Positions 1-64,000 of a stretch of DNA of 64,000 nucleotides are shown one piece after another; positions within the stretch are counted from its first letter, which is position 1; the number at the start of each line of letters is the position of its first letter. The stretch is taken from the NCBI GenBank assembly GCA_036824855.1, contig DAISZK010000004.1:13434-77433 (forward strand). The letters are read 5' to 3'. The stretch is from Chthoniobacterales bacterium (GTDB taxonomy: Bacteria; Verrucomicrobiota; Verrucomicrobiia; Chthoniobacterales; UBA6821). The notes below the pieces were generated by a model. That model was given only the letters and a program-made list of their open reading frames with translations, was not told where the DNA came from and did not search any database. Made by a program: the position numbers and the translations under genes.

Positions 1-138
1 AATCAGGCTGTCCAGGGCAAAGGTCAGAAGCGGTTTGTGAAAGACCGGGACGAGCGGTTTCGGGAGGATGTCAGTCAGCGGCGCGAGGCGCGTGCCGAGT
101 CCCGCTGCAAGAACGAATGCGGCGGGAGCTTTGCTCAT
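1..138 (-). CDS. Sugar-phosphate nucleotidyltransferase family protein, first 46 codons only (gene runs off the left edge)
   Basis: Hand translation of the reverse strand from ATG 138-136 gives MSKAPAAFVLAAGLGTRLAPLTDILPKPLVPVFHKPLLTFALDSLI. LAAGLGTRLxPLT...PKPLVPV is the G-x-G-T-R-L pyrophosphorylase loop of NTP_transferase enzymes. The ATG overlaps the larB stop (ATGA, 135-138). Absent from the ORF track because it is truncated. Confidence 0.55.
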   Translation of the reverse strand, partial: MSKAPAAFVLAAGLGTRLAPLTDILPKPLVPVFHKPLLTFALDSLI

Positions 139-854
139 CGGGAAGGTGCCTGTTCCGCAACACCTCTCTTTTCGAGAAGTCTCAGGATGGCATCGGCGGC
201 ACACGCCGCTCCGAAGCCGTTGTCGATATTCGTCACGGTGACTCCATTGGCGCAGCTGTTGACCATGCCAAGCAGGGCCGTGAGACCCGCAAAGCTTGCA
301 CCGTATCCGACGCTTGTGGGTACTGCGATCACGGGGATATCGACAAGCCCCGCAACGGCACTGGGAAGAGCTCCTTCCATTCCCGCTACGACGATCACAA
401 CTCCACAGGCGCGTACGCGATCGATTTCTCCTAGCAGACGATGAATTCCGGCGACCCCGACATCATGAATCCTCTCCACGCGTCGTCCGAACGACTGCAA
501 CGTGATGGCGGCCTCTTCAGCCACAGGTAGGTCAGAAGTGCCGGCACAAAGGATACCCACCACGACAGTGGAGCTATTCGGTCGCGGTTTTCCGAGCGTC
601 AGGCATCGGGCCCGCTCATGATAGATGGCCGCGGGAAGATGGACTTGAACATCATCGGCTTGATCAGGGGTGACCCGCGTGATCAGGACATGTCCCTCGC
701 GTCCATGGATGGTCGAAGCAATCCGCACGATCTCCAGCGGTGTCTTCCCCTCACCAAAAATCACTTCTGCCCGACCGCAGCGCTCACGCCGTGCGGAATC
801 GACACGCGCAAATCCCAGGTTTACCACTCCATCCAGGGAGGAGTCGCCACTCAT
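135..854 (-). CDS. larB: LarB-type nickel-pincer cofactor biosynthesis protein (PurE-like AIR-carboxylase fold, pyridinium-3,5-biscarboxylate mononucleotide synthase)
   Basis: 239-aa ORF. Long colinear matches to remembered LarB sequence: GILCAGTSDLPVAEEA, DVGVAGIHRLLG, VVAGMEGALPSAVAGLVDIPVIAVPTSVGYGASFAGLTALLGMVNSC and NIDNGFGAA. Start overlaps the GNAT stop (ATGA 851-854). Confidence 0.85.
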   Translation of the reverse strand: MSGDSSLDGVVNLGFARVDSARRERCGRAEVIFGEGKTPLEIVRIASTIHGREGHVLITRVTPDQADDVQVHLPAAIYHERARCLTLGKPRPNSSTVVVGILCAGTSDLPVAEEAAITLQSFGRRVERIHDVGVAGIHRLLGEIDRVRACGVVIVVAGMEGALPSAVAGLVDIPVIAVPTSVGYGASFAGLTALLGMVNSCANGVTVTNIDNGFGAACAADAILRLLEKRGVAEQAPSR

Positions 855-1348
855 GGAGTGCTGACCGAAGAAACCGGCTCCTTCACGTGAGGCGAGAAAT
901 AATAACGCATCGTCACCATGTCGCTCTGCTTGAAGCCATGCTGCTCGTAGAAAGAACGGGCACTATTCTCCAACTTATCCGTGAGGAGGGTGATACGGAG
1001 GAAATCCTTTACCCTGGCATAGCCCAGCGCATGCTCCAGAAGACGACTCCCATAGCCCTGACCGCGATGATCCTTATGAACGACCAGATCCTCCAGGATG
1101 AGAACAAATCCTCCCTCGGCAGTGCTGATCGTGATCAGCAAGTTGATCATTCCGATAATTCGAGCACCGTTACGGAGCACAAAGATCCTCCCTCGGCTGG
1201 GTTGCTCGAGGATCAGACGCAATCCGCGCATCTGCTTCTCCCTGTTCGGGATGAAATCAGCCTCTTGGGAAAAAAGATCGAATAGCAGATCTGCCAACTG
1301 GGGTAGATCGTCGATCGTGGCCGGTTCTATGAAAAGTTGCTCAGGCAT
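851..1348 (-). CDS. GNAT family N-acetyltransferase
   Basis: 165-aa ORF of typical GNAT size. Acetyl-CoA-binding segment LVVHKDHRGQGYGSRLLEHAL (Q/R-x-x-G-x-G/A) followed by ARSFYEQHGF. ATG start at 1348. Confidence 0.8.
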   Translation of the reverse strand: MPEQLFIEPATIDDLPQLADLLFDLFSQEADFIPNREKQMRGLRLILEQPSRGRIFVLRNGARIIGMINLLITISTAEGGFVLILEDLVVHKDHRGQGYGSRLLEHALGYARVKDFLRITLLTDKLENSARSFYEQHGFKQSDMVTMRYYFSPHVKEPVSSVSTP

Positions 1349-1520
1349 TGCCAGAAATTATGAGGCATGAATTGAGAAGTATGAAGTAGGAATTGGGAAA
1401 ATCGGGGCAGATACAGACAAAGATCCGGCAACGGCTATGGCAGCTTATTTTTGATGGTGAGCAAGGCGCGCGAGTGAAGCGGTATCAATGAATACCGCAA
1501 ATTAGCAACAACACTGCTCA

Positions 1521-1545
1521 ACGCAAAAAGAGGCGGCCATCGCCA
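1521..1545 (-). terminator. Weak candidate intrinsic terminator after mutL
   Basis: Directly after the mutL TAA the minus strand reads T-GGCG-ATGGC-CGCC-TCTTTTTG: a 4-bp all-GC stem, 5-nt loop and T-tract. The stem is short, so this is tentative. Confidence 0.3.
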
Positions 1546-3294
1546 TTACGCGGAGAAACGGCGCGCCAGATCACCCGGGGACAACTGACTCATGGTGGGC
1601 CGGCCTTTCGGCGTGGAGTAGGGAAGATTGCAGGCCAGCAGATCCTTGAGAAGGATCCGTGCTCCTTCTTCACCCGAGGGGAGTTTAGCCCCGCCGGCTG
1701 CCAGGCGACTGACGGAGGAGGCAAGAGCTTCCCGAGTTCCCTGATCCAAGGAAGAGGAATCACCATGGGTCCTCAGTTCGTCGATCAGTTTGATCACGAT
1801 TTCCATGACAGGCAGATCAACCGCATCGGCAGGCACGGCATCAATCTTCAGGCTTCCATGCCCGAAGGGTTCAGCCGAGAGGCCGGCCTTCAGAAGAATG
1901 TCGGCATGGGCCTCGACCCACGCCACATCAGCAGGAGATAGGGCCAGCACTTCGGGCATCAGGAGTCGCTGACTTTCAAGTTCACCCGTGGACAATCTCG
2001 CGAGAAAACGCTCGTAAAGGATTCGTTCACGGGCAGCCCGGATCTCGACCATCATCAGGCTCTCCTGATCCTCAAAGAGAAGGTAGCGGCCGGCCAGTTG
2101 GCCCAGGAAGCGGGGAAGATCCGGGGATGGGGCATGGGAAATCGGTACTGGGAATGAGTCAGGGATCTCGGCGACTCTGGCGGAGACGAGTTCCTGAACG
2201 GGAAGTTCGTTCTGCGTGGCCACGACGGAGGATCTCCACGACGAGGAGATCGGAGGGAAAAGGGGATCCGATCCGACACCGGGAGTGAATTCCTGCTTCG
2301 GAGACGCCTTTTCCCATGCTGATCGGGCCGCCTGCAATGCCGCGGCGCGGATCACCCCAGGATCACGGAAGCGAACTTCCCGTTTTGCGGGATGCACATT
2401 GCAGTCGACAGCGGCCGGATCCATGTCGAAGAAAAGTACCGCAGGTGGATGGAGTCCCTTCGTCAGCACTCCGTCACATGCCTCTCGCAAGGGAAGAGAA
2501 AGGACCGGGCTACGAATCATGCGTCCGTTCACAAAGGTCATCTGGAGCGTACGGTCACTCCTCCCCTCACCCGGCTTTGCGATCCAACCACGGACACTGA
2601 CGCCCTGACTTTCAAATGATGGCACTGAAACAAGCTTCCCTAGGAACTCCTCTCCGTGCAGGTCCCGTAAACGAACAGCCAGATCCTCCGTGGCAGCTAA
2701 GCGAAAAACCTCTCTCCCATCCCTTAAGCAGGTGAAGGAGATCTCAGGATGGGCCACAGCCAGGATCTCGATCTGCTGGAGAATGTTCGCAGCCTCGGTC
2801 TGCTCTCCACGCAGGAATTTACGTCGGGCCGGCACATTAAAAAAAAGATCCGCCACTTCGATTCTGGTGCCGGGAGCCTCTCCACTCTCCTGAACATCGT
2901 AAACCTTTCCTCCGGTCACGGTGATAAGGGTTCCAGCCTCATCTTCCCGGCGACGCGTGGATAGTTCAAACCGTGACACGCTGGCAATGCTTGGAAGAGC
3001 CTCCCCGCGGAATCCCATCGTGGTGATGGATGCAAGATCAGCACTCTGCCGGATCTTGCTAGTGGCGTGGCGTTCCAGACAGAGAAGCGCATCGGAGCGG
3101 TCCATACCTGATCCATCGTCGGTCACGCGCATCAAGCGTATTCCCCCACGCTGAAACTCCACGGTGATCCTCCGGGCCCCGGCATCAATGGAGTTTTCCA
3201 CCAATTCCTTGATCACTGAAGCGGGTCGCTCCACCACCTCGCCGGCAGCCACCTGGCTAGCCAGAATATCGGGCAGAACATTGATTGATCCCAT
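1546..3294 (-). CDS. mutL: DNA mismatch repair protein MutL
   Basis: 582-aa ORF. Canonical GHKL ATPase N-terminus (LPDILASQVAAGEVVERPASVIKELVENSIDAGA, VTDDGSGM, GFRGEALPSIASVS) and a C-terminal dimerisation region. Confidence 0.95.
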   Translation of the reverse strand: MGSINVLPDILASQVAAGEVVERPASVIKELVENSIDAGARRITVEFQRGGIRLMRVTDDGSGMDRSDALLCLERHATSKIRQSADLASITTMGFRGEALPSIASVSRFELSTRRREDEAGTLITVTGGKVYDVQESGEAPGTRIEVADLFFNVPARRKFLRGEQTEAANILQQIEILAVAHPEISFTCLRDGREVFRLAATEDLAVRLRDLHGEEFLGKLVSVPSFESQGVSVRGWIAKPGEGRSDRTLQMTFVNGRMIRSPVLSLPLREACDGVLTKGLHPPAVLFFDMDPAAVDCNVHPAKREVRFRDPGVIRAAALQAARSAWEKASPKQEFTPGVGSDPLFPPISSSWRSSVVATQNELPVQELVSARVAEIPDSFPVPISHAPSPDLPRFLGQLAGRYLLFEDQESLMMVEIRAARERILYERFLARLSTGELESQRLLMPEVLALSPADVAWVEAHADILLKAGLSAEPFGHGSLKIDAVPADAVDLPVMEIVIKLIDELRTHGDSSSLDQGTREALASSVSRLAAGGAKLPSGEEGARILLKDLLACNLPYSTPKGRPTMSQLSPGDLARRFSA

Positions 3295-3325
3295 GGGAGA
3301 AAGGATACAGGCGGTTGCCTGATCC

Positions 3326-3363
3326 CTAAAAGGCAGAAAGGAAAGCAGTCTGGACTGCTTTCC
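3326..3363 (-). terminator. Rho-independent terminator closing the 17.1-3.4 kb CAZyme array
   Basis: 30 nt after the stop of the 906-aa gene the minus strand reads GGAAAGCAGTC-CA-GACTGCTTTCC. The arms are a perfect 11-nt inverted repeat at 3340-3363. It is followed by TTTCTGCCTTTTAG. Confidence 0.7.
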
Positions 3364-3392
3364 TCCCCTTATTCAGTAGTGAGCAGCAATAA

Positions 3393-6113
3393 CTACTCGA
3401 TTGGTTTTACCGGCTTATCAACCGAGATGAGGTGATCATTGCCGCGTGAAACCTTGAGATCGGTCTTCCCCGTGGTGGATTTGGTAAATTCCAACCGATC
3501 TTTTTGCTCAGGCCACAAAACCGTGACCGCATTTGTTCCATCCCATGCCGTGACGGGAAGAGGATCTCCCTGCCGATACGGATAGAGCAGCACCTTGAAA
3601 CTTGGTTCCACGCTATGTGCCGGGATGGCAAGACGGCGGACGCGCTGGAGGTAGTGGCCCTTCGGCTTGGCCGGCGGCTCGTCCTCCAGAATCGTTGGCT
3701 CCTTGGCCTCGGTAGCCGGCACGACCTTGGGATCATTCTCGATCTGAAGGAACCGGACAAGCAGCATGGGCTGCCCCGCGGGAACCGGACTGTTGGTATC
3801 GCGAAGTGACGGAAGCGGGGGTTTTGGATTTTTTCCGGATCCTGGAGCATTTTTCTGTCCGGGATCATTGCCCGTCAGCACAAGATCAAGGCCTCCCGTG
3901 GCATTCGTCTCCCGCTTTACGATCTGCACATCGTACTCCGTCGGCAAATACCAGGTGTAGTCGTGCGGGGTATCATCCTTGCGGATGTCATCGAGGACCA
4001 AGCCGTAGGGATGGGTGCCGCGAACCACGCCGGCCGTCCTCCATGCATACTGGACGGGATAGTTCGTTCCACGCGATACGGGGGTGATCGATCCCTTGAT
4101 CTTGAGCCAGTCTGGCTGATGCCCCAGCGGAGCCTTCAGGTAATCGTCATCATGCTTTGAGTAAGCGAAGTCATTGATGCCGTGTTTTTCGAGTTCGAAT
4201 CCGGGGCGGATTTTCACGCCGTTGGTGGCAAGATCCTGCTCTGTGTAGCGGCCTTTGGCGCCCCAGTTGTCCAGACGGTCCCACTTCCAATCCCACGGAT
4301 ACTTCGCATCCCCCACCGCGAACGTGGCGTTGGTGGCATCGACAAAGTCGACCATGCGACCGGGCGTGTAGTCATATTCAGGCTGGAGATGATCATCGAT
4401 CACCACCTCCCCGTTATTCACGTTCTGGAATCCCTCGTAGCCCCAGCCGTAGATGGGAGACCAGACCCGTCCTGCGCCGGCCACCATGATCGAGTTGCGG
4501 TCGGCAAAGGGATGTCCCCCGTTCGCCTGACGCACATGGAGGTTGAGCATCAGATCATTGGTTCCCCATCCGCTACGGGTCATGAGCAGCGCACGGTCTC
4601 CGCAGAAAAACGTATTCCCAAGATCGAGCTTACCAGGATCAGTGTTCGCGAGATCGAAATCACAGGCAAAGACCAGGAAGGGAATCAACGGATCGTGGTA
4701 ACCGCCTCCGACTGTCGGTTCGTAGCTACCGGATTCGCATCGGTTAGGAAGATTCTCGTAGTGGTCCCCGACCGAAGAGCGATAGGCGAAGTCGATCGCC
4801 TTGTCCTCGGGGATGAGATACTTGAAAGCGAGCAAATCCTCGGGGAAAGGCCTGAAGTGACACCCTCCGAGAAGATCGTACTTCACAAAGCCATCCCGTG
4901 TCGGAATGACGCTGTGGGGAGTGAAGCGGTTCACGTTAGCCCGAGCGTTGGGATGCGCAGCAAGGTTCTCAAAACCGTAGTCCTTGCTACGCAGCGAAAA
5001 GGCGAGGATCCCGTCGCCTCCAAGCTGATTCTTAGCCTCACCCTCGAAGTTGGCCCCCGAGGGGAACCAACCGTAAGTCATGAGATTTTTCCAACCACGG
5101 TACATTCCGCGGATTTTGAGATCGTTGAATCCGGGTTCCCCCTCGATGGCAAGGGTCGGTATCAACCAGTAGGAGAAGGTCGCCCAATTACTGCGGCTGA
5201 TAACAGCGTCATTAAAGCTACCGTAATTATCGTGGTTCCAAGTCCCATTGGCGATCTCGTCATGGACGAGTTTCCGCTGATCGGGCGTTAGAAAATTATA
5301 GAGAAAATCATAAGTGTACCCGAGATGGATCCCGGCGATCGGTTGGGCCAGTGGTCCCGTCATCAGCTTCGGATTGGCAGCCCTGTTTGCCTGCTCGATT
5401 TTCAGCGCCGTCGTGACTGCTGAAGCGAGATCCTTCGCGGCAGCCTGATCGTTTTCAATCCAGCAACGGAAGGCCTCGAGTGAAAAGACGTGCCAGAATC
5501 CCTCGGTCTTCTGCGTCATGTCTCCTTGAATAAGAGCCCTATACCTCTTGGCTGCATCCTCCGTTTTCCTGCCTGACTGAAGACTGGGAAGCCAGACCCG
5601 ATCTAATTTGCCTTGAGCTTTCAACACCGGATTGGGCTGCGCATAGTCGGCCTTGGGGTCGTAGGTCCCCTTCATAAAGTTGACGTAGCAGAGGAGGTTC
5701 TTCCACATCTCGCGGCCGCATTCGGTCTGCTTGAGGCGGCGGGCGATCTCGTCGTGATCGGCCGGCGTGCAGTAGATGCGCGGATGAATCCCTGGAGCAG
5801 GAATCTGGTTGGGCGTCTTGACCCCCGTCATGTCGAAAACAACCTTTCTTGGACCGAAATCCCAGGGATTTTCATCACCCCAGAGCGGATTGAACTCGTT
5901 CGTGCCAGACTTATAACCCGCATAGGAGGTGCAGGGCATCTTTGCAAAGGGAGAGTCCTTAGCATCATGAGGAGGAGGCCATGGAACTGCTCTCTGGGAA
6001 ACGTCGGGAACCCCATTCGGGAGAAGACTATTCGACGCGGTTTCCGCAAAAAGCGGAAGCGACAGAGAAAAAAACAGTAGCGACTTGAAGATTAAGGGGC
6101 GGGTTATGTTCAT
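3393..6113 (-). CDS. Secreted heparinase II/III-like (alginate-lyase-fold) protein, paralogue A
   Basis: 906-aa ORF with signal peptide MNITRPLIFKSLLFFSLSLPLFA. Motifs: GIHPRIYCTPADHDEIARRLKQ; LHVRQANGGHPFADRNSIMVAGAG (degenerate H-x-H-x-D heparinase II/III core); THPYGLVLDDIRKDD; FKVLLYPYRQGDPLPVTAW. All are shared with four other ORFs in this window. Long colinear identical stretches with the 898-aa ORF. Confidence 0.6.
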   Translation of the reverse strand: MNITRPLIFKSLLFFSLSLPLFAETASNSLLPNGVPDVSQRAVPWPPPHDAKDSPFAKMPCTSYAGYKSGTNEFNPLWGDENPWDFGPRKVVFDMTGVKTPNQIPAPGIHPRIYCTPADHDEIARRLKQTECGREMWKNLLCYVNFMKGTYDPKADYAQPNPVLKAQGKLDRVWLPSLQSGRKTEDAAKRYRALIQGDMTQKTEGFWHVFSLEAFRCWIENDQAAAKDLASAVTTALKIEQANRAANPKLMTGPLAQPIAGIHLGYTYDFLYNFLTPDQRKLVHDEIANGTWNHDNYGSFNDAVISRSNWATFSYWLIPTLAIEGEPGFNDLKIRGMYRGWKNLMTYGWFPSGANFEGEAKNQLGGDGILAFSLRSKDYGFENLAAHPNARANVNRFTPHSVIPTRDGFVKYDLLGGCHFRPFPEDLLAFKYLIPEDKAIDFAYRSSVGDHYENLPNRCESGSYEPTVGGGYHDPLIPFLVFACDFDLANTDPGKLDLGNTFFCGDRALLMTRSGWGTNDLMLNLHVRQANGGHPFADRNSIMVAGAGRVWSPIYGWGYEGFQNVNNGEVVIDDHLQPEYDYTPGRMVDFVDATNATFAVGDAKYPWDWKWDRLDNWGAKGRYTEQDLATNGVKIRPGFELEKHGINDFAYSKHDDDYLKAPLGHQPDWLKIKGSITPVSRGTNYPVQYAWRTAGVVRGTHPYGLVLDDIRKDDTPHDYTWYLPTEYDVQIVKRETNATGGLDLVLTGNDPGQKNAPGSGKNPKPPLPSLRDTNSPVPAGQPMLLVRFLQIENDPKVVPATEAKEPTILEDEPPAKPKGHYLQRVRRLAIPAHSVEPSFKVLLYPYRQGDPLPVTAWDGTNAVTVLWPEQKDRLEFTKSTTGKTDLKVSRGNDHLISVDKPVKPIE

Positions 6114-6135
6114 GGGAGTGGAGTGATGATTGCGA

Positions 6136-8349
6136 TTACTTGATTTGGACGGAACCTTTGAGGAAAAGATCTACCGAGGAAGAGCCGACCAGTACTTTGA
6201 GTTCACCCGGTTCGAAAATCCATGTGCCATCTTTCCAGAATTTGTAGTCTTCATAGGAGAGCGGAAAACTCAACTCCCGTGACTCACCCGATTTTAACGA
6301 TACACGCTGGAACCCCCGGAGTGACAAGACAGGCCTGACCCTTGAGGTCAGATCTTGGCGGACATAGAGCTGAACGATTTCATCGCCCTGACGATCGCCC
6401 GTATTGGTCACCTTGCAGGAGACTGTAATCGGTCGATCCTTGGAAATCTCCTGAGCGGAGAACTTCAAGTCACTGAAACTAAAAGTCGTATAACTAAGAC
6501 CAAAACCAAAGGGATAGAGGACTCCCAATTTCGAGAGATAATACTCGTCGGGGCCCGTGAGGGGGTAGTGGTTGTAATAGCAGGGGATCTGACCAATGTT
6601 TTTGGGGAAGGTCACCGGCAACTTGCCACCGGGATTAATCTCTCCGAACAGGGCCTTTGCCACTGCGGTTCCGGCTGCCTGTCCTCCATACCACGACTCC
6701 AAGATCGCAGGGACATGAAAGGCAATCCAGTTGATCGTGAGCGGAGCACCGTTGGCGAGCACAACCACCACAGGCTTACCCGTATCCTGCATTGCCTCGA
6801 CCAGTTTCTCCTGCCCTCCGATGAGATCGAGACTATCTCGATCCTTGTTTTCACCGACCTGCCCGCGGGTGTGACCCGCGACTACCACGATCACATCGGC
6901 AGAGGATGCCGCTGCCACGGCCTTGGCGAGCAACGCAGGATCCTCACCCTTGAGATCATAACCCGGTTCATAAGCAAGCACACCCTCGGGCAGGGAGGCC
7001 TTGAGGGCGTCATGGATCGTCACGGAGGATCTGGGAGAGCCATTGGAGTAGCCCCCGAAATTTCTGTCCTTGGCAAGCGAACCCACGAGCAGCAGGTGCT
7101 TGATGTTCTCTTTTTTCAGAGGAAGCGTCCCGTGCTCATTCTTTAGAAGCACAAGGGCTTTTTCAGCTGCTTCGAGCGCCAGAGCATCGTGAGCGGGATC
7201 ACCGAGCACCGCCTGCCAATCAGGACGCCGCTCATTTTCTGGAGTATTGAATTTTCCAGCCTCGATCAGCTTGGCCCAGACGTCGTCGGTTCCTTTGTAT
7301 CCATTGATTGTTTCTTTGGTATCATTCATCTCACCCCCACGCTTCACAACGGGTTTAGTTTGAGGAGCGGCTAATCCGAGCAACTCGATCTTCTCGGCAA
7401 GAACCCGTTTGGCAGCCTGATCAATGGCTTTCTCGGAAATCACGCCATCAGTAACGGCTTTTTTCAAATCCTTCATGTAAAGGCTGCCAACCAGCTCCAT
7501 ATCCACCCCGGCCAGCAGACACTTCACAGCGGCATCCTGGGAGTCCTTCGCGAACTTATGGCGCCCGGAAACTTTCGGGATATCACCCATGTCTGAGGTG
7601 ATGAACCCTTGGAATCCCCACTCCCTGCGGAGGACGGTGTCGAGGAGCCAAGCATTTGCATGGCAAGGGACACCGTTGAGTGCATGGTGCGCAGGCATGA
7701 TCGATCCGGTCATTGCCTCCTTAACAGCCGTCTCAAACGGTTGCATGAAGACTTCTCTGAGGACGCGCTCGGAAACCTCAAAGTCTTCCCCGTTAGCTCC
7801 GGCCCACGGTTCGCCGTCAGCCACGAAATGCTTCGGCGTCGCGATCATCTTTGTCTTTCCGAAACGTTCCGCCCCGAGGCCCTGAAGATTCGAGATATAG
7901 GCCACAGCCATCCTGCTAACATGGTAGGGATCCTCACCGTAGGATTCCTCGATACGACCCCAGCGGGGATCGCGGGCCAATCCTAGCATCGGCGCGAAGG
8001 CCTGACTCAATCCAACCGCTCGTCCCTCTTTGGCAATGACCGTCGCCATCCGGGAAATCAGGTCGTTATCCCAAGTCGCCCCAAGTGCAATGGATGCTGG
8101 AAAAACCGTGCATCCCTTGCTGACCACACCATGCAACGCCTCTCCAGCCTCGAGATTCGGGATACCCAATCTCGGCACGCCATTGGGCTTGTAAGAAAGA
8201 AGCTGCAGAAGCTTTTCCTCCAGTGTCATCTTGGGTAGAAGTGCCGCGGCTTGGATAGCGGACTGCTCAGCACGGGGATCCGTCCGTTGACTCCATCCCT
8301 GGCCGATACCGAGGTGAAAAAAGACGAGGGCGAGTAGAATTCGATTCAT
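6136..8349 (-). CDS. GH3 beta-glucosidase (BglX-like), secreted
   Basis: GH3 motifs KHFVADGEPWAGANG and WGFQGFITSDMGD (nucleophile Asp), plus a C-terminal alpha/beta sandwich and Fn3-like tail. I prefer ATG 8349 (MNRILLALVFFHLGIGQGWS, a good signal peptide). The track start at 8370 is GTG and overlaps the upstream stop (GTGA). Confidence 0.85.
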   Translation of the reverse strand: MNRILLALVFFHLGIGQGWSQRTDPRAEQSAIQAAALLPKMTLEEKLLQLLSYKPNGVPRLGIPNLEAGEALHGVVSKGCTVFPASIALGATWDNDLISRMATVIAKEGRAVGLSQAFAPMLGLARDPRWGRIEESYGEDPYHVSRMAVAYISNLQGLGAERFGKTKMIATPKHFVADGEPWAGANGEDFEVSERVLREVFMQPFETAVKEAMTGSIMPAHHALNGVPCHANAWLLDTVLRREWGFQGFITSDMGDIPKVSGRHKFAKDSQDAAVKCLLAGVDMELVGSLYMKDLKKAVTDGVISEKAIDQAAKRVLAEKIELLGLAAPQTKPVVKRGGEMNDTKETINGYKGTDDVWAKLIEAGKFNTPENERRPDWQAVLGDPAHDALALEAAEKALVLLKNEHGTLPLKKENIKHLLLVGSLAKDRNFGGYSNGSPRSSVTIHDALKASLPEGVLAYEPGYDLKGEDPALLAKAVAAASSADVIVVVAGHTRGQVGENKDRDSLDLIGGQEKLVEAMQDTGKPVVVVLANGAPLTINWIAFHVPAILESWYGGQAAGTAVAKALFGEINPGGKLPVTFPKNIGQIPCYYNHYPLTGPDEYYLSKLGVLYPFGFGLSYTTFSFSDLKFSAQEISKDRPITVSCKVTNTGDRQGDEIVQLYVRQDLTSRVRPVLSLRGFQRVSLKSGESRELSFPLSYEDYKFWKDGTWIFEPGELKVLVGSSSVDLFLKGSVQIK

Positions 8350-8366
8350 CGCTGGTGAATCAACAA

Positions 8367-10484
8367 TCACTTCGTTCCGAAGACCTTTCCGTAATCAAGG
8401 TAGCCGGGCTTCATATCGTCATCCTTACTGCTGTTGACAATCAAGACATGGGCGTAGGCCGGGATTGAGATCTTGGGAATCGTGACCATTCCACCCACAG
8501 AAGTCAGTGGGTGAAGATCACCCTCGTCCCAGCTCGCCAGGATACGGGTCTGTGAAAGGGGGGCCTTCATGGTGTCTCCATACATAACCGGGCTTCCGGT
8601 GACGTTATGAATCATCCGGACTTTACGAGTCGGTTCGGAGAACTCGAATCCTCGTAGCCCCGCCGGCAACTGCAGGACAGATACGTCGGTCGCAAACTCC
8701 TTCCCCTTTTTCGTCGTCTCAATCAGGGCATGTTTCTCTGTCCCGCCGGGATAGGTTACCGGTTTGTCGGCTTGTACCGACGGATCGTTCAGGGTCAGAA
8801 GGGCTGTGCCTCCATCATCCACAGCCTTGGCCCCACCGTAGCCGTTCATGATACCGTAGTAAAATGAGTTGGTCTGACCGCCGTAATCGTTCCAATGGGA
8901 CTTGAGCCGGAGATCCCCATAGCTCCAGGTATCTTGACCCTCAGGAATCAATAACTGGGCCTTCCCATCCCCTGGTTTGCAGACACCACGGTAGGAGAAA
9001 AGAACGAGACGCTGGGCAAGGCCAAATGCTGTCTGCTGACGATCGCAAGTGATTGCGGAGAGGCCGATCACACGGTCGGGAGTGAAGACCCATTCCTGAA
9101 GACCCTCCCATCCGGTCGATCCCTTGGAGCTCTCCCCTCCGGAGTGTTTGTTGATAGGATATCGCGTGGAGAGACCGAAGACTGAGGTGCTTTTGCTCAC
9201 CGCATTGTGGCATCCGGGGCCCGTCAGGTAGGCCCACTTGTCACCCCGAGCAAAATCAGTCTCTTCACCGGGTGCAATTTTTACCTCGGGACAAGCACCG
9301 TGAAGTGCTGCATTAAGTTCCCCTTGTTTGGACGCATTCTCCTTGAGCATGTATGCTCCCACAAAGGTGCTGATTCCCACCGTTCCCGACTCGAAGATCT
9401 CATGAAGCTCCGGAGCTCCGGTTGAAGGATCACGAGTCGTACCAACCTCTCCCCATGTTCCGAATCGGGCCCGAGGGCCGATGATATTGCGGTCATAGAG
9501 CAGAAAATTGTCCGGCGACTCCTTCCCTTGCAGGCCCGACTTATAAAGAAAGGAGAGCAGAAGATTGCTTGCCTCCTTGGGATTGGAGAGGCCGGACTTA
9601 CCGAGTTGGTAGTTGAAAGGATCTCCCGTCAGATAAGCCATTATCAGTGGCGTTTCGGGACCGAGATTCACATAGAAAGGCTTCCAAGGAGGGGCTGTGC
9701 TGTATTCGCCATATCCGCGATGATCGGTCAGCGGCATGTAATGGACGAGCGAATCCAGGAAGGCCTTCATCTTGGTTGATCCCGAGAAGAGGTAGTACCA
9801 AGCAGCTCCCCACACGATCGATCGATGGTACGTGTAGGTCTCGTTGGAATAGTTGGAGTAATGGGTTGCCCCATCGGGCATCTGGCACTTGGTCATGCAA
9901 TCCTCAATCGCGGACTTGCCGATGGCTGCACTGGTGGCATCCCCTGTCGCCAGTGCACCGAAGTAGACGGACATCGTCCGGAAAATATCCATATTCACAA
10001 CCAACGGGCCGACAAGGTGATCACGGTAAATGTCGGGATTCTTCGTAATCAGGTTACGGGTATGAGCGTCGATCGCCTTTTCCCATCGCTCTTTTTTATC
10101 CGCTGGAATCTTATCCGGCGCGTAAGTCTTAAGCGCAAGATATGCATAAGTGGCCTCAAAGGTGGCCGGGTGGGCATCCAGATCCTTGCCCTGCCCCCAA
10201 ATCGAAAAACGGCCATCTAATAACACGAGCAGGCGCTCCAACACAGCCTGATCACCTTTGTGAGGGCTGGCCGGATGCAGGTAAGCCATGGCTGCGAGGA
10301 ACGTCTCGTCCTGATCTTTCCAAAGATTGTTGAAGTCTTTGCTTCCAACCTTCACTCCATCAAAAGCGTGGGCAATATGGGGATTGGAACCAGGTTCGGA
10401 GAGGGGCGGCAGGAGATTAAGTTGGTCGGTGGCAAAGGATGTCGCCGCGGCGGCCAGTAGAAGTATTGCTAAATAGGGGTTCAT
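8367..10484 (-). CDS. Secreted protein of unknown function (helical N-terminal half, beta-rich C-terminal half; possible lyase/hydrolase)
   Basis: 705-aa ORF, signal peptide MNPYLAILLLAAAATSFA, ATG start. Sits 12 nt after GH31 and abuts or overlaps the GH3 start. I recognise no family motif. Confidence 0.5.
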   Translation of the reverse strand: MNPYLAILLLAAAATSFATDQLNLLPPLSEPGSNPHIAHAFDGVKVGSKDFNNLWKDQDETFLAAMAYLHPASPHKGDQAVLERLLVLLDGRFSIWGQGKDLDAHPATFEATYAYLALKTYAPDKIPADKKERWEKAIDAHTRNLITKNPDIYRDHLVGPLVVNMDIFRTMSVYFGALATGDATSAAIGKSAIEDCMTKCQMPDGATHYSNYSNETYTYHRSIVWGAAWYYLFSGSTKMKAFLDSLVHYMPLTDHRGYGEYSTAPPWKPFYVNLGPETPLIMAYLTGDPFNYQLGKSGLSNPKEASNLLLSFLYKSGLQGKESPDNFLLYDRNIIGPRARFGTWGEVGTTRDPSTGAPELHEIFESGTVGISTFVGAYMLKENASKQGELNAALHGACPEVKIAPGEETDFARGDKWAYLTGPGCHNAVSKSTSVFGLSTRYPINKHSGGESSKGSTGWEGLQEWVFTPDRVIGLSAITCDRQQTAFGLAQRLVLFSYRGVCKPGDGKAQLLIPEGQDTWSYGDLRLKSHWNDYGGQTNSFYYGIMNGYGGAKAVDDGGTALLTLNDPSVQADKPVTYPGGTEKHALIETTKKGKEFATDVSVLQLPAGLRGFEFSEPTRKVRMIHNVTGSPVMYGDTMKAPLSQTRILASWDEGDLHPLTSVGGMVTIPKISIPAYAHVLIVNSSKDDDMKPGYLDYGKVFGTK

Positions 10485-10496
10485 GAATTGGGATGG

Positions 10497-13178
10497 CTAT
10501 TTGAATGATGAACCTCCGGGAATGGTCGTCGAGACCTGATGTCCGCTGTAAGTCAGTTCGACGGCATGGAGACTCTCCCCGAATCCTACTCCGTATCCGG
10601 GCGAAACGTGAACGATCCGGAAGATGTGCTTTTCTATCATTCCTTGGAAGGAACCTTTTCTCTGGCCGATTGTCAGGGTTCGCAGTTTTTCATTCCAGGT
10701 GATGGGAATCGTCGCAAACGCGCCCTTTTCATAGTCGTATCCATCGCCGGCATCCTCGTAGAGAGTGAATGCCCCGTCGGCACCCGGATAAATCCTAAGT
10801 TCGATTGGATCGCACGGCTTCTGGTCATTCCATTCCATCTCTGGACCAAGCGGGAGGATCGCCCCTGCCTTCACGAAAAGCGGGATTTGATCCGCCGGTG
10901 AGGCGGAGCGAACTGTCGAGCCTCCCTGTATCTTCTTACCGGTCCAGAAATCAATCCAATCAGTGCCACCCCCGTTCTTCGGAAGGTAGACATCGCGATG
11001 ATCAGTTTTGGGGGTCGTGACAGGAGCCACAAGGATGGAGGGCCCGAAGAGGTACTCGTCGTCGATTGAGAGGGCCTTTTCATCATTACGGAAATCAAAC
11101 GGGAGCGCTCTCATAATCGTCGATCCGGCCGTGGTTACCTGCCATGCCTCCGAGTAATTGTAGGGCAGCATGCGGTATCGGAAGGTGTCGTAATCGGCGA
11201 GAATTTTCTGTGTTGCGGGCAGCCAGTTCCAGAATTCCGTGTGCGTCTTGTAGCCATGGATCCTGAGGATGGGGCAGAAGGTGCTCCACTGAAACCATCG
11301 GGCCAGACGTTCATTCATATCGGGATCATCCTGATTTCCACGCCGAAAGAAACCGCCCGTGTCAGTTGTCCAGTATGGAAGCCCCGCCATACAGAAGTTA
11401 AGTCCCGCCGGGATTTGCCGACGAAAGGCAGTCCAGTCGCCGGCTATGTCTCCTGACCAAGTCACCGTCCCATAACGCTGCTGTCCCAGAAAAGCCGAGC
11501 GAGTCAGATTGCAGACACGTTTGCCGGGATCCGTTTTACGTTGCCCTTCGTAGAGACACTCACTATGAAAAAGAGGATAGGCATTACGCCAAAGATTTCC
11601 CGCGCCAAGGAAAGTTTTGGAACCTTCCATCGCCATTCCGTCGTCACCCGGCTCAGCCGCATCCTGCCACCAGGCATCGGTGCCGATGGAAAAAAATCCA
11701 TCGTTAAGAAACTTCCATCGTAATGCCCGAATGTCGGGGTTCGTTGGGTCGTAGTATCCGCCGTTAATGAAACCCTTGGCCTCCTTGATCGCGTCTCCAG
11801 CCTTGCCATGCGGATTGGGCCAGACCGAGATCATGAACTTCGTATGGCGATCATGTAGTCCCTGAATAAGGGCTTTGGGATCAGGGTAGAAATTCTCATC
11901 CCATTGGTAGGCACCCCAGCCGTATTTTCCCCAATATTGCCAATCCTGAACGATCAGATCCATCGGGATGTGGCGGCTACGGTAACCATCCACCGCGTCA
12001 AGGATCTCCTGCGAGCTGGAATACCGCTCGCGGCACTGCCAAAAGCCATAGGCCCAGCGGGGAAGCATTGGAGCAGCCCCGGTGGATTCACGATAACCAG
12101 CGATTACTTTCTCGAAATCGGGGCCATAAAACACGGTGTAGTCGATGAGATCTCCTTGGGTGGATCGAAAGACCGTGGTGTCACCGCGGGGTCTCACACC
12201 TAGACTAACCTTTCCACTCTTGCTTCTGACCGCCAGATGCACGGGAATTCCCACCTTGAGGTCCGCGACACCTGAAATCGCATAGGGTGTCCACATGTTG
12301 GTGATCCCCATGAGTGTCTGCCCCTCAAGTCTCAGTGAAAGCTCCTGGGAACGGTCGCCGCCAAGGACATGAAAAACATATTGGCCGGAAACCTTGGGCG
12401 TGAATGCGCCATCGTGATCAACAAGCGCGACAGGAGTCGGTTTGGGCTTGGGTTTCACGGAGCCATTGGCAGAAGCCGAGGAAACCGCTCCCTGTAGTTC
12501 CTCGGTGGCCTTGGGACCCGAGGAGTTGTTGTTTGTTTGGCCGGATAGAGTAATCTGTTCGTCGCAGGGATTGAGATACGACCACGAAGCATTATTCCAA
12601 AGAACGCCGTAACCGCGACTGGACAGAAGCAGTGGAACGACGACCTGGGTGTTCTGCTGGATGAGTTCCAGAGGCATCCCGCGCCAGTTCCATACACCTT
12701 CTTGATACTGTCCCATGCCGTAAAGAAACTCGTCGGATGCGGCACTGAACGTCTGCTGAATCTTCCATGGAGGCATCCCCTCTCTTTTATCTCGAACAAT
12801 ACGAGCTCCCGAGGCAGGCTCCGTGAGGAACACCTTACCGTTTGTATCAGAGAAAGAAAGATTGCCATCCGATTTTGAAATTTTAGCTTTCATCGCTGAC
12901 GTAGAAATCACCACCCCCGCCTCGTCCTCCGTAACCTTGAAATCAACGGGAGCCCATTCTTTGGGCTGTATTATGTCAGGAATCGGCTTAATCGCGGCAT
13001 CCTTGGCATATTGGACCCGAATGATCCGGTCATTGCAGATCAGAAGTCGGAGGGTCCCTGCGGCGAGTGTGACCGTGATCCCGGACTTATCACTTGTCCA
13101 GGTTGCAGAGGGTTGTGCATCGGAGATGCAGATCAGCAACGTGCATGCGAATAAAGGAAGAAGCAGATTCTTTTTCAT
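10497..13178 (-). CDS. GH31 alpha-xylosidase-like glycosidase with PA14-like insertion
   Basis: 893-aa ORF, signal peptide MKKNLLLPLFACTLLICISDA. GH31 core motifs DLIVQDWQYW, GTDAWWQDAAEP (equivalent of the WxDMNEP nucleophile motif) and VTWSGDIAGDW. The N-terminal domain carries an insert (FTPKVSGQYVFHVLGGDRSQELSLRLEGQTLMG) resembling the PA14 insert of xyloglucan-active GH31 alpha-xylosidases. Confidence 0.8.
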   Translation of the reverse strand: MKKNLLLPLFACTLLICISDAQPSATWTSDKSGITVTLAAGTLRLLICNDRIIRVQYAKDAAIKPIPDIIQPKEWAPVDFKVTEDEAGVVISTSAMKAKISKSDGNLSFSDTNGKVFLTEPASGARIVRDKREGMPPWKIQQTFSAASDEFLYGMGQYQEGVWNWRGMPLELIQQNTQVVVPLLLSSRGYGVLWNNASWSYLNPCDEQITLSGQTNNNSSGPKATEELQGAVSSASANGSVKPKPKPTPVALVDHDGAFTPKVSGQYVFHVLGGDRSQELSLRLEGQTLMGITNMWTPYAISGVADLKVGIPVHLAVRSKSGKVSLGVRPRGDTTVFRSTQGDLIDYTVFYGPDFEKVIAGYRESTGAAPMLPRWAYGFWQCRERYSSSQEILDAVDGYRSRHIPMDLIVQDWQYWGKYGWGAYQWDENFYPDPKALIQGLHDRHTKFMISVWPNPHGKAGDAIKEAKGFINGGYYDPTNPDIRALRWKFLNDGFFSIGTDAWWQDAAEPGDDGMAMEGSKTFLGAGNLWRNAYPLFHSECLYEGQRKTDPGKRVCNLTRSAFLGQQRYGTVTWSGDIAGDWTAFRRQIPAGLNFCMAGLPYWTTDTGGFFRRGNQDDPDMNERLARWFQWSTFCPILRIHGYKTHTEFWNWLPATQKILADYDTFRYRMLPYNYSEAWQVTTAGSTIMRALPFDFRNDEKALSIDDEYLFGPSILVAPVTTPKTDHRDVYLPKNGGGTDWIDFWTGKKIQGGSTVRSASPADQIPLFVKAGAILPLGPEMEWNDQKPCDPIELRIYPGADGAFTLYEDAGDGYDYEKGAFATIPITWNEKLRTLTIGQRKGSFQGMIEKHIFRIVHVSPGYGVGFGESLHAVELTYSGHQVSTTIPGGSSFK

Positions 13179-13337
13179 GGTGTGTTTCTCGGGGTGATTG
13201 TTAGGGGGAGATTGCTCCAGATATTAGATGAGGAAGCAGCGGTATGCACCTCGTAGAGACCAAGAGTGATCTTGAAGGTCTTGCAAGAAGTGTATTCCAA
13301 TGGCTGAAATATACGGAAATATCGCATTCTTTTGAAC

Positions 13338-14435
13338 TCAGGGTAATTGCGCGTGATGCGAATGATCTGTTTCGATCTTCATGACATAGCTGCATGTGTG
13401 GTCATCTCCATCCAGATTCACCCCTGATGGCCCGTAGAAATAGGACGGCTTTCCCTGAAGCATCAGGATGCCGGGTCGCTCAAACTTAAAAGTTGATCCA
13501 TAAAGTGTACGCGCTTTAGAGATATCCGCCGTGCAGTAATCCTTAGTTGTCAGGAATCCAATCTCCGCATTGGTAAGTTTAAAATCGGTGGGAGTAGTTG
13601 ATTTCCAAAGAATCCCGCGTCCGGTAACCCCGGTGTGTGATCCCATGTTGTCATTGGTCAGCAAGTAGATCATACCGTTCCATACAAAGGCGGTAGCATC
13701 CTCAATGTAGTTGATATTGTCGGTGCAGGGACTTTCGGATAACCGATAAGGTCCTTCCAGAGAATCGGCAATAGCGTATCCATAGCGGCTTTTGAGCTGC
13801 TGCTGAGCTGCTTTGAAATAGATGTAGTACTTCCCTCCGTAGTCCAAAAAGGTCGGGTTATCCATCGCCCATGTGTGATAGGTCCAGTGCGAGGGATCCG
13901 AGGATGGGGTAAAAACCATGCCCTCATCACCGATTTTTCTCCAAGGGCCATAAAGACTATCGGAGATCGCCATGCCGGTGAACATCGTGTGCTTGTTATC
14001 CACCAAATAAGGACGGTCCTTGCGCTTGTCGAAGGAGATGTAGAGCAGCACATAATGATTCCCAACACGCTTGATGGCCGGATTGTGCATGGAGTTGTTC
14101 CACAGTGCCTCTGGGTTGGATGGCAGCGCGATGTCCGAGAACCGGAAAGGCCCCTCAGGCGAGGCACCGACATAGTGGGCTATTTCACTATGCGTCGACC
14201 ATCCGCCCATCCCGAATTTTTTCGGCCATCGAGAGCAAAATAAATGGATATCGTGATCCGCCCCTTCGATCGGGGAAGTGCACCAGACATAATAATCGGG
14301 ATCATCCACAGCCTTGCCAACCCATTGCATACCTGCTGCAAGGGATGAGAGCTTGGTCACCGGAGGATTAGCGTAAAGAGTAGCGAAGCTCACGATAGAG
14401 AATGCAAGAAAGGAAAGGAATAGGCTCTTTTTCAC
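13338..14435 (-). CDS. Secreted five-bladed beta-propeller glycosidase-like protein (clan GH-F, GH43/GH117-like)
   Basis: Repeated blade-like segments MHNPAIKRVGNHYVLLYISF, AMDNPTFLDYGGKYYIYF and YIEDATAFVWNGMIYLLTND, with Asp/Glu spacing reminiscent of GH43-type catalytic residues. GTG at 14435 gives MKKSLFLSFLAFSIVSFATLYA and overlaps the upstream stop (GTGA). The track start at 14474 is also GTG. Confidence 0.45.
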   Translation of the reverse strand: MKKSLFLSFLAFSIVSFATLYANPPVTKLSSLAAGMQWVGKAVDDPDYYVWCTSPIEGADHDIHLFCSRWPKKFGMGGWSTHSEIAHYVGASPEGPFRFSDIALPSNPEALWNNSMHNPAIKRVGNHYVLLYISFDKRKDRPYLVDNKHTMFTGMAISDSLYGPWRKIGDEGMVFTPSSDPSHWTYHTWAMDNPTFLDYGGKYYIYFKAAQQQLKSRYGYAIADSLEGPYRLSESPCTDNINYIEDATAFVWNGMIYLLTNDNMGSHTGVTGRGILWKSTTPTDFKLTNAEIGFLTTKDYCTADISKARTLYGSTFKFERPGILMLQGKPSYFYGPSGVNLDGDDHTCSYVMKIETDHSHHAQLP

Positions 14436-17125
14436 GGAGTATTTGTTGAATTGATCGTCAGGGGTAGAGTGCACCGGATATCGGAGGAGGAGCCCCCGAC
14501 CTGCACCTCGTAGCTCCCCGGGGTGATCTTAAATGTCTGGCCCTGGGTGTCCCAATGGCCGAAATTGGAGCTGTCGAGCGTGATCGAGACTCTCTTGTTT
14601 TCTCCCTTAGGAACCATAACGCGTCGAAATCCCCAGAGCTGACGGATGGGCATTGGGACTCCGGCCTCGGGAGCATGGACATAGCACTGAACCACCTCCT
14701 CCCCGTCACGGGACCCAGTGTTGGCGACATCCAGGGTAACCTTCACCTTCTCACCAGGTTTGATGTTTTTTGAGGAAAGCCGCGCCTTCGAGTAGGCGAA
14801 CGTGGTGTAACTGAGGCCGTGTCCGAAGGGATACTCAGGCTTCTCCCTGAGATACATATAGGTTCGGCCCTTGGTAAGATCATACTCATCCATCGGTCGC
14901 AACTGTGCATCGGAGGCATAGAAAGTCAGGGAGAGTCTCCCCGAGGGATTGACGTCTCCAAAGAGAATGTCCGCTATGGCCCGTCCGCCCTCCTGTCCCG
15001 GATACCAGGCCTGAACAATCGCGGGAACATTCGAAGCGGCCCAAGGCATCACAAGCGGGCTTCCACTCTCGGTCACCGTAACTAGGCGAGGATTCACCTC
15101 GAGGGCTTTCCGCAGAAACTCCAGCTGCTCCGGGGGAAGTTCCAATGTCTTGCGATCCTTTCCCTCGATCTCATCGTCGGTGCTGAGTCCCATAAGCGCA
15201 ACAACAAGGTTGGCATTCTTGAGGGATGATAGATCGTCGTGTGCGGGTGCCGGCACCCAGCGGAAGACCAATCCCGTCTCACCACCTTCATGACGGTATT
15301 CAATCCGGATAGGATATTCCCCCGCACTGTCAAAGCGGGTTTTCTTGGTCACGCTCCGACGCGTCTTGGAATCCTCTTTCTGGGGAGCGATCAGGTTTTG
15401 CTCGTTGAGCTTTAGTGAAAAGATGCCATCTCCATCCAAGGTGAAGGTGTACTCGCCGGGATACGGGCAACGGATCTTTCCCTCCCAGACCACGGAAAAT
15501 TTGTCGCCGCTTGCTAGGGCATCTGGCTCGATGTGTGCCCAGTCAAAATTGATTCTCCTATCGGTGCGGGTCGCTACAGGCACTGCTGCGGTGTTGGTGG
15601 AATCGTAATACCGGCCTATCAATCCGGCGGCAGACACTTCGTGATTCCCGTCCATGGCCAGAGAAAGAAGCGCGGTTTCGGGCACAAGCTCTTCGTTGGT
15701 CGCCTGCCAAGGCAAATAGGTCACGCGGATTCCTTCCCTCGCGGCCCTGTCGCGGATTCCGGCAAGCGGGGAAATGCTGCTTCTCGGTTTGCCGGAGTAA
15801 TCGCCGAGATTCACGATGTCGGCGTTGGGACCAACCACCATGATGTTGGTGACCCTGCCGCAGTCGATCGGAAGAATAGCATCAGCCCCCACGGGTTGGT
15901 TCTTCAGCAACACCATCGACTCGTCGGCGAGTTTTCTGGCCAATGCATCATGCTCCGGAGAGCAGATCACGGAGGCAGGGATCTTTGAGTAGGGGATTCG
16001 GTCCTTTGGATCATAGAGACCAAGCCGGAAACGGACGGTCAGGACGCGCCGCAGAGCCTCATTAACGGTTTCCCAGGAAACCAACCCCTGCTTCAGGGCA
16101 CCCGGCAGATAGACATTCACAATATCCCTGTATTTGCAAAACCATCCCCCCTCCTCGTCGAGCCCCGCGTTCAGGGAAGCAGCTATCGCCTCCTCGGGGG
16201 TCCTGACGTATTTGTGCTGGTCGACCTGATTGGAAATCGCCCCGCAGTCGCTGACGACGAAACCACGAAATCCCCAGCGTTTGCGCAGCACATCCTTGAG
16301 AAGCAACGGATTGGAGACGGATGGAATGCCATTGATCGAGGTATAAGAGGCCATGATGGAGGCGGCCTTGGCCTCCTCCACGCAAGCGCGGAAAGGATAC
16401 AGTTCGAACTCGAACAGGAACCGTTCATCGCAGCTGATATTGCAACCAAAACGCCCGGACTCCTTGTTATTTGAAGCGAAGTGCTTCGGCGTGGCGACCA
16501 CCTTGATGTACTTCGGATCATCCCCTTGGAGTCCTTTAACAAAGGCGACGCCCAGTCGACTGGTCAGCCAAGGATCCTCACCGTAAGTCTCCTGGGTACG
16601 CCCCCATCGTGGATCGCGGGCCATATTCACTACTGGGGACCAGAGCGTGAGCGGATAGTTGAGTTGTTCAAAAACACCGCCCGTCTGGTTCCAGCGCGCA
16701 CGAGCCTCGTCCGAGATGGCGGTGCTCATGGCATGGATTCCCTCGGGGTCGAAGGTGGCCCCCAACCCGATCGCCTGGGGAAAGATGGTGTTCTCACCGG
16801 GTCGCACGAGCCCGTGAAGACATTCGTTACCAAGGCCGTAGGGAGCGATACCGAGCCTGGCAATACCCGGGGTAAGCCAATTGAGAAAGGAGATCCTCTC
16901 CGAGGTCGTGAGACACGTCATCAGATCCTGCACGCGTTCCTCAATCGCCTTCTCGGGGTCACGCCAAACAGATACAGCGGAAGAAGCGCTTTTTGGGAAT
17001 GCATCGGCGCACCATACGGACGCGGAACCGGCGACTAGGACTAATCCCGCAACAGAGAAAAACCTGAAATCACAAGGACGCGGCACCCGTGCAAAGAGGC
17101 TGATAAAGAAAGCAAAAAAGGTCAT
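14432..17125 (-). CDS. GH3 beta-glucosidase/beta-xylosidase with PA14 domain insertion
   Basis: 897-aa ORF. GH3 motifs KHFASNNKE and WGFRGFVVSDCGA. Inserted PA14 domain GLIGRYYDS...INFDW...FSVVWEGKIRCPYPGEYTFTLDGDGIFSLKLNEQNL...IRIEYRHEGGETGLVFRW. C-terminal Fn3-like domain. Confidence 0.9.
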   Translation of the reverse strand: MTFFAFFISLFARVPRPCDFRFFSVAGLVLVAGSASVWCADAFPKSASSAVSVWRDPEKAIEERVQDLMTCLTTSERISFLNWLTPGIARLGIAPYGLGNECLHGLVRPGENTIFPQAIGLGATFDPEGIHAMSTAISDEARARWNQTGGVFEQLNYPLTLWSPVVNMARDPRWGRTQETYGEDPWLTSRLGVAFVKGLQGDDPKYIKVVATPKHFASNNKESGRFGCNISCDERFLFEFELYPFRACVEEAKAASIMASYTSINGIPSVSNPLLLKDVLRKRWGFRGFVVSDCGAISNQVDQHKYVRTPEEAIAASLNAGLDEEGGWFCKYRDIVNVYLPGALKQGLVSWETVNEALRRVLTVRFRLGLYDPKDRIPYSKIPASVICSPEHDALARKLADESMVLLKNQPVGADAILPIDCGRVTNIMVVGPNADIVNLGDYSGKPRSSISPLAGIRDRAAREGIRVTYLPWQATNEELVPETALLSLAMDGNHEVSAAGLIGRYYDSTNTAAVPVATRTDRRINFDWAHIEPDALASGDKFSVVWEGKIRCPYPGEYTFTLDGDGIFSLKLNEQNLIAPQKEDSKTRRSVTKKTRFDSAGEYPIRIEYRHEGGETGLVFRWVPAPAHDDLSSLKNANLVVALMGLSTDDEIEGKDRKTLELPPEQLEFLRKALEVNPRLVTVTESGSPLVMPWAASNVPAIVQAWYPGQEGGRAIADILFGDVNPSGRLSLTFYASDAQLRPMDEYDLTKGRTYMYLREKPEYPFGHGLSYTTFAYSKARLSSKNIKPGEKVKVTLDVANTGSRDGEEVVQCYVHAPEAGVPMPIRQLWGFRRVMVPKGENKRVSITLDSSNFGHWDTQGQTFKITPGSYEVQVGGSSSDIRCTLPLTINSTNTP

Positions 17126-17206
17126 AGGTGGGGCGCGGTTTGGAAACAGAGGGAGACTGCATGTGCATACTTGAGGAATGCCTGAAAAAGTAACAAGCTC
17201 CCAATT

Positions 17207-17222
17207 GCGTCAACAGTGACGC
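17207..17222. promoter_or_regulatory. Perfect inverted repeat GCGTCA-ACAG-TGACGC, candidate operator
   Basis: Read directly. It lies 11 nt upstream of the LacI-family gene ATG (17233), inside the 107-bp divergent intergenic region shared with the GH3-PA14 operon. It does not fit the classical LacI TGnnAnCGnTnnCA consensus. Confidence 0.3.
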
Positions 17223-17232
17223 TACACGGATC

Positions 17233-18252
17233 ATGAAACGGGCAACCTTGAAACAAGTCGCATCTGAAGCCGGTATCAGCATCAGTTGCACGTCACGTGC
17301 CCTGAGAGGTCGAGCCGGAGTCTCCGATGCAACCAGGAAACGGATCAGGCTGATCGCAGGAAAACTGGGATACCACCCCGATCCTATGCTTTCCGCCCTG
17401 GCCAGTTACAGGGGATCATTGAGGAGGAAATCATTCCAGGGGATTATCGCTTACCTCGCCAATCACGCTTCCTCGTTGGAATGCCTCTCCTCTCCACAGT
17501 CAGGAGATCTATTCCGAGGGGCCAGCGGGCGGGCTAATGAACTCGGGTATCAACTCCGCTATTTTTCCATGAACGATCTGCTGGACTGCCCGGATCGTTT
17601 TTGGAGGAGGATTCGCAGCCAGGGAATACAGGGCGTGCTTCTGCGCTCCTTTCCCGTCGAGACGGCGATTCACCCACAACCACCGCCTGGATTTCACTGC
17701 GTTGACCTTTTCAGTCAGCCTCATTCCGCCTTGGTATCCACCGTTTCCAGCAATCACCCCCAGGCCTTGGAACTGGTACTTGCAAATTTGAAACGGGCCG
17801 GAATCGAAAAGCCAGCCCTTATCGTCAACGCATCCATCAGCACCATTCTACATCACGGATGGAGGGCCACTTTTTCAGTCGCGAACCATCAGTTCAAGAA
17901 AATGCTACTTTACGAGCACCATGGATTTCCACTACGAGAATCATCCTTGGAACAATGGATCCGAAAGAATTGCCCAGATTCCCTCCTTTTCTGTTACAGC
18001 GAGGACCATATGCCGGATGCAAAACTCCTGTTACAATGGAAACGCCATGGCATTGCCTCCCTCAGCATGGATCTTCTCGATCCGAAATGTGGAATCGGAG
18101 GCATTTATCAGAATAGAAAGCTAGCAGGGGGAGAGGCTCTTTCCCTGCTTCACGGAATCTTGACTACCGAAAGGTTTGGCGCCGTCAGACCTCCCACGGC
18201 AACCTTGATTCCGGGAGCCTGGATCGAAGGAGAAAAATATTTCACGTTGTAG
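17233..18252 (+). CDS. LacI family transcriptional regulator
   Basis: 339-aa ORF. N-terminal HTH MKRATLKQVASEAGISISCTSRALRGRAGVSDATRKRIRLIAGKLGYHPD, then a periplasmic-binding-protein-like effector domain. Divergent from the GH3-PA14 operon. Confidence 0.85.
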   Translation: MKRATLKQVASEAGISISCTSRALRGRAGVSDATRKRIRLIAGKLGYHPDPMLSALASYRGSLRRKSFQGIIAYLANHASSLECLSSPQSGDLFRGASGRANELGYQLRYFSMNDLLDCPDRFWRRIRSQGIQGVLLRSFPVETAIHPQPPPGFHCVDLFSQPHSALVSTVSSNHPQALELVLANLKRAGIEKPALIVNASISTILHHGWRATFSVANHQFKKMLLYEHHGFPLRESSLEQWIRKNCPDSLLFCYSEDHMPDAKLLLQWKRHGIASLSMDLLDPKCGIGGIYQNRKLAGGEALSLLHGILTTERFGAVRPPTATLIPGAWIEGEKYFTL

Positions 18253-18260
18253 GGAGAAGA

Positions 18261-21200
18261 TTATTTCCGATCATCCACCATCCGGATTTTGGTCCAACCG
18301 GGCTGCTCTTGGGTGAACGAGATCCGGTCCGTTGATCCATTGCCATGCTCGACCATCAGGACATCTCCGTCCCATGTTGTTTTTGGGAGAGGGGTGCCCG
18401 TCCGGAAAGGATAGAGAAGCACCCTGAATCCGGGAGCAACGGCATCAGTGGTGATGTCCAGCCAGGGCCATTTCACGAATTGATCGCGGCTATCTGTGAC
18501 AAACTTCGCGGGGGAGGCGGAAGCGAGCAAGCGGACCAAAAGTCCTGATTTTCCATCGGGTGAGTTGTACACAACCTCATTGTCGCCAACCTTGGTATGA
18601 TCCTTCAGATCCTCTGCCACCATCATCCGCCATTTGTAGTCGTGGACCTTGTCATCCATCCGGATGTCATCGGCGATCAGTGCGTAAGCAGCGGGTGAAC
18701 AGGGACTTTCTAATTTCGGACGGACGAATGCCGCAGTACGGAACGCTTTTGCCTCGGGATAAAGGATGCCCCACTCCCTGTTCTGTTTCTGTGAGAAGTA
18801 CCAGTCGGGCAGGTTGCCGTGTTTCATGTCCGCCCAACCGATCCCAAGACGAAACGGATGTTTCTGGTTGAAGGTGTAGGGAATGACCTCGCTCGGGAGA
18901 TTTTTGGCCAACCCGGTCGTACGGTAGGCGTCGCTGGCATCACCTGTGGCGGCCGTCAGGCGTTCACTGTCAAAGAAGTCCACCCCTGCGGAGGGTGCGT
19001 CACCAGACCCCTTGTCGTCCACTCGGACGATCGAGGTGGGAATTGAACTGTCTCCCTCGATATGGCCCGAACCCGACTGATGGATCACCATGGGGACCCA
19101 GTTTCTGCCCAGGGCATGGAAAACGAAACAATTGCGGTCCGGATTGGTATGTCCGCCGGGATTGCTTCTGGGTTGGAAGTAGAGCCTCGTGGCCTCGGGC
19201 GACCAACCGCTTCGGGTCACGAGCAATCCCTTGTAGGGGAACCAACATGTTTTCGGCGTGACGGGGCGAATCTGTTTTTCCAAGGCCTCCGACCACGAAA
19301 TCTGGCTTTGAAAATTCTCCGCGCAGATTGCCGCGAGAAGGTTACCGCCGACAAACGGCGCACGGTAGGACTCCGGGTCCTCACCTTTGGCGCTGTAAGC
19401 ATTGCGAAACACAAAATCGATCAGAGGATCGTTCGGATAGAGGTATTTTGCCACGAAATAATCGTCTGTGAATTGCCCTTTAATGGCCGTTCCTCCGTTC
19501 ATTTCGTCCATCGTGAAGCCGTAACCCACGGGCACCAGGCACTGGAGGAAAAATTGTCGGAAAAAGTTCCTGAAAGTATCCGAGGCCGCGAACTGATAGC
19601 CGCGTTTTGCCAGAGCAAGGTACTGCTGGCTGCCAAGCCAACCTTTCCCTCCCCCCTCGCTCAGTGTTCCGTCGGGCCACCCCAAGGAGCGCGTCTGCCT
19701 ACAGACCGCCGCGGCATAGGAACGGATGGCGGCCGGATCGGAACCCTCCTCCCCTTCGATGGCGAGGATCGTGAAGAGAAAATTCTGACTGGTCAGGGGC
19801 AGCCAGTTGGAATTGTTCGCATCGGGCCCCGGCAGTACGTGGAGGCCCATGACCGGAAGTTTGTCAGTCGTGCGGACAAGGAGCCGCCTGATCGATGCAC
19901 GCTGCGCTTGCGTCATGACCGGGGCAAGAAAGTCATAGCACCAGGCGATGTTCGTGGCATGAAGGCCGTAGAGGACCCGCCAGTCTTTCGTATCAAAGGT
20001 TTTGAGCTTCTCGCGGGCATTCGGAGCGACAACCTGTCCGAGATACTCGGCGATCGTCGCGACGGCGGCGGCCGCTTTTTTCGATGCTGGAGCATCCTCG
20101 TCGATAAGGGCTCTGAAAGACTCCGCGACCAGGGCCCCCATCAACTCAGTGACGGGAGCGCGAGGCGTCATGAAGGGCCTGATATCGCCTGCGGCGACGG
20201 CCTCGTAAAGTTTGCAAAGCTCATCTTTTTTCAGACGGTCGGCATCATCGCGGATTTTTCCCATCACGATGGGGCCTATGACCGTGCCGTCCTTCAGACG
20301 CCTGCGAAGGTCGGGCAGGTCTTCGGGATTAAAGAGGATCCTGGGATGTACGCCCGGCGCCGGAGGCGGCTTGATGCGCGACCAGTCGATCCCGCTCGGA
20401 TCATAGTTCATGTCCAAATCGGACGAGTAATCGGCAAGTTCCTTTTTGGAATAGCCCCCGAATGTTTCGGATACGGGATAAACTTCGACAACGATGCGGT
20501 CCTGACCGCGCTTCTTTCCGTCGGAGACATCAAGCTGAAGTTCGTAGGTTCCGGGATCACTGAATTTAGCCGTGGTGGCTAGCATGGCAGGGTTGCCGAA
20601 GGCGACGCTTCCCGGGCCTCCGGCAACGGACCATCGCACGTTGGATGGTGAAGGAATGTTGCATTTTCCCTGAAGCGAAAGCGTGGCCTCGGGCAACCAG
20701 GTCAGCCGGCTGCTTCCGGCGTTCACGTAGAGGGAACCGGGTTGCCACGCGTTGACCCAGGTGATGGCCGACTTGGTGCCGTCGGTCGTGCCGATGTCGA
20801 CCTGGAAAAGGTATTGTCCCAGCGCGTCCAGAGTCACCTCCGTCGAGAGGGTATCCTGGGAGGAGAGAATGGCATTCGAGGGACCGCCGACCTGTTTCCA
20901 CCGGCATGACGAGACCTTTGTTCCAGGATCAACGGTAGCAGTGAGCGTTGTCCGATCATTGGTGCTAAGATCTAGGGTATGGGTTCCGGCGTCGGCACGG
21001 AGATTGATTGCTGAAGCACCTCCCACATTGAGGGTGATTTCCGAGTTGCCCTCGGCGATACCGTCATTGGCCGTGAGCCGTATTTTGTATTCTCCGGGTT
21101 TTCCGGGGATAACGGCTTCGGTGGATGAGTCCCAGGGACGGGAGAAGGTGATACCTGCGGGGCCGCTGACTTGTTGCCATGTGGTTTTGGTGAAGGCGGG

Positions 21201-22700
21201 CGGGGCGGGCAATCCGTCATCATTCACCATAGCCCTGAGGATAACGGTTTTCGGAACTCCGGCCGGAAAGGTCGTTTCGCTGCATTCGATCGCACCGACC
21301 GCCGGCGGGATGTTCTTCACAACCCTGAATGATGCAAAGTCCGAGTCTGTCTGCCTGTTTGTATTGGATACCCTGCATTCGATCCCGAAATCACCAAATC
21401 CCCGGAGCGTCACGGTGGCCTCGGGTGACTTGGGGTTTTCGATCGTCATCATCTCCTTTGAGACGTGATAACCATTTACCCAATTGTAGCTGAGGTTCCC
21501 TTTTGTATCGGCAGCCAGGGTCCGGACTTTTAAGGTGACCTGATTTGTTCCCTCCGGGATTAAAACAACCGGAGGCTTGATGATCCGGATATAGGGATTC
21601 GGGGTGGCAAGAGGTGATTTTTTCATATAGGCCGGCCCACCCCGGAAAAGTTCCCCGGCCTCGCTGTCGGAGAGAGCCTTTCTGAAAATCATGAAATCAG
21701 CCAAGCCACCCTTCCATGGCTTTTTCCCATTCCCGTCGGCACCCAGATGCAGGGATTCGTCGACAGCCGAACTGGCCGCACCAAACTTAGAAGTCACCGC
21801 TCGGTCATAATCATCCTTGCCGAATTTCCCGATTTTCTGACGGATGCCATCAACATATTCCCAGATCAATCCGGATCGGAAATCGGTGACAAAGGTGACC
21901 TGATGCCAATTTCCGTCCGTAAGCGACTTGGTCCTGAAGGAAGCGTAGGGTGCGTAATAGTCGGGGGCAAACTGGCAGTAGATACCCCCGTCGGCCGTTG
22001 GAACCATGTAGAGGAATTTGTTCATTCCCGCGATCGCCTGATCGCTCTGGATCTGTTGGCCGAGCTTACCTGACTTTGAAACCAACTTTGGCATCCGAAC
22101 CCAGAAAGCCAACGAAAGGCCGCTACCCTGCATGGCATCCCCAAGTCCGTTCAGAACCGAGCCCGATTTGATGACCGGATGGAGTGTGGCTGCGGCAAAA
22201 TCCCATCCCGACTCGAATGGTTGCCCTGAAGCGGAGACCGGTGAGGGCGAAATACCGTTGGACTGGGAAAAGATAGCCGCAGTTTTGCCTGTCGAGTCCA
22301 CCGGCACACCGTTGGCTGGCGATTGTTCAAGACGGTAACGAAGGGCCAGTTGATCATCCCAGACCGGCTTGACCTCGAAGTGCACAGGCCTGCTGATCGT
22401 GCGTCCTTTTTCCCCGCTTGCCTCGACGTCATAATCCCCTGTGTTCTGGAACTGATTGTGCAGCGTCAGTGTGGCATTCGTTGCGCCCGTGATCGGCACC
22501 CCGTTCCAGCGCCATTGAAATGCGGAATTCACGGATGGATTAACGGCTGCCGTGAACGTGGTCTCCCCACCCGGTGCAACCAGCGCATGATCGGGCGTCA
22601 CGATGACTTCAATCTGCGCCCAACTAGGCAGCGCACACAGACACATCACAAAACAGACACAAAACAGACACTGGATTATTTTATTCATCGGGGGCTTCAT
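18261..22700 (-). CDS. Giant secreted multidomain protein: Ig-like + LamG/ConA-like lectin + PKD-like repeats + heparinase II/III-like module (paralogue B)
   Basis: 1479-aa ORF with signal peptide. Ig-like segment QWRWNGVPITGATNATLTLHNQFQNTGDYDVEA. LamG-like segment LSLAFWVRMPK...NWHQVTFVTDF...GGLADFMIFRKALS. Several about 90-aa PKD-like repeats (YKIRLTANDGIAEGNSEITLNV, YELQLDVSDGKKRGQDRIVVEV). Then the family motifs GVHPRILFNPEDLPDLRRRLKDG, NPGGHTNPDRNCFVFHALG, AAYALIADDIRMDDKVHDYKW and FRVLLYPFRTGTPLPKTTWDG. Confidence 0.6.
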   Translation of the reverse strand: MKPPMNKIIQCLFCVCFVMCLCALPSWAQIEVIVTPDHALVAPGGETTFTAAVNPSVNSAFQWRWNGVPITGATNATLTLHNQFQNTGDYDVEASGEKGRTISRPVHFEVKPVWDDQLALRYRLEQSPANGVPVDSTGKTAAIFSQSNGISPSPVSASGQPFESGWDFAAATLHPVIKSGSVLNGLGDAMQGSGLSLAFWVRMPKLVSKSGKLGQQIQSDQAIAGMNKFLYMVPTADGGIYCQFAPDYYAPYASFRTKSLTDGNWHQVTFVTDFRSGLIWEYVDGIRQKIGKFGKDDYDRAVTSKFGAASSAVDESLHLGADGNGKKPWKGGLADFMIFRKALSDSEAGELFRGGPAYMKKSPLATPNPYIRIIKPPVVLIPEGTNQVTLKVRTLAADTKGNLSYNWVNGYHVSKEMMTIENPKSPEATVTLRGFGDFGIECRVSNTNRQTDSDFASFRVVKNIPPAVGAIECSETTFPAGVPKTVILRAMVNDDGLPAPPAFTKTTWQQVSGPAGITFSRPWDSSTEAVIPGKPGEYKIRLTANDGIAEGNSEITLNVGGASAINLRADAGTHTLDLSTNDRTTLTATVDPGTKVSSCRWKQVGGPSNAILSSQDTLSTEVTLDALGQYLFQVDIGTTDGTKSAITWVNAWQPGSLYVNAGSSRLTWLPEATLSLQGKCNIPSPSNVRWSVAGGPGSVAFGNPAMLATTAKFSDPGTYELQLDVSDGKKRGQDRIVVEVYPVSETFGGYSKKELADYSSDLDMNYDPSGIDWSRIKPPPAPGVHPRILFNPEDLPDLRRRLKDGTVIGPIVMGKIRDDADRLKKDELCKLYEAVAAGDIRPFMTPRAPVTELMGALVAESFRALIDEDAPASKKAAAAVATIAEYLGQVVAPNAREKLKTFDTKDWRVLYGLHATNIAWCYDFLAPVMTQAQRASIRRLLVRTTDKLPVMGLHVLPGPDANNSNWLPLTSQNFLFTILAIEGEEGSDPAAIRSYAAAVCRQTRSLGWPDGTLSEGGGKGWLGSQQYLALAKRGYQFAASDTFRNFFRQFFLQCLVPVGYGFTMDEMNGGTAIKGQFTDDYFVAKYLYPNDPLIDFVFRNAYSAKGEDPESYRAPFVGGNLLAAICAENFQSQISWSEALEKQIRPVTPKTCWFPYKGLLVTRSGWSPEATRLYFQPRSNPGGHTNPDRNCFVFHALGRNWVPMVIHQSGSGHIEGDSSIPTSIVRVDDKGSGDAPSAGVDFFDSERLTAATGDASDAYRTTGLAKNLPSEVIPYTFNQKHPFRLGIGWADMKHGNLPDWYFSQKQNREWGILYPEAKAFRTAAFVRPKLESPCSPAAYALIADDIRMDDKVHDYKWRMMVAEDLKDHTKVGDNEVVYNSPDGKSGLLVRLLASASPAKFVTDSRDQFVKWPWLDITTDAVAPGFRVLLYPFRTGTPLPKTTWDGDVLMVEHGNGSTDRISFTQEQPGWTKIRMVDDRK

Positions 22701-22752
22701 GATAGCCTAATCAGGATGCGGAGTGAGTGTTGTCAGGCCGTAAAAAAAGGGC

Positions 22753-24384
22753 CTACCCTTGACCCTTGGTGATCAAGAAAGTTTGGAAAACCGTCTTCGC
22801 CGCCTTCACCTTGGGATCCGTTCCCTTGCCCCACTGAAATGCGGCGATTGTGACGGAAACAGGAAACTTTGCTTTCGGAGGGATTTCGGTCTGGATTAGT
22901 TTCCCGTTCCGGAGTTCCACAGGACCGTCGATAACGCAGAAATCCACAGGAAGGCCCGAGCTGGCATTGGCCTTGAGTTCGAAGGGTTTGAAACCCTCTT
23001 TACGATCCCCGATCTGCGGAAAATCGATTGTCTGGATGGAACCCTCCTTGATTTCAAGGGGATATTTGATCCCTGCCGGTTGTTCGTGGTAACAAAACTC
23101 CTGATCCCCGGGGTGAAAGGCCATGACCATCATCCCGTCCCCGCCGAACTTATTGAAACAAAAACGATCTGGCTTGATACGGAATGTGTCGGGGCCGGTC
23201 TGTTCTCCTCCCCCGCACCAACCTCCGATGAGTCGAAATTGAATCGGGGTTGCGGCATGACCGAGAGCCTGCTTTTTGGGGAAGGAGAGTTCGGGCGGCG
23301 TCTCCTGTGCAAAATTCGCACTCACTTTGTAGGTCTTCCCATCGGGCTGAGGCTGAAGTTTCAACTCCTGGATCCACGTCGAGGCAAGCGGTTTTCCGTC
23401 CTGAAGAAAGGTGACCACCTGGGGTTTCTTTCCGCGATCCTTGGCCATGTAAGCTTCCGTAGCCTTGGCCATCTCCTCGTCAAAGTGCCAGAAAGCCATG
23501 GTCGGATCTCCCGTGTACTGATCATAGGGAGCAGCGGGATAGCGTGGTTGTTGTAGCAACGTGCAATCAGTGAGCCACCCCTTACGCATATCAATATCTT
23601 TCAAGCTCGGTTCGGATCCGCTCTCGGAGGGATGGTCAGGGAGGCGGGCCTCCGCTGCTTTTTTGATAAAGAGAGCCAGATAGTCGGCCAGCCCATCAGT
23701 CCAACCGAAGTGACCGATGCCGGGTTCCACAAGTTCACTGACGAGTGACTTTTTATTGATCGCGCGGAATTCCAGTAACGTTCCCCTCACCCAACGCCAG
23801 TGATGCTCGGCGGATGTGTCGGGACCGACCCAGCTTTCATACTGTCCCGAGACATCGACAACAGGCACACCGTCCAAGGAGGCCTTTTCCAGATAGGAAG
23901 GTGGATGCATTGGCGCGCAATGGAGGCCGATAACACCGAAACAACGCTTTGGTTTCCAATAGGCGGCATTATAGGCGAAGATACCCCCTCCGCTATGACC
24001 TACTGTGAGGAAAGGGGCCGTGGCGATTTCCTCGTAACCTGATACGGAGGCAAGATCGGCAAGGATTCGGTTGAATTTGGCTTCACCACCCCCCTTTGGA
24101 TCAAACTCATCATACCCGATGCAGATGGGAACGATGAAGACCAAGGCGAGATTCTCTTTGGCTGCCACTTCCCGGATCTTGGGATCCTCCATGAAGTTTT
24201 TCTCAAGGATCACCTGCTGACCCACAATGACTCCCCTCACATGCTCACACTTCGGAGGGATCCAGAGATAGGCGCGACCGTTTTTACCGAACGTAGGAAC
24301 CGACCATTGCCAGACGGCTCCCTGAGCCTGAATCGCTATCAGGAAAAGGATCCCGCATGCGAATCTTTGCAGTTTTTTGTTCAA
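22753..24384 (-). CDS. Secreted alpha/beta-hydrolase (putative carbohydrate esterase) with C-terminal beta-sandwich region
   Basis: 543-aa ORF, signal peptide (M)NKKLQRFACGILFLIAIQAQGA from a TTG start. Nucleophile elbow FLTVGHSGGGIFAY (G-x-S-x-G) and candidate His in EPGIGHFGW. I recognise nothing in the C-terminal about 270 aa. Confidence 0.5.
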   Translation of the reverse strand: MNKKLQRFACGILFLIAIQAQGAVWQWSVPTFGKNGRAYLWIPPKCEHVRGVIVGQQVILEKNFMEDPKIREVAAKENLALVFIVPICIGYDEFDPKGGGEAKFNRILADLASVSGYEEIATAPFLTVGHSGGGIFAYNAAYWKPKRCFGVIGLHCAPMHPPSYLEKASLDGVPVVDVSGQYESWVGPDTSAEHHWRWVRGTLLEFRAINKKSLVSELVEPGIGHFGWTDGLADYLALFIKKAAEARLPDHPSESGSEPSLKDIDMRKGWLTDCTLLQQPRYPAAPYDQYTGDPTMAFWHFDEEMAKATEAYMAKDRGKKPQVVTFLQDGKPLASTWIQELKLQPQPDGKTYKVSANFAQETPPELSFPKKQALGHAATPIQFRLIGGWCGGGEQTGPDTFRIKPDRFCFNKFGGDGMMVMAFHPGDQEFCYHEQPAGIKYPLEIKEGSIQTIDFPQIGDRKEGFKPFELKANASSGLPVDFCVIDGPVELRNGKLIQTEIPPKAKFPVSVTIAAFQWGKGTDPKVKAAKTVFQTFLITKGQG

Positions 24385-24395
24385 GGGGGGAGTGG

Positions 24396-27300
24396 TTACT
24401 TGGCCCCGAGAGTCGATGTAACGACCACCTTTCCTTCACGGGAAATGGTGACATCGGTCTTTCCATTGCTGCCTTGCGCAAACACAAGGGTTTCACATTG
24501 ATCACCCCACCGAAGAGTCGCCGTGCAACTCTTGGCATCATACGTCACGCTGGGCATGGGCTCTCCCATACGGAAGGGAATCAGGAGCACCTTGAAGTGA
24601 GACTCTTGCGAACGAGTGCTGATGACAAGACGATCATACGGTTGGGGAACTCCTTTCTTGTCCAAGGGGCCCTTGGCCTTTTCTACTGAAATTAGAGGAG
24701 CGACCTTGTCATTGCTTGCGTCAGGGGTAAGTGGAAGCACCAAAAGCAGCGGATCACCAGAAACCGGTTTCGAAGCACCAAACGCGCCATCCCCCTTGCC
24801 ATAAGGCGGCAAGGTTGTCATTGCGGGATTGGAGACATCCTTGGAGCGATCGTAACCTAGAACCAATGATCCTTTGGGCGCTCCGGTCACTGTGGCCTCC
24901 CAGACACCGCCACTGAGCATACCACACCACTGGTAGAGGTGTTCAGCACCATCCTTGCGCAGATCATCGATCACCAAACCATAGGGATGATTTCCACGGG
25001 AGAGCCCCGTGGTCCTGTACACATACTTCATCGGATTGAAGGGGGCGCGGGACGTGGCGATGTAGTTGGAGGTATTGTAGGTCAACCACCACGGACGCAT
25101 CTTGTTGCGTGCGGTGCCTGCAAAGATCTCACGGATCCTCTCGGTCGGCTCAAAGCTCCATCCCAATCCCTGCACGGTGGCATTCCAGATTCCGGGAGGT
25201 TGGGTCATCCAACGCCAACTGTACGCATAGGTGAGGTCTGCCGAAGCAACAGCTCCCGACTCCCCGTTGGTGGATCCAATCCACTTGGCGGCTCCGTTAT
25301 AAGCCGTGATTCCCTGCGGTCCAGGCTCGGCCTCGGAATGACCATCAACCTGAACGAGGTTGAAATACCGGCCGTCGAAAACCTGATTGTAGGCGGTTTG
25401 GGTAAACCAATCGACCCCTTCTCCCGAGAAGTGGAACATCCCGGCATCCGCATGATGGTGCCCTGCACCATAGTAATGATCCGGGCGGACCATCATGTTG
25501 ATCCAGGCTGCATTGGACGTGCGATCGCTGTAACTTGAAAAGACCCCGTGAACGGGATCGGAAAAGTCGAGAGGCAGGCCGATATCCTCACGGGATGTGA
25601 CCTTATAATCGTTATTATAGAGCACCCCGCTGACAAACCCAGGGTAGCTGATGCTCGGGAGGCGAAGGCGCTTCATGGAAGCAACCTCTTTGCGATAAGT
25701 CTCCGGATCAAAGGCATTGGTCTGGGGAAGCCAGGTGCGATAATACTCATCCTCAGGTCCCACCTTCACCAGAGATTGGGAGAGAAGGTAATCGGCACAT
25801 TTGTTTTCAGGGAAGAACGCCCGCTGCTCATTGATGAACATCATCGAGAGTTCCTGCCTGCTGTACGGGGCATATTGGGTACCGCTGTTGACGGTGACCT
25901 TACCGGTCGGCGAGGTCATCTGCACCTGTCCCTCGAGGAATTTGCGCCAATGGGGATGAGCAAAGAGGTTTTCACCGCGGCGTGCCATGATGATCATCGA
26001 GAGCGTCTGAAATTGAAGGCTACCCGGCGTCTTACCGTTGCTCTCATAGACGACTCCTTTCTCATCGACCCCCCAGTCACAGAAAGCCCGCACCGTCTCG
26101 AGATCGGACTGCACTCCCTCGGGATCGACTCCGGGCAGGCCCTCGATGGCCGCCAATGCGAGATAGTGGGGAAGATCCCAAGCAACCCAGTTGACATCGC
26201 GGAATCGGACCGTTGAATCCTGTCCGTAAGGACGGCGGCCGTAGGTGGCCTTCACGATGACCCGGTGCATGATCTCCTTCTGCTCTTCATTCATCCACTT
26301 GCCTCCGAAATCAAGGGCTAGCCCCAGATTCATCTGCGCTGCCAGTCCATGCATTCCTCGCCAGCAGGTGACGGCTCCTGACCCGTTGTAGGGAGTGCTT
26401 CCGAATTCGGAATCGCTCAACTGGTTCCACTGATCGATAAGCGGTTCGCGTAGTTTGAAATAATTGGCGATCGCTGCGGCGACCGCCTTGCCATGCTCCT
26501 CGTCTCCAGTCAGAAGGCAGTAAAGCGCCATTGAAGTGAGACATTCGGGAACGTAAGCCACATGGGAATTATGGATGCCCGGTTTCTGCCCCTTGAACTG
26601 CTGGGGGACATTGCCCAAGGACATGCCGGGCGTCATATCCCACTCAAGTCCGGCAAGATCGCCGGTCGAAAGCTTTTTGAAAACCTGACCATCGCTTGTC
26701 GAGGGATCCCACCAACTCTTCTTGAAAAGCTCCTCCATCTGAATCAGCGACTGCTGCCCAAGCACGCTTTTTTTGACTCGTTCGACCATGGATGGAAGAT
26801 CCTCGGGGCTGAAAAGGAGACGGGGATAGATCCCTGGCGCAGGGACTTTCGAGCCGAGGAGAGCCGCGTTGAACCCGTTGGTATCATAGCTGGCGACTGG
26901 GGCCGTGGGCCACTTGGTCTCCGGTCCGTTAAGGAGTTCATGATCCTTTGAAGAAACCTTGATATGATCCGTCCAGACTCCCTGCTGCTTGAGTGTGGGA
27001 ACGATTGCAGGTGCGATGGAGGGATCGACAAAGCGGTCGGGCGTGTCGAAGAGAGATACCACGCAATCAAGAAGCGACTTCTCCTTTCCGGTGAACGTGA
27101 TTTTCTTTTTTCCAATAAACAGCAAACCCCTTTCATTGTTGGAAACAGTGAATCTTTTTTCCTTGGCCAACTGAGCCAATGCCACATAGGGCTTCCCATC
27201 GACATCGCGGGTCTTCAGCGAGGAAGGGATCGGGGGGAGCGCGAGCGTGTAAACCCATCGGTCGGCAAGGTTGTAGAGCGACTTGTCGGCGGCACCAGCG

Positions 27301-27623
27301 GGATCCTTGAGATCAAGGACAGCGGCAAAACCGGCCGGCACAAATAACTCCCCATCGATCATCACAGCCTCACCCCCGTGAAGGGCCTCCTGTTGATCCA
27401 ACCGAACACGCAACCCATTCACATAACCGTATCGGCTACCACTGCAGACCGCTATGGTTCCCTTGATTTTAGCGAGAGCAGAGGCTTGGGCGGAACGGGT
27501 GTAAGGTAATCCCTGATCCTGGGCTGGAGTGGCAAGAATCTGGTCTTTGTTGGGAACCGAATCGGCGCCTTGAAGAAGGGATGCGCCGGCAAGCACGGAA
27601 AGAATGACTATGTATGGTTTCAT
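24396..27623 (-). CDS. Secreted heparinase II/III-like protein, paralogue C (N-terminal stalk-like domain)
   Basis: 1075-aa ORF, signal peptide MKPYIVILSVLAGASLLQGA. Motifs GIYPRLLFSPEDLPSMVERVKKS, canonical heparinase II/III core YGAGHHHADAGMFHFSGEGVDWF, NHPYGLVIDDLRKDGAEHLYQW and FKVLLIPFRMGEPMPSVTYD. Confidence 0.65.
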   Translation of the reverse strand: MKPYIVILSVLAGASLLQGADSVPNKDQILATPAQDQGLPYTRSAQASALAKIKGTIAVCSGSRYGYVNGLRVRLDQQEALHGGEAVMIDGELFVPAGFAAVLDLKDPAGAADKSLYNLADRWVYTLALPPIPSSLKTRDVDGKPYVALAQLAKEKRFTVSNNERGLLFIGKKKITFTGKEKSLLDCVVSLFDTPDRFVDPSIAPAIVPTLKQQGVWTDHIKVSSKDHELLNGPETKWPTAPVASYDTNGFNAALLGSKVPAPGIYPRLLFSPEDLPSMVERVKKSVLGQQSLIQMEELFKKSWWDPSTSDGQVFKKLSTGDLAGLEWDMTPGMSLGNVPQQFKGQKPGIHNSHVAYVPECLTSMALYCLLTGDEEHGKAVAAAIANYFKLREPLIDQWNQLSDSEFGSTPYNGSGAVTCWRGMHGLAAQMNLGLALDFGGKWMNEEQKEIMHRVIVKATYGRRPYGQDSTVRFRDVNWVAWDLPHYLALAAIEGLPGVDPEGVQSDLETVRAFCDWGVDEKGVVYESNGKTPGSLQFQTLSMIIMARRGENLFAHPHWRKFLEGQVQMTSPTGKVTVNSGTQYAPYSRQELSMMFINEQRAFFPENKCADYLLSQSLVKVGPEDEYYRTWLPQTNAFDPETYRKEVASMKRLRLPSISYPGFVSGVLYNNDYKVTSREDIGLPLDFSDPVHGVFSSYSDRTSNAAWINMMVRPDHYYGAGHHHADAGMFHFSGEGVDWFTQTAYNQVFDGRYFNLVQVDGHSEAEPGPQGITAYNGAAKWIGSTNGESGAVASADLTYAYSWRWMTQPPGIWNATVQGLGWSFEPTERIREIFAGTARNKMRPWWLTYNTSNYIATSRAPFNPMKYVYRTTGLSRGNHPYGLVIDDLRKDGAEHLYQWCGMLSGGVWEATVTGAPKGSLVLGYDRSKDVSNPAMTTLPPYGKGDGAFGASKPVSGDPLLLVLPLTPDASNDKVAPLISVEKAKGPLDKKGVPQPYDRLVISTRSQESHFKVLLIPFRMGEPMPSVTYDAKSCTATLRWGDQCETLVFAQGSNGKTDVTISREGKVVVTSTLGAK

Positions 27624-27641
27624 GGGGGGGATTTTATTTGG

Positions 27642-30338
27642 TTAGTGAGTTTCCAAAATTGGCTCGGGATCTTTTGTGACAGAGATAAGTGGCGTCGTGA
27701 TACCGGCACGCTTGAGGATCAGGTTGTTTTTTCCTGACCTTCCGGCGGAGATGAAGGCGGTGTCCTGCTGGCCGTTCCATGCAATGGAAAGCTGCGTGTG
27801 GGCGGGATTCCATGCGGTTTCAGGCAACACATCTCCCTGTCGATGAGGGAAGAAAAGCACTTTGAATCCGGGAGCAACCGAGTCACTTGGGATCACAAGA
27901 CGACGCATGGAGCCATATCTTTTGGCATCGGTTTGGTTTGGAAGGATCTCAACCCGGGGATCGCCCATCCCTGCGGCCTCAAGGACGCGCACCAGCAAGA
28001 CAGGTTGATTGGAGGGAATAATGGACCCCGGCGCCATGCTGCCGGGAATCGGTTCCTTCGGAGGCGTGGCCGACTGGTTTGGATCCGCTCCGGTAAGCAG
28101 GATGTCAGTTGTTCCATCCTTGTTTTTTGACACCGAGGCAATCTGGATGTCCCTTTCAAGGGTCATCACCCAGTCGTAATGGTGCTTGTCATCATCCTTG
28201 CGGATGTCATCCAAAGCGAGCATGTAAGGGTGGACGCCGCGAACAAGGCCCGCCGTGCGAAAAGCGGTCTGAACTGGATAATTAGGTTTCCTGACAATGG
28301 GTGTGAGCGCACCAGCCGGAAGGATCCAACTCGGCAGTTCGAAGAAGGGTGCCTTCACGTAGGCATACGGAAGCTTCGTGTAGGAAAAGTCGTTGATGGA
28401 ATGCATCTCAGGTTCCGTGCCGGGAGGAACAATGACCTTTTTGCCATCCACATCCTCCTTGGTGTAATATCCCCCTTTTTTCTCAAGACGATCCCACTGC
28501 CAGTCCCAGCAGTACTTGGCATCTCCGACGGCAAAGGTGGCGAGCGGTGCATCGACTAAGTCGACGAGACGCCCCGGGGTATTCACCGTTTGGGTTTTCC
28601 CGTCGATGTCGACCACGCTATTCTCCGAGGTCTTGAAGCTTGAATATCCATTGGGAGACCAGATTCGCCCTGCGCCCGCGATCATCAGGGCGTTGCGGTC
28701 GGCGAAGGGGTGTCCCCCGTTTGCCTGCCGGACGTGAAGGTTTAATTGCGCGGCATTCGTGTCCCAGCCGCTGCGGGTCATCATGAGCGCCCTCTCACCG
28801 CAGAAAAACGTGTTGCCGAGGGCAAGCTTGGTGACATCGCCGTTACCAGCGTCGAAATCGGTGCAGAATGAGGCAAAGAATAGGAGGGCGTTGAAGTAGC
28901 CGTCGGGCCGCGTCGGGACATTCTCGTAGTTCTCCCCGATTGACTGCCTGTAGACCCAGTCAATCACCTTGTCATTCGGGAACATGTATTTCAGACCAAG
29001 CATGTCGCAGGGGGTGAATCCGCCATTACCCGCTCGACTGCCGCCCAGAAGATCGTATTTGTGAAAACCGGTAAGCATCGCATTGATGCTGTGCGGAAGA
29101 AACTTTCTGGCGTAAGCCTGCAGGTAGGGATGACCGCAGAGATTGGTGAACCCGTATTTCTTCTCCCTGGCGGCGAAGAGCATCACGCCGTCCATTCCGA
29201 GCTGGTTCTTGGCCTCCCCCTCGAATGTTGCCCCGGAGAGGAACCAACCGTAGGTCAGTAGATCGCGCCAACCGCGGTACATGCCTCGTACTTTGAGTTC
29301 GTTGAATCCATCTTCCCCCTCGATCCCAAGCACCTCATAGAGCCAGTAACTGAAGGTGGCCCAATTACTGCGGGAAGTGGTGGCCTCGTTGAAGGTTCCG
29401 TAGTTGTCATGGGACCAGGTGCCTAAGGCAAGTTCATCATGGATTGACTTCTTCTGCGCATCCGTCAACCAGTTGAAGAGGAAGTCATAGCAGAAAGACA
29501 ATTGGAAGGCCCCGACCGGCTGATCGGGGGGAAGATCCACCCAAGACTTGTGTTTGGCCTCGGCCTCCGCCTTGGCGGCGGCCTGTTTGGCATCCCGCTG
29601 GGCCTGTCCGATCCGAAGATTAGTGATGACTGCGGCCGCAGCTTCCTTGGCTCCTTTCTCGTCATTGTCAATGAGGCACCGGAAGGCCTCCAGTGAAAGT
29701 GTGTTCCAATAATATTCGGGCACTGTCGTCGCCGTTCCATCAATCATCGATTTCCAAAGGGTCGCGGCATTATCGCTTTTGTTCCACTTGCTGCCATTGA
29801 CCGCAGATCTCCCAAGCGGTGCGCCGAGACGACACAATGGCACCCTGGCATGAAGACCCTGCCAGCCGCCCAGAGTCAGGTCTGGTTTGGCATAGTCCGA
29901 ATGATCATCATAGAGTCCCTTCATCACCTCGGTCCAGGAGAGGATGTTTTTCCATGCTTCCTGTCCGCAACGGGTCTGCTTAAGGCGACGACGCACGTCA
30001 GGCAGATCATCAGGTGTGAAGAAAATCCTGGGATGGACTCCCGGTGCGGCAGCCTGATTCAGGGGGCGTACGCCTGACTGGTCAAACGTCACTTCACGGG
30101 AGCCAAAGTCGAGCGGTTTCAGACTTCCCCAGAGAGGAAAGACAGTTTGACCCTTGTCGTTCTTGTAATTGCTGTAGGAATTGCAGGACTTGGGGGCGAA
30201 GGGAGAGTTCGCAACCTGTTGATCAAGGGATCCCGTATCTAGGTACTGCTGGCTGCCATGCGCGCGAGTATCGCAAAAGAGGAAGGCTACGCAGACGCCC
30301 ATGATGGCGGTCATTCTCAATCGGGGGGTGAATTTCAT
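27642..30338 (-). CDS. Secreted heparinase II/III-like protein, paralogue D (closest to paralogue A)
   Basis: 898-aa ORF. Motifs GVHPRIFFTPDDLPDVRRRLKQT, LHVRQANGGHPFADRNALMIAGAG, VHPYMLALDDIRKDDDKHHYDW and FKVLFFPHRQGDVLPETAW. A 21-nt string (28191-28211) is identical to 3973-3993 in paralogue A. Confidence 0.6.
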   Translation of the reverse strand: MKFTPRLRMTAIMGVCVAFLFCDTRAHGSQQYLDTGSLDQQVANSPFAPKSCNSYSNYKNDKGQTVFPLWGSLKPLDFGSREVTFDQSGVRPLNQAAAPGVHPRIFFTPDDLPDVRRRLKQTRCGQEAWKNILSWTEVMKGLYDDHSDYAKPDLTLGGWQGLHARVPLCRLGAPLGRSAVNGSKWNKSDNAATLWKSMIDGTATTVPEYYWNTLSLEAFRCLIDNDEKGAKEAAAAVITNLRIGQAQRDAKQAAAKAEAEAKHKSWVDLPPDQPVGAFQLSFCYDFLFNWLTDAQKKSIHDELALGTWSHDNYGTFNEATTSRSNWATFSYWLYEVLGIEGEDGFNELKVRGMYRGWRDLLTYGWFLSGATFEGEAKNQLGMDGVMLFAAREKKYGFTNLCGHPYLQAYARKFLPHSINAMLTGFHKYDLLGGSRAGNGGFTPCDMLGLKYMFPNDKVIDWVYRQSIGENYENVPTRPDGYFNALLFFASFCTDFDAGNGDVTKLALGNTFFCGERALMMTRSGWDTNAAQLNLHVRQANGGHPFADRNALMIAGAGRIWSPNGYSSFKTSENSVVDIDGKTQTVNTPGRLVDLVDAPLATFAVGDAKYCWDWQWDRLEKKGGYYTKEDVDGKKVIVPPGTEPEMHSINDFSYTKLPYAYVKAPFFELPSWILPAGALTPIVRKPNYPVQTAFRTAGLVRGVHPYMLALDDIRKDDDKHHYDWVMTLERDIQIASVSKNKDGTTDILLTGADPNQSATPPKEPIPGSMAPGSIIPSNQPVLLVRVLEAAGMGDPRVEILPNQTDAKRYGSMRRLVIPSDSVAPGFKVLFFPHRQGDVLPETAWNPAHTQLSIAWNGQQDTAFISAGRSGKNNLILKRAGITTPLISVTKDPEPILETH

Positions 30339-30530
30339 GCCGGATAAAGTAGCTGATCAAACTGCTTCAGGATTTGTAGATAAGTTCCCCTCTTTCTTAA
30401 ATAAAGAACCCGAAAGTTAACGAATTCAAACTGAGGATTAATTTCACAGCATCGAACGTACAAGAGGCGGAAAGGTACGCGGAGAAGAGAAGAAACTTTT
30501 TCATGATCTGGGGAGTGCTATGCTTCCATA

Positions 30531-30590
30531 ATTGAAGTTCCCAGCAAGCCTTTTCAATGAACTTCAATATTGATTGAAACTTATTGAATA
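30531..30590. promoter_or_regulatory. Array of five ATTGAA/TTCAAT hexamers in an AT-rich divergent promoter region (candidate operator cluster)
   Basis: Read directly: ATTGAA 30531-36, TTCAAT 30553-58, TTCAAT 30563-68, ATTGAA 30573-78, ATTGAA 30583-88. It includes the 9-bp inverted repeat ATTGAAGTT/AACTTCAAT and the unit TTCAAT-ATTG-ATTGAA. It lies 31-90 nt upstream of the second LacI gene and about 200-250 nt upstream of the divergent 898-aa gene. Confidence 0.3.
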
Positions 30591-30620
30591 GATTCGGATC
30601 ATACATTTTTCTCCTACCCG

Positions 30621-31598
30621 ATGCTCTCCGAGTCAAAAAAAAACAAACATTCCAATCCGACGCTTGCTGATATCGCCCAGCAGGCAGGATGTTCCGTAGG
30701 CACTGTCTCCGGAATCCTTAACCGCAAGGGTTCCCACGCACCGGCCATGATCGCAAGAGTCATGGAAGCTGTCAGGCAAACCGGATTCATCCCGAGAAAA
30801 CAAATCAGCATCGAAACCACTCAGGCTGGCAGCCAGTTCGCATTGTTTTTTCCGGAGGATGATGCTCCGGGAGCCGCCCGCTCCACATTTTTGGGAATCT
30901 CCATGACGCGTGGGGCTGAGGAGGTGCTGGCCGCATCCCGGCACCATCTTCTCACAGCGGAATCACGATCAGATGGTTCGGTGCCTGCGCTTATCACCAA
31001 GGGGCAGGTGGAAGGCGTCATCCTCCGATCTGCAATCTATCCTAAGACATTCTTGGATTCTCTCAAAGGTCTCCCAGTTGTCTGGGCTTTCGGCATCCAC
31101 ACGCCCCCCCTGCACATGGACATCGTTTCCGTGGACAACGTGCGTCTCGGAATTCTGGCGGCGGATCGTTTTGCAGAGGCTGGAATGGAAAAGGTGTCTC
31201 TTATTCATCGACAGACCGAAAACAACCTAGAAGTCCTTATCAGGATTGTCTCCTGCGAGCATGCATTGCAACAACGCGGCATCCACACTGCACGAACTAC
31301 GTTGGAAACATTGAAAAAAAGCCCCGTTGTCAAAAAAAACGAGGGCTTGTTCATCCCCGGGCATGATGCGGATTTTCTGAAATTATGTGATTTTCTGAAA
31401 TCGAAAGAGTTATTCGAAAAAACAATGCATCTGGGAACGGTTGCGGATCATAAGACGGTACTCACCACCCACCCAACTGCTCGCTTGATAAGAATCGATC
31501 CCGAGGCCGTAGGCAGGGCCGCCGCCAACCAACTTTTATGGAGATTACAAAATCTTCACTCTCCTCCGCAGACTGTTTTGGTCCGAGCGGTGGGTTGA
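30621..31598 (+). CDS. LacI family transcriptional regulator
   Basis: 325-aa ORF. HTH NPTLADIAQQAGCSVGTVSGILNRKGSHAPAMIARVMEAVRQTGFIP plus a sugar-binding-type effector domain. 15 nt upstream of GH43. Confidence 0.8.
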   Translation: MLSESKKNKHSNPTLADIAQQAGCSVGTVSGILNRKGSHAPAMIARVMEAVRQTGFIPRKQISIETTQAGSQFALFFPEDDAPGAARSTFLGISMTRGAEEVLAASRHHLLTAESRSDGSVPALITKGQVEGVILRSAIYPKTFLDSLKGLPVVWAFGIHTPPLHMDIVSVDNVRLGILAADRFAEAGMEKVSLIHRQTENNLEVLIRIVSCEHALQQRGIHTARTTLETLKKSPVVKKNEGLFIPGHDADFLKLCDFLKSKELFEKTMHLGTVADHKTVLTTHPTARLIRIDPEAVGRAAANQLLWRLQNLHSPPQTVLVRAVG

Positions 31599-31613
31599 AT
31601 CTGATTTCTCGAT

Positions 31614-33497
31614 ATGGTTCATTCGGACAATCTCGATGGCACCTTCACTAATCCCCTGATCTGGTCGGACTATCCTGATCCCGATATCATCCGTGTCGGT
31701 GAGGACTTTTACATGGTTAGTTCCTCGTTCACGGATGCACCGGGCATCCCGATCTGTAATTCGCGCGATTTAGTAAACTGGCAGGTGATCGGTCATGTTT
31801 ATGATCGCCTCCCCGTATCCAATCCCGCCTACTCCATGCAGGAGGGTCGAGTCGCCTACCGTGGCGGGAGTTGGGCGCCATCCATCCGTCATTATCAAGG
31901 GAAGTTTTATGTCTGCTTTTGCACACCAGCCGAGGGATTCTTTATGGCGATCGCGAATCAGCCCCAGGGTCCCTACGAACTGATACCCTTTGGCGTTGAG
32001 TTCTACGATCCGGGCCTCTTTTTTGATGACGATGGACGCGTCTTTGTGGCCCATGGCGCCAATACGATTCTGATAACGGAACTTACGCAGGATGGCAGGG
32101 CCATCAAGGTGCCTGCACGCACTGTCTACCAGACAGCCTTCGGGACGCCGCTGGAGGGATCCCATCTCCACAAACGCGACGGATGGTACTATCTCTGTTG
32201 TACCTGCCGAGCTTACAACGGCATCGAGGTCTGCCTCCGCTCTCGCGACTTTTATGGCCCCTACGAGGCCCGACTCATCTCCGCGGATGATGCCAACTAC
32301 GAGGGTGCCGGCGTCCATCAGGGCGGCTTTGTTGACCTTGAGAATGGCGAGAGCTGGTTCTTCATGTTCCAAGACCGTGACTTCCTCGGACGCGTTCCCG
32401 TCCTCTATCAGGTTCACTGGCGGGACGGATGGCCCCTGATTGGAGATCCCGAGAATCACTGGCGCCTGCCCGTCACACAGCAGAAGCCAGAACTTCCCTC
32501 ATGCACGGCCCAAGTTCCCTCTGGAAGCGATGACTTCGATGAAGAAAAACTCGGCCTTCAGTGGCACTGGAATCACAATCCCGACGACTCCCGCTGGTCG
32601 TTGACCGCACGTCCCGGTCACCTACGACTGATCAGTTCGCCGGCATCGGATCTCCTCCATGCCCGAAATACACTGACCCAGAAAATCGTCGGTCCCTCGT
32701 CCATCGCGACCACCTTACTTGACTGGTCGGCCCTGCAAGAGGGTGACATCGCCGGGATCTGCATCCAAAATATTCCATGCGCCCACCTTGGTTTGGAGAT
32801 CAGGAATGGAAAACCGTACCTCGTTATGGATCGGAATGGGGAGGAATGCAAGGTGCAGCCGTTAGACTCTGCTTCTCCGTCACTCCAGCTACGCGTCGAG
32901 GCAGCTCCCTCGGGAGAAGCCCTTTTCTCATGGAGTGCGAATGGTTCTGCATTTCATTCGATCGGCAAACCCTTCGTCATGGAGTTCACGGTGAAGACAT
33001 TCCTTGGCAACAAGTTCGGCCTCTTCTGCTTTAACAAACAAGGCACTGGGGGTGGCCACGCCGACTTTGATTGGATTCGGATTCCTGCAGCCACTCCCTC
33101 GAATCACTTCCATGCCAACGATTGGATCCCGGCCTGCCGCTATGATCTCGAACGCGGCGTGGATACCAGTCGCATCGAAGCCAAGCGACCCGACCAACTC
33201 CTGATACGACTCTCCGAGGGAGACTTCGTGCGTTTCAATAACGTGAGTTTCTTCGAGGGCATCTCACGGATAGAAGCCAGAGTCCGAGGGCCGGGGTGCG
33301 GCGGCACCATCACCTTCCATCAGGGCAGTGAAGAGCGACTAATCGGTATGATGGAGATTCCACCTGAAACTTCTTGGGATCAGGAGCATCTCCTCACCTG
33401 CCCTGCCACCAGCGCCTCAGGCACACATCCCCTCACCCTTCGCTTCCATTGCGTGAAGGAAGGACTGATCCGACTAAAGGAATTTCGCCTTGTTTAG
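31614..33497 (+). CDS. GH43 beta-xylosidase/alpha-L-arabinofuranosidase with ConA-like and CBM6-like C-terminal domains; no signal peptide seen
   Basis: 627-aa ORF. GH43 catalytic motifs NPLIWSDYPDPDIIRVGEDFYMVSSSF, SWAPSIRHYQGKFYV and LEGSHLHKRDGWYYL. XynB-type C-terminal domain DDFDEEKLGLQWHWNHNPDDSRWSLTARPGHLRL. Terminal about 130 aa are CBM6/35-like. Confidence 0.9.
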   Translation: MVHSDNLDGTFTNPLIWSDYPDPDIIRVGEDFYMVSSSFTDAPGIPICNSRDLVNWQVIGHVYDRLPVSNPAYSMQEGRVAYRGGSWAPSIRHYQGKFYVCFCTPAEGFFMAIANQPQGPYELIPFGVEFYDPGLFFDDDGRVFVAHGANTILITELTQDGRAIKVPARTVYQTAFGTPLEGSHLHKRDGWYYLCCTCRAYNGIEVCLRSRDFYGPYEARLISADDANYEGAGVHQGGFVDLENGESWFFMFQDRDFLGRVPVLYQVHWRDGWPLIGDPENHWRLPVTQQKPELPSCTAQVPSGSDDFDEEKLGLQWHWNHNPDDSRWSLTARPGHLRLISSPASDLLHARNTLTQKIVGPSSIATTLLDWSALQEGDIAGICIQNIPCAHLGLEIRNGKPYLVMDRNGEECKVQPLDSASPSLQLRVEAAPSGEALFSWSANGSAFHSIGKPFVMEFTVKTFLGNKFGLFCFNKQGTGGGHADFDWIRIPAATPSNHFHANDWIPACRYDLERGVDTSRIEAKRPDQLLIRLSEGDFVRFNNVSFFEGISRIEARVRGPGCGGTITFHQGSEERLIGMMEIPPETSWDQEHLLTCPATSASGTHPLTLRFHCVKEGLIRLKEFRLV

Positions 33498-33555
33498 GAA
33501 TTTGAATTCAGCCCGCGGTTGAAGTTCAGACCATTCAATACTCGCATGCTATAGA

Positions 33556-36435
33556 TCACGGCACTGATGGCCTGCGAGGCGCATCTTTTACAGGAAGAGA
33601 CAAAACGGCTGGTCGAAGTCCCTGGCCCGAAGCAATGAGCTCAATCGTACCTGCCCCCCCGGTTGACTGGACAATGACGAGTGCCTTGCCGTTGAAAAGA
33701 TGTCGGGTCGGTTCAATATCCGACTCGTGGGAACTCGGGTCGCCATTGCCCACCCCAAGGATCTTTCCCGGTCCCTTGATTGCAAATGAGATGCCGTTGG
33801 TTGCGGTGGGAACGAAACGCCCTTTTTCATCCAGAGAGTCAACAGCGATGAGGCTCGTCTCCTCACCGTCTCCCTTCAATTCCTGACAATTGGCATGAAG
33901 GCGGATCTGCAAGGGTTCGCCGGTGGTCTCAATCTTCTCGCTTACAAGGAACTTCCCGTTTTTGTAGCCCTTGGCCTCGATTGATCCCGGCACGTAGGGA
34001 ATGTGATCCCATTCAGCATGGGAATTTTGTTGCACTTTTACTCTACCATGGGAGACCCCATTGACAAAGAGCTCCACTTCATCGCAATTACTCTCTACCC
34101 AAAGATCAATCGGAGCTTCTGAGACCGAAACTGTCACGGAGTCTTTCGGGGCGACGACTGCATTGGTTGAAGCAGCTGAGGTCAGGGCCGAATCAGGATG
34201 CGTGGGATCATATTGAGGAACTGCCGCAGTTCCGCTGAGCTCCGGTTTTACGGTTACCGGATCCAGATCCACCGTGATGGAATTCGTTCCGTTGACAGCA
34301 ATGGTTTTTGAAGCCACCAGTGTGTTGCCCTGATAAGCCTTCACGATCAATTCCCCTGATTGGTACAGAAAGGGGGGCCACTCCGTTCCCTCCGGCGAGA
34401 GCGTGCTCTTTCCCTTGTTCCTCACGCCGTTAAAAGTCACTTCTGCCTTTTCAGAGTTGCCCGAGACCTTGACTCGGATTGTCCGGTGTTCAACGCGGTC
34501 CCAATTCCAATGAGGGTAAAGATGGAGCAGGGGTTCGGGCGTCCACCATGCCTTGTAGTAATAATAAATATCCTTGGGAAATACGCAGGTGTCGACGATA
34601 CCGAAATGAGAGCTGACATTGGGCCATTTGTAAGGAGTCGGTTCCCCGCGATAATCGAAACCGGTCCAAGCAAAGGCTCCGCCGACCCAAGGTCGGGTCT
34701 GGTAAAACCTCCACCATTCCTCGGCCGAGGCGCCCCACCCCGGGGTGTTTGCATGGGAATCGTAGGATGATTTGTAGGCGCGGGCAAAGTCGTCGAAATA
34801 CTCGCCGCGAGTCGTCACCGTGCTTGCCTCCTCGGAACCGATGAAGCGTCTCTCGGGATGCTCGGCGTGGAACTTGTCCATCGCTCCCCAAAGGCCGAGG
34901 TAGTTCATGCCGACGACATCGACCACGGTCACAAAACCCTTTTTGTCCTCGGCGTGATTCTGGGCGATGGTGCAGAGGCGGGAGGGGTCGAGTTTGTGTG
35001 CCAGATCCTGCGTCACCTTGATGATATCCGCCCCAGTTTGGGTTCCCTGGATCTTCATCTCTTCGTTGCCGAGCGACCAGATCACGATGCTTGGATGGTT
35101 CCTGTCGCGACGGATCATCGTCTCCAGATCGGAGAGTGGTTCGGGGTACTTGCCAAAGCGCCGTGTCTCATCCATGACCATCATTCCCTGACGGTCACAC
35201 TCGTCGAGCAGCTCGGTATTAGGGGGGTTATGAGACATCCTCCACCCGTCGGCCCCCATCTCACGCATGATCGCGACACGATCTTTCTCGATGCTATCGG
35301 GAACTGCTACCCCAACCCCGGCGAAATCCTGGTGATTGCAAACCCCCTTGATGAATCGGTGCTGGCCGTTAAGGCTGAATCCTTTCTGGGGATCAAAGGT
35401 CACGGTCCGGATCCCGAAGGGAGTCTCGTAGAGATCTGAGACCACCCCATTCGTCTCGATACGTGAGATCGCCTTGTAGAGCGTTGGAGACTCGGGTGAC
35501 CAGAGCTTGGAATCTGCGACCTGAAGGTTCTGGGTGACTACCAGATGCTGGCCCGATGCTGTCTGGAAGGGCGCGGCCGTCTTGGCGACTTCGTTGCCTG
35601 TGTCATCCAGGATCTTCGTGACCAAGGTTCCCGAGGCTTCCTTGTCTCCGTTATTCTCCAAGGTGGTCTCGACCGTCAACGTTGCATCCTTGCCTGAGAG
35701 AACACTGGTCACATAGGTCCCCCACTGGGCCACATGAAGGGGTGATGTCTTTTGGAGCCAGACGTGCCGGTAGATTCCGGCTCCCTCGTAGAACCATCCC
35801 TCGTTCGCAGAGGCATCGGTGCGAACGACCAGTGTGTTCTTTCCACCGAAACGTGCATACGGAGTGAGGTCGTAGACGAAGCTGGTGTAGCCGCTTGGCT
35901 TACGACCCAGACAATGTCCGTTGAACCAGACAATGGAGTTGCGGTAGGCACCGTCAAACTGCACCGTGATTTTTTTTCCCTGATCGGCGGATGGAAGTTC
36001 GAAGGTTCTCCGGTACCAACCGATAGCGGATCCATCCTTGGCATCGAGATGGCGGCTTCCCTTTCCATTGTTATCCTTCTCCCCGAAAGATTGCTCAATT
36101 GCGTAGTCGTGAGGCAGATTCAATATCCGCCAAGCGCTGTCATCAAATTCGGGTTTTACAAAAGCCAGTCCGGCACCAGTGTTTTCCTTCATCACATCCG
36201 GCAAGTTCTTACGCATTGAAGTGTCCTTGGCCTCGGAATCTTCGCCTTGCTTCATAAGATCGCTCTCCTTGCCAAGAAAGTCGAGAGTCTGACCGACATC
36301 AACAGGATCGCCCTGATAGAAGCGCCAATCCGAATCCATCAGTAGTTTTTGACGGGGAGACTCGGCTGGATCCGCAACCAGTATACCGATGACCATTGAT
36401 GAAAAGATTGTAAAAAGAAGATTCTGTTTGTTCAT
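33556..36435 (-). CDS. GH2 beta-galactosidase-like glycosidase, secreted
   Basis: GH2 motifs WRILNLPHDYAIEQ, WFNGHCLGRKPSGYTSF, RDRNHPSIVIWSLGNEE (acid/base Glu) and FIGSEEAST, plus C-terminal Ig-like domains. I prefer ATG 36435 (MNKQNLLFTIFSSMVIGILVA). The track start at 36465 is GTG. Confidence 0.85.
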   Translation of the reverse strand: MNKQNLLFTIFSSMVIGILVADPAESPRQKLLMDSDWRFYQGDPVDVGQTLDFLGKESDLMKQGEDSEAKDTSMRKNLPDVMKENTGAGLAFVKPEFDDSAWRILNLPHDYAIEQSFGEKDNNGKGSRHLDAKDGSAIGWYRRTFELPSADQGKKITVQFDGAYRNSIVWFNGHCLGRKPSGYTSFVYDLTPYARFGGKNTLVVRTDASANEGWFYEGAGIYRHVWLQKTSPLHVAQWGTYVTSVLSGKDATLTVETTLENNGDKEASGTLVTKILDDTGNEVAKTAAPFQTASGQHLVVTQNLQVADSKLWSPESPTLYKAISRIETNGVVSDLYETPFGIRTVTFDPQKGFSLNGQHRFIKGVCNHQDFAGVGVAVPDSIEKDRVAIMREMGADGWRMSHNPPNTELLDECDRQGMMVMDETRRFGKYPEPLSDLETMIRRDRNHPSIVIWSLGNEEMKIQGTQTGADIIKVTQDLAHKLDPSRLCTIAQNHAEDKKGFVTVVDVVGMNYLGLWGAMDKFHAEHPERRFIGSEEASTVTTRGEYFDDFARAYKSSYDSHANTPGWGASAEEWWRFYQTRPWVGGAFAWTGFDYRGEPTPYKWPNVSSHFGIVDTCVFPKDIYYYYKAWWTPEPLLHLYPHWNWDRVEHRTIRVKVSGNSEKAEVTFNGVRNKGKSTLSPEGTEWPPFLYQSGELIVKAYQGNTLVASKTIAVNGTNSITVDLDPVTVKPELSGTAAVPQYDPTHPDSALTSAASTNAVVAPKDSVTVSVSEAPIDLWVESNCDEVELFVNGVSHGRVKVQQNSHAEWDHIPYVPGSIEAKGYKNGKFLVSEKIETTGEPLQIRLHANCQELKGDGEETSLIAVDSLDEKGRFVPTATNGISFAIKGPGKILGVGNGDPSSHESDIEPTRHLFNGKALVIVQSTGGAGTIELIASGQGLRPAVLSLPVKDAPRRPSVP

Positions 36436-36483
36436 GGTTAGTTTGAAAAAATCATGCATGGACACCTGTCGTGTGGATTCGCT

Positions 36484-37782
36484 CTATTTGGCGGTGAAGA
36501 TAACGCTGAAAGGTGCCGGTTCCGGGTTGCGTGAGTATTCCGCATGCGCTTTGGGATCGTATGGGGGAATGGGGATTCCCTTACGGAACTGCACCAGAGG
36601 GAGGCGTGGAACTTGCGGCGTCTCGGTTCTCACGGGATAGGGCTGTTTGGGGAATCGCTCCTGAACCAAAAGAATCTGGTGGTAAAGGCCTCCGGTATCC
36701 CCGATCAGGATATCGATGGGATAACTCTTACCTCGTTCCACCCGAAACCAAGAGCCTTTGGCACCCATGTATCCCGGCATGAATTGCATGTCGTCAGTCT
36801 TCTTATCGGTTGGAGAAGCGCCCAAAGGTTTCATCTCAGGGCGCACGAATTTTTGTACATCCGGCGGGGCGCCTCTGATGATTCCGTCGGAAGCTAGAAC
36901 CGGCTTACCATCAAATCGGACAGCCATATAATCGTCGCAACTGGCCCAGAAGCGGTATTCGCCATCATCGGGGGCCACAACCTGTCCGGTGTAGTGGATG
37001 ACCCAGTGAGGGTTCTTTGTTTCCTTTTCCACCCCGAAGGCTTTCGCAGCACCCGAACTACCGCTACACGGCATATACATCTGCACAGCCAGCATGGAAT
37101 CGGGGGCACAATAATAACGCTTCAATACTTCATCGTCCCAATTCTTTGCGAGGAATTCCCCAATCACCTTGTAATAACTCTGTGAAGCTAAGCCTTCATT
37201 GGCAGCAGGCGCAGGCTTGTGATCCGCCATCTGCTTGAGGTCATAAAAACGCCCCACCAGTCCTCCGTGACTAACTCCCTTGAAGCCGAAAGCGGTCAGC
37301 CCTGCCAAGGGCATCGAGGCCATCCCCCCTGCTCCAGCACCCCCAGCCCCGCCACCAAGTCCAGCCGATCCCAAGCCACTCATGACTGAAGCCATGACAT
37401 CGGGGCCCGTGGAAGCATTCATATCCATGGCTGGAAGAGCGATTGAGGCATTGGCCGCCGTGGAAGCGATCCTCTTGGAAATGGCGGGTGCAGCGGCTGT
37501 AGTTTTCTTTGATGGCTTGACCTTATGCTCGGTGGCACCAGCGGCACTCGGCGGCGGAGCGGTAAATTTCATCTTCTCCTTGCGACTCTGGACCACCTGC
37601 ACGACCAGCACGGTGGCTCCGCCCAGCAGAATCACATGGGCCAAAATACTCAGAACGAGGAAACTCCCGCTCCATGCCATCCAGCGCTGCCAGAGATTCT
37701 TCTTAATTGGTTGCGGTTCCTCAGGAGCACGATGAGGCTGATGGACGGATTGAGGTGTCTCGGGATATTGTTCCTCGATCAC
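36484..37782 (-). CDS. TonB-like membrane-anchored protein with C-terminal PA14-like domain (no recognisable TonB_C domain)
   Basis: 432-aa ORF (GTG start, 4 nt after the exbD stop). Basic N-terminus, then one TM helix WSGSFLVLSILAHVILLGGATVLVV containing S-x-x-x-H (SILAH, nt 37636-37650), as in the TonB TM helix. Pro/Ala/Lys linker FTAPPPSAAGATEHKVKPSKKTTAAAPA. Gly/Ala run GLGSAGLGGGAGGAGAGG. PA14-like segment GLVGRFYD...HWVIHYTGQVVAPDDGEYRFWASCDDYMAVRFDGKPV. Confidence 0.6.
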   Translation of the reverse strand: MIEEQYPETPQSVHQPHRAPEEPQPIKKNLWQRWMAWSGSFLVLSILAHVILLGGATVLVVQVVQSRKEKMKFTAPPPSAAGATEHKVKPSKKTTAAAPAISKRIASTAANASIALPAMDMNASTGPDVMASVMSGLGSAGLGGGAGGAGAGGMASMPLAGLTAFGFKGVSHGGLVGRFYDLKQMADHKPAPAANEGLASQSYYKVIGEFLAKNWDDEVLKRYYCAPDSMLAVQMYMPCSGSSGAAKAFGVEKETKNPHWVIHYTGQVVAPDDGEYRFWASCDDYMAVRFDGKPVLASDGIIRGAPPDVQKFVRPEMKPLGASPTDKKTDDMQFMPGYMGAKGSWFRVERGKSYPIDILIGDTGGLYHQILLVQERFPKQPYPVRTETPQVPRLPLVQFRKGIPIPPYDPKAHAEYSRNPEPAPFSVIFTAK

Positions 37783-37786
37783 TAGA

Positions 37787-38227
37787 TCACTCCTCCTCGA
37801 CGTTAAAAGTTACGTTGGTGATTTTGGCAGCTGCCAGCGCATTGAGGACATCGATCGTCCTGCTGTATTTGGCATGGGCGTCACTGACGATCGTGACAAT
37901 GGCTGGTTGGTGAGCGTTGTCGGCGTTTTCCTTGAGGCGCATCAATGTGGCACGAAGTTGAGGCAGATCAGCGCTCTCGGGAGAGTCAAACGGCTCATCA
38001 TTAAGAGAGACTTCCCCCTCGTCGGAGATCGAGATGATTGTCTCATCATTGAACTCGGTGGCTGATGAGGACTCAGCCGATCCCGGAAGTTTGGTCGAGA
38101 GTTCGTTTTCAACCTTCACGGCGCCAGCCATGACCATGAAAAAGAGCATGATCACGAACACGACATCGACCATCGGGGCGATCTGGAACCCCATTGTCCC
38201 ATCATCCTCGTTAACAAAAGATTTCAT
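37787..38227 (-). CDS. exbD: ExbD/TolR family biopolymer transport protein
   Basis: 146-aa ORF with the family N-terminus GFQIAPMVDVVFVIMLFFMV and a periplasmic domain of typical size. Confidence 0.85.
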   Translation of the reverse strand: MKSFVNEDDGTMGFQIAPMVDVVFVIMLFFMVMAGAVKVENELSTKLPGSAESSSATEFNDETIISISDEGEVSLNDEPFDSPESADLPQLRATLMRLKENADNAHQPAIVTIVSDAHAKYSRTIDVLNALAAAKITNVTFNVEEE

Positions 38228-38236
38228 GATCCAGGA

Positions 38237-38704
38237 TTAGTCGTGGTTGACCGCGGAAAAGGAGATGTCGGAAATACCTGCCTCGGCGGCCGCATTCATT
38301 GCCTGAGAAACAAAAAGCGCCGGCACTTCTCGGTCACCGCGTATGACAATCCGAAATTCGGGGTTCTGGCCTGGTTTGGAAGCCGCAACCTTGTCACCGT
38401 ATGCCTTGGCGGCCTTGAAGGGTTCCACCAGATCCGCTCCCTTGGTGTAGATACGATCCTGAAAATTAAAAACGCTCCTGTTAGCTGAGGGATCCCATCG
38501 GACGTTGACGATCGCCTCGGAGCGGGAATCGTCTTTCTTTGCAGCCTCGGCAGCAATCGGGAGTTTGATGGTCTTATCGATATTGAGGACCTGGGCCGAG
38601 GTGATGACCATGAAGAAGATCAGGATGACCAGTAGCACATCAACCATCGGGGCGATCTGAAAATCAGGCTCGCCCTTTTCTAGTCCTCCTCCTCCGCCGG
38701 CCAT
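38237..38704 (-). CDS. exbD: ExbD/TolR family biopolymer transport protein (second copy)
   Basis: 155-aa ORF. DFQIAPMVDVLLVILIFFMVITS, then a periplasmic domain (IVIRGDREVPALFVSQAMNAAAEAGI). Confidence 0.85.
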   Translation of the reverse strand: MAGGGGGLEKGEPDFQIAPMVDVLLVILIFFMVITSAQVLNIDKTIKLPIAAEAAKKDDSRSEAIVNVRWDPSANRSVFNFQDRIYTKGADLVEPFKAAKAYGDKVAASKPGQNPEFRIVIRGDREVPALFVSQAMNAAAEAGISDISFSAVNHD

Positions 38705-38723
38705 CGTCTTTTACCGGTTTGGG

Positions 38724-39569
38724 TTAAGCTTCGGTCACTTGACCCTGCTCATGGGAAGCGATCCCCTCCGCAACAACCTCTTCGTGATGATGTACCAACC
38801 AGTTTGGAACGTTGGCATAAATTTCCTCGCCACTGATGTGAACCCCTTCGAGTGCCTCGTAGGGCATCTTACGGAAAAGCACGTTGATGATGTCCTGGAT
38901 ATGGTGCATGGCCGTGGTGGAACGACTGCGGAGAAAATAGAACATTCCAAAAGCCGGAATGGCGATGACGAGACCGCTGGCCGTGGCGACCAGCACCTCG
39001 CCGATGGCCCCCGAGAGGCTGGAGGGATCACCGATTCCGGAACTCCCCAGAGTGCTGAAAGCCTTGATCATACCCGTAACGGTTCCAAGCAACCCGATCA
39101 TCGGGGTAACGACACCTATCACCGAGAGGTAATTGATCTGGGTACTCATGGAGGCGCTCTCCTTGTGCATTTCGGAAATCATCCCTTCCTCAACCATGGT
39201 CTTTCCATCGCCCAGGAGTGAGATGCCGACCCTGAGGACATTGGTCATCGGGGATTTATTGTCGCGGCAGAATGTGTAGGCGCCGACATAGTCGCCCTGC
39301 TGGAACAGGCGCTTCACTTCGGCCTCGTAAGCGGGGGGGGAGGTTTTTTTGATCGAGGTATTCCTAACTCCGTCGGTTGATAGATAGACGGTCAGCACTG
39401 ACATGATGCCGATGGGGAACATTACCCAACCACCCTCGACAAGCGTCTCGAGTAATGACTTGGAATGGGGCTTGGCATCTTTTTTAGCCTCTTCGGCGGA
39501 GGCAGAAGCGATGCCCAGACAGAGGAGTGCGGCAAGGATAAGCAGGAGGTGTGGGTGGCGTTTGTTCAT
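38724..39569 (-). CDS. exbB: MotA/TolQ/ExbB proton-channel protein with N-terminal signal-peptide extension
   Basis: 281-aa ORF. Three TM helices in the family pattern: GWVMFPIGIMSVLTVYL, LSVIGVVTPMIGLLGTVTGMIKAF and AIGEVLVATASGLVIAIPAFGMFYFLR. Confidence 0.85.
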   Translation of the reverse strand: MNKRHPHLLLILAALLCLGIASASAEEAKKDAKPHSKSLLETLVEGGWVMFPIGIMSVLTVYLSTDGVRNTSIKKTSPPAYEAEVKRLFQQGDYVGAYTFCRDNKSPMTNVLRVGISLLGDGKTMVEEGMISEMHKESASMSTQINYLSVIGVVTPMIGLLGTVTGMIKAFSTLGSSGIGDPSSLSGAIGEVLVATASGLVIAIPAFGMFYFLRSRSTTAMHHIQDIINVLFRKMPYEALEGVHISGEEIYANVPNWLVHHHEEVVAEGIASHEQGQVTEA

Positions 39570-39613
39570 GAGGTGGGAGGAATGTCGTTAATTTAGGGTT
39601 GAGGAGGTTGAAA

Positions 39614-40444
39614 TCAAGGATGGGCTAGGATCTCGGTTTTCTTTTTTGCCATCGGAACTTGCGGGGAATCAGGCCAGCCACTGACAATGTCAGCATAACT
39701 CTGCGCCGCACGTTTCTCGTCCTTGAGTCCCATGTAAGCATCAGCGGCTCCTGCAAGGGCAGGAGGCTGCAGTAATGTCACCGAGGGATAAAACACCTTG
39801 ATGGTGAGGAAGGCACGCAGAGCAGCGGGATAATCTTTTTTCTGAAGAAGTGCTTTTCCAAGCGCGAGTTGAGCAAGCGGAGAGCCTTGATCCCCACCCA
39901 GTCTCGGCAATGCTTTGGCCTCAAGCGCTACAGCATTTAGATCAGATGTGGCCAGTGGGGAAAAGAGTGTGCCGGCCTTGGAGAGGGATTCCGCAGAAGG
40001 ACTCTTGATGGCGCCGATTTGGCGAGCCAAGTCGGCGCACTCGCTATCCTTGCCGATAGAGGCGAGCGCCAAAAGACGCAACCGGGCCATTTCAAGCCAC
40101 CAGGATCCCGGCACATCCTTGAGATCACCCTGCTTGGAGACATAGTCATCTGTCAGGCTCAGGACTTCGGTGGCATTCCCCTTTAAAGCGGCAGTAATGG
40201 CTTTTGCTAGTTCCGGAGGCTCAGCGAAATTGACCTTGGCAATTCGCGCCAAAGGCAGCCCCATTTCCACGGCACTGGTACCACCCTCCATGCTCACCTT
40301 GACCATGATCATATCACGGGAGCGTCTGATGGTGGAGCTATTGTAGACCTGGCCGTCGGTGGTCGTGATCTCCTCTGCAGATGCGATCGCTGCCAGCGCA
40401 AGTGCCAGCGTCGTCAGAGCCATTCTTGAGAATCGGAAGCTCAT
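39614..40444 (-). CDS. Secreted TPR-like protein
   Basis: 276-aa ORF, signal peptide MALTTLALALAAIASA. C-terminal TPR-like helices LAQLALGKALLQKKDYPAALRAFLTI and AGAADAYMGLKDEKRAAQSYADIV. ATG overlaps the upstream TPR stop (ATGA 40441-40444). Confidence 0.55.
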   Translation of the reverse strand: MSFRFSRMALTTLALALAAIASAEEITTTDGQVYNSSTIRRSRDMIMVKVSMEGGTSAVEMGLPLARIAKVNFAEPPELAKAITAALKGNATEVLSLTDDYVSKQGDLKDVPGSWWLEMARLRLLALASIGKDSECADLARQIGAIKSPSAESLSKAGTLFSPLATSDLNAVALEAKALPRLGGDQGSPLAQLALGKALLQKKDYPAALRAFLTIKVFYPSVTLLQPPALAGAADAYMGLKDEKRAAQSYADIVSGWPDSPQVPMAKKKTEILAHP

Positions 40445-43400
40445 GGTTTAGCAGGTGTTTTGGTGTCACTGGGGGACGCCGTGGTGGGTGAAGACGTTGC
40501 CGTTGGAGTAGCAGAGGCTGCCGGTTCCTGTGGAAGCGACTCGAGTTTTTTACGCGCCTGATCTGCGAGTGGTGAGGCGGCGAGACGAGGTTTGGAAAGC
40601 ATGTCTTTGAGATTCTTTGCAGCGTCGCCGGGCTTGCCGATTTTCACAAAGGCGTCGGCAGCTTTCAAATAGGCAGGGATGACGACCGAGGGGTAGCGCT
40701 GGTAAGCGACATAGACCCGCTGGTAATACTGCAGGGCGGCGTCAGGCTTGCCTCGTTTTTCCTCCAACTCTCCAAGCGACATGAGTGCCTTGGCAGTAAT
40801 CTCGCCTCGCCAATCCTTGGTGGCCGCCACCTGCTCGAAGATCTTCTTGGCATCATCAAGCTTGCCCAGAGCAAGTAAGGCAGATCCCTTTCCATAGGTA
40901 ATGTCGGCGAGTTTGGCGTCGGCGTTTGCTTTTTCGACTGCATCGTCAAACCACTTGATAGCCTCGGTTGGTTGGTTGCGAGCCAACGCAGTCTCCCCCA
41001 TCCCGCAGTAGGCGTATTCGAGCAAGTCGCTTTTGGGGAAGGACTCCATCAACTCCTTGAAGAATGCCTCTGCCTTGTCGGCCTCACCCCGCTGAAGGGC
41101 GATTTGACCGCACTCCGAAAGAAGCATGGCGCTGAGTTGATCGGCCGGAAAGTCCTTGTAGATGGAAGCCATCAGTTCTTTCTGCCGATCAGGCCTCTTG
41201 GTGAAGCCGGCAAGCTGGCCAAGGGCAAATCTCAATCGTGCTTTGTCAAGAGGCATGGCTCCGGCATTGGATTCGTTCAGATACTTCGCAAAGTCACCGT
41301 CGGCATCATAGGGTGGAAGCGGCGTCGGAGAGGGGCGGGGCGCAGGAGTTGCTCCCGAGTCGGCCGCCGGTGCATTCGTGACTCCTTGCACGGAGACAGG
41401 CGCGTTTTCTTTGGGAATCAGGGGTGGACGGGGTCTCTTGGAGCATGACTGGGCTAGCTGGGTCAGAAGCATTTCGACGGCATCCTGACGACGGTCGTTG
41501 ATGTTTTTGAGGATGTTCTCGGCAAGATACTTTTTTGCCTCCTCGGGCTTACCCTGTTTAATTTTCGCCTTGGATACCCAGTAAACGGCAGCCACTGCGG
41601 CGGGGTGCTTGGGATGTTGATCTGCAAAACGACCGAACATTTCAGCAATATTATCCCAGTCGTTGAGCTTCTGATACTGCTTGTTGGCCTCAAAAAGAGA
41701 GTATTTAAGCAGTTCATCACTCTCGGCGTATTTAAGCGAATCACGATAGGCGGCCGCAGACTCGGTGGTCATCTCCTTTGCCGCATAGGCATCTCCCTTC
41801 AATGAAAGAATCTCGCCCTGCACCGCCTCTCCTTGGTGCTTCTTTAGCCACTCGTCGCAGAGTCTGATCACATCGTCGTATTTGTTGGCGGCTTGATAGC
41901 AGAGAGCAATGCGGTAGCCGGCATCACCTGCGAAGATTCCTTCTGGAAATTTCTTCACATAATCCTGAAATCCTTCCAAAGCCTTGCCGTAGTCACCCAA
42001 CTGGAAGGAGCAGAGCGGAATCCGATAAGTGCACTCCTCGGCAAACTTTCCCGTGGGAAACTTGGTGAGGTACTTCTTGTAATCCTCGATCGCCTCCTTG
42101 TATTTCCCAGGATTGGGAGCTTTTGCATCGGCGGCTTGCGCGAATTCCGCATTGGCCAATAGGAACTGCATGTCGGCGGCCAAAACAGAATTATCTCCCT
42201 TTTCCATGAGGGTTCCGAAGACAGTCTCGGCTTTTGGAAAGTCACCGGCCTCCAGGGCTACCGCGCCCTTAAGATATCCGGCCTGGGAGGCATATTTACC
42301 AGTGGGATACTCCGATAAATATCGATCCAGAACAGGCACGGCTTCGTCAGGTCTGCCAAGCGAGCAGAATGCGGAACCAATGCTGAAAAGACCGTCCTCC
42401 CGCACTTTCGGATCCTTGGAGGAGTCAAGGAGGCTCTCCCAAATCAGGATAGTCTCCCATTTCTGGTCGAGCTCGTCATAGGCCTTGGCTTGGCGCAGGC
42501 GAACAGGCACCACGGTGTCGGGCATTTTTTCGAACTGATCGAGGACAGTCTGAAGTTGCTTTTGATCTTCCTTGAGACGGGCATTGGTTGCGTTGATCTC
42601 CATGAAGGACTTGGGGTTCTGCTGAAGACTGGCCGTGTTATCGCTTATAGTTTTCCCGAGTGCTTCTATCCTCTTTTTCTGGAGATCGATGACCACTTGT
42701 TTTGGACGAACGATCGCATACATCCGCAGAGCCTTCTGCCGATCTCCCTTGCCCAGAAGACCATCGCCGATCCGCACCGCCAGAATGTCTAGCTGGAGAG
42801 GATTGTCGATCCGGTCACTCGCAGCCTGAAGCTGATCAAGAAGTTTGAGCGCATCATCGAGATGCCCTTGCTTGGACTCGATTTCAACCATCGCCATGGC
42901 AGCCTGGACAGTGAGGTCATCCTTGATCCCTCCGTCAATCATGGGACGGAGGGCTGTAAGAGCCTCCTCAGGTTTTCCGGACTCGGCAAGCATCGACGCT
43001 TGGGCAAGCCGGGCCCTGGCAGCCAGGTCACCCGTTCCCTCCGAAGCCTTCTTGAGTGTTTGCTCTGCTTCCGCCTTGCGACCTGTCTGAGTCTGGATCT
43101 GGGATAAAGCAATCAAGGCCTTGGTCTTGTTTTTTCCATCCGGGAATTCCTTGAGGCAGCGATTGTAATACTCCTCGGCCTTCGGGAGATTCTTCTGATT
43201 GAAGTACGTGGAGGCGAGTGTGAAGAGGATCGTCTCAAGAGCCTCGCCGGTCGGTCCTTCCCCGAGAACCGCCTCAAAACTTTTTGCCGCACTAGCATAG
43301 TCACCGGCTTGGAAGGCGCTGGCACCCGCTTTAAAAAGATCCTCGGGCGAGGTTGAAGCATCCGCTGCCACAGAAAAACGCATGAAGCCTGAGAGGCTTA

Positions 43401-43479
43401 CCACCAATATACAAAATATGGGCAGTCGGGGGCTACTCATGTGGCTAAAATATGTACTACACCTCTTTTTACACTGCAT
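40441..43479 (-). CDS. Large secreted/anchored tetratricopeptide-repeat protein
   Basis: 1012-aa ORF with more than 15 visible TPR units (e.g. AGDYASAAKSFEAVL, QKNLPKAEEYYNRCLKEFP, LGDYGKALEGFQDYVKKFP, ANKYDDVIRLCDEWLKKH). N-terminal hydrophobic segment LPIFCILVVSLSGFMRFSVAADA. S/T/P/A-rich tail. Alternative ATG at 43440. Confidence 0.8.
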   Translation of the reverse strand: MQCKKRCSTYFSHMSSPRLPIFCILVVSLSGFMRFSVAADASTSPEDLFKAGASAFQAGDYASAAKSFEAVLGEGPTGEALETILFTLASTYFNQKNLPKAEEYYNRCLKEFPDGKNKTKALIALSQIQTQTGRKAEAEQTLKKASEGTGDLAARARLAQASMLAESGKPEEALTALRPMIDGGIKDDLTVQAAMAMVEIESKQGHLDDALKLLDQLQAASDRIDNPLQLDILAVRIGDGLLGKGDRQKALRMYAIVRPKQVVIDLQKKRIEALGKTISDNTASLQQNPKSFMEINATNARLKEDQKQLQTVLDQFEKMPDTVVPVRLRQAKAYDELDQKWETILIWESLLDSSKDPKVREDGLFSIGSAFCSLGRPDEAVPVLDRYLSEYPTGKYASQAGYLKGAVALEAGDFPKAETVFGTLMEKGDNSVLAADMQFLLANAEFAQAADAKAPNPGKYKEAIEDYKKYLTKFPTGKFAEECTYRIPLCSFQLGDYGKALEGFQDYVKKFPEGIFAGDAGYRIALCYQAANKYDDVIRLCDEWLKKHQGEAVQGEILSLKGDAYAAKEMTTESAAAYRDSLKYAESDELLKYSLFEANKQYQKLNDWDNIAEMFGRFADQHPKHPAAVAAVYWVSKAKIKQGKPEEAKKYLAENILKNINDRRQDAVEMLLTQLAQSCSKRPRPPLIPKENAPVSVQGVTNAPAADSGATPAPRPSPTPLPPYDADGDFAKYLNESNAGAMPLDKARLRFALGQLAGFTKRPDRQKELMASIYKDFPADQLSAMLLSECGQIALQRGEADKAEAFFKELMESFPKSDLLEYAYCGMGETALARNQPTEAIKWFDDAVEKANADAKLADITYGKGSALLALGKLDDAKKIFEQVAATKDWRGEITAKALMSLGELEEKRGKPDAALQYYQRVYVAYQRYPSVVIPAYLKAADAFVKIGKPGDAAKNLKDMLSKPRLAASPLADQARKKLESLPQEPAASATPTATSSPTTASPSDTKTPAKP

Positions 43480-43508
43480 TAATAAACTAAAAATAATCCA
43501 CGGCAGAA

Positions 43509-46500
43509 TTAGCCTCCTGATCTTTTGAAATCGACCCGGGTGCGGTGGTCGGGATTGGAGGAGTTGAAAGTGATGGTGTCCTTCACCCCATTCTTGAGAT
43601 CGATGGTCACCTGGGTGTGATCCTTATTCCAGATCGTTTCTGGAAGCTGCTCTCCCGTACGGAAGGGGAAAAGGAGTACCTTATACTTGGGCTCCATCAC
43701 CTGATTGCGGGTTATAAAGAGGCGACGGATGTCACCGTTGGTGGTGTCACTGCTCCCCGATTGTTTATGAACCTCAATTACAGGGTCCTTCTTCGGATCA
43801 GCCGTTTCGGAAAGATCCCGGACCAGGAGCCTGGGAAGACCGGCCTTATTGGGATCGTCGGCCGGCGCACTGTCCAATGGCGCGTGAAGCAAAATCGCCT
43901 CCGAAACAGTGGCTCCGGGCTCCGCATCAAGATCGGAAGGGATCTTTTTTCCCTCGCTATCAGTGAAGAGACTCGGCGGCCCGAACATCGTTGAACAATT
44001 CATCTGCCAGCGATAGTTCCGCGGCGTACCGTCCTTGTTGATATCGTCAACAATGAGTGCGTAGGGACGCTTTCCGCGGACAAAGAGAACCGTGCGGTAG
44101 GCATACTCGACGGGATTGTAATTCGTCGTGAGTTTCATCGGGGAATTCAGGTCGAACACGGCATCCGGATTCTTGGCGATGGTTGCCTCGTAGAAGCCGG
44201 GATACATGAAATCTCTGCGGCGCAGGGTGGTCTCCACCTGATTGTCGCCGTAACAGTAGGAATAGGCCGCCGCATTGTCCCCGGCCATGACCACGCAGGA
44301 CTTGTCGGGGGTTTCGGTAACCTTGAAGAGTTTTCCGGGAGGCGTGGGGAAGCAATGCTTGTAATCGGATCCCTGAGGGATTGCATTCGGCCCCTCACCC
44401 ATGAATCCCTGGGTTAGCACGTCATTCGTGTACCGAGGATCCTGAATCAGCACCTCGGATTGCCAGGTACTGTCGGTCACATGGTAGCCGGGAGCAAAAC
44501 TCCAGGGACGCCCTAGCGCAAAGAAGGAGAAGTTGCCCTTCTCGGCATGCATGTGTCCGGCACCATACCACCCCTCGTCGAAGTCGAGTTTCATGGCCTC
44601 CTCATCCCAACCCGTGCGGCAGACAACCACTCCCATCTGTGGATCCACCTTGGTGAGGACCGGGTTTTTCAGTCGAGCGACATCCTCCAGCGTGGTCGGT
44701 TTACCATTAATCCCCGGATCGAGGCCAAACAGCGTCTGAATAAACGGATTGAAGCCGAGGCCCGGGGCATTCCCCGCATAGATGTAATCCACGGCCGGAT
44801 CATCGGGGTACATGTATTTCATCATCACGACATGGTTCTGGCGGTAATCGCCGCCGCCGTCGTGGTGGTCGTAGAGAAAGTAATGGGAGCTGTAATTCTC
44901 CGATTTATTCTCCGCCGGAGCCTGATAGCAGGAGTAGAGGAGTTGGAGGACCGTGTTGTAAAAGAGTGAGGTGACAAATTGGTTCTCAGCACCATGACGG
45001 GCATAGGCGACCGGGGTCGGCCAGAGGCCCCAGGCGCTGAATCCGTAATAGGCTTCCCTGTTCGCCGTGAACCCCCATGGAGATACATAACCGTCGTCAT
45101 TGAACCAAATGGCCCGCTGCAGATTATCGATTGCCACCTTACGGGCAAAGGGCCACGAGCAAGCTACCGAGTAGGGATGACTCTCAAGGCATCCCCCTTG
45201 GGTATCCGCGCCGGCGGGATGCACCCAATCGTATGCTTTGTAGTCCGAGGAAGTGAGGTGGTCATCCGGAACAGGAAGATCAGTGAACGCTTTGACCACC
45301 TCTGGCGAGACCCCGCCCTCCTCACCTTCAAGAACCATGGCGTTAAGCACCTTTTCCTCCTCAATGTTCATGAAGTCTCCGTTTTGCTCATAGCCTCGCA
45401 GGAGTCGTCCGTGGATTCCGGAAGCGAAAAAGACCACACGGGCTCCGGTGGTCCGGCCGACGCTTTGGGCATAGAGGAAATCGCGGATCGCCCGCTTCTC
45501 AGGTGACGTCATCCACGATGCCGTGAAATCGTAGGCAAGCCCGAGCGAACTCATGTTCCAGTAAACGCCCCCGGGTTCGTTTAAGCCGTCCGGAAAAATC
45601 GGGTAATCCTTGTGAAAGGCCCCTGTTTTGGAGTCCCAGCATCCGTGCAGGAGGGTATAGCCAATGGAGGCGGTGATCTTGCCCAATCGGCGAAGGCGAT
45701 CCTTATTCGCAGCGGGTACCTGATCATGGGGGATCCTGGGATCTTGATCAATCCAGGCCACCAGCGTGGCATCCCGGAGTTGGTTGCAATATTCGTTGAA
45801 ATGGTTTCTCGCATCGCTCCAATCGGGCCCCTTGTCTCCCGGTTTGGATGGAATCCCCATGGTCAGGTCTGGCGCCGCGCCTTGGAATCCGGAATCCGCG
45901 AATTTGACAAGCTGATCACTCAGCTTCAGGAAATCCGATCCCGGCTTGTCAAAGCGCTCCTCCGTCTCTTTGCGAAGTTTGGCAAGGCACATGGAGGCAA
46001 TTTTCCCGTGCTGGGTGCGCTCGCTCAGTTCCGGCCAGTCTTGGGCAGTGGTATAGAGCCTTGGATGACAATATGGCCCGGGATCCGGCGAAAGCGTCCT
46101 GACCGAGGGTGGTGGCAGAATGCCGGGGGATGGGCAAAGGGGATCCTCCTTGCCCTCGCTCACAATGGGGGAGCGGAAGTTCCAGACATTGATCCAGCAG
46201 TTGCGCGAGAGCGAGATCCCGTGGACAGAGTCCGCGACCGTCAAACGAACCTCAAAGATTCCCGCACCTATGATCGAAACCTTGGTGAAAGCGGCGTCGT
46301 TGGGACTAAAAGAAACGGGATTCGCCCTTCCCATGGTGGCTGCAAACGGACTGAGTCGCTCCTGAACCTCTTCCCAGGAATAATGCAGCACCGCATCCTT
46401 GGGAAATCCACGCGTGATGGCGGAAATGGAGGTCTGAACGGGAAGGTCGCCGTGATCAGGAAAAAGGATAGGATGTTCGATCGAGAATACCAGCGATGGC

Positions 46501-46847
46501 TCGGAGTCAGGACTCAGATCGTGTGCGATTTCACGCAAATCCACACCCGGGATCGGCTTGATATCGGAAAAGGAGAGATGAAAGGGACTCCCCGCACCAT
46601 GTTTGGCCAGGAATCCCTCACCGTCCCGTTGCAGCAGGCTGACTTTGGTGCCAGAGGATAGGGTCACAGACCCAATCTGCACGCCGTCCCGAAGGAGAGG
46701 GGCCTTGATGGAGGCAGCAAGTTCACACTCCACAGAGGCCCCCAACGAGATGCCCATGAGTGCAATCAGGATGAGGAACGATGCGATCGGGAGACGTGGC
46801 CGAGGGCGCAAAACGTAAGTCATGAGGGAGTTTGTTGGATTTAGCAT
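43509..46847 (-). CDS. Secreted heparinase II/III-like protein, paralogue E (N-terminal PKD-like extension)
   Basis: 1112-aa ORF. Motifs YCHPRLYTTAQDWPELSERTQHG, WYGAGHMHAEKGNFSFFALGRPW (H-x-H core), KRPYALIVDDINKDGTPRNYRW and YKVLLFPFRTGEQLPETIWN. PKD-like segment IFEVRLTVADSVHGISLSRNCWINV. Confidence 0.6.
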   Translation of the reverse strand: MLNPTNSLMTYVLRPRPRLPIASFLILIALMGISLGASVECELAASIKAPLLRDGVQIGSVTLSSGTKVSLLQRDGEGFLAKHGAGSPFHLSFSDIKPIPGVDLREIAHDLSPDSEPSLVFSIEHPILFPDHGDLPVQTSISAITRGFPKDAVLHYSWEEVQERLSPFAATMGRANPVSFSPNDAAFTKVSIIGAGIFEVRLTVADSVHGISLSRNCWINVWNFRSPIVSEGKEDPLCPSPGILPPPSVRTLSPDPGPYCHPRLYTTAQDWPELSERTQHGKIASMCLAKLRKETEERFDKPGSDFLKLSDQLVKFADSGFQGAAPDLTMGIPSKPGDKGPDWSDARNHFNEYCNQLRDATLVAWIDQDPRIPHDQVPAANKDRLRRLGKITASIGYTLLHGCWDSKTGAFHKDYPIFPDGLNEPGGVYWNMSSLGLAYDFTASWMTSPEKRAIRDFLYAQSVGRTTGARVVFFASGIHGRLLRGYEQNGDFMNIEEEKVLNAMVLEGEEGGVSPEVVKAFTDLPVPDDHLTSSDYKAYDWVHPAGADTQGGCLESHPYSVACSWPFARKVAIDNLQRAIWFNDDGYVSPWGFTANREAYYGFSAWGLWPTPVAYARHGAENQFVTSLFYNTVLQLLYSCYQAPAENKSENYSSHYFLYDHHDGGGDYRQNHVVMMKYMYPDDPAVDYIYAGNAPGLGFNPFIQTLFGLDPGINGKPTTLEDVARLKNPVLTKVDPQMGVVVCRTGWDEEAMKLDFDEGWYGAGHMHAEKGNFSFFALGRPWSFAPGYHVTDSTWQSEVLIQDPRYTNDVLTQGFMGEGPNAIPQGSDYKHCFPTPPGKLFKVTETPDKSCVVMAGDNAAAYSYCYGDNQVETTLRRRDFMYPGFYEATIAKNPDAVFDLNSPMKLTTNYNPVEYAYRTVLFVRGKRPYALIVDDINKDGTPRNYRWQMNCSTMFGPPSLFTDSEGKKIPSDLDAEPGATVSEAILLHAPLDSAPADDPNKAGLPRLLVRDLSETADPKKDPVIEVHKQSGSSDTTNGDIRRLFITRNQVMEPKYKVLLFPFRTGEQLPETIWNKDHTQVTIDLKNGVKDTITFNSSNPDHRTRVDFKRSGG

Positions 46848-47102
46848 AGTGAAAAATTGGGATAGGGTGGAAGGGGATTAGCAGCACCTTGAGAACTCTC
46901 TTTAGGGATCGTTGTGCTGGATAAATCCCCAACAGAATTATTGAAAATAACTCAACAAATGCCGAGGAAGCATTGCCAGCAGTTTGGTGCGGCAAGGAGT
47001 TTTCAAATTGGAATTTCTCACATCGTTAATTGATCAGCGGATTCAAAGATTAACCTCTCGAGAAGGAAATCATTCCAAGACCGGCGGCAAGTTCCCAAAC
47101 TA

Positions 47103-48350
47103 TCAGGGCGTTCTTTTTGAGAGAACAACTTCTTCATAGGAACGCACTTCTTTCATCCAATCTATAGCGACTTCGTTGCGACGGCAGAATTCATCCCAGA
47201 CAGCGCCCGTAGGCATTGTCTTGGATTCCTCCAACAATGCGAGTCGCTCCCAAAGAGCCCCCTCATCCTCGGCTTTGCGGATTTTCTCCAAGGGCTGGAG
47301 CATTGCTACAAGGAGTGCTTTCTGGGCGCTCCGTGTACCGATCACCCAGGCAGCGATCCGGTTGATCGAGGCATCGAAGAAATCAAGGCCGATATGCGTC
47401 CTTCCGAGAAAGTCACCTCGCACCAGTTCTTCCATGATGGCGATCGTAGGATCATCGAGGAGCACCACATGGTCGCTGTCCCAACGCACACCGCGGCTGA
47501 CATGGAGCAGGAGCTCGGGAACGAACTGGAGGACCGAGGAGATCTTGTCGGCCAACTGCTCGGTCGGATGGAAGTGACCGGCGTCGAGGCAGAGGAGCTT
47601 TTGGTTCTTCACGGCATACCCCAAGTAGAACTCATGGGATCCGACCACATAGCTCTCGCTGCCAATCCCAAAGAGCTTGCTCTCCACGGCGTCGAGATTG
47701 TGAGCGGGGTCGATCTTCTCCGAGAACATCTCGTCGAGTGCGGCTTCCAAGCGGATGCGCGGGGACTTGCGGTCGGCTGGGAGATCCTTGGAGCCGTCGG
47801 GAATCCAGACGTTGGTCACGCAGGTGGATCCGAGTTGGCGACCAATCTCGGCTCCGATTCGGCGGCAGGCCTTGCCGTGCTCAATCCAGTAATCGCGGAT
47901 TCCCTTGTCGGCACTCGAGAGCGTGAAGCCGGAGGCGGCCTTGGGATGCGCGAAGAAGCTGGGATTGAAATCCACACCCAGTCCACGGGACTTCGCCCAG
48001 TCGATCCATCCCTGAAACTCCTCGACGCCATAGTCACTCCTCTCCTTCTTTCTACCGCCCAGTTCCGCGTAGCAGGCATGGAGATTGAGACGGTGCTTTC
48101 CCGGAATCAGCGAAAGGGCTTTTTCCAAATCTTGGCGGAGTTCCGCAGGAGTCCTGGCCTTACCGGGATAGTTTCCCGTCGCAGCGAGACCGCTTCCAGC
48201 GAGATCCGTGCCGGCGTTTTCGAATCCCCCGACATCATCCCCCTGCCAGCAGTGGAGCGAGATCGGAGTAGCGGTGAGGCGCTTGATCACCTCTTCGGTG
48301 TCGACTCCGTGGGAAGCGTAGGTTTCCTTGGCGAGGATGTAGGCATTCAT
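47103..48350 (-). CDS. rhaA: L-rhamnose isomerase
   Basis: 415-aa ORF, colinear with E. coli RhaA over its full length: [111 protein letters not shown]. Confidence 0.95.
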
Positions 48351-48377
48351 GGCAGTAAGGTTTGCGGTGGAGGTATC

Positions 48378-49538
48378 TCAGGAGTGACCCTTGTACCAAG
48401 TGCCGATGCCGATGATGATCGTCGACAAAATCAGCGTAGCGATACCAAGGGCGATGAGCGTATGGGTCTTTTTGCTGGAGCCTTTCCACTCATGGAAGAT
48501 CCATCCCCACATCGTGCTGAAGATGATGATGCTCGCCATATGGAGGGTCCAGCTGGCGAACCCGAACTTGCCCATCTGGGTCTCGCCCATGGTGTAGAAG
48601 AAGAACTGCAGATACCAAATCGTCCCGGCTATCGCGGAGAAGACGTAGTTGTTGAACATCGGCACCTTCAAATCCCCATCAGCCTCGGTGACAAGAGAAG
48701 CCGCGCCATGCTCCCCTCCACCGGCTCCACCGAGCGCGGCATGCTCTTCGCAAATCGTGCCACTGAAATACTGATAGGCTGTGCCGTTCTTGAAATGGAG
48801 GTAGGCACACCAGAGGAAGTTCGTGGTGAACCCTCCGAGAAGCACGACCACAAGCTTGGGAAGTCCCGTCCAGATCTGATCGGTGCCCGCGAGGAGCGAG
48901 GCATCCCCGATCGGCTTGCCAGCGGTCAGCGCAAAGGCAAAGCAGGCGCTCATCACACCGGAGAACGTGGCGACGGCGATTCCTTTGGGAAAGTTGAACT
49001 CCTTGATCGTCTCGGTTTTCTGGGATGCATCCATCTCCCGTTCCTTGTTCAGCCCCGCCAGCGCCGCAAGGGCGATGCCGACGAGGCAGGCAAGAACGCC
49101 GATAAGGGTAATCTGGCCAGGGAGATTGGAGGCGATCTGGAGGATCGTCTCGTCGCAAGGAATCGATGGAATGAAAAGCTTGGCGATCGGCGGCAGCAGA
49201 GTTCCGAATGCCGCGCAATATCCGAGTGCCACCCCCATGCCGAGTGACATTCCGAGATAGCGCATGGTGAGCCCGAAGGTCAGACCACCCAAGCCCCAGA
49301 GACAGCCGAAGAAGTAAGTCCACCAGAGCGTGTTACCGCTCTGACGCAACAAAACCCCGTGGAGATCATGGGTCATCAGGAGCGCCAGAAGTGATGGCAT
49401 GATGATCCAGGAGAAGAATCCACCGACCATCCAGGCGGTCTCCCACGCCCACTTCTTTACGAAGCGGTAAGGGACATAAAAACTTCCGGAGGCAAAGCCG
49501 CCGAGCCAGTGGAAGAAGACGCCGAGAAATGGGTTCAT
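48378..49538 (-). CDS. rhaT: L-rhamnose/proton symporter
   Basis: 386-aa polytopic ORF matching E. coli RhaT landmarks: YVPYRFVKKWAWETAWMVGG, GLTMRYLGMSLGMGVALG, WYLQFFFY, SWTLHM. 27 nt upstream of rhaA. Confidence 0.9.
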   Translation of the reverse strand: MNPFLGVFFHWLGGFASGSFYVPYRFVKKWAWETAWMVGGFFSWIIMPSLLALLMTHDLHGVLLRQSGNTLWWTYFFGCLWGLGGLTFGLTMRYLGMSLGMGVALGYCAAFGTLLPPIAKLFIPSIPCDETILQIASNLPGQITLIGVLACLVGIALAALAGLNKEREMDASQKTETIKEFNFPKGIAVATFSGVMSACFAFALTAGKPIGDASLLAGTDQIWTGLPKLVVVLLGGFTTNFLWCAYLHFKNGTAYQYFSGTICEEHAALGGAGGGEHGAASLVTEADGDLKVPMFNNYVFSAIAGTIWYLQFFFYTMGETQMGKFGFASWTLHMASIIIFSTMWGWIFHEWKGSSKKTHTLIALGIATLILSTIIIGIGTWYKGHS

Positions 49539-49549
49539 GGCTAAGTGGG

Positions 49550-51196
49550 CTATTTGAGAATCCGGAAGGCATCAAAGGCTACATTGCCATCTCCTTTGAC
49601 GATGATCTTCACCTCGTGGTCTCCAGGAGTGAGATTCTCAATGCGGAACACGGGAACTTGAACAAAGCCCGAATACTGGAAATTACGGAGTTTGGTATCG
49701 ATGGTTCCGGCAGGCTTCCCGTCGATGAGGACATCAAAGGATCCGTTACCCTGGTTTTTTCCAGTCCAAATCTCCAAGCCCGATCCGCTGAAGCGGTACT
49801 CCGCGGTCGCACCCGGTGATCGTGTCAGGTGATAGTCCTTTTGATAATCCCTGGACGATGCCTGCGCGACGGCCTGCCAACCCTTTGAGTAACGGATCGC
49901 CGGATCGGTGTCATTGATCATCGATCCTTCGGGAAGCGGATTTTTACGGAGAAGGAGGGGAAAGCGCCAGATTTTGTAGATGGAGCCGGGAACATCCTTA
50001 AAGATAGTTCCCGAACTGAAGAGCTGGATCCGAACCCCGTCCGGGGTCTGCTCCTGGTACTTCGCGCAAAGATTCGGGCCATACATTCGCGAGTTGGCAA
50101 GGAAACTGTCATCCATCGAACCGACCTGATTCCACGGGCCCCAAGGATGGGGAGCCTCAAAGAAGTCGTAGACCAGCCGCTCAGGGTTAAACCATCCCTT
50201 GAGCGTCGGGGTGATATACCAAGAGACAAGAAGATATCGGTTCAGGCATGGAATGAAGACGGGAGCCGTCCAACCGAGTTTGGCGGGCCGGCTGAGGATC
50301 GGGGCGGCCTTGCCGATATCATGGCTCCATGAGGAATCCAGAAGCCCCTCCCCGCCTGTGAAGTATTCCCAATCCGAAACATTCAGTTTCGGCAGGTCGG
50401 TCCGAAGGACGCGAGCCAGGATGAGGTCGTCACCACCATTCCAGAATCCGTTGTTGGAAACGGCGTAGACGTATTTGTCCGCACCGTCGCGGGCAACCTG
50501 ACCGCCGTTTCGTCCATAATGAATGAAGGCAGGGGCGCCGAAACGACTCCCGGGCCACATGGGATGATCGTAGTTCTCTTGGGCGGAACGGGTCCATGTC
50601 AGCCCGTGGTCGGTGGACTTGATCAGGCTAGCGTTCAGCGATGTCTGGCGGAGAAGCGGGTCCTTGGAGTGGTTGCCGTAGTGGTTTCTGGCGACAAAGC
50701 AGTAGAAGACTCCGTCGACGCATTCCTGGCCGACCGCCTTCCAATTCCCCCCGTCATTCGTGGAAGTCCCGTTCATCGAGGCACCATTGCCGCCGTATTC
50801 ATCCATGGAATTGACTAATGATCCCTTTAGGGAGAACAGATCGCTGCCCGAAAGTTTGTTGAAACAAAGATTGCGTTCCTGGGTTCCGAATCCGCGGCCA
50901 TCGCAAGCGAAGTGATAGAGTTGGTCGTCATCGGCCCAAAACGGATCGGCAGTATCTCCCTTGGAATCATCCCATTTGAAGGCTTTGTCGATTTCCGGAA
51001 TCACTTGGGTAATTGGAACGGTGGGTTCCTCCGCAAAGGATGGAACAATCGCCGACCACGCCACGAAAATGGTCATTAGCGACGGCATGATGATCGAAGC
51101 TAGGAGGCCACCGAGCCTCGAGGAGGTCTTGAAGGCCCATGTCTTCGGGAAGCGGCAAGGGACCCCTGAAGCAAACACGCCAAGGAATAGATTCAT
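49550..51196 (-). CDS. Secreted BNR/Asp-box beta-propeller protein (DUF4185/sialidase-like) with C-terminal CBM-like beta-sandwich
   Basis: Asp-box KSTDHGLTW (S-x-D-x-G-x-T-W). Propeller-like segments YVYAVSNNGFWNGGDDLILARV...WEYFTG. C-terminal lectin-like domain YSKGWQ...AEYRFSGSGLEIWTGKNQGNGSFDVLIDGKPAG...GDHEVKIIVKGDGNVAFDAFRILK. I use ATG 51196 because the track start at 51235 is TTG. The stop is 11 nt from the rhaT ATG. Confidence 0.55.
   Translation of the reverse strand: MNLFLGVFASGVPCRFPKTWAFKTSSRLGGLLASIIMPSLMTIFVAWSAIVPSFAEEPTVPITQVIPEIDKAFKWDDSKGDTADPFWADDDQLYHFACDGRGFGTQERNLCFNKLSGSDLFSLKGSLVNSMDEYGGNGASMNGTSTNDGGNWKAVGQECVDGVFYCFVARNHYGNHSKDPLLRQTSLNASLIKSTDHGLTWTRSAQENYDHPMWPGSRFGAPAFIHYGRNGGQVARDGADKYVYAVSNNGFWNGGDDLILARVLRTDLPKLNVSDWEYFTGGEGLLDSSWSHDIGKAAPILSRPAKLGWTAPVFIPCLNRYLLVSWYITPTLKGWFNPERLVYDFFEAPHPWGPWNQVGSMDDSFLANSRMYGPNLCAKYQEQTPDGVRIQLFSSGTIFKDVPGSIYKIWRFPLLLRKNPLPEGSMINDTDPAIRYSKGWQAVAQASSRDYQKDYHLTRSPGATAEYRFSGSGLEIWTGKNQGNGSFDVLIDGKPAGTIDTKLRNFQYSGFVQVPVFRIENLTPGDHEVKIIVKGDGNVAFDAFRILK
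51071..51196 (-). repeat. Diverged partial duplicate of the rhaT 5-prime end (counterpart 49371-49538), in frame as the N-terminus of the beta-propeller gene
   Basis: Hand alignment of codons 1-42 (MNLFLGVF-ASG-VPCRFPKTWAFKTSSRLGGLLASIIMPSL-MT) against rhaT codons 1-56 (MNPFLGVFFHWLGGFASGSFYVPYRFVKKWAWETAWMVGGFFSWIIMPSLLALLMT). 28 of 42 aligned residues are identical, with three in-frame gaps. The similarity is also visible at DNA level (e.g. ATCATCATGCC, CGCTTC, GGTGG). Confidence 0.8.
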
Positions 51197-51252
51197 AGTG
51201 ATGGAGGAATGGGGGGGGTTACAGGACGTCGCCAATTAGTAGATATGACATG

Positions 51253-54200
51253 CTATAGTAAGCGATTAGTCCGAAGCCAGTCGCAGGCTTTGTCGAGCCA
51301 TCCCGGGGGACTCTTGTCGGGATTCTTTCCGTAACCGAAACCATGGCCGCCCACAGGGTATTCCTGTAAAGTTGAGGGAACTCCCATCGCCTGAAGGGCC
51401 TGATAATAGAGTTCGCTATTCTGAGAGGGAACGCCCTTGTCATCAAGGGCATGAACGAGAACAGTCGGCGGCGTATTCGCCGAGACTTGGGTTTCATTCG
51501 AAAGGGAATGCAACAGGGCTGGATCGGGATTCGGGCCCAGAAGGTTCGCAAAACTTCCGTGATGGGCGATATCAGGTCGTGAACTGATGACAGGATAGAC
51601 GAGCATGGCAAAATCCGGGCGGCAACCCATCCGGTCAACCGGATCACTTGCCTTGGGGTTTCCGGAATCAAAGTGCGTCGAAAGAGTGGAGGCGAGATGT
51701 CCCCCTGCCGAGAAGCCAATGACGCCTATTTTACGTGGGTCGACGTGCCATTCTTGGGCGTGACTGCGGACCAGTCGCATGGCGCGCTGAACATCCATGA
51801 GCGGAACCGGGTGCAGATACCCGTTCTTGGGAAGGCGATATCTCAGCACGAAGGCGGCAACCCCGTGTGACTGGAAGTATTGGGCAACATTCGTGCCCTC
51901 ATGTGTGATAGCCAGCCCTCCGTAGCCTCCTCCGGGACAAATCACAATTGCCGGCGCGGGAGATTTTGCTTCCGCTGGAAAATAGATAGTGAGGTCTGGA
52001 AGATCGGTGGTGTTCGTGCCTTTAGCTTCGGGAACAAGCCCTGGCCAAAGTGGAATGACCTGCTTAGGAGATTGTAAAAGTAACGTAGGCGGTGTTGGCA
52101 CAGGGGTATTAAACACTGCTTTGATATTGGTGAGAGTGGAAGTGAAGGAGTAACTTCCCGTAAGAGCTTCAAAAACTGATCTTCCATTCATGATGCCAAG
52201 TGATTTTGGAACCGAGGATTCACTCCTCTTTTCGATCATGCATGCTTCCTTTCCGGGCATCTCGATCCGCGCGGCTGTGCCCGCGGGAATGGTCACATTG
52301 AGGGTGAACTTTCCTCCCTCGACTTTCCAAGAGACATCGATCGTCCCGTGAGGTGTCGGGACAGAGCCCTTGGCCCAATTCAAACCGCAGGTTTCGGGCT
52401 TGATCAGAATCGTTCCAAAACCGGGCGAGGTGGGTCTCACCCCGAGGATTTTGCTCGGCATCTGATAGGCGGGTGTGGCGATCCATCCATGGCTGTAATC
52501 ACCTTTCTCAGGTCCCATCTCCCGGACGGTCTGTGTCTCGGGGATCACCTTGTACTCATGCATCTTCTGCACGCCGTATGTGCCAAAAAGCTGGGCCTCC
52601 TCAAGGGCATTGAAGACGAAGTGCATGAAGTAGGGAGTCACATCCCAGTTCGTGTTCGTCATGGTGGCCCCCATCACTGAGGTGCGACGATCCTGCGGAA
52701 CAAGTCCGGCGATCGTGGCCAGTGCATTGTTCTGCACGCTGAAGCTCTCCATCTGAACATCGGCAGGCATCCACCTATTAGTGCTGACGGAGGTCACGAA
52801 TGGCTTCCCGTCGCGGTAGAGTCCGCGTTCGGAGTTCCAGAGCTCCTTCTCGAAGGCTTCTCCGACCTGCTTGCGCAGCTTCTCATATTTCTCCGCATGG
52901 ACGTGATCTCCGTTGATTTGCGAGATGCGAATGGCGTCGCCCAAGGCCTGATAAAAGAGTGCCGTCATGTACCCCTGACCGATCACTGCGGGAGGGTGAT
53001 GGCAGGCAAAGGCAATCTTTGGGTTTTTATCGTCATGAACATTGACCCAATCCATGAACATGTAGTTCGGGGCCTCCGAAATGATGCCGTTCTTTCCGAT
53101 GTAGGAGGAGAATTGGTCGATAACCGCATGAACATTTGGGGCAAGTTCATCGATCAGACTACGGTCCCCAGTGTAGTCGTAGTAATTCAGCAGGGACTGC
53201 AACCAATAGAAAATGTAGCTGGTGTGAAAGGTCTGGTACTTGGCGTTCACCATCACCCAGGACCACTTTCGAAGATCCTGTTTGGCGAGCCATGGGTTGT
53301 TACCCATCGTGTAGTAGTTGACCAGGTCCGCGATCAGGTAATCACCGTAGTCGCTGATCGGCTCCTGATGCTGCGGCGAGTCGAGATGGTGGGTAATCAT
53401 GCAGATCTGGGTCGACCAGCGCCCGCTCTTATAGAGTTTGTTCAACTCCTCGTCACTGCAACTGAACGACCCGCGGTACTCGACTGGCTGTGAGAGAAAA
53501 TCAGCCGTCACATCAAGGATCTCCACCGGCGAGGAGGCGTTCCTAACCACTACGGTGACCGTTCCCAGGGCGTAGTAATCGCGCGACTCAAAGGTCTGCA
53601 CTCCATCGCGCAAGGCGATCTGATAGGCGCGACTGCCCCCAATGGCGCCGGTCTCATTCGAGAGGAGCAGGATCCGAGCCCCCTTGCATCCATTGACCTT
53701 GATGCCGCAACGACCCGACATGATCTTGTCAAAGTGGACAGAGAACTGACCGTCTCCCTTCACGACGATGGGATGACCGGGTGTGAGTGGTTCGTGGGGA
53801 ACCATCACGTTTCCCTGAACATTCATGATCTCAAAGTAGGGGTACCTCACCTCCATAAGCGGAGGAAGTTCACTCATCACCAACTGTTCCTTGGGAGCCT
53901 CGGTCACACTGCAAAAAGGCCAATTCGAGTCATCGTATCCTGCCTGCAGCCATCCTTGAGGCTCCGCTTCGGCATCAAAGAAAGGAAGGGGTCGCGGCTT
54001 TACCCCTAGCGCCTTGAGATCTTCCTCGGCAGGATTTTTCTTCAACAGATATCGAGAGGACACTCCTCTCCACGTCTCATCCGTGCCAAAGGTCACTTTC
54101 TTTCCATCGGGAAACTCCACCAGAAGTTCGAGAACCAGCTTGTTCGAGCCTGAACACTCTACGCACACCGCATTTTTCCTCTTGTGAAAGAGCGGAGTGA

Positions 54201-54624
54201 GATTGCGAATCTCATAGAATCTGCGTCCGCTGGAAGCCCCGACAAAGTCCCTACCCGGATCCGCGGAACCGCGACCCGCGGGAGTACCGTTCACATAAAG
54301 CAGGTAGTTGTCACCCGAGATCCAAGCAGTCACTTTTTTCGGGGCCTGATCCAACGTGATTTCCTTACGAATGCAGGTTGCGACCGAATCAGAAACCGCT
54401 TTGTCAGTTGAAGAAATCCACCGGGCCTGCCAATCGCCCTTCGGTTCTGGTTTTTCCCATTTGTATCCAGGCGCCTGAACCCCATCATGATCCACCTGTA
54501 CGTTCATTCCCGTGTTTTGGACGGGACCACGGGTATCGGTGGACTGGGCATAGGCCGAGCTCATGAGAAGCAGCAATAATGCGAAAGTAATCGTTATGGG
54601 TTTCTTTTTCATGAGAGATGGCAT
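51253..54624 (-). CDS. Bifunctional GH78-like six-hairpin glycosidase (alpha-L-rhamnosidase-like) fused to a C-terminal alpha/beta-hydrolase esterase
   Basis: 1123-aa ORF with signal peptide. Rhamnosidase-type N-domain WQARWISS...VTAWISGDNYLLYVNGTPAGRG. Six-hairpin region and C-terminal signature SHGWIATPAYQMPSKILGVRPTSPGFGTILIKPETCGLNWAKGSVPTPHGTIDVSW. The last about 285 aa (about nt 51256-52100) are an Aes/BD-FAE-type esterase: ICPGGGYGGL (oxyanion loop), GVIGFSAGGHLA (G-x-S-x-G), HALDD, GGHGFG. Confidence 0.65.
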   Translation of the reverse strand: MPSLMKKKPITITFALLLLLMSSAYAQSTDTRGPVQNTGMNVQVDHDGVQAPGYKWEKPEPKGDWQARWISSTDKAVSDSVATCIRKEITLDQAPKKVTAWISGDNYLLYVNGTPAGRGSADPGRDFVGASSGRRFYEIRNLTPLFHKRKNAVCVECSGSNKLVLELLVEFPDGKKVTFGTDETWRGVSSRYLLKKNPAEEDLKALGVKPRPLPFFDAEAEPQGWLQAGYDDSNWPFCSVTEAPKEQLVMSELPPLMEVRYPYFEIMNVQGNVMVPHEPLTPGHPIVVKGDGQFSVHFDKIMSGRCGIKVNGCKGARILLLSNETGAIGGSRAYQIALRDGVQTFESRDYYALGTVTVVVRNASSPVEILDVTADFLSQPVEYRGSFSCSDEELNKLYKSGRWSTQICMITHHLDSPQHQEPISDYGDYLIADLVNYYTMGNNPWLAKQDLRKWSWVMVNAKYQTFHTSYIFYWLQSLLNYYDYTGDRSLIDELAPNVHAVIDQFSSYIGKNGIISEAPNYMFMDWVNVHDDKNPKIAFACHHPPAVIGQGYMTALFYQALGDAIRISQINGDHVHAEKYEKLRKQVGEAFEKELWNSERGLYRDGKPFVTSVSTNRWMPADVQMESFSVQNNALATIAGLVPQDRRTSVMGATMTNTNWDVTPYFMHFVFNALEEAQLFGTYGVQKMHEYKVIPETQTVREMGPEKGDYSHGWIATPAYQMPSKILGVRPTSPGFGTILIKPETCGLNWAKGSVPTPHGTIDVSWKVEGGKFTLNVTIPAGTAARIEMPGKEACMIEKRSESSVPKSLGIMNGRSVFEALTGSYSFTSTLTNIKAVFNTPVPTPPTLLLQSPKQVIPLWPGLVPEAKGTNTTDLPDLTIYFPAEAKSPAPAIVICPGGGYGGLAITHEGTNVAQYFQSHGVAAFVLRYRLPKNGYLHPVPLMDVQRAMRLVRSHAQEWHVDPRKIGVIGFSAGGHLASTLSTHFDSGNPKASDPVDRMGCRPDFAMLVYPVISSRPDIAHHGSFANLLGPNPDPALLHSLSNETQVSANTPPTVLVHALDDKGVPSQNSELYYQALQAMGVPSTLQEYPVGGHGFGYGKNPDKSPPGWLDKACDWLRTNRLL

Positions 54625-54716
54625 TTGTGAGTTATGAACGCTTGGGAAGTTGATGCGTTGGTTGCGCTGATTTTTCCGGGAGTTCCGTCAAAATGACACG
54701 TCAGTTCAAGAGACAA

Positions 54717-56168
54717 TCATTGGGAGGCCTTGAGCCCGGGATTGTCGCATGACTCCACCAAACCGAGATCTCCACAATTGTTGGTTTGTACTGTGGCATC
54801 GACCTCACAGATCCAGGGACGTGCATCGGGCCTGTGGTACCCGAAAAACACATGATCGAGAGTGATTCCCTCCGCGTGACGGATAAAGATCCCATAAGCA
54901 GGGGTGTTGCCGACCATGTTTGATTGGGGATAATCACCTTCCCGTTCTGGCGGCAGTGCCGGTAAATTGATATTTGTCATTCCGCCGGGCATCTCAAAAT
55001 AGCAGTCCTTAAGAGTGACATTGCGTACCTTGGCTCCGGGAATACCGGTAATGGAGCAGGGACCTTTGGTGGCATCGGCAGTCCCGAATGCACGGATTCC
55101 CTGAAGCAAGACGCCGTCAATCGAACCGGTGGGTCGATTGCTCTGTTGAAGATCGCCTATTGATCCATGCACGTCCCTGTGTCCGAGACGAATGAAAACA
55201 GGCTGAGAAACCTTGTAGAGGTCGAGTCCCTTAACCTCGATATCTTTGACAACCGATCCGTCGACCGACTCGATACAGAGACCGCCATACCTCGCTCCCG
55301 TGACCAGGTTGTTGTTGAAGATAAGATGAGAAATGGGACCCACAGTCGCAGTTCCGAGTTTGATCGCATTCGCATGCCAGGAAAGAACCCTGTTGTTTTC
55401 AACAACGATGTTTTGCAAACCCGCCTGCCCGTGTGACTTCAGGCAGATCGAGTCATCCTCGGAAGCCACGTCGCAGTTCCGAATGATAACATCATGAGAA
55501 TCGCAAATATCCATTCCGTCGAGATTCGGACAATAGGGAGGAGCAATAACCGTGAGGTGATCCAGGAGCAGGTGCGAGCACTCGCAGTAAACCTGGGTCC
55601 ACATCCTTGGATTCCTAAGCGTGATATTGCGGATGGTCACATCCTTGCTGCTGAAAATCCTAATTAAGGATGGCCTCTCAGACTCCTTGCCAAACATCTG
55701 GACAGACTGGCCCCTCCCGTCAATCTCCCCCTCCCCCTCGATGACCAGTCCATCGGCCTTGTCAGCGAAGAGAAGGCTTCGCCGGATGGCGGTGGCGGAC
55801 GTTTTATCAGGCATCAGCACGGGATAATCCACTGCGTTTGTTCCGCCCAAAAGAACCGCTCCCTTATCCAGATGCAGCGTCATCCCCGCTCGCAGCGTGA
55901 GTTGAGCAGAGAGATAACTGCCAGGCTTCAGAACCACGCGGCCTCCCGTCCCGCCGCACGCATCAATGGCTTTCTGCAATGATACGGTATCATAGGTGAC
56001 CCCATCACCCTTGGCACCGTAAGAGCGGGGATCGATCGTACGTGAAGAAGGGAGCACTGCGACTGCAGAAGAAGGAACGGCGCTCTGCGCAGACTGCGAA
56101 TGAACAGTACTCTGGAGAGATGTAAGCAGAAATAATTCACCGATCAGTGCAAGGCATCGTTGTTTCAT
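54717..56168 (-). CDS. GH28 family glycosidase (polygalacturonase/rhamnogalacturonase-like), secreted
   Basis: 483-aa ORF. N-terminal DPRSYGAKGDGVTYDTVSLQKAIDACGGTGGRVVL. Beta-helix catalytic strands PNLDGMDICDS (NxDG) and ASEDDSICLKS (G/S-DD). HANAIKLGT sits in the G-HG-x-x-IGS position. Confidence 0.7.
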   Translation of the reverse strand: MKQRCLALIGELFLLTSLQSTVHSQSAQSAVPSSAVAVLPSSRTIDPRSYGAKGDGVTYDTVSLQKAIDACGGTGGRVVLKPGSYLSAQLTLRAGMTLHLDKGAVLLGGTNAVDYPVLMPDKTSATAIRRSLLFADKADGLVIEGEGEIDGRGQSVQMFGKESERPSLIRIFSSKDVTIRNITLRNPRMWTQVYCECSHLLLDHLTVIAPPYCPNLDGMDICDSHDVIIRNCDVASEDDSICLKSHGQAGLQNIVVENNRVLSWHANAIKLGTATVGPISHLIFNNNLVTGARYGGLCIESVDGSVVKDIEVKGLDLYKVSQPVFIRLGHRDVHGSIGDLQQSNRPTGSIDGVLLQGIRAFGTADATKGPCSITGIPGAKVRNVTLKDCYFEMPGGMTNINLPALPPEREGDYPQSNMVGNTPAYGIFIRHAEGITLDHVFFGYHRPDARPWICEVDATVQTNNCGDLGLVESCDNPGLKASQ

Positions 56169-56342
56169 GGGATTAATGGGGAGGGGGTGAACAGTTTAAT
56201 AGATCCCTAGGAAAAAGACTCCATTCGGATCAATTTACGCGTATCGGAAATTTACAACTAAAGAATGTTTGATCGGGCCAAGGTGAATGTATGTTTGCAG
56301 ACTCAAGATGAGAGAGTTTCATCAATTCGTGATCTTTTTAGC

Positions 56343-58931
56343 TCAATAGTTAACGGTGTGATTTCCGGAACTAATCGAGGTGCACAGGCGATTCCCTTTA
56401 AACGTTACTTTCACTTGTTTGCCATCGATCATAATGCTTTGCAACTGCTGCTGTGCGCCGATCTGGATGGGCAATGCAAGCGTGGTGGTAAGACCCTCTG
56501 GAAGTGTTATATCCCCGAGAAACTTCGTGGCATCCTTACTCCAAGAGACTCTTACCGGGCCGAACTCGGTGACCACCGTTCCCTTGGCCCGGTTCAGGTT
56601 TCCAAGATGGGGTTCGATAAGAAGTTTTTTCATGGCCACCGGAGCATCCCTCCTGACACCCAAGACATAGGCGCTGAGAAAATAACCCGGATACATACCG
56701 TAGATGTGTGCTTTTGAGCCACCCCCATAGCTCTCCCAGGAACACTCCAATGGTGAATCGGCCATCGCTCGGAATTTCTTGCGCATCAACTCAAGCATGA
56801 GCAGGTCCAGATCGGCTTGATCGAGCGAGTAGAGCTGCTTGAAAAGATAATACGCCGTCATAATGCCCCCGCCGACATTTCCCCTGTTCACTTCCGAAAT
56901 CACGGCATCCATGACCCTTTTTCCGCGCTCCGGAGGAACCACTCCCCGATCAAGCGCAAAGAGGTTAGCCTCCAGCGTGGGAGGGAAAAAGCCATCCTTC
57001 AACCTGTTCTGCAAGAGATCCCTGGATTTGAAGGGAGTTTTTTCGGTAGCACTGGCCGCGATCTCGGAATCACTGAAATAACCTCCGAAATAGGAACCGC
57101 TTCGTTCATCCCAAAGTTCCCGGTTGATGGATTCCTTCAGCTCCTCTGCGGCTTTTTTATAGCGTAGCGCCGCATGACTGTCACCAGCAATGACTGCAAG
57201 CCTCGAAGAGTCCTCTAAGGCCCTGCAGACAAAGCAGTTCAATGGGGTTGTCTGACCGGTCAGATAACCGGTCGGGTTCTTCCAAACCACCCAATCGCGT
57301 GCAGAAACAAGACCTTTTGGCGTTCTTCGCGAGAGGAAGTACTCCATCTGCAATTTCACGGCAGGCCATACTTCCTTCACTGCGGATTCATCACCCGTTG
57401 CTTCATGGAAAAGACGTATACCCTCCACCCAGTCACAGGCCCGATCCTCCATTTTGGCATGAACATCGAATCGATCCGAGCAGGTGTGGGCCTTCACCCA
57501 CCCTTCCGGTTGGAGCGTGAGTGCCGTTCTGCGCACTAACTCACCCAGGAGTCTTGGGTCGGAGTAAACTGTATTTCCGCACCCGTTCACGGCCATGGCG
57601 GTACGGGTCACATCGTACGCGGGCGGGGTGTCATCCATCCACTCGACACGCTCCCGATCGGCGCAATCGACATAGGAATCCTCGCTGAGCACCTCGCAGG
57701 ATCGAGCGCACATTTCCCAGAGTTTGTTGAGGAAAGGGTCGTTGCAATGAAACGACCCGAGGCGATCGAAGGGATAGAGTCGCTCCATAAGTTTGAGACC
57801 AGTGACGGTGACCATGCCCTTAGTAACGGCGATCATACCATTCGTGATGCCACGCGTATCCAGAGTGAAGTGAGTCTGGGGTCCGGGCTTGGCAATGTAA
57901 TGGACATCGTAGGGCTCGATGGTGAGTTCGGAACCAGCATCGGCGGTCAGGTTAATGACCGGATAGGCCTGGACAATTCTGCCTGTGTTGAATTCCAGCT
58001 TCTGTCCCTCCTTCAAGGTAACGGGGAGGTTAACGCCGCCCTGAAGAGCGAAAGGGACCTCCTTTTCCCCCAGCATTGGGATCCTTCGGGCGGTCAACGG
58101 CCCCCAATCCGACCCAGGCACATCGATTGCCGACTTCCAGGAGGAATCATCATATTCTGCAACTGTCCAGTCCCCGTCCTCCATGGTGGCATCGACCTCG
58201 GATTCCCAAAGATTGGGCCATGTGGCTTTCACGGTTCGATAGCGCGTTCGGTTGCTCCAGCGCCATGTCCCGTCCGTCTTCGAAACGCATTTACCATCCA
58301 CCTCCAGGCACCCCGTTACGCCGGGACTATGCCTCATCACCTTGCCGCCGGAGAGGTTGCCCGCGACGAGCAAGGCCATAGCATTCTTTCCCGGCTTGAG
58401 ATATCGGGAGATGTCGATCGTGTCATACTCGGGGCCGTTGGGTTGAAACCTGGCAGGACCACGGTCGACATAGCTTCCATTGACCCAGAGAATGTAACGG
58501 GCATCGGCAAAGAGATGGAGGAAAGCCTTGGAGGGCTTGGAGGCGAGGTCGAACGTTTTTCGAAAACAGACAGCCACACCCTTTGCTTCCCGTGGAAGGT
58601 CCGTCCAAACAAACGCGTCCTGCAGAGCTTTGCCAATCGGGTCCTGCACAATCTTCAGACAGTGAGTGAGAGGCGGTGGCTGCGACGCCTTAGGACCGGC
58701 TATCGACTGAGCCTCATTGGTTTGGGCCATGAGAACGGAAAGCGGTTGGGCGAGTAGCACAGCCAAGGTCAGTCCGAGGAAGCTGGCACTATTCAGTGAT
58801 CGCAAACATTGGAGTTGGCTCTTGATGGGATGACTCATGGTTGTTGCTAAAAACTTACTGAAAACAATTTTACCCCTCTGTAGAACCGGGAGAAAAACCA
58901 TGGGATGAACTGAACTCTGTTTCATACGCAT
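56343..58931 (-). CDS. GH78-like alpha-L-rhamnosidase family protein
   Basis: 862-aa ORF. N-domain VCFRKTFDL...AFLHLFADARYILWVNGSYVDRGPARF. Six-hairpin motif SYVDCADRERVEWMDD (compare DCPxRdERlGWtGD). C-terminal KAHIYGMYPGYFLSAYVLGVRRD...LLIEPHLGNLNRAKGTVVTEFGPVRVSW. Start uncertain: ATG 58931, or ATG 58838 giving MSHPIKS...LAVLLAQPLSVLMA. Confidence 0.7.
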   Translation of the reverse strand: MRMKQSSVHPMVFLPVLQRGKIVFSKFLATTMSHPIKSQLQCLRSLNSASFLGLTLAVLLAQPLSVLMAQTNEAQSIAGPKASQPPPLTHCLKIVQDPIGKALQDAFVWTDLPREAKGVAVCFRKTFDLASKPSKAFLHLFADARYILWVNGSYVDRGPARFQPNGPEYDTIDISRYLKPGKNAMALLVAGNLSGGKVMRHSPGVTGCLEVDGKCVSKTDGTWRWSNRTRYRTVKATWPNLWESEVDATMEDGDWTVAEYDDSSWKSAIDVPGSDWGPLTARRIPMLGEKEVPFALQGGVNLPVTLKEGQKLEFNTGRIVQAYPVINLTADAGSELTIEPYDVHYIAKPGPQTHFTLDTRGITNGMIAVTKGMVTVTGLKLMERLYPFDRLGSFHCNDPFLNKLWEMCARSCEVLSEDSYVDCADRERVEWMDDTPPAYDVTRTAMAVNGCGNTVYSDPRLLGELVRRTALTLQPEGWVKAHTCSDRFDVHAKMEDRACDWVEGIRLFHEATGDESAVKEVWPAVKLQMEYFLSRRTPKGLVSARDWVVWKNPTGYLTGQTTPLNCFVCRALEDSSRLAVIAGDSHAALRYKKAAEELKESINRELWDERSGSYFGGYFSDSEIAASATEKTPFKSRDLLQNRLKDGFFPPTLEANLFALDRGVVPPERGKRVMDAVISEVNRGNVGGGIMTAYYLFKQLYSLDQADLDLLMLELMRKKFRAMADSPLECSWESYGGGSKAHIYGMYPGYFLSAYVLGVRRDAPVAMKKLLIEPHLGNLNRAKGTVVTEFGPVRVSWSKDATKFLGDITLPEGLTTTLALPIQIGAQQQLQSIMIDGKQVKVTFKGNRLCTSISSGNHTVNY

Positions 58932-58932
58932 T

Positions 58933-61839
58933 TCAGTTCGAAAGAATCATGGCGCGTATGTAGACGGCCGCATTCCTTTTGTCGGCTTTCAAGGTGACTT
59001 TCGAACCGGCAGGCACGTGAGCGCTGATCTCAGCCACTTGAAAGGTTGGAATCTGGCCGACTCCGGGTACCAAGGTTTCTTTGGCACTTAACACTCCGAC
59101 CTTCTCATCGTTTACAAGGAATGTGAGTTCATTCTTTGGAGTTGAAGCGTAGATAACTCTGATCATCTTTGCGTCTTGAGTGGCCTCAAATGCAAGAGAC
59201 GACTCCATGTCGAAAGGACCCGCAACTTTGTAGGGAAAAGCGGGATCTCCGTTGATCGGGACTTTCCCACTGGCAATTCCACGCTCTCCATCCATCCACT
59301 GCTGGGGAAAATCGATCGCGAAGGGAATATCCGTTTTTTCACCATTGGCCAGTGTTGCCGACAACACATGACTTCCGTTTTTGATCACTGTGAATTCCGT
59401 GCCGACGGAGGATTCATCACCATCTAGGATCGCGGATCCCTCCGCGTGAATCGTCACGGGATGCTCGTAGGTCTTTCCGGCCTCAACACCCTTCACCGAA
59501 GGTGGAGTGTGCCTTACAACCAGAGTTCCCCTGGAAGGGTGAAAGACACCCGATGGATCAATTGCGGCGACCTTGTAACTGCCATCGATCGCGGGTGCGG
59601 TCAGGAATGCTGACATTGGCTGGATTGATTGAACGATATCGGATGATGAGGGGGAAACCACATCTCGGATCAAAACGGCTTTTTTTCCCAATGTCGTCAC
59701 AGGTGCGATCGGAACCTCCGTCAAAGGTCTCACCATGACACTCGCCGGAAAAACCCGGTCCTGAACTCCGACTTCAGATTCCGGTACGATGTCCTGATAG
59801 GTCGGTTCGATTCCCGAGTTCAGGATGATTTCGTAGGCTGCAAGAGGCCAGACATTATCTGGATTAAAGTGGTAACCGGAGAGTTTGTTGCTGCCACCGC
59901 CTTGCGCGGAGCGCAGGCTGGTCGTGTAGACGTCGGTAACGATGACATCATGCTCTGAACCCCACCGGAAGGCATGAACAGACCAAATATCCGGGCCGAC
60001 ATCCAAGACATTCCCCGTGGTCGTGATGAACGCGCTACCCGCGTCGTGGTGAATGCCATACCTTTTTAGGGTTGGAAATTCAACGCTGCCCACTCCCTTG
60101 ACATAATTTCCACGGACGACGGTTCCAGGTTGGGCCCCCAGGGTATAAATGGCCCCCGAATCGTTGAGTCGTAGCATCACATCGAAAAAACGGTTGCAGG
60201 AAATGCTGTTATTACTGGCAGTCGCGGTTGCCTTACCCCCGACATTCCTCATGTTATCCCATCCCCAACCTAGACTCACTCCGTTGAAGCTAACGTGGTC
60301 AATGATGTTGTGGTCGACATGGAGCCCCGAGACAAAAAAAGCGCTCACAGCTGCCTCTCCGAAAAACTCCTGCGTGCAATCCTTGATGTAATTGTTGTCG
60401 ATCGAGTTGGAACGGCAGACCCGCTCCAACCCGGGTGGATATTTCTCTTTTGCAACGCCCGCTCCATCCTTGATGGTCAAATCCGGCGTATCGGCCTCAA
60501 AAACATGCTGGGGATGTCCCACAAGGACAGCGCTCCCGGCTACATCCCTGATCACATTACCCGTGATGTGCACATGATTGGCATCGTTGGGAAGGGCAAC
60601 CGCCTCTGCTGCAAGATGCTCGAGACTATTGCGGACAAGCTGAATGTGATCACAGTGCGCGCATTCGATTGCACCGGGTGGCACATCCAAATTCCTGTAC
60701 ATGTCGTTATGCCAATTGGGTGCCAGGGTGAAGGCGTTGAAATAGCAGGCCCCTTGGCATGAGGCTTTACCGTGTGATCCGTCAACCTCGGCCAGATTCC
60801 AGTCGCTGTGGGCAAAATGGAACCCCTTGAAGGCAAGATTGCGGACCGGATGACCCGGGTCTCTTCCCTTGATTGACATCAAATGCACCAAGCGAGGTGC
60901 GACAACCAGGGCGCTTGTCATGTCCTCACCCGCCCTAGGAATGTAGTAAAGAGTCTTGGCGGAGCGATCAAAGTAGAATTGGCCCGGTTCTTTCAGGAAC
61001 TCGTATGCGTTGGAGACCCAATGATGTCCTGCCGCGTCGAAATTATCCCAATAACAGGTTTGGGAAATGGCACCATAGGGCTCCTGATGCTTGAGGATCA
61101 CCTTGTTGCCATCCTGAACGACATCGCGGACACAGACCGTATTGCAGTTCCAGAGTTGGAAATTGGTGATTTCGACATCCTCGGGATTGCGATGGATCAT
61201 CGGCAAATCGGTGTAGATGCTGCGGTCGGCTTTGGAACCTGTACTCCAGGCCCATGGGGCCTGACCCGCCGTGACATGGAATCCCCCCCCTCGGGAGGCA
61301 AGTCCCATCATTCCAGCCATACAGGCACGAACTCCGTTCACGTAAAGGGATCTCAATTTGACACCACGATCCAGAGGGGCTTTCCAAAGATTGTTTTCTG
61401 CACGTTGCCAACCGGTGACACGAACACCACCGCTGAATACGACCTCTGTCCCCGGAAGTGCCTGATAAGTGACGGTTCCGGCCCCCTGCCCTCCATCCCT
61501 TTCATCAAAGTCGATCTGCCTGGTAAGAAAATATTCACCCTGGCCGATCCAAACGTTCACGTTCTGGTCCAGCCTAGGCATCTGTCGGAGCACATCCCTC
61601 GCTCTCTCAAGATGTTGAAAGGGCTTGGATTGTGTCCCCGGGTTGGTGTCATTTCCGTTCATCGACACGAAAAATTCCGTTTGGGCTGACGCTGCCTTGA
61701 GTGTCCCAAGGCCGAGAATGATCAATGCGAGAATACCCGTTCGAAATGGGCGATTATCCCGACATGAGATCCTATCGGCTTGATCATCATGTGACAGGAA
61801 AGCGGGTGTGCTCGGCTCGGGGAAAGTGAATGCTCTCAT
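58933..61839 (-). CDS. Large secreted right-handed parallel beta-helix protein (pectin-lyase-fold) with C-terminal Ig-like/CBM-like domains
   Basis: N-terminal FFVSMNGNDTNPGTQSKPFQHLERARDVL, typical of beta-helix enzymes. Repeated helix coils (HVHITGNVIRDVAGSAVLVG, NNSISCNRFFDVMLRLNDSGAIYTLG, VVRGNYVKG). I use ATG 61839. ATG 61890 would overlap the upstream GH78 gene by 41 nt. Confidence 0.55.
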   Translation of the reverse strand: MRAFTFPEPSTPAFLSHDDQADRISCRDNRPFRTGILALIILGLGTLKAASAQTEFFVSMNGNDTNPGTQSKPFQHLERARDVLRQMPRLDQNVNVWIGQGEYFLTRQIDFDERDGGQGAGTVTYQALPGTEVVFSGGVRVTGWQRAENNLWKAPLDRGVKLRSLYVNGVRACMAGMMGLASRGGGFHVTAGQAPWAWSTGSKADRSIYTDLPMIHRNPEDVEITNFQLWNCNTVCVRDVVQDGNKVILKHQEPYGAISQTCYWDNFDAAGHHWVSNAYEFLKEPGQFYFDRSAKTLYYIPRAGEDMTSALVVAPRLVHLMSIKGRDPGHPVRNLAFKGFHFAHSDWNLAEVDGSHGKASCQGACYFNAFTLAPNWHNDMYRNLDVPPGAIECAHCDHIQLVRNSLEHLAAEAVALPNDANHVHITGNVIRDVAGSAVLVGHPQHVFEADTPDLTIKDGAGVAKEKYPPGLERVCRSNSIDNNYIKDCTQEFFGEAAVSAFFVSGLHVDHNIIDHVSFNGVSLGWGWDNMRNVGGKATATASNNSISCNRFFDVMLRLNDSGAIYTLGAQPGTVVRGNYVKGVGSVEFPTLKRYGIHHDAGSAFITTTGNVLDVGPDIWSVHAFRWGSEHDVIVTDVYTTSLRSAQGGGSNKLSGYHFNPDNVWPLAAYEIILNSGIEPTYQDIVPESEVGVQDRVFPASVMVRPLTEVPIAPVTTLGKKAVLIRDVVSPSSSDIVQSIQPMSAFLTAPAIDGSYKVAAIDPSGVFHPSRGTLVVRHTPPSVKGVEAGKTYEHPVTIHAEGSAILDGDESSVGTEFTVIKNGSHVLSATLANGEKTDIPFAIDFPQQWMDGERGIASGKVPINGDPAFPYKVAGPFDMESSLAFEATQDAKMIRVIYASTPKNELTFLVNDEKVGVLSAKETLVPGVGQIPTFQVAEISAHVPAGSKVTLKADKRNAAVYIRAMILSN

Positions 61840-61849
61840 GAGACGGGGA

Positions 61850-64000
61850 TCAGAACGGTGTTGAGAAACAATAGGTTCCGCTACCCACATCCAGGAGCAA
61901 TGAACCCGACTCGAATCCCTTGATCTTCACACCCTTCACCTGGGCGACGGGTAAACCTGACTCGAGAACATGACCCGGCAAGGCTGTCGGCATGCTGATC
62001 GTCGCCGTCGTGTTCGCAGGAATTGTGACGGCCAGTTTCAGCTCCTTTCCGTTGCGATCCCATCGGCAGTGAATCGTTCCGTGCAACGACTCATAACTGG
62101 CATCAACCCATGTCAGATCGCCCACGACTGCAGGCTTGATCAGAATATGCGAAAAACCCGGATGATCAGGATCCGTTTGGATACCGGCAAGATCATGGAA
62201 AAGCCATTCGTTGATCTGACCCAGCATAAAATGGTTCTGTGATGACCCTCCGGCGTCCCATGCCTCCGTGAGGGCGGTAGTACCCCGCTTGAGCTGCATT
62301 CCATAACCCGGTTTCTCGGATTGATTGTTCAACTCATAGATCACGTCGGAGCGACCCCCGTCGGCAAGGGCTCGGAGAAGATAGCGATACCCCACATCAC
62401 CAGCGGTAAGACCTTTTTTCCTGACATCGGAGACAACATGGTCAAGCACGGCGGAGCGGTCGGCGGGAGGCACCAGATCCATGACAAGCGGAATGGAATT
62501 CGCACATTGCGATCCGGTGGCATACTGGTGCGTGGAAGGGTCGTAGAATCTTTTGTTAAAGGACTCCCGGATTTGCGTTGAGAGTGTGTCATATTTCAGG
62601 GTGTCTTCTTTTTTTCCGAGCATCCGCGCTGCGCGCCGGAGAATCTCGAGATCCTGATAATAGAAAGCCGTTGCAGTGAGGGCTGCAGGCGTCAACTGCG
62701 CCTTGCCCGGGGGCTTCGGACCGATGTCATACCAATCACCCAAACCGTAATCGAGAATTCCATCCTTTGCCTTGCTTCCCAAATAGGCCACATAGCGCCG
62801 GATCGATTCATAGGCGGATGCAAGCAGGGAAGAGTCACCCGTGAACTCATACTGCTGCCACGGGACCAAGGCGACGGCACTGCCCCACTCGGGTGAATCC
62901 CGGAAACCACCTTCGAACCATGTATACTCAGGCGCGATGTCAGGCACCAGACCATCTTTGGTCTGGGCATCCATCATGTCGTGCGTGATTTTTCCAAAGA
63001 GCGGATTGAGATCAAAATTATAACGAAGCGCGGGTCCGTTGAGGTGGTCCTGTTCGAGCCAGCCCAGTTTTTCTCGCGTCGGACAGTCAGTGAGCACACT
63101 CATCATGTTCGATCGCTGCGCCCACCTGACAAGTTGGTGGATGCGGTTGAAGAGTTCGTTGGAGCAGGAAAACGAGCCCACGCAGGGAGCTGAACTGTGC
63201 TGCACCACTCCTTCGACGCCCTCGACGACAGGTAACTCGCCTCCCGGGGAAACAGGAATCACCTCGACCCTAAGGTAACGGGCACCGCGGTAATAGAATT
63301 CAGGACGCCACGTCTCGGTTCCCTTTCCGGAAAGCGTGTAGATGCAGAACGATTTTCCCCCGCATGCCGGATCACTGATGCCGCCTTGGGCATTGACCAA
63401 CTCGGCGGGTGTGATTTTGACCATCGAACCAGCAGGACCTCGAACGTGAAGGCGCGGAACGATCGAGGCGTTTTGTCCAAGATCATAGACCCTGACATCC
63501 GGCGATAATGACTTGAAGGCGCCAGCCTTCAGGACCTCGATCTCACGCACCGGCCATGCGGATCCGGAAACGCCGCTCAATTCTCCGCCGGGTTCTTTCA
63601 ACTTGTCCGCAGGATGCCAAGAACCATCGGTATGGAATCCCGAACGACTCCATCCTTCCTGCTCTTTCCGTGCATCGTAATCCTCACCGCCATAGATGGT
63701 GTTGAAGAGAATCGGACTGGGTCCCTGCTGCCACGATTCATCGGTGACAATCGTTTCGCTGCTTCCATCGCTGTATTCCAAAACCAGTTGACCGATGGCT
63801 TGCAGGGATCCGAAGGTACCGTTGAATTTGGAATACCGGTCGGTCTTGGGCACCCGGTACATTCCGCCAGCCAGCGTCATGCCCAAGGTATTCTCCCCAT
63901 CCTTGAGAAAGGCAGTGATGTCGCGGGTGTCATAAAGAACAGTCCTGCGATAATTCGTCCATCCCGGCGTGAGGCGATCCGGTGTGACTGGTTGCCCGTT
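61850..64000 (-). CDS. GH78 alpha-L-rhamnosidase, N-terminus beyond the right edge
   Basis: The frame stays open to nt 64000 (reverse translation ...NGQPVTPDRLTPGWTNYRRTVLYDTRDITAFLKDGENTLGMTLAGG), so the ATG at 63886 is internal. Canonical GH78 motifs VLTDCPTREKLGWLEQDH and TEAWDAGGSSQNHFMLGQINEWLFHDLAGIQTDPDHPGFSHILIKP...LHGTIHCRW. Confidence 0.9.
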   Translation of the reverse strand, partial: NGQPVTPDRLTPGWTNYRRTVLYDTRDITAFLKDGENTLGMTLAGGMYRVPKTDRYSKFNGTFGSLQAIGQLVLEYSDGSSETIVTDESWQQGPSPILFNTIYGGEDYDARKEQEGWSRSGFHTDGSWHPADKLKEPGGELSGVSGSAWPVREIEVLKAGAFKSLSPDVRVYDLGQNASIVPRLHVRGPAGSMVKITPAELVNAQGGISDPACGGKSFCIYTLSGKGTETWRPEFYYRGARYLRVEVIPVSPGGELPVVEGVEGVVQHSSAPCVGSFSCSNELFNRIHQLVRWAQRSNMMSVLTDCPTREKLGWLEQDHLNGPALRYNFDLNPLFGKITHDMMDAQTKDGLVPDIAPEYTWFEGGFRDSPEWGSAVALVPWQQYEFTGDSSLLASAYESIRRYVAYLGSKAKDGILDYGLGDWYDIGPKPPGKAQLTPAALTATAFYYQDLEILRRAARMLGKKEDTLKYDTLSTQIRESFNKRFYDPSTHQYATGSQCANSIPLVMDLVPPADRSAVLDHVVSDVRKKGLTAGDVGYRYLLRALADGGRSDVIYELNNQSEKPGYGMQLKRGTTALTEAWDAGGSSQNHFMLGQINEWLFHDLAGIQTDPDHPGFSHILIKPAVVGDLTWVDASYESLHGTIHCRWDRNGKELKLAVTIPANTTATISMPTALPGHVLESGLPVAQVKGVKIKGFESGSLLLDVGSGTYCFSTPF

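What the first reader, a model, noticed from the sequence alone, without database searches (positions are those of the whole stretch)
3393..46847. Five diverged paralogues of one heparinase II/III-like family share private motifs and have accreted different N-terminal modules
The ORFs of 906, 1479, 1075, 898 and 1112 aa all carry the same motifs in the same order. (i) [GY][IVC][HY]PR[IL] plus an acidic/Pro helix and basic stretch: GIHPRIYCTPADHDEIARRLKQ, GVHPRILFNPEDLPDLRRRLKDG, GIYPRLLFSPEDLPSMVERVKKS, GVHPRIFFTPDDLPDVRRRLKQT and YCHPRLYTTAQDWPELSERTQHG, at about nt 5731-5795, 20290-20357, 26768-26836, 29981-30044 and 46005-46073. (ii) A heparinase II/III-type His core, canonical in two (GAGHHHADAG, GAGHMHAEKG) and degenerate in three (GGHPFADRN twice, GGHTNPDRN). 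(iii) HPY.L..DD[IL][RN]KD...Y.W. (iv) A C-terminal [FY][KR]VL[LF].P[FYH]R.G...P.T.W. Paralogues A and D still share a 21-nt identical string (3973-3993 = 28191-28211). N-terminal additions differ between members: none, Ig+LamG+PKD, a stalk-like domain, or a PKD-like domain. Lyase folds need uronate substrates, yet the neighbours are mostly neutral-sugar exo-glycosidases. The degenerate His cores may mean a changed mechanism. This looks like an expanded, possibly uncharacterised PL-like or hydrolase family.
Basis: partly seen in the sequence, partly recalled or inferred. Interest (0 to 1): 0.65.

Follow-up and report, generated by a model that had tools for sequence, protein, structure and literature searches.

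The report
Unannotated lyase-like family, five paralogues
Five secreted proteins in this sugar-degrading gene region belong to one unnamed enzyme family that has the fold of heparin- and alginate-cleaving lyases, but four of them carry a lysine where every solved relative has its catalytic tyrosine, so they may be a new kind of acidic-sugar-cutting enzyme.

Summary
Exactly five ORFs in the window (906, 1479, 1075, 898 and 1112 aa, all on the minus strand) match one family profile, with E-values from 1e-135 to 1e-247. The quoted motifs are present within 8 nt or less of the stated coordinates.

The "heparinase II/III-like" call is right for fold and clan only:
- AlphaFold models of A and E hit PL15, PL21, PL17, PL12, PL35 and PL39 lyases and DS-epimerase (Foldseek E about 1e-17, 9-13% identity).
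- A 78-sequence family profile hits Atu3025 at 4e-15.
- No paralogue reaches any Pfam or NCBIfam threshold, and every homologue with a source name is called "hypothetical protein".

Motifs (i) and (ii) are clan-wide, not private.

The catalytic His is invariant.

The catalytic Tyr of all solved relatives is Lys in A-D (58 of 78 family representatives have Lys, 18 have Tyr). Paralogue E probably keeps Tyr.

The five come from four old clades, not a local burst. The neighbours do include uronate enzymes: GH28 in the window, and GH88/105 beside Lys-type members in three phyla.

The most likely function is secreted uronate beta-eliminases with an Asn/His/Lys site. This is unproven.

The parts
3393..6113 (-). 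Paralogue A (906 aa), Lys-type. Signal peptide, no extra module. Last gene of a same-strand run: GH3-PA14, GH43-like, GH31, unknown 705 aa, GH3, A.
   Evidence: AF2 model has pLDDT 88 and pTM 0.87. Foldseek top hits are PL15 exoHep at 1.5e-17 and Atu3025 at 3e-16. dN/dS is 0.06-0.07 against orthologues at 83-84% identity.
18261..22700 (-). Paralogue B (1479 aa), Lys-type. N-terminal Ig-like, LamG and PKD-type domains, with the family core from about residue 743.
   Evidence: Pfam hits. Family HMM E 1.4e-171 over residues 743-1480.
24396..27623 (-). Paralogue C (1075 aa), Lys-type with the full GHHHAD motif. Has an about 240-aa N-terminal region with no Pfam match.
   Evidence: The C-supergroup has 98% NJ bootstrap support. 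The orthologue in L010 is 70% identical.
27642..30338 (-). Paralogue D (898 aa), Lys-type, in the same clade as A. First gene of the D-C-unk543-B same-strand block.
   Evidence: The D-C-unk543 order is kept in MAG locus L010. dN/dS is 0.084.
43509..46847 (-). Paralogue E (1112 aa), the most divergent. Signal/anchor helix, two N-terminal beta domains (PKD-like) and the family core. It probably retains Tyr.
   Evidence: AF2 model has pLDDT 77. Foldseek hits Atu3025 at 4.5e-17 and also PKD domains. Only sub-threshold Pfam hit: PF07940 at E 0.031.
5031..5045 (-). Catalytic-loop motif EGEAK in A (E357..K361). K361 occupies the position of the catalytic Tyr of solved lyases. Equivalents: B 19644-19658 (EGGGK), C 26031-26045 (ESNGK), D 29208-29222 (EGEAK), E 45048-45062 (NREAY, placement uncertain).
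   Evidence: Profile-to-PDB alignments align K to Atu3025 Y365 and PL35 Y246. Column counts are K 58 and Y 18 of 78. Coordinates. The ambiguity for E is shown.
5184..5189 (-). N309-W310 in A, aligned to the carboxylate-neutralising Asn position (PL35 N192-W; Atu3025 S310-H311). Equivalents: B 19803-19808, C 26187-26192, D 29361-29366. E has D-F at 45372-45377, with an invariant Asn two residues upstream.
   Evidence: Residue roles from PMC12088678.
4494..4517 (-). GH motif GHPFADRN in A. H534 is invariant and corresponds to Atu3025 H531 and PL35 H401. The second-His position is F in A and D, N in B, and H in C and E. Equivalents: B 19131-19154, C 25440-25463, D 28692-28715, E 44535-44558.
3951..4013 (-). 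Family-signature beta-strand motif (iii), HPYGLVLDDIRKDDTPHDYTW in A. D708 is invariant; D709, D713, Y719 and W721 are nearly invariant. It contains the 21-nt string shared with D (3972-3992 = 28191-28211). Equivalents: B 18630-18692, C 24927-24989, D 28170-28232, E 44007-44069.
3543..3599 (-). C-terminal motif (iv), FKVLLYPYRQGDPLPVTAW in A (P853 invariant). Equivalents: B 18372-18428, C 24540-24596, D 27810-27866, E 43629-43685.
5778..5786 (-). HPR motif at the start of the toroid domain. P111 and R112 are invariant in the family, and the motif is also present in Atu3025 and heparinase II. Equivalents: B 20340-20348, C 26820-26828 (YPR), D 30027-30035, E 46059-46067.
22753..24384 (-). Unknown 543-aa gene between C and B. 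It is a conserved companion of family members, especially the C type.
   Evidence: No Pfam or PDB match. Homologues lie within 10 kb of family members in 14 of 60 loci. It directly follows the C orthologue in L010; in Phycisphaerales L043/L064 its homologues follow the C-type gene after about a 100-nt gap, two of them as split fragments.

Best explanation
Shown. The five genes encode secreted members of one distinct protein family that no database annotates. The family is a far-diverged branch of the two-domain lyase clan, which has an (alpha/alpha) toroid plus an antiparallel beta-sandwich. That clan holds heparinases II and III, PL15/PL17/PL39 alginate lyases, PL35 GAG lyases and DS-epimerase. 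The five come from four old clades (A+D, B, C, E). Each clade has relatives from other assemblies that are closer than the paralogues are to each other. All five are under strong purifying selection where this could be measured.

Inferred. They use the clan's active site to remove the C5 proton next to a uronate carboxylate and eliminate the O4 substituent (a beta-elimination lyase reaction).
- The neutralising Asn and the His base are retained.
- In A-D a lysine takes the place of the tyrosine that protonates the leaving group in every solved relative.
- E probably still has the tyrosine.
- Each clade would handle a different uronate linkage of a complex, acetylated, rhamnose-, fucose- and xylose-decorated acidic glycan, such as a pectin-like polymer or an algal or cyanobacterial exopolymer.
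- The surrounding exo-glycosidases and esterases would strip the side chains.

Where a GH88/105 gene sits beside a family member, it would remove the unsaturated uronate that the lyase creates.
For: Fold.
- The AF2 model of A (pLDDT 88) hits only clan lyases and DS-epimerase in Foldseek ranks 1-39, at E 1.5e-17 to 2.5e-8.
- The model of E gives the same set.

Sequence.
- The 78-member family profile hits Atu3025 at 3.9e-15, and DS-epimerase, PL35 and exoHep at about 1e-10.
- N309 (72/78), E357 (74/78) and H534 (78/78) align to the clan's Asn, the Glu of its EG motif, and Atu3025 H531 / PL35 H401.
- Residue roles are taken from PMC12088678 and from the mutant names in the PDB titles.

The Lys/Tyr column.
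- It has K 58 and Y 18 of 78, so Tyr and Lys alternate at one site. Both are proton-transfer residues.

Selection.
- dN/dS is 0.06-0.08.

Uronate context.
- GH28 in the window.
- GH88/105 next to Lys-type members in Paludibacter/Bacteroidales (L053, L011), Lentisphaeraceae (L015) and Verrucomicrobia (L022), where the pair is followed only by unrelated genes.
- GH28 and PL9-like beta-helix genes in Phycisphaerales locus L064.

Multi-copy loci.
- They are typical of the family: 24 of 55 loci hold at least 2 copies, and one holds 6.

Precedent.
- Lys has been proposed as the catalytic acid in a uronate elimination by the ulvan dehydratase P29_PDnc (PMC8511951).
Against: - No activity has been measured for any member.
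- The defining catalytic Tyr is absent in A-D. No toroid-fold lyase with Lys in its place turned up among the solved structures or papers I checked here.
- The loop carrying K361 is modelled with low confidence (pLDDT <50 at residues 358-361), and I could not inspect model coordinates.
- Most loci (42 of 47 of at least 12 kb) have no GH88/105 within 10 kb.
- The commonest immediate neighbours are neutral-sugar GHs (GH43, GH3, GH2, GH29) and esterases.
- A, B and D lack the second His that ligates the metal in PL35 and heparinase II.
Confidence: 0.5

Rival explanations
1. Same scaffold, different chemistry. With the Tyr gone, the Lys-type members no longer cleave by beta-elimination. They would act instead as hydrolases, C5-epimerases, or dehydratases or other modifying enzymes on oligosaccharides produced by the neighbouring glycosidases.
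For: - Tyr is replaced by Lys in A-D.
- The metal-ligand His is lost in A, B and D.
- The clan already contains a non-lyase, DS-epimerase.
- Neighbours are dominated by neutral-sugar exo-GHs and esterases.
- Extra family-specific invariant acidic residues D708, D709 and D713 could supply carboxylate catalysts.
Against: - The retained Asn and His are the residues tied to carboxylate neutralisation and C5 proton abstraction.
- DS-epimerase itself keeps the Tyr.
- D708/D709 align to D/E in PL35, so they are probably structural rather than catalytic.
- GH88/105 adjacency in three phyla fits unsaturated products.
Confidence: 0.27
2. The five already belong to a curated CAZy polysaccharide-lyase family or subfamily of known specificity. 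That family would simply lack a Pfam or NCBIfam model, so nothing here is new.
For: - I could not run dbCAN or CAZy.
- Several recent PL families of this fold exist (PL33, PL35, PL37, PL39, PL40).
- Of 26 Tyr-type or intermediate (Lys-type C-supergroup) representatives scanned, 4 touch PF07940 weakly (best 4e-5) and 1 touches DUF4962.
Against: - Pfam and NCBIfam return nothing above threshold for any paralogue.
- Every homologue that carries a source name is called 'hypothetical protein'.
- Single-sequence PDB searches find nothing.
- The best structural matches have 9-13% identity and TM 0.4-0.6.
- The literature searches run to look for a described member found none.
Confidence: 0.13
3. They are non-catalytic glycan-binding proteins or pseudo-enzymes that keep the fold but not the reaction.
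For: - The canonical Tyr is lost in A-D.
- Active-site loops have low model confidence.
- Lectin-like modules (LamG, PKD) are often fused.
Against: - Cleft residues are invariant across 78 deep-branching representatives (R112, D269, H534, R692, D708).
- K361 is invariant in the 44-sequence A/D clade.
- dN/dS is below 0.1.
- The genes are embedded in operon-like runs of enzymes.
Confidence: 0.05

Closest known systems
PL15 exo-type lyases: Atu3025 oligo-alginate lyase (3A0O/3AFL) and exoHep (6LJA/6LJL)
   Same: - Best fold matches for both A and E (E 1e-17 to 4e-16) and the best profile match (3.9e-15).
- Same domain order: a small N-terminal region, the HPR motif, the toroid, then the beta-sandwich.
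- YD[WF], EG and GH.H.D motifs align.
- H531 aligns to H534.
   Different: - 11-13% identity, and no single-sequence similarity.
- Atu3025 H311 is Trp in A-D.
- The catalytic Y365 is Lys in A-D.
- The C-terminal motifs (iii) and (iv) are family-specific.
- The substrate is unknown, and neither the window nor the related loci examined look like alginate or heparin loci.
PL35 broad-spectrum GAG lyases (GAGase II 8KHV, GAGase VII 8KHW)
   Same: - Shares the Asn-Trp dipeptide at the neutraliser position (NNW) and the GH.H.D motif.
- Aligns over the toroid and the start of the sandwich at E about 1e-10.
- The catalytic triad Asn192/Tyr246/His401 is defined experimentally (PMC12088678), and two of its three positions are conserved here.
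   Different: - Tyr246 corresponds to Lys in A-D.
- The Mn ligand His403 is F or N in A, B and D.
- PL35 proteins match Pfam DUF4962 and Hepar_II_III, whereas these do not.
- The proteins here are 250-300 residues longer in the core.
Heparinase II (PL21), heparinase III (PL12), and PL17 and PL39 alginate lyases
   Same: Same two-domain fold (Foldseek E 1e-15 to 1e-8). The N-terminal HPR region aligns with heparinase II.
   Different: All use Tyr, as shown by their Y257A, Y258A and similar mutant structures. They are detected by Pfam PF07940, PF16332 or PF05426, which these proteins are not.
Dermatan-sulfate epimerase 1 (6HZN)
   Same: Fold match at E 1e-15 and profile match at 1e-10. It shows that this scaffold can support a non-lyase outcome of C5 proton abstraction.
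   Different: It is an animal Golgi enzyme. In the profile alignment it has a Tyr at the column where A-D have Lys.

Membership tests
Pfam Hepar_II_III_C (PF07940), DUF4962 (PF16332), Alginate_lyase (PF05426) | HMM score at or above the family's gathering threshold | tested here: not met
   There are no hits at E<=0.01 for any core. At E<=10, only the E core hits PF07940, with 14.2 bits against a threshold of 24 (E 0.031). NCBIfam gives only HepB at 17.9 bits against 600 for E.
Heparinase II/III-alginate lyase structural clan (toroid plus beta-sandwich) | An (alpha/alpha)n toroid followed by an antiparallel beta-sandwich, with significant structural similarity to solved members | tested here: met
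   For A, pLDDT is 88 and Foldseek ranks 1-39 are all clan members, with E down to 1.5e-17. For E, pLDDT is 77 and the same set is hit, with E down to 4.5e-17. The family profile hits Atu3025 at E 3.9e-15.
Heparinase II/III-alginate lyase structural clan | Active-site His at the start of the beta-sandwich (GH motif; Atu3025 H531, PL35 H401) | tested here: met
   H534 (A numbering) is present in all five paralogues and in 78/78 representatives.
Heparinase II/III-alginate lyase structural clan | Carboxylate-neutralising Asn in the toroid (PL35 N192; N of the NH/NW dipeptide) | tested here: met
   Asn is present in A-D and in 72/78 representatives. E has Asp in the aligned column, but an invariant Asn (N489) lies two residues upstream, so E is inconclusive.
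Heparinase II/III-alginate lyase structural clan | Catalytic Tyr in the E-G-x-x-Y loop (Atu3025 Y365, PL35 Y246, HepII Y257, Alg17c Y258) | tested here: not met
   A-D have Lys at this position (EGEAK, EGGGK, ESNGK). The family column has K 58, Y 18, F 1 and G 1. For E, MAFFT places Y600 here, but hhalign and HMMER do not confirm it.
Heparinase II/III-alginate lyase structural clan | Structural metal site using the second His of GH.H (PL35 H403; HepII H408 from memory) | tested here: inconclusive
   The second His is present in C and E, replaced by Phe in A and D, and by Asn in B. The Asp two residues later is kept in A-D and is Glu in E. The other ligands were not mapped.
Polysaccharide lyase (functional class) | Beta-elimination of a uronate glycoside giving a 4,5-unsaturated product | not testable with these tools
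   Only indirect evidence is available: GH88/105 genes adjacent to members in L053, L011, L015 and L022.
CAZy PL15 / PL35 (family-level membership) | Significant pairwise sequence similarity to characterised members | tested here: not met
   phmmer of A against PDB sequences gives 0 hits at E<=10. The A/D-clade profile gives 0 clan hits. Identity in structural alignments is 9-13%. dbCAN was not available.

The most novel reading that the evidence does not exclude
This is a new polysaccharide-lyase family of about 500-1000 50%-identity clusters, mainly in freshwater and soil Verrucomicrobiota, Chitinophagaceae, Planctomycetota and Lentisphaerota. The ancestral Asn/His/Tyr machinery of the toroid lyases has been rebuilt as Asn/His/Lys, and Tyr-type and Lys-type members still coexist, in this window within a single genome. 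Its multi-paralogue sets would cleave uronate linkages in complex acetylated rhamnose- and fucose-rich glycans for which no lyase is known.
Probability: 0.35. Interest if true: 0.7.

Novelty: new variant of a known kind. Interest (0 to 1): 0.55.

Why it matters
Toroid-fold lyases are thought to depend on a Tyr, with or without a His, for proton transfer. A large natural family that swaps this Tyr for Lys while keeping the His and Asn would extend that rule. It would also provide a ready-made natural mutagenesis series, because K-type and Y-type members sit side by side.

In practical terms, the family is invisible to Pfam and NCBIfam annotation. As a result, loci like this one look as if they lack any backbone-cleaving enzyme for acidic glycans. 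Assigning the family would change how glycan-degradation potential is read in freshwater Verrucomicrobiota, Chitinophagaceae and Planctomycetota genomes. It could also supply enzymes for recalcitrant algal, cyanobacterial or pectic polymers.

Tried and rejected
- Pfam and NCBIfam scans of all five paralogues and of the isolated cores and N-termini gave nothing above threshold.
- Single-sequence and A/D-clade-profile searches of PDB sequences gave no clan hits. Only the multi-clade profiles worked.
- I looked for a single conserved partner gene that would reveal the substrate. A tblastn of 27 neighbour proteins against 60 related loci, and a Pfam census of the 79 nearest neighbours, both show heterogeneous contexts with no dominant partner.
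- Contexts of E-clade orthologues were uninformative.
- PDB searches of the two unknown neighbours (543 and 705 aa) found nothing.
- Literature searches for a characterised member, a Lys-using toroid lyase, or new PL family numbers found nothing relevant. One search was a wasted query.
- I could not fix the catalytic loop of E. MAFFT, hhalign and HMMER disagree, and the model is low-confidence there.
- I rejected recent gene conversion between A and D. The 21-nt identity is the DDIRKDD codons, NG86 could not compute a synonymous distance for A-D (consistent with saturation), and A and D never pair as sisters in 100 NJ bootstraps.
- I rejected a clean single origin of the Lys state. All K-type members form one split in only 3 of 100 bootstraps, so the deep branching is unresolved.
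- The first bootstrap run had an invalid distance cap and was redone.

Full report
**1. The observation**

The window contains five long minus-strand ORFs at the stated positions: A 3393-6113, B 18261-22700, C 24396-27623, D 27642-30338 and E 43509-46847. A five-way alignment gives identities to A of 30% (B), 25% (C), 52% (D) and 25% (E). I built an HMM from 78 diverse family representatives and searched all 273 six-frame ORFs of at least 80 aa. It hits exactly these five, with E-values from 5e-247 to 4e-135, and nothing else.

The coordinates are off by 0-8 nt. The strict motif patterns for (iii) and (iv) fail in B, E and C, but relaxed versions match all five.

The 21-nt identity between A and D is real but lies at 3972-3992 = 28191-28211. 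It encodes DDIRKDD inside motif (iii). NG86 could not compute a synonymous distance between A and D (it returned -1; dN 0.44), which is consistent with saturation. The string therefore reflects a conserved peptide written in the same codons, not recent exchange.

All five start with hydrophobic signal-like N-termini (read directly from the sequences).

**2. What the family is**

No paralogue matches any Pfam or NCBIfam family in its core. At E<=10, only E touches PF07940, at 14 bits against a threshold of 24. Homologues of A (241 found) and of E (29 found) carry no core Pfam domain, and every one that has a source name is called "hypothetical protein".

An exhaustive profile search of 1.84 billion 50%-identity cluster representatives found 529 at E<=1e-30, 1039 at E<=1e-10 and 1857 at E<=1e-3. 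This is a real, mid-sized family with many architectures, up to 4036 aa.

A genome scan places close relatives in several groups:
- freshwater and soil Verrucomicrobiota (best matches 84% to a Spartobacteria MAG and 83% to MAG ELA636);
- Chitinophagaceae, Paludibacter and Bacteroidales;
- Planctomycetota, Lentisphaerota, Armatimonadota and Acidobacteriota.

**3. Fold and clan**

| Paralogue | AF2 quality | Foldseek result against the PDB |
|---|---|---|
| A | pLDDT 88, pTM 0.87 | Ranks 1-39 are all toroid + beta-sandwich clan members |
| E | pLDDT 77, pTM 0.75 | Same set (Atu3025 at 4.5e-17), plus PKD-domain hits for its N-terminus |

For A, the hits include PL15 exoHep (1.5e-17), PL15 Atu3025, DS-epimerase, heparinase II and families PL35, PL39, PL17, PL40, PL12 and PL33. 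Identities are 9-13%.

By sequence the link is invisible to a single sequence or to the A/D-clade profile. It becomes significant with the five-paralogue profile (about 1e-4). It is strong with the 78-representative profile: Atu3025 at 3.9e-15, and DS-epimerase, PL35 and exoHep at about 1e-10.

**4. Which motifs are private**

The alignments show that three motifs are shared with Atu3025, PL35 and DS-epimerase:
- HPR (P111 and R112 invariant in the family);
- YDF (D269 invariant);
- the EG loop and GH.H.D.

Motif (iii) also aligns to a PL35 strand (kaYvVvqDEI...W). However, its RTAGLVRG.HPY.LVVDDI.KD...H.Y.W form, and motif (iv), are family signatures.

**5. The active site**

I counted residues in the printed alignments and checked them against mutant names in PDB titles (3AFL H531A; 6LJL Y390A/H555A; 3E7J H202A/Y257A; 4OJZ Y258A). 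I also used the PL35 mutagenesis paper, which defines Tyr246/His401/Asn192 as catalytic and His403/Asp405/Asp421/His457 as Mn ligands (PMC12088678). The mapping is:

| Position in A | Conservation in family | Solved-relative equivalent | Role |
|---|---|---|---|
| N309-W310 | Asn in 72/78 | PL35 N192-W; Atu3025 S310-H311 | carboxylate neutraliser |
| E357 | 74/78 | Glu of the clan's EG motif | conserved clan residue; role not established |
| K361 | K 58, Y 18, F 1, G 1 | Atu3025 Y365; PL35 Y246 | catalytic acid/base |
| H534 | 78/78 | Atu3025 H531; PL35 H401 | catalytic His |
| F536 | H 38, Y 13, F 12, N 5 | PL35 H403 | Mn ligand |

So the "degenerate His core" is only the loss of the metal-ligand His in A, B and D. 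The catalytic His is invariant.

The real departure is Lys in place of the catalytic Tyr in A-D: EGEAK in A and D, EGGGK in B and ESNGK in C. Canonical-looking Tyr-type members (NW / E..GY / H.HADRG) belong to the same family.

E is a special case:
- The 78-sequence MAFFT alignment puts its invariant PWGFTANREAYYGF loop on this site, with Y600 at the K361 column. Its sister sequences read GF.LER.AY, and the downstream ARHGAENQ fits the family's ARRG.NL motif.
- hhalign between the A/D and E clades (probability 100%, E 7e-51 overall) and the five-sequence MAFFT alignment place that segment 14 residues further on.
- HMMER skips the region, and the model is low-confidence there.

I therefore treat "E keeps Tyr" as probable, not shown.

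**6. History of the five**

Midpoint-rooted NJ with bootstrapping gives:

| Grouping | Bootstrap support |
|---|---|
| A + D + P0026 + P0111 | 100% |
| A + P0026 | 99% |
| A + D as sisters | 0% |
| C-supergroup | 98% |
| E clade with P0262/P0263 | 100% |
| All Lys-type members as one split | 3% |

Each paralogue has closer relatives in other assemblies than within the window, and the N-terminal architecture is a clade trait. In MAG locus L010 the orthologues of E, D and C (66-75% identity) lie in the order E-x-D-C, followed by a homologue of the unknown 543-aa gene.

dN/dS against orthologues is 0.06-0.08.

Multi-copy loci are the rule for this family: 24 of 55 loci carry at least 2 copies within 10 kb, and one carries 6.

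**7. Context**

In the window, the D-C-unk543-B genes form a tight same-strand block, with gaps of 11-52 nt, flanked by two LacI genes. A ends a run of GH3-PA14, GH43-like, GH31, unknown 705 aa, GH3 and A. E lies between RhaA/RhaT and a TPR/ExbB set.

- a GH28;
- three GH78-type proteins, one fused to an esterase;
- a GH141-like protein;
- a DUF4185-CE2N protein.

Elsewhere, the nearest neighbours are heterogeneous. Among 79 nearest ORFs the counts are PA14 6, GH43 5, GH3 5, several esterase families (4-5 members each, overlapping), GH2 4, GH29 3 and GH95 2. There are no sulfatases and no other lyase among the 25 most frequent Pfam families.

GH88/105 lies within 10 kb in 5 of 47 long loci. 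In four of these it sits beside Lys-type members:
- Paludibacter/Bacteroidales: GH88/105 - member - GH2.
- Lentisphaeraceae: member - TIM-barrel protein - GH88.
- Verrucomicrobia L022: member - GH88, followed only by restriction-modification genes.

My rough estimate is that this is several-fold above chance. This is an inference, not a computed statistic.

**8. Mechanism**

The best reading is a uronate beta-eliminase that uses the clan's cleft:
- Asn neutralises the carboxylate.
- His abstracts H5.
- Lys (or Tyr in the Y-type members) protonates O4.

Alternation of Tyr and Lys at one column fits a conserved proton-transfer role. Lys has been proposed as the acid in another uronate elimination, by the ulvan dehydratase (PMC8511951).

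Different clades in one locus would serve different linkages of one complex, acetylated, deoxy-sugar-rich acidic glycan. All of this is inference, and I put it at about 0.5.

The main rival, at about 0.27, is that loss of the Tyr marks a change of reaction to hydrolase, epimerase or dehydratase. I could not run dbCAN, so prior CAZy classification remains possible (about 0.13). A non-catalytic role is unlikely (about 0.05) given the invariant cleft residues and the strong purifying selection.

**9. Verdict**

This is a distinct, unannotated family in a known structural clan with a non-canonical catalytic residue, so I class it as a new variant of a known kind. It is of moderate to good interest for carbohydrate enzymology and for reading glycan-degradation loci in freshwater bacteria. 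The function remains to be shown experimentally.

Noticed in passing
window 22753-24384 (-): A 543-aa protein with no Pfam or PDB match (weak alpha/beta-hydrolase hints only: epoxide hydrolase at E 0.038, Hydrolase_4 at E 0.08). It recurs next to family members in 14 of 60 related loci. It directly follows the C-type gene in a Verrucomicrobial MAG (L010). In a Phycisphaerales genome (L064) homologues follow the C-type gene after about a 100-nt gap; there it appears both intact and as two split fragments.
   Followed up: partly
window 8367-10484 (-): A 705-aa protein with no Pfam, NCBIfam or PDB match. It overlaps the GH3 start by 4 nt inside the GH31-GH3-A run. Homologues occur in 8 of the 60 related loci.
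   Followed up: partly
window 51253-54624 (-): A 1123-aa fusion of a GH78 alpha-L-rhamnosidase with a C-terminal BD-FAE/alpha-beta-hydrolase esterase. It lies next to a DUF4185 + CE2_N protein (49550-51235) and to RhaT and RhaA (47103-49538).
   Followed up: no
The last ORF starts only 114 nt from the window end, so the cluster probably continues beyond it.
   Followed up: partly
window 17233-18252 (+) and 30621-31598 (+): Two LacI-family regulators bracket the D-C-unk543-B block on the opposite strand. They are possible local regulators of that block.
   Followed up: no
window 38724-43479 (-): A 1012-aa multi-TPR protein, a 276-aa TPR/YbgF-like protein and an ExbB/MotA-family protein lie directly downstream of E on the same strand. 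They may form a TonB-type uptake or envelope module linked to E. E orthologues in other loci did not share this context.
   Followed up: partly
window 4182-5291 (+), 19062-20582 (+), 45612-46661 (+): Long antisense ORFs (349-506 aa) lie inside A, B and E. They were not tested. I take them to be by-products of the 55% G+C content on the strand opposite real genes.
   Followed up: no
window 46824-46847: The public gene call for E starts 8 codons downstream of the first ATG (1104 aa versus 1112 aa), so the true start of E is uncertain by 24 nt.
   Followed up: no
L016 (Victivallales MAG), whole 21.9-kb locus: Six family members lie within about 22 kb. This is the densest cluster seen and shows that paralogue arrays of this family occur in Lentisphaerota too.
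   Followed up: partly
L061 306-1325 and L066 5932-9842: GH172-family genes lie within about 9 kb of an A-type member (L061) and immediately beside an E-type member (L066) in two unrelated loci. The association is unexplained.
   Followed up: no

What the first reader, a model, noticed from the sequence alone, without database searches (positions are those of the whole stretch)
36484..43479. ExbB-ExbD-ExbD energiser whose TonB slot holds a TonB-like anchor tipped with a PA14 lectin-type domain, bracketed by two secreted TPR proteins and a GH2
Gene order on the minus strand is TPR(1012 aa), TPR-like(276 aa, ATGA overlap), exbB, exbD, exbD, 432-aa protein (4-nt gap), then GH2 (18-48 nt gap). The 432-aa protein sits where TonB normally sits. 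It has the TonB hallmarks: a basic N-terminus, one TM helix carrying S-x-x-x-H (SILAH, nt 37636-37650; compare TonB S16xxxH20, which couples to ExbB/ExbD), and a Pro/Ala/Lys-rich spacer. Its C-terminal about 250 aa look like a PA14 carbohydrate-binding beta-barrel (GLVGRFYD...HWVIHYTGQVVAPDDGEYRFWASCDDYMAVRFDGKPV) rather than a TonB_C domain. The window has about 25 secreted CAZymes but no TonB-dependent receptor and no SusC/D. My hypothesis is a proton-motive-force-driven periplasm-spanning device that engages glycans, or a glycosylated or unknown outer-membrane partner, instead of a TonB box. That could be an uncharacterised glycan-capture or uptake route in a PUL-like locus.
Basis: partly seen in the sequence, partly recalled or inferred. 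Interest (0 to 1): 0.72.

Follow-up and report, generated by a model that had tools for sequence, protein, structure and literature searches.

The report
Sugar-binding-tipped TonB-like motor protein cluster
A six-gene cluster conserved across Verrucomicrobia-type bacteria pairs a proton-driven membrane motor with an anchor protein whose tip is a sugar-binding (PA14) domain instead of the usual TonB head. This may be how these polysaccharide feeders, which lack the SusC/D importers, grab, import or sense glycans.

Summary
On the minus strand lie TPR(1012 aa)-TPR-like(276)-ExbB/TolQ-ExbD/TolR-ExbD/TolR-432-aa protein, with an ATGA overlap and a 4-nt junction. The 432-aa protein has a transmembrane helix carrying S45xxxH49. 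A sequence-conserved but structurally disordered linker of about 90 aa follows. The C-terminal domain folds as PA14 (Foldseek E 3e-7), and nothing matches TonB_C or TolA.

The six-gene module recurs in 28 loci from Verrucomicrobiota and Kiritimatiellota-like bacteria, even where the 432-aa protein is only about 28% identical. The family is large (1291 representative clusters) and includes about 30 orphan copies, some in tandem. In three loci the same slot holds variants with a cytoplasmic SAM domain or SAM plus Ser/Thr kinase, which places PA14 in the periplasm.

A 2025 paper describes the same operon type in PVC bacteria with a vWA head. By gene annotation only, the Akkermansia mucin-uptake locus MUL1 has the same gene content.

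I read the protein as a new PA14-headed variant of the TonB/TolA force-transducer class. A role in glycan capture or import is plausible but unproven. CAZyme neighbours are lineage-specific, and the GH2 is not part of the conserved unit.

The parts
40441..43479 (-). Secreted TPR protein, 1012 aa, with signal peptide ...FSVA/ADAS. First gene of the conserved six-gene module. Candidate counterpart of Akkermansia Mul1A (not tested by sequence).
   Evidence: Pfam TPR families, E down to 3e-36. NCBIfam tol_pal_ybgF-like repeats in 6 stretches. 63-89% identical and syntenic in L002, L004, L008, L009, L012, L014 and L055, and still present at 21-38% in distant loci. Signal peptide read directly from the sequence.
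39614..40444 (-). Secreted TPR-like protein, 276 aa. Signal peptide, small beta domain (about residues 25-72), then a helical repeat region. Overlaps the upstream gene by ATGA.
   Evidence: Only weak Pfam TPR hits (E 1e-3). NCBIfam tol_pal_ybgF E 1e-6. ATGA overlap confirmed. Syntenic in all cluster loci. The single-sequence AF2 model has pLDDT 51, so only its secondary structure was used.
38724..39569 (-). MotA/TolQ/ExbB-family proton-channel subunit, 281 aa, with an N-terminal signal peptide.
   Evidence: Pfam MotA_ExbB E 3.3e-25. Best PDB sequence matches are TolQ at 9e-11 and ExbB at 2e-8. 83-95% identical in related loci.
38237..38704 (-). First ExbD/TolR-family subunit, 155 aa. Keeps the transmembrane Asp (APMVDV).
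   Evidence: Pfam ExbD E 9.7e-16. Matches TolR in the PDB at 1.6e-4. Only 40% identical to the second ExbD, and only over the N-terminal 60 aa, so the two form a heterologous pair.
37787..38227 (-). Second ExbD/TolR-family subunit, 146 aa. Keeps the transmembrane Asp. Its stop codon lies 4 nt before the start of the 432-aa gene.
   Evidence: Pfam ExbD E 9.9e-20. Junction TGA-tcta-GTG preceded by GGAGGA.
36484..37782 (-). 432-aa TonB/TolA-like force transducer with a PA14 head. The GTG start at 37782 is correct; the database version starting at M35 is too short.
   Evidence: Syntenic behind the motor in 28 loci. Residues 24-34 upstream of M35 are conserved, with W31, Q32, R33 and W34 invariant or nearly so. 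The family has 1291 representative clusters.
37585..37671 (-). Transmembrane helix (residues 38-66) carrying S45-x3-H49 (nt 37636-37650). This is the TonB/TolA motor-docking signature.
   Evidence: Among 329 family members, S45 is kept in 97% and H49 in 100% of ungapped sequences. AF2 predicts a helix over residues 30-70. Orphan copies keep S/T-x3-H.
37561..37575 (-). K70-M-K-F73-T: candidate 'motor box', the short segment after the helix that in TonB/TolA binds the ExbD/TolR dimer.
   Evidence: F73 is conserved in 321 of 329 members and K70 in 286 of 329. It lies 21-28 residues after H49, the same spacing as the TonB segment QPISVTMV after H20 (E. coli sequence from memory). The motor-box concept is from PMC12204202. 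AF2 predicts no strand here, so this is an inference.
37297..37560 (-). Linker (residues 75-162), Ala/Gly/Ser-rich. Predicted disordered yet as conserved in sequence as the folded domain (motifs EHKV, KRI, LP).
   Evidence: pLDDT below 50 over residues 74-162. Mean column conservation is 0.38-0.62 per block of ten residues against 0.6-0.7 in the PA14 core. H86 is kept in 293, R104 in 293 and P117 in 321 of 329 members. Composition.
36487..37296 (-). PA14-fold periplasmic head (residues 163-432). It has a DcisD-type pair D283-D284 (nt 36931-36936), an acidic D362 (nt 36697-36699), and a hypervariable insert at residues 296-345.
   Evidence: Foldseek top 50 hits are all PA14-containing structures, with probability 1.0 and best E 2.6e-7. 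A profile alignment places the family DD on the DD of Epa9 'HADDFILFNF'. DD or DN occurs together with an acidic residue at 362 in 277 of 329 members; 44 lack both. Conservation is 0.08-0.23 over residues 301-340.
33556..36465 (-). GH2 glycosidase, 969 aa, 18 nt downstream with no terminator between. Probably co-transcribed here, but not part of the conserved module.
   Evidence: Pfam shows the full GH2 domain set. No terminator-like site in the gap. A GH2 follows the cluster only in L002.

Best explanation
The 432-aa protein is a member of the TonB/TolA class of periplasmic force transducers in which the usual C-terminal head has been replaced by a PA14 lectin-type domain.

Proposed mechanism:

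1. The ExbB/TolQ pentamer and a heterodimer of the two different ExbD/TolR proteins form a proton-driven motor in the inner membrane.
2. The transducer's transmembrane helix docks on the motor through S45/H49.
3. A short conserved segment just after the helix (KMKFT) is gripped by the ExbD periplasmic domains.
4. A flexible but conserved linker of about 90 residues, possibly held by the two secreted TPR proteins, carries the PA14 head across the periplasm.
5. The head, which keeps a Ca2+-type Asp-Asp sugar-binding signature, grips a carbohydrate. The ligand would be a glycan chain entering the periplasm or a glycosylated outer-envelope partner.
6. The motor pulls on it.

The six genes act as one module. 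Extra orphan PA14 transducers in the same genomes would share the motor, as TonB paralogues do.

The most likely physiological role is energised capture or import of glycans, as in the Akkermansia MUL1 locus.

What is shown: the domain architecture, topology, fold, motif conservation and synteny. What is inferred: motor docking, sugar binding, the pulling step and the uptake role.
For: **Architecture and fold**
- Transmembrane helix, disordered linker and PA14 fold; no TonB_C or TolA match anywhere.
- S45 is kept in 97% and H49 in 100% of 329 members. F73 and several linker motifs are nearly invariant.

**Synteny**
- The order TPR-TPR-ExbB-ExbD-ExbD-transducer is kept in L002, L004, L005, L008, L009, L012, L014, L016, L019, L021, L022, L035, L037, L038, L054-L057, L075 and L080. 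It is permuted but complete or nearly complete in L010, L011 and L027.
- It is kept even in a Kiritimatiellota-like lineage where ExbB is only 35% identical.
- The 4-nt junction suggests translational coupling.

**Topology**
- Variants with a cytoplasmic SAM domain or SAM plus Ser/Thr kinase on the N-terminal side occupy the same slot. PA14 must therefore be periplasmic.

**Different evolutionary rates**
- The motor proteins are 81-98% identical where the transducer is 43-55% identical.
- A hypervariable insert lies next to the DD motif, as expected for a ligand-specific head.

**Sugar-site signature**
- DD/DN plus an acidic residue at position 362 is present in 84% of members, and the two features are lost together.
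- The DD aligns with the Epa9 DcisD motif.

**Precedent**

**Link to glycan uptake**
- mul1A (Amuc_0544) is called a mucin transport gene. Nine CAZymes were associated with Mul1A.
- The A. muciniphila gene table lists Amuc_0543, Amuc_0544, a hypothetical gene, ExbD/TolR (Amuc_0546), a hypothetical gene (Amuc_0547) and MotA/TolQ/ExbB (Amuc_0548) consecutively. That is the gene content of the permuted order seen in L010 and L011.
- CAZyme or sulfatase genes directly flank the gene in the window and in L019, L021, L081 and L083.
Against: - No outer-membrane partner or ligand is identified.
- CAZyme linkage is not general. In one large subfamily the cluster sits between a TetR-type regulator gene and BamD-like/LptE genes; in L022 it lies next to TamA/TamB.
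- The 20 ORFs sampled around 12 orphan-copy loci include no glycoside hydrolase.
- About 15% of members, mostly one clade, lack the DD/acidic signature. Sugar binding therefore cannot be the universal function.
- The window protein's own Pfam PA14 score is just under threshold.
- Only the S and H of the four-residue SHLS motif are kept.
- AF2 predicts no strand at the proposed motor box.
- The motor is slightly closer to TolQ/TolR than to ExbB/ExbD.
- The Akkermansia link rests on product names and gene order only. The hypothetical gene in the slot there is regulated oppositely to its neighbours.
Confidence: 0.55

Rival explanations
1. This is a Tol-like envelope-maintenance system. The motor and transducer tether or remodel the outer membrane and cell wall. 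The PA14 head binds peptidoglycan glycan strands or a glycosylated envelope component. The CpoB-like TPR proteins coordinate wall synthesis. Nutrient uptake is not involved.
For: - The best NCBIfam and PDB matches of the motor are TolQ/TolR rather than ExbB/ExbD. The TPR proteins hit the tol_pal_ybgF (CpoB) model, with six stretches in the large one.
- The module appears once in every locus examined (copy number per genome was not counted). In several lineages it sits beside outer-membrane biogenesis genes: BamD-like plus LptE in L008, L009, L012 and L016, and TamA/TamB in L022.
- Two orphan copies lie next to MurG-like genes and one next to MlaD.
- A canonical TonB exists in Chthoniobacter flavus, so this system need not do TonB's job.
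Against: - No TolB or Pal gene lies in or next to any of the clusters seen.
- The preference for TolQ/R over ExbB/D is weak (9e-11 against 2e-8).
- Multiple orphan and tandem paralogues with hypervariable heads fit ligand diversity better than a single housekeeping target.
- If the cluster is the MUL1 counterpart, Akkermansia mutants are viable and specifically defective in mucin use.
Confidence: 0.2
2. This is a trans-envelope glycan sensor. PA14 detects a periplasmic or incoming glycan and the protein relays the signal inward, with the motor serving to probe or reset occupancy. The kinase-fused relatives would be the full signalling version and the window protein a reduced form.
For: - In L019 and L021 the same slot holds SAM plus Ser/Thr kinase plus transmembrane helix plus PA14. 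In L022 it holds SAM plus helix plus PA14.
- A single-pass membrane protein with an extracytoplasmic PA14 sensor has a precedent in the clostridial RsgI anti-sigma factors, which appear among the fold matches (6qdi and 6qe7).
- LacI or AraC regulators lie near several copies.
Against: - The window protein has only 37 cytoplasmic residues and no recognisable output domain.
- Most family members are of this short type.
- A sensor would not obviously need a conserved proton motor, two TPR proteins and a motor-docking histidine.
Confidence: 0.15
3. The motor powers a surface machine rather than uptake. By analogy with Agl-Glt gliding or the GldLM motor of type IX secretion, it would drive display, movement or secretion of giant adhesins or pilus-like fibres.
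For: - Orphan copies sit next to giant PATR autotransporter-type proteins in L018, L023 and L077.
- One orphan copy lies 1.2 kb upstream of a secretin/type II secretion/pseudopilin cluster in L082.
- PMC12204202 suggests a gliding-type role for the vWA-headed relatives.
Against: - These adjacencies were seen in at most four genomes, and PATR similarity was absent from the other loci.
- PATR genes are abundant in these phyla (from general knowledge, not measured here), so chance adjacency is likely.
- No gliding or type IX secretion components are seen near the clusters.
Confidence: 0.07

Closest known systems
vWA-headed motor-driven force transducers of PVC bacteria (PMC12204202, Mol Biol Evol 2025)
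   Same: [quoted passage not shown]
   Different: The head is a PA14 beta-barrel, not a vWA Rossmann-type fold. That paper does not mention PA14. Here there are two TPR genes. There are also many orphan and tandem paralogues and SAM/kinase-fused forms.
TonB (ExbB-ExbD-TonB system)
   Same: Position after exbB-exbD. N-in, C-out topology. S-x3-H in the helix. A conserved segment at the same distance after the histidine as TonB's ExbD-binding segment. Multiple paralogues per genome sharing one motor.
   Different: No TonB_C domain. The linker is Ala/Gly/Ser-rich rather than Pro-rich. No TonB-dependent receptor lies in the window.
TolA (TolQ-TolR-TolA of Tol-Pal)
   Same: The motor is marginally closer to TolQ/TolR. 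CpoB-like TPR proteins are in the operon. The helix has the S-x3-H motif.
   Different: No TolA domain III and no long helical domain II. No tolB or pal is linked.
Akkermansia muciniphila mucin utilization locus MUL1 (Mul1A = Amuc_0544, Mul1B = Amuc_0543)
   Same: Two hypothetical (TPR-type, from memory) genes are contiguous with ExbD/TolR and MotA/TolQ/ExbB genes, with a further hypothetical gene in between. mul1A is required for mucin use and is described as a mucin transporter. It is associated with CAZymes.
   Different: Homology was not tested at sequence level because no Akkermansia sequence was obtainable. The genome scan, which used two peptide patterns specific to the Chthoniobacterales subfamily, returned no locus from Akkermansia. 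PMC13174399 reports no MUL1 synteny in aquatic Akkermansiaceae.
PA14 lectin domains of adhesins (MpIBP, Flo1/Flo5, Epa1/6/9)
   Same: The same fold. The Asp-Asp pair sits at the position of the Ca2+-binding DcisD motif, with an acidic residue where Flo5 has its second calcium ligand (mapped by eye).
   Different: Those are surface-exposed adhesin tips. This head is tethered to the inner membrane in the periplasm and coupled to a motor. Identity to them is 10-16%.
RsgI anti-sigma factors with PA14 sensor domains (Clostridia)
   Same: A single-pass membrane protein with an extracytoplasmic PA14 carbohydrate sensor (6qdi and 6qe7 among the fold hits).
   Different: No anti-sigma domain, a Gram-negative periplasmic setting, and a motor-docking helix.

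Membership tests
TonB family | C-terminal TonB_C domain (PF03544) that binds a TonB box | tested here: not met
   No Pfam or NCBIfam hit. No PDB sequence hit. The Foldseek top 50 are all PA14 structures.
TonB family | N-terminal transmembrane helix with the SHLS motif (S-x3-H-x6-L-x3-S) | tested here: inconclusive
   S45 and H49 are present and conserved in 97% and 100% of members. The L and S positions are A56 and V60.
TonB family | Encoded with exbB-exbD | tested here: met
   The motor lies directly upstream in the window and in 28 loci.
TonB family | TonB-dependent outer-membrane receptor as partner | not testable with these tools
   None in the 64-kb window. The rest of the genome is not available.
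TolA / Tol-Pal | TolA domain III and linkage to tolB-pal | tested here: not met
   No TolA hit. No TolB or Pal/OmpA gene in the clusters examined.
Non-TonB-headed motor-driven force transducers of PVC bacteria (PMC12204202) | [quoted passage not shown] | tested here: met
   H49 is invariant. KMKFT is conserved right after the helix. The linker (residues 75-162) is disordered. That KMKFT is the motor box is an inference.
Non-TonB-headed motor-driven force transducers of PVC bacteria (PMC12204202) | Operon: TPR gene, tolQ-like gene, two heterologous tolR-like genes, transducer | tested here: met
   The two ExbDs are alike only over their N-terminal 60 aa.
Non-TonB-headed motor-driven force transducers of PVC bacteria (PMC12204202) | vWA C-terminal domain | tested here: not met
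   PA14 fold instead. I therefore file this as a new variant, not a member of the vWA family.
PA14 domain (PF07691 / GLEYA superfamily) | Pfam score at or above the gathering threshold | tested here: inconclusive
   The whole protein scores 22.6 bits against a cutoff of 24. The domain alone scores 24.0. Relatives score 29-35 bits. Five of 10 diverse members hit PA14.
PA14 domain (PF07691 / GLEYA superfamily) | PA14 beta-barrel fold | tested here: met
   Foldseek probability 1.0, E 2.6e-7 to 6m8m, target-normalised TM-score about 0.6, on a model region with pLDDT mostly above 85.
PA14 domain (PF07691 / GLEYA superfamily) | Ca2+-dependent sugar binding through the DcisD motif | not testable with these tools
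   The sequence signature is present: D283-D284 aligned to the Epa9 DD, and an acidic residue at 362 that co-occurs with it. Binding itself needs an experiment.
Akkermansia MUL1 locus | Mul1A/Mul1B genes contiguous with ExbB/ExbD genes | tested here: inconclusive
   The annotated gene order matches. No sequences were available for comparison.
Akkermansia MUL1 locus | Required for mucin/glycan import | not testable with these tools
   Genetic evidence exists only for Akkermansia.

The most novel reading that the evidence does not exclude
The module is a proton-powered 'glycan winch'. The periplasmic PA14 lectin head grips polysaccharide chains as they thread through an outer-membrane channel, and the motor reels them in with no TonB box and no SusC/D. 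This would be the general route for 'selfish' polysaccharide uptake in Verrucomicrobiota and Kiritimatiellota. Arrays of orphan heads would give substrate range. The SAM/kinase-fused versions would act as force-dependent glycan receptors that report uptake to the cytoplasm.
Probability: 0.2. Interest if true: 0.9.

Novelty: new variant of a known kind. Interest (0 to 1): 0.68.

Why it matters
Verrucomicrobiota and Kiritimatiellota are major degraders of complex and sulfated polysaccharides in lakes, oceans, soil and the gut. They lack the SusC/D importers of Bacteroidota. How they take glycans into the periplasm is an open question.

A conserved motor module whose force-transducing subunit ends in a lectin domain gives a concrete and testable candidate. 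It would also connect the genetically defined but mechanistically opaque Akkermansia MUL1 locus to a molecular mechanism.

Independently of the uptake question, the finding extends the TonB/TolA class. A third kind of head (PA14) joins the TonB_C/TolA-type head and the vWA head. Some transducers are fused to cytoplasmic SAM and Ser/Thr kinase domains, which suggests that motor-coupled transducers can also signal.

Tried and rejected
**TonB_C or TolA head: rejected.** No hit in Pfam, NCBIfam, PDB sequence search or Foldseek. Direct BLASTP against E. coli TonB (sequence from memory) found nothing.

**CAZyme neighbourhood as a defining property: rejected.** The GH2 follows the cluster only in the nearest relative. 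One subfamily has a housekeeping neighbourhood. The 20 ORFs sampled around 12 orphan-copy loci include no glycoside hydrolase.

**PATR autotransporters as the general outer-membrane partner: rejected as a general rule.** Similarity to them was found only in L018, L023, L032/L077 and weakly in L061 and L068.

**Retrieving the Akkermansia MUL1 sequences or the original papers: failed.**
- Davey et al. 2023 and Hughes et al. 2025 are not held.
- The genome scan with subfamily-specific patterns returned only Chthoniobacterales-type loci.
- Two supplement searches found nothing.
- Only an annotation table was obtained.

**Other dead ends.**
It succeeded with A3.
- The single-sequence AF2 model of the 276-aa TPR-like protein had pLDDT 51, too low for a fold search.
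- Promoter and terminator scans gave nothing above background in the intergenic gaps.
- The human-gut loci (L032-L034, L077, L078) are orphan copies that lack the helix histidine. They could not be assigned to Akkermansia.

Full report
**1. What is in the window**

Six genes lie head to tail on the minus strand:

- a 1012-aa TPR protein (40441-43479);
- a 276-aa TPR-like protein (39614-40444);
- a MotA/TolQ/ExbB protein (38724-39569);
- two ExbD/TolR proteins (38237-38704 and 37787-38227);
- a 432-aa protein (36484-37782).

A GH2 gene follows 18 nt downstream. The two TPR genes overlap by ATGA. The second ExbD gene ends TGA-tcta-GTG, so the 432-aa gene starts 4 nt later, behind a GGAGGA ribosome-binding site. 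No terminator-like site sits in the gaps.

Pfam confirms the motor and TPR assignments. NCBIfam and PDB sequence searches place the motor slightly nearer TolQ/TolR than ExbB/ExbD. The two ExbD proteins resemble each other only over the N-terminal 60 residues, and both keep the membrane Asp. Both TPR proteins and ExbB begin with signal peptides.

The nearest loci are from freshwater 'Spartobacteria'/Chthoniobacterales genomes assembled from metagenomes. L002 is 87-99% identical for the motor and TPR proteins. The window is therefore from a verrucomicrobium of that order.

**2. The 432-aa protein**

Pfam gives PA14 at 22.6 bits, just under the 24-bit cutoff, and nothing else of note. NCBIfam gives nothing.

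An AlphaFold2 model built on 38 homologues shows three parts:

- a membrane helix over residues 30-70;
- a low-confidence stretch over residues 74-162;
- a confident beta-rich domain from residue 166 to the end.

Foldseek against the PDB returns only PA14-containing structures at the top. These are the Marinomonas ice-binding adhesin sugar domain (E 2.6e-7), yeast Flo and Candida Epa adhesins, PA14 inserts of GH3 and GH31 enzymes, and the PA14 sensors of RsgI anti-sigma factors. No TonB or TolA structure appears. A sequence profile finds nothing in the PDB at E up to 1.

A profile of the PA14 region alone finds only weak PA14 hits. It aligns the family's 'DD' with the 'HADDFILFNF' of Epa9. From established knowledge of Flo/Epa adhesins, that is the cis Asp-Asp pair that holds the sugar-binding calcium.

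**3. Conservation**

I aligned 329 family members.

- S45 is kept in 97% and H49 in all ungapped sequences.
- F73, in the KMKFT segment just after the helix, is kept in 98%.
- H86, R104, I105, L116, P117, F165, G166 and Y180-D181-x-K-Q are nearly invariant.

The linker that AlphaFold calls disordered is therefore about as conserved as the folded core. That points to binding partners.

D283 is kept in 86% and D284 in 78%, with Asn in a further 8%. Position 362 is acidic in 85%. These two features occur together in 277 sequences and are absent together in 44; only 8 are discordant. Most of the 44 belong to one clade of about 488 aa, so this reflects few evolutionary events.

Residues 301-340, just after the DD strand, are hypervariable (0.08-0.23). 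Across related loci the motor proteins are 81-98% identical while the transducer is 43-55% identical.

**4. Synteny**

The order TPR-TPR-ExbB-ExbD-ExbD-transducer is kept in the genome loci L002, L004, L005, L008, L009, L012 and L014. It is permuted to ExbB-ExbD-ExbD-transducer-TPR-TPR in L010 and L011. It recurs in L016, L019, L021 and L022 and in 14 metagenome loci.

One of these, L056, is a lineage where ExbB is only 35% identical and the transducer 28% identical. The same six ORFs are present there. The named relatives of its transducer are Pontiellaceae (Kiritimatiellota), at 41-45% identity.

In all, 28 loci have the motor next to the transducer. Roughly 30 further loci carry orphan copies with no motor within the available flank (L006, L018, L020, L023, L081-L083 and about 26 metagenome loci). 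Some are in tandem arrays of two or three.

Orphan copies keep S/T-x3-H. The exception is a human-gut group that lacks the histidine. The exhaustive profile search finds 1291 representative clusters, 469 of them below 1e-30.

**5. Fused variants and topology**

Some members carry a cytoplasmic SAM domain (about 520-560 aa), SAM plus a Ser/Thr kinase (about 790-810 aa), or a kinase alone (761 aa). In each case this lies in front of the same helix, linker and PA14.

In L019 and L021 the SAM-kinase form occupies the slot directly after the second ExbD. In L022 the SAM form does. Kinases work in the cytoplasm, so the N-terminus is inside and PA14 is periplasmic. This settles a topology that the charge distribution around the helix leaves ambiguous.

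**6. Neighbourhoods**

The window is a pectin/rhamnogalacturonan-type CAZyme array. It holds GH28, three or four GH78, a GH141-like protein, GH43, GH2, two GH3, GH31, RhaA, RhaT and two LacI regulators. No TonB-dependent receptor or SusC/D is present.

CAZyme or sulfatase genes also flank the gene in L019, L021, L081 (Pontiella desulfatans, after GH95 and GH39) and L083.

In the 488-aa clade, however, the cluster sits between a TetR regulator and BamD-like/LptE genes. In L022 it lies beside TamA/TamB. I also scanned 20 ORFs flanking 12 metagenomic orphan-copy loci. Two of them proved to be family members, one with a SAM domain. The rest include a MurG-like gene twice, MlaD, trigger factor, regulators and several ORFs without a Pfam hit. 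None is a glycoside hydrolase.

The six genes are the conserved unit. The CAZyme setting is lineage-specific.

**7. Comparison with what is known**

[quoted passage not shown] They have a helix with the SHLS histidine, a disordered region with a 'motor box' strand, a domain II of about 100 residues and a vWA head. [quoted passage not shown] The present operon is of that type, with PA14 in place of vWA. The paper does not mention PA14.

KMKFT lies 21-28 residues after H49. The ExbD-binding segment of E. coli TonB lies 23-30 residues after H20 (TonB sequence from memory).

In Akkermansia muciniphila, mul1A is Amuc_0544 and is called a mucin transport gene. Mul1A was associated with nine CAZymes. 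A published gene table lists, in order:

- Amuc_0543 and Amuc_0544, both 'hypothetical';
- an unnamed hypothetical gene;
- Amuc_0546, ExbD/TolR;
- Amuc_0547, hypothetical;
- Amuc_0548, MotA/TolQ/ExbB.

This is the gene content and order of the permuted form in L010 and L011. I could not obtain the sequences, so orthology is untested. The unnamed gene is regulated oppositely to its neighbours in that data set.

PMC13174399 states that MUL1 synteny is absent from aquatic Akkermansiaceae. If the link holds, the module would be far more widespread than that implies. Chthoniobacter flavus has a canonical TonB and one predicted receptor, so this system probably coexists with a normal Ton system.

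**8. Interpretation**

I am fairly confident (about 0.8) that the protein is a motor-coupled force transducer of the TonB/TolA class with a PA14 head. Carbohydrate binding by the head is likely for the window protein, which keeps the calcium-site signature, but it is not universal in the family.

A role in glycan capture or import is the best single functional guess (about 0.4). It rests on the lectin head, the paralogue expansion with variable heads, the CAZyme settings in polysaccharide specialists and the probable MUL1 link.

The rivals are:

- a Tol-like envelope role (0.2);
- a sensing role suggested by the kinase fusions (0.15);
- a surface-machine role (0.07).

No outer-membrane partner is identified.

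**9. Verdict**

This is a new variant of a known kind. Interest is moderately high. It offers a concrete candidate for SusC/D-independent glycan handling in PVC bacteria and widens the repertoire of motor-coupled transducers, but the function is not demonstrated.

Noticed in passing
window 36484-37782 (minus strand): The public database version of this protein (P0001, 398 aa) starts at M35. Residues 24-34 upstream are conserved across homologues, and a GGAGGA site precedes the GTG at 37782. The deposited start is probably 34 codons too short.
   Followed up: yes
L019 9001-11379; L021 8001-10415; L022 8001-9623: In three loci the transducer slot after ExbB-ExbD-ExbD holds a protein with a cytoplasmic SAM domain, or SAM plus a Ser/Thr kinase, fused to the same helix, linker and PA14. 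I have not seen a motor-coupled transducer fused to a kinase described before.
   Followed up: partly
L025 9956-14315; also L031, L040, L043, L050, L051: Orphan PA14 transducers occur as tandem arrays of two or three paralogues, each with its own S-x3-H helix.
   Followed up: partly
L077 6-11041; L018 1149-15159; L023 1-7021: Some orphan copies sit directly beside giant PATR-repeat proteins. The one in L077 is a 3192-aa autotransporter with a beta-barrel domain. These are possible partners or chance neighbours, seen in only three or four genomes.
   Followed up: partly
L082 9001-19146: In a Pontiellaceae genome an orphan copy lies 1.2 kb upstream of a secretin, type II secretion ATPase, platform protein and pseudopilin cluster. 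This is of note because the Akkermansia MUL2 locus is pilus-like.
   Followed up: no
L032-L034, L077, L078 (human-gut metagenome contigs): A divergent gut subgroup of the family keeps PA14 (29-35 bits in Pfam) but has no histidine in its membrane helix. It may have lost motor coupling. The organism was not identified (GC 50-53%).
   Followed up: partly
L008, L009, L012, L016 (downstream of the cluster); L022 9672-15841: In one clade the six-gene cluster is always followed by a BamD-like TPR gene and LptE. In another locus it lies beside TamA/TamB. Both are outer-membrane biogenesis neighbourhoods.
   Followed up: partly
window 3393-6113, 8367-10484, 22753-24384, 24396-27623, 27642-30338: Five large ORFs (543-1075 aa) inside the CAZyme array have no Pfam hit at E 0.01. 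They could be unclassified glycan-active or envelope proteins.
   Followed up: partly
window 14432-17125: A GH3 enzyme carries a canonical PA14 insert (67 bits). The window therefore holds both a textbook PA14 and the divergent one on the transducer.
   Followed up: no
window 43509-46847; L014 1005-4280: The 1112-aa protein upstream of the cluster has only a weak heparinase II/III C-terminal hit (E 0.04). It is conserved in the same position in L014 (75% identity).
   Followed up: no
window 47103-63886: RhaA, RhaT, GH28, a GH141-like protein and three or four GH78 rhamnosidases (one fused to an esterase) point to rhamnogalacturonan/pectin as the substrate of this region.
   Followed up: no

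What the first reader, a model, noticed from the sequence alone, without database searches (positions are those of the whole stretch)
51071..51196. N-terminus/signal peptide of the secreted BNR propeller gene is a diverged partial copy of the neighbouring rhaT 5-prime end
Codons 1-42 from ATG 51196 align with rhaT codons 1-56 (49371-49538), 1.6 kb downstream on the same strand. 28 of 42 aligned residues are identical, with three in-frame deletions of 7, 3 and 4 codons. DNA-level identity is visible too (ATGAA, GGCGT, CGCTTC, TGGGC, GGTGG, ATCATCATGCC). The copied segment corresponds to RhaT TM1 and the start of TM2. In the propeller gene, the TM2-derived stretch LGGLLASIIMPSLMTIFVAWSAIVPSFA followed by EEP reads like the hydrophobic core and A-x-A-type cleavage site of a signal peptide. 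This suggests either exaptation of a transporter TM segment as a secretion signal after a partial tandem duplication, or a scar from insertion of the propeller gene into an ancestral rhaT.
Basis: seen in the sequence. Interest (0 to 1): 0.6.

Follow-up and report, generated by a model that had tools for sequence, protein, structure and literature searches.

The report
Transporter start reused as export signal
The first 42 codons of a secreted glycosidase-like gene are a real, decayed copy of the start of the neighbouring rhamnose transporter gene, now apparently serving as its export signal. Two other sugar-cleaving genes in related bacteria show the same trick, and one such gene was moved into a sister strain by recombination through this shared piece.

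Summary
Residues 1-42 of the protein starting at ATG 51196 match RhaT residues 1-56 at 28 of 42 positions, with in-frame gaps of 7, 3 and 4 codons. The alignment score is 103, against 30 +/- 4.7 for shuffles.

Orthologues in three sister species carry ordinary, unrelated signal peptides, so the rhaT piece replaced the front of an existing signal peptide. The cleavage motif S-x-A|EEP is shared with an orthologue that has an ordinary signal peptide, so it probably predates the fusion.

RhaT topology (N-terminus outside, loop 1 inside) puts anything fused after TM2 in the periplasm.

The event is not unique. A GH78 rhamnosidase in species G002 and a second GH78-like gene on a metagenome contig both begin with RhaT 1-54, and both lie directly upstream of rhaT.

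That contig comes from a strain 99.3% identical to the window. It carries the extra gene as a 2.3-kb insert whose ends lie inside rhaT nt 74-88, with a foreign rhaT 5' allele. This is the pattern a double homologous crossover would leave.

How the first fusion arose is inferred, not shown. Export and cleavage are untested.

Verdict: a new variant of chimeric-gene formation, of moderate interest.

The parts
51071..51196 (-). rhaT-derived 5' segment of the propeller gene (codons 1-42). It holds a TM1 remnant (MNLFLGVFASGV), a basic loop (PCRFPKTWAFKTSSR) and the TM2-derived hydrophobic core (LGGLLASIIMPSLMT).
   Evidence: Aligns with RhaT 1-56 at 28/42 identities. Score 103 against shuffles 30 +/- 4.7. 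DNA alignments. In-frame gaps of 21, 9 and 12 nt.
51032..51070 (-). Rest of the signal sequence (codons 43-55, IFVAWSAIVPSFA). It extends the hydrophobic core and supplies the -3/-1 site SFA|EEP. It is probably the surviving 3' half of the gene's former signal peptide.
   Evidence: No similarity to rhaT beyond codon 56. Orthologue P0046, which has an ordinary signal peptide, ends ...NSTSLA|EEPSTPIAQIIPEI, against the window's ...IVPSFA|EEPTVPITQVIPEI. The (-3,-1) scan is.
49550..51031 (-). Mature passenger: a DUF4185/GH183-like five-bladed beta-propeller plus a C-terminal CE2_N/CBM-like beta-sandwich (stop codon at 49550-49552).
   Evidence: Pfam DUF4185 scores 36.1 bits (cut-off 39.5) and CE2_N 27.6 (cut-off 27.9). 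AlphaFold mean pLDDT 80.8, with residues 1-54 below 50. Best PDB fold match is endo-alpha-D-arabinanase EndoMA1 (8ic1/8hhv), E 4e-19, TM 0.52/0.58.
51197..51252 (-). 56-nt leader between the GH78-esterase gene and ATG 51196. It contains CATTCCTCC at 51203-51211, ending 6 nt before the ATG.
   Evidence: The same 9-mer sits 6 nt before the ATG of another window gene (ATG 39569) and upstream of rhaT in G010, G008, G017 and G007. It is a general leader word, so it gives only weak support for ATG 51196 as a start.
49539..49549 (-). 11-nt spacer between the propeller gene stop and the rhaT ATG.
   Evidence: The homologous junction in G020 has a 9-nt spacer and a similar 3' gene end.
49371..49538 (-). 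Source segment: rhaT codons 1-56 (TM1, cytoplasmic loop 1, TM2).
   Evidence: Pfam RhaT 220 bits. Ten hydrophobic segments, with K+R 14 in odd loops and 6 in even loops.
49452..49465 (-). Interval inside rhaT (nt 74-87) where a conspecific strain (contigs L034/L035) carries a 2.3-kb insert: [copy 3' part, GH78-like gene, 58-nt spacer, foreign rhaT nt 1-87].
   Evidence: Global alignment of L034 to the window: the flanks have 25 mismatches in 3401 nt. The left block ends at 49465 and the right block starts at 49454, with a last foreign base at 49452. Allele pattern.
48378..49538 (-). rhaT, intact (386 aa).
47103..48350 (-). rhaA, L-rhamnose isomerase.
   Evidence: Pfam RhaA 638 bits.
51253..54624 (-). 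GH78 rhamnosidase fused to a BD-FAE esterase, with its own ordinary signal peptide. Its orthologue lies directly upstream of rhaT in G010, G008 and G002. In G002 the orthologue carries the RhaT 1-54 front.

Best explanation
The 5' end of the DUF4185-like gene is a chimera. About 126 nt descend from the first 56 codons of rhaT (TM1, loop 1, TM2). They are joined in frame to the 3' half of the gene's former signal peptide, which kept its S-x-A|EEP cleavage site.

In RhaT the N-terminus faces out, loop 1 faces in, and TM2 runs from inside to outside. A protein fused after TM2 is therefore threaded into the periplasm, as in a laboratory PhoA fusion.

Since the fusion, the piece has drifted towards an ordinary Sec signal. 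Ten of the TM1 codons were deleted in frame, the only acidic loop residue became lysine, and one long hydrophobic stretch remains.

The chimera most likely arose when a [propeller gene, rhaT] segment from a relative recombined into a resident rhaT. One crossover would have been homologous, inside rhaT. The other would have been an illegitimate joint between two leucine-rich stretches, the end of TM2 and the signal-peptide core. The donor supplied a fresh rhaT 5' end, so rhaT stayed intact.

Once formed, such a gene is flanked by two rhaT homology arms and can move between genomes by plain homologous recombination.

Shown: the homology, the lineage-specific replacement, the recurrence with two other genes, and one recombinational import.
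Inferred: the first fusion step, export, cleavage, and ATG 51196 as the start codon.
For: Homology:
- Score 103 against 30 +/- 4.7 for shuffles. The DNA alignment scores 57 against 17.8 +/- 2.3.

Replacement:
- G020, G002, G008 and P0046 orthologues have ordinary, unrelated signal peptides. The G020 gene sits at the same place, 9 nt upstream of rhaT.
- The S-x-A|EEP motif is shared with P0046.

Topology and shape of the signal:
- K+R count is 14 in odd loops and 6 in even loops.
- The hydrophobic peak spans residues 28-46 and onward (KD19 2.02). K/R lie at 15, 18, 23 and 27, there is no acidic residue before 56, and SFA|EEP follows.

Recurrence:
- G002 GH78 (P0001, 882 aa) begins with RhaT 1-54 at 82% identity. 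Its orthologue in G010 has an ordinary signal peptide at the same position upstream of rhaT.
- P0004 (756 aa) is a different GH78-like gene that begins with RhaT 1-54. Its nearest homologues, P0164 and P0165, have ordinary signal peptides, and the ...GVFA|AEV type c-region is kept as GVMFSA|EDV.
- In both of these the internal Met47 is lost, so the RhaT part must be translated to give any hydrophobic core.

Purifying selection:
- The G002 copy against rhaT gives dN 0.059 and dS 0.61, with 7 nonsynonymous and 16 synonymous changes.

Import:
- L034 is 99.3% identical to the window in the flanks.
- Its insert ends lie at rhaT nt 74 and 85-88.
- Copy nt 1-74 are identical to the window rhaT.
- rhaT nt 1-87 differ at 11 sites (12.6%) and are of the G002 allele type. 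From nt 88 on, the difference falls to 1.1%.
- The window-type arrangement is on 12 contigs and the insert type on 2.
Against: - No experiment shows export or cleavage, and no signal-peptide predictor was available.
- An internal ATG (codon 37, window 51088) would give MPSLMTIFVAWSAIVPSFA, a short but possible signal peptide without a charged n-region. The rhaT-like part upstream of it could then be an untranslated relic.
- For the window copy, dN/dS (0.21, at saturated dS) cannot reject a model in which the copy lineage was neutral.
- Only two of the three in-frame gaps lie upstream of that ATG. The chance of both being in frame is about 1/9.
- The junctions of the first fusion are eroded, so neither homology-facilitated illegitimate recombination nor tandem duplication can be demonstrated.
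- All three copies share E33K (nt 97 G>A), and copies share two further bases pairwise. A single origin followed by passenger swaps is therefore not excluded.
- L034 and L035 may derive from the same sample.
Confidence: 0.75

Rival explanations
1. Untranslated relic. The rhaT-like stretch is a dead fragment of a disrupted rhaT. Translation starts at the internal ATG (codon 37, window 51088), giving a 19-residue signal peptide MPSLMTIFVAWSAIVPSFA. Only its first six residues (MPSLMT) would come from RhaT.
For: - Met47 of RhaT is kept in the window copy but not in the other two copies.
- The residues after it form a hydrophobic core of typical length (12), followed by PSFA|EE.
- One nonsynonymous polymorphism (F8S) sits upstream of it in conspecific strains.
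- dN/dS for this copy cannot reject neutrality in the copy lineage.
Against: - The frame from ATG 51196 is open. Both gaps upstream of codon 37 are multiples of three (21 and 9 nt).
- The short form has no K/R n-region, whereas the long form has four K/R and no acid.
- The two sister fusions cannot work without translating the RhaT part.
- The homology begins exactly at an ATG that is preceded, at 6 nt, by the leader word CATTCCTCC seen before other starts.
- Gene callers chose the 548-aa form on four other contigs: L034 and L035, L041 and L042.
Confidence: 0.2
2. Local partial tandem duplication only. A segment running from inside the propeller gene's signal peptide to rhaT codon 56 duplicated in place, and the upstream full copy of the propeller gene was later deleted. 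No transfer between genomes was involved.
For: - G020 shows the presumed starting state, an ordinary-signal propeller gene 9 nt upstream of rhaT.
- A single new joint would explain the chimera.
Against: - The model predicts a second propeller copy upstream, but the upstream gene is the GH78-esterase.
- GH78 directly upstream of rhaT is a common arrangement in the genus (G010, G008, G002). This fits an insertion between GH78 and rhaT better.
- The sister-strain event shows that insertion by recombination does happen at exactly this place.
Confidence: 0.2
3. Permanent membrane anchor. The RhaT-derived hairpin or long hydrophobic stretch is not cleaved, and it tethers the enzyme to the outer face of the inner membrane next to the transporter.
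For: - The hydrophobic stretch is 24 residues, longer than the usual 7-15 of cleaved signals and of transmembrane length.
- AlphaFold draws a helix at residues 37-48.
- In the G002 fusion the two-helix hairpin is largely preserved, although TM1 carries S19R and W11G. In the L034 fusion only TM1 is intact, because E39 and K44 break the first half of TM2.
Against: - The SFA|EEP site is conserved with orthologues that have ordinary, short signal peptides.
- TM1 has been largely deleted in the window copy, which suggests no selection for the hairpin.
Confidence: 0.25
4. Chance or convergent similarity between two hydrophobic N-termini.
For: None beyond the general compositional bias of hydrophobic segments.
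Against: - z is about 15 against shuffles.
- The DNA-level identity includes a 12-nt exact run, GATCATCATGCC.
- The homology starts at Met1 of both proteins.
Confidence: 0.01

Closest known systems
Laboratory PhoA/Bla topology fusions to membrane proteins, and signal-anchor sequences (from general knowledge)
   Same: A reporter fused after an inside-to-outside transmembrane helix is exported by Sec. Here a natural enzyme is fused after RhaT TM2, whose end is predicted to lie outside.
   Different: This is a natural event, it recurs, and it is followed by evolutionary remodelling (TM1 deletions, E33K). A signal-peptidase site inherited from the passenger's own former signal peptide probably releases the enzyme.
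Homology-facilitated illegitimate recombination in naturally transformable bacteria (de Vries & Wackernagel 2002; Prudhomme 2002; Meier & Wackernagel 2003, as summarised in PMC6382021)
   Same: One homologous anchor (rhaT) plus one short-microhomology joint would give exactly [resident rhaT 5' :: passenger, donor spacer, donor/resident hybrid rhaT] in a single step.
   Different: This is not demonstrated here. The one event that can be read base by base (L034) has two homologous crossovers. Competence of these Verrucomicrobiota is unknown.
Chimeric genes formed by partial gene duplication (for example, those reviewed in PMC3449122)
   Same: A new 5' end is recruited from a neighbouring gene.
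   Different: The recruited part supplies a targeting signal rather than a domain or promoter. No duplicate of the passenger remains. The same donor segment was used for three unrelated passengers.
Integron-type gene cassette capture
   Same: Genes stack one after another at one fixed site upstream of a conserved gene. L034 has two in series, each with its own rhaT front. Insertion places them under the local operon.
   Different: There is no integrase and no attC/attI sites. Insertion appears to use ordinary homologous recombination through a 74-165-nt repeat. Only three cassettes are known.

Membership tests
Sec-type cleavable signal peptide (signal peptidase I) | Positively charged n-region | tested here: met
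   K/R at residues 15, 18, 23 and 27, with no D/E before residue 56. The n-region is unusually long, at 27 residues.
Sec-type cleavable signal peptide (signal peptidase I) | Hydrophobic h-region of about 7-15 residues | tested here: inconclusive
   A strongly hydrophobic stretch spans residues 28-51 (KD19 2.02), but it is 24 residues long, which is transmembrane length.
Sec-type cleavable signal peptide (signal peptidase I) | Small residues at -3 and -1, and no Pro at +1 | tested here: met
   S-F-A|E-E-P at residues 53-58. The same motif, S-L-A|EEP, is in orthologue P0046.
Sec-type cleavable signal peptide (signal peptidase I) | Demonstrated export and cleavage | not testable with these tools
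   This needs PhoA fusions or N-terminal proteomics.
RhaT transporter (PF06379, DMT superfamily) | Ten transmembrane helices forming the full transporter domain | tested here: not met
   Only the equivalent of residues 1-56 is present, and Pfam RhaT does not hit the window protein. NCBI's name 'RhaT' for the G002 fusion P0001 is a mis-annotation.
DUF4185 / GH183 endo-D-arabinanase-like propeller | Pfam PF13810 match above the gathering score | tested here: not met
   36.1 bits against a cut-off of 39.5. Many homologues in the database carry the precomputed PF13810 label.
DUF4185 / GH183 endo-D-arabinanase-like propeller | Five-bladed propeller fold like EndoMA1 | tested here: met
   Foldseek top hits are 8ic1/8hhv, E 4e-19, TM 0.52/0.58, 13-14% identity. 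Catalytic residues and substrate were not examined.
Product of local partial tandem duplication | A second (upstream) copy of the passenger gene, or its remnant | tested here: not met
   The upstream gene is the GH78-esterase. The closest other own-genome match to the passenger covers only the C-terminal domain at 29% identity.
Product of homology-facilitated illegitimate recombination | One homologous and one microhomology junction identifiable against donor and recipient | tested here: inconclusive
   Signal-peptide regions of orthologues are too diverged to place the joint at DNA level. No donor was found.

The most novel reading that the evidence does not exclude
In this freshwater Verrucomicrobiota genus, the first ~165 bp of rhaT may act as a combined landing pad and export signal. 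Under this reading, a glycosidase gene that acquired a rhaT front is flanked by two rhaT homology arms. It could then be dropped by ordinary homologous recombination into any genome that has rhaT. On arrival it would be in the rhamnose operon and already export-competent, and such genes could stack in series. This would amount to integrase-free cassette capture.
Probability: 0.35. Interest if true: 0.75.

Novelty: new variant of a known kind. Interest (0 to 1): 0.55.

Why it matters
This gives a datable natural series for how a secretion signal can be made from a piece of a membrane protein. The series runs from a fairly intact two-helix copy (G002), through a partly remodelled one (L034), to a strongly eroded one that looks like an ordinary signal peptide (this window).

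It also shows a simple way for polysaccharide-degrading genes to be added to a sugar-uptake operon without mobile-element machinery, one that needs only homologous recombination.

On the practical side, it explains why at least one public record (the NCBI entry for P0001) names such a fusion 'RhaT', and it warns that N-terminal Pfam hits to transporters on secreted enzymes can be real homology with a new role.

Tried and rejected
- MPSLM at the start of the window's GH78-esterase gene (54610-54624) looked like another rhaT remnant. At DNA level it is chance: score 17-18 against shuffles 16.2 +/- 2.3.
- The leader word CATTCCTCC upstream of ATG 51196 is also upstream of rhaT in four relatives, which first looked like proof that the old copy marks the original rhaT start. 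The same word sits 6 nt before another, unrelated window gene, so it is a general leader word.
- DNA-level placement of the fusion joints against orthologues failed, because signal-peptide regions are too diverged.
- The search for the donor of the GH78-like cassette found no close relative. There was no match to its mature part in any of the 23 genus genomes (only its RhaT-like N-terminus hit). A sample of 201 genomes of the order gave at most 36% identity. The GTDB contig scan found nothing. The best metagenome homologue, P0164 (67%), is not next to rhaT.
- A mosaic test along the window's rhaT shows only that the first 120 nt are unusually uniform between species, which is not decisive.
- Shared derived bases among the three copies (nt 97, 103, 126) do not settle single against multiple origin.
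- The PDB sequence search with the mature part returned nothing.
- The literature searches found no described natural case and no open-text statement of RhaT topology.
Full report
**1.

The minus-strand ORF 49550-51196 starts MNLFLGVFASGVPCRFPKTWAFKTSSRLGGLLASIIMPSLMTIFVAWSAIVPSFAEEP. The rhaT gene, 1.66 kb downstream on the same strand (48378-49538), starts MNPFLGVFFHWLGGFASGSFYVPYRFVKKWAWETAWMVGGFFSWIIMPSLLALLMT.

- A BLOSUM62 local alignment of the N-terminus against the whole RhaT scores 103. Two thousand shuffles gave 30.0 +/- 4.7, with a maximum of 58.
- The alignment begins at Met1 of both proteins.
- The DNA alignment scores 57, against 17.8 +/- 2.3 for shuffles.
- The 7-codon gap lies between two CTCGGCG repeats of rhaT.

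**2. What the genes are**

- Pfam identifies RhaT (220 bits), RhaA (638 bits) and a GH78 rhamnosidase fused to a BD-FAE esterase upstream.
- The focal protein gives only sub-threshold DUF4185 (36.1 against a cut-off of 39.5) and CE2_N hits.
- An AlphaFold model has mean pLDDT 80.8, with residues 1-54 below 50. Its best PDB match is the GH183 endo-alpha-D-arabinanase EndoMA1 (8ic1/8hhv), with E 4e-19 and TM 0.52/0.58.
- The passenger is therefore a five-bladed propeller glycosidase-like enzyme with a beta-sandwich tail.
- The genome is a 2.56-Mb MAG. A sister genome (G020) is deposited as 'Spartobacteria bacterium'.

**3. The rhaT-like front is a lineage-specific replacement**

Orthologues have ordinary and mutually unrelated signal peptides:

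| Orthologue | Identity to window | N-terminus |
|---|---|---|
| G020 | 85% | MKPCATDIAKSTPFVPILLGTTLVLIAHLFG... |
| G002 | 70% | MTSKRDNLAILVIVILLLLKSGLC... |
| G008 | 61% | MKSPPFILFFFMAVLPATRILLAAE... |
| P0046 | 74% | ...AAVCAMYAANSTSLA\|EEPSTPIAQIIPEI |

- In G020 the gene sits at the same place, 9 nt upstream of rhaT, with a homologous 3' end.
- The motif S-x-A|EEP is shared between P0046 and the window (SFA|EEP).
- The rhaT piece therefore replaced the n-region and part of the h-region, while the old c-region survived.

**4. Why the piece can work as an export signal**

- The window RhaT has ten hydrophobic segments. K+R total 14 in loops 1, 3, 5, 7 and 9, and 6 in the others. This puts the N-terminus outside, loop 1 inside and the end of TM2 outside. 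A passenger fused after TM2 is therefore exported.
- In the window copy only about 10 residues of TM1 remain.
- The loop has K/R at 15, 18, 23 and 27 and no acid, because RhaT E33 is now K.
- One hydrophobic stretch (residues 28-51, KD19 2.02) precedes SFA|EEP.
- No predictor or experiment was available, so function is inferred.

**5. The same thing happened to other genes next to rhaT**

A search of the 23 genomes of the genus found rhaT in 11 and extra rhaT 5' copies in two, the window and G002.

*G002*
- A GH78 rhamnosidase directly upstream of rhaT begins MNPFLGVFFHGLGGFASGRFYVPHRFVKKWARKTVWLVGGFFSWIIIPSLLALLFLCSAICIAQT. This is 82% identical to RhaT 1-56.
- It is the orthologue of the window's 51253-54624 gene but lacks the esterase.
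- Its orthologue in G010 has an ordinary signal peptide at the same position.

*P0004*
- A word-indexed search of 5.8 billion proteins looked for RhaT-like N-termini on proteins of 485-1543 aa. It returned just two true fusions, the G002 protein and P0004.
- P0004 is a 756-aa GH78-like enzyme of a different type that begins with RhaT 1-54.
- Its nearest homologues, P0164 (67%) and P0165 (51%), have ordinary signal peptides.
- The c-region is again retained: GVMFSA|EDV, compared with ACGVFA|AEV.

*All three copies*
- In both of these fusions Met47 is lost, so the RhaT part must be translated to provide any hydrophobic core.
- The G002 copy shows clear purifying selection, with dN 0.059 and dS 0.61.
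- All three copies are old. Their dS to rhaT (0.6 to over 1) is similar to the dS between species.

**6. A recombinational import caught in a sister strain**

P0004 lies on contig L034 (ENA). L035 (JGI) is identical over the cassette. The flanks of L034 are 99.3% identical to the window (25 mismatches in 3401 nt).

The gene order on L034 is:
1. GH78-esterase 3' end
2. rhaT-front::propeller gene (99% identical to the window's)
3. rhaT-front::GH78-like gene
4. rhaT
5. rhaA

Relative to the window there is a 2.3-kb insert between window 49465 and 49454, which is rhaT nt 74/85.

- Left of the insert, the 33 nt upstream and nt 1-74 of the new copy are identical to the window's rhaT.
- L034's real rhaT differs from the window at 11 of its first 87 nt (12.6%). 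There it has the G002-type allele (CCGTTTTGTCAAAAAA instead of CCGCTTCGTAAAGAAG).
- From nt 88 on, the difference falls to 1.1%.
- The window allele is the majority state in the genus and is shared by the old copy, so the window state is native.

This pattern is what a double homologous crossover would give. The donor would carry [rhaT-front::GH78-like, spacer, rhaT], and both crossovers would fall inside the recipient's rhaT 5' end.

- A simple deletion from an L034-like ancestor does not reproduce the window's nt 75-87.
- A chimeric assembly would need long exact overlaps that the allele differences exclude.
- The window-type arrangement is on 12 contigs from several samples.

**7. How the first fusion arose (inference)**

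- A local tandem duplication gives the right joint but predicts a second passenger copy upstream. None exists.
- A one-step alternative is homology-facilitated illegitimate recombination, which is documented in transformable bacteria (PMC6382021). Donor DNA [passenger, rhaT] would pair through rhaT downstream of codon 56. Its other end, inside the leucine-rich signal-peptide core, would join the leucine-rich end of the resident TM2.
- This alternative explains four things:
  - rhaT stays intact;
  - the passenger is a gene found next to rhaT in other species (the propeller gene in G020; GH78 in G010 and G008);
  - the short passenger-rhaT spacer is shared with G020;
  - the gene now upstream (GH78) is the usual neighbour of rhaT in the genus.
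- The joints are too eroded to test this.
- Whether the three copies had one origin or three is open. They share E33K and a few other bases, which parallel selection for a basic n-region would also produce.

**8. Remaining doubts**

- An internal ATG (codon 37) could give a short signal peptide, leaving the upstream part a relic.
- Against this:
  - the frame is open, and both upstream gaps are in frame;
  - the short form lacks a charged n-region;
  - the two sister fusions need the RhaT part to be translated;
  - the leader word CATTCCTCC sits 6 nt before ATG 51196, as it does before another gene start.
- I put the relic reading at about 0.2.
- Cleavage against permanent anchoring is also open.

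**9. Novelty**

I found no described natural case in the literature library. The elements are all known: export by a transmembrane segment, chimeric genes, and recombination through flanking homology. The combination is new. One transporter's first hairpin was reused as the export signal for three different enzymes, and it also serves as a homology arm for moving them. I rate this a new variant of a known kind, of moderate interest.

Noticed in passing
window 51253-54624 compared with L020 1131-3689 and L015 4473-7121: The window's GH78 gene carries a C-terminal BD-FAE/Aes-type esterase domain (about 285 aa). Its orthologues in G010 (852 aa) and G002 (882 aa) lack it, so the esterase fusion is lineage-specific.
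   Followed up: partly
P0001 (G002, L015 4473-7121): NCBI names this 882-aa rhamnosidase 'L-rhamnose/proton symporter RhaT', evidently because of its RhaT-derived first 54 residues. This is a mis-annotation.
   Followed up: yes
P0002, P0003, P0005-P0007, P0011 (metagenome proteins): Many full-length RhaT homologues of 500-576 aa carry a hydrophilic, Ala/Lys/Glu-rich insert of about 120-190 residues in the central cytoplasmic loop between TM5 and TM6. Its function is unknown.
   Followed up: no
window 51203-51211 and 39576-39584 (minus strand); rhaT leaders in L020, L017, L022, L024: The C-rich word CATTCCTCC, which resembles the complement of a Shine-Dalgarno sequence, lies shortly upstream of several start codons. 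In two window genes it ends exactly 6 nt before the ATG. It may be a leader motif of this genus.
   Followed up: partly
rhaT, first 120 nt, across 9 alleles: The first 120 nt of rhaT differ by about 10-13% between most species of the genus (15% for G013). The rest of the gene ranges from 8% to 39% by window and species. This could reflect stronger constraint or more frequent exchange of the 5' end.
   Followed up: partly
G010:C58 (L016) and G008:C10 (L017): Two MAGs assigned to different species encode identical proteins in their GH78 3'-end and rhaT stretches (DNA not compared), and G010 has two rhaT loci. This points to strain mixture or cross-binning in those MAGs.
   Followed up: no
L015 1188-7121 compared with L022 and L023: In G017 and G013 a cytoplasmic protein of unidentified family lies directly upstream of rhaT. 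In G002 the same gene is separated from rhaT by two inserted GH78 genes. The site just upstream of rhaT seems to be a hot spot for gaining glycosidase genes.
   Followed up: partly
window 43509-46847 (minus strand): A 1112-aa protein with an N-terminal hydrophobic stretch, just downstream of rhaA, has no Pfam match at E 0.01.
   Followed up: no
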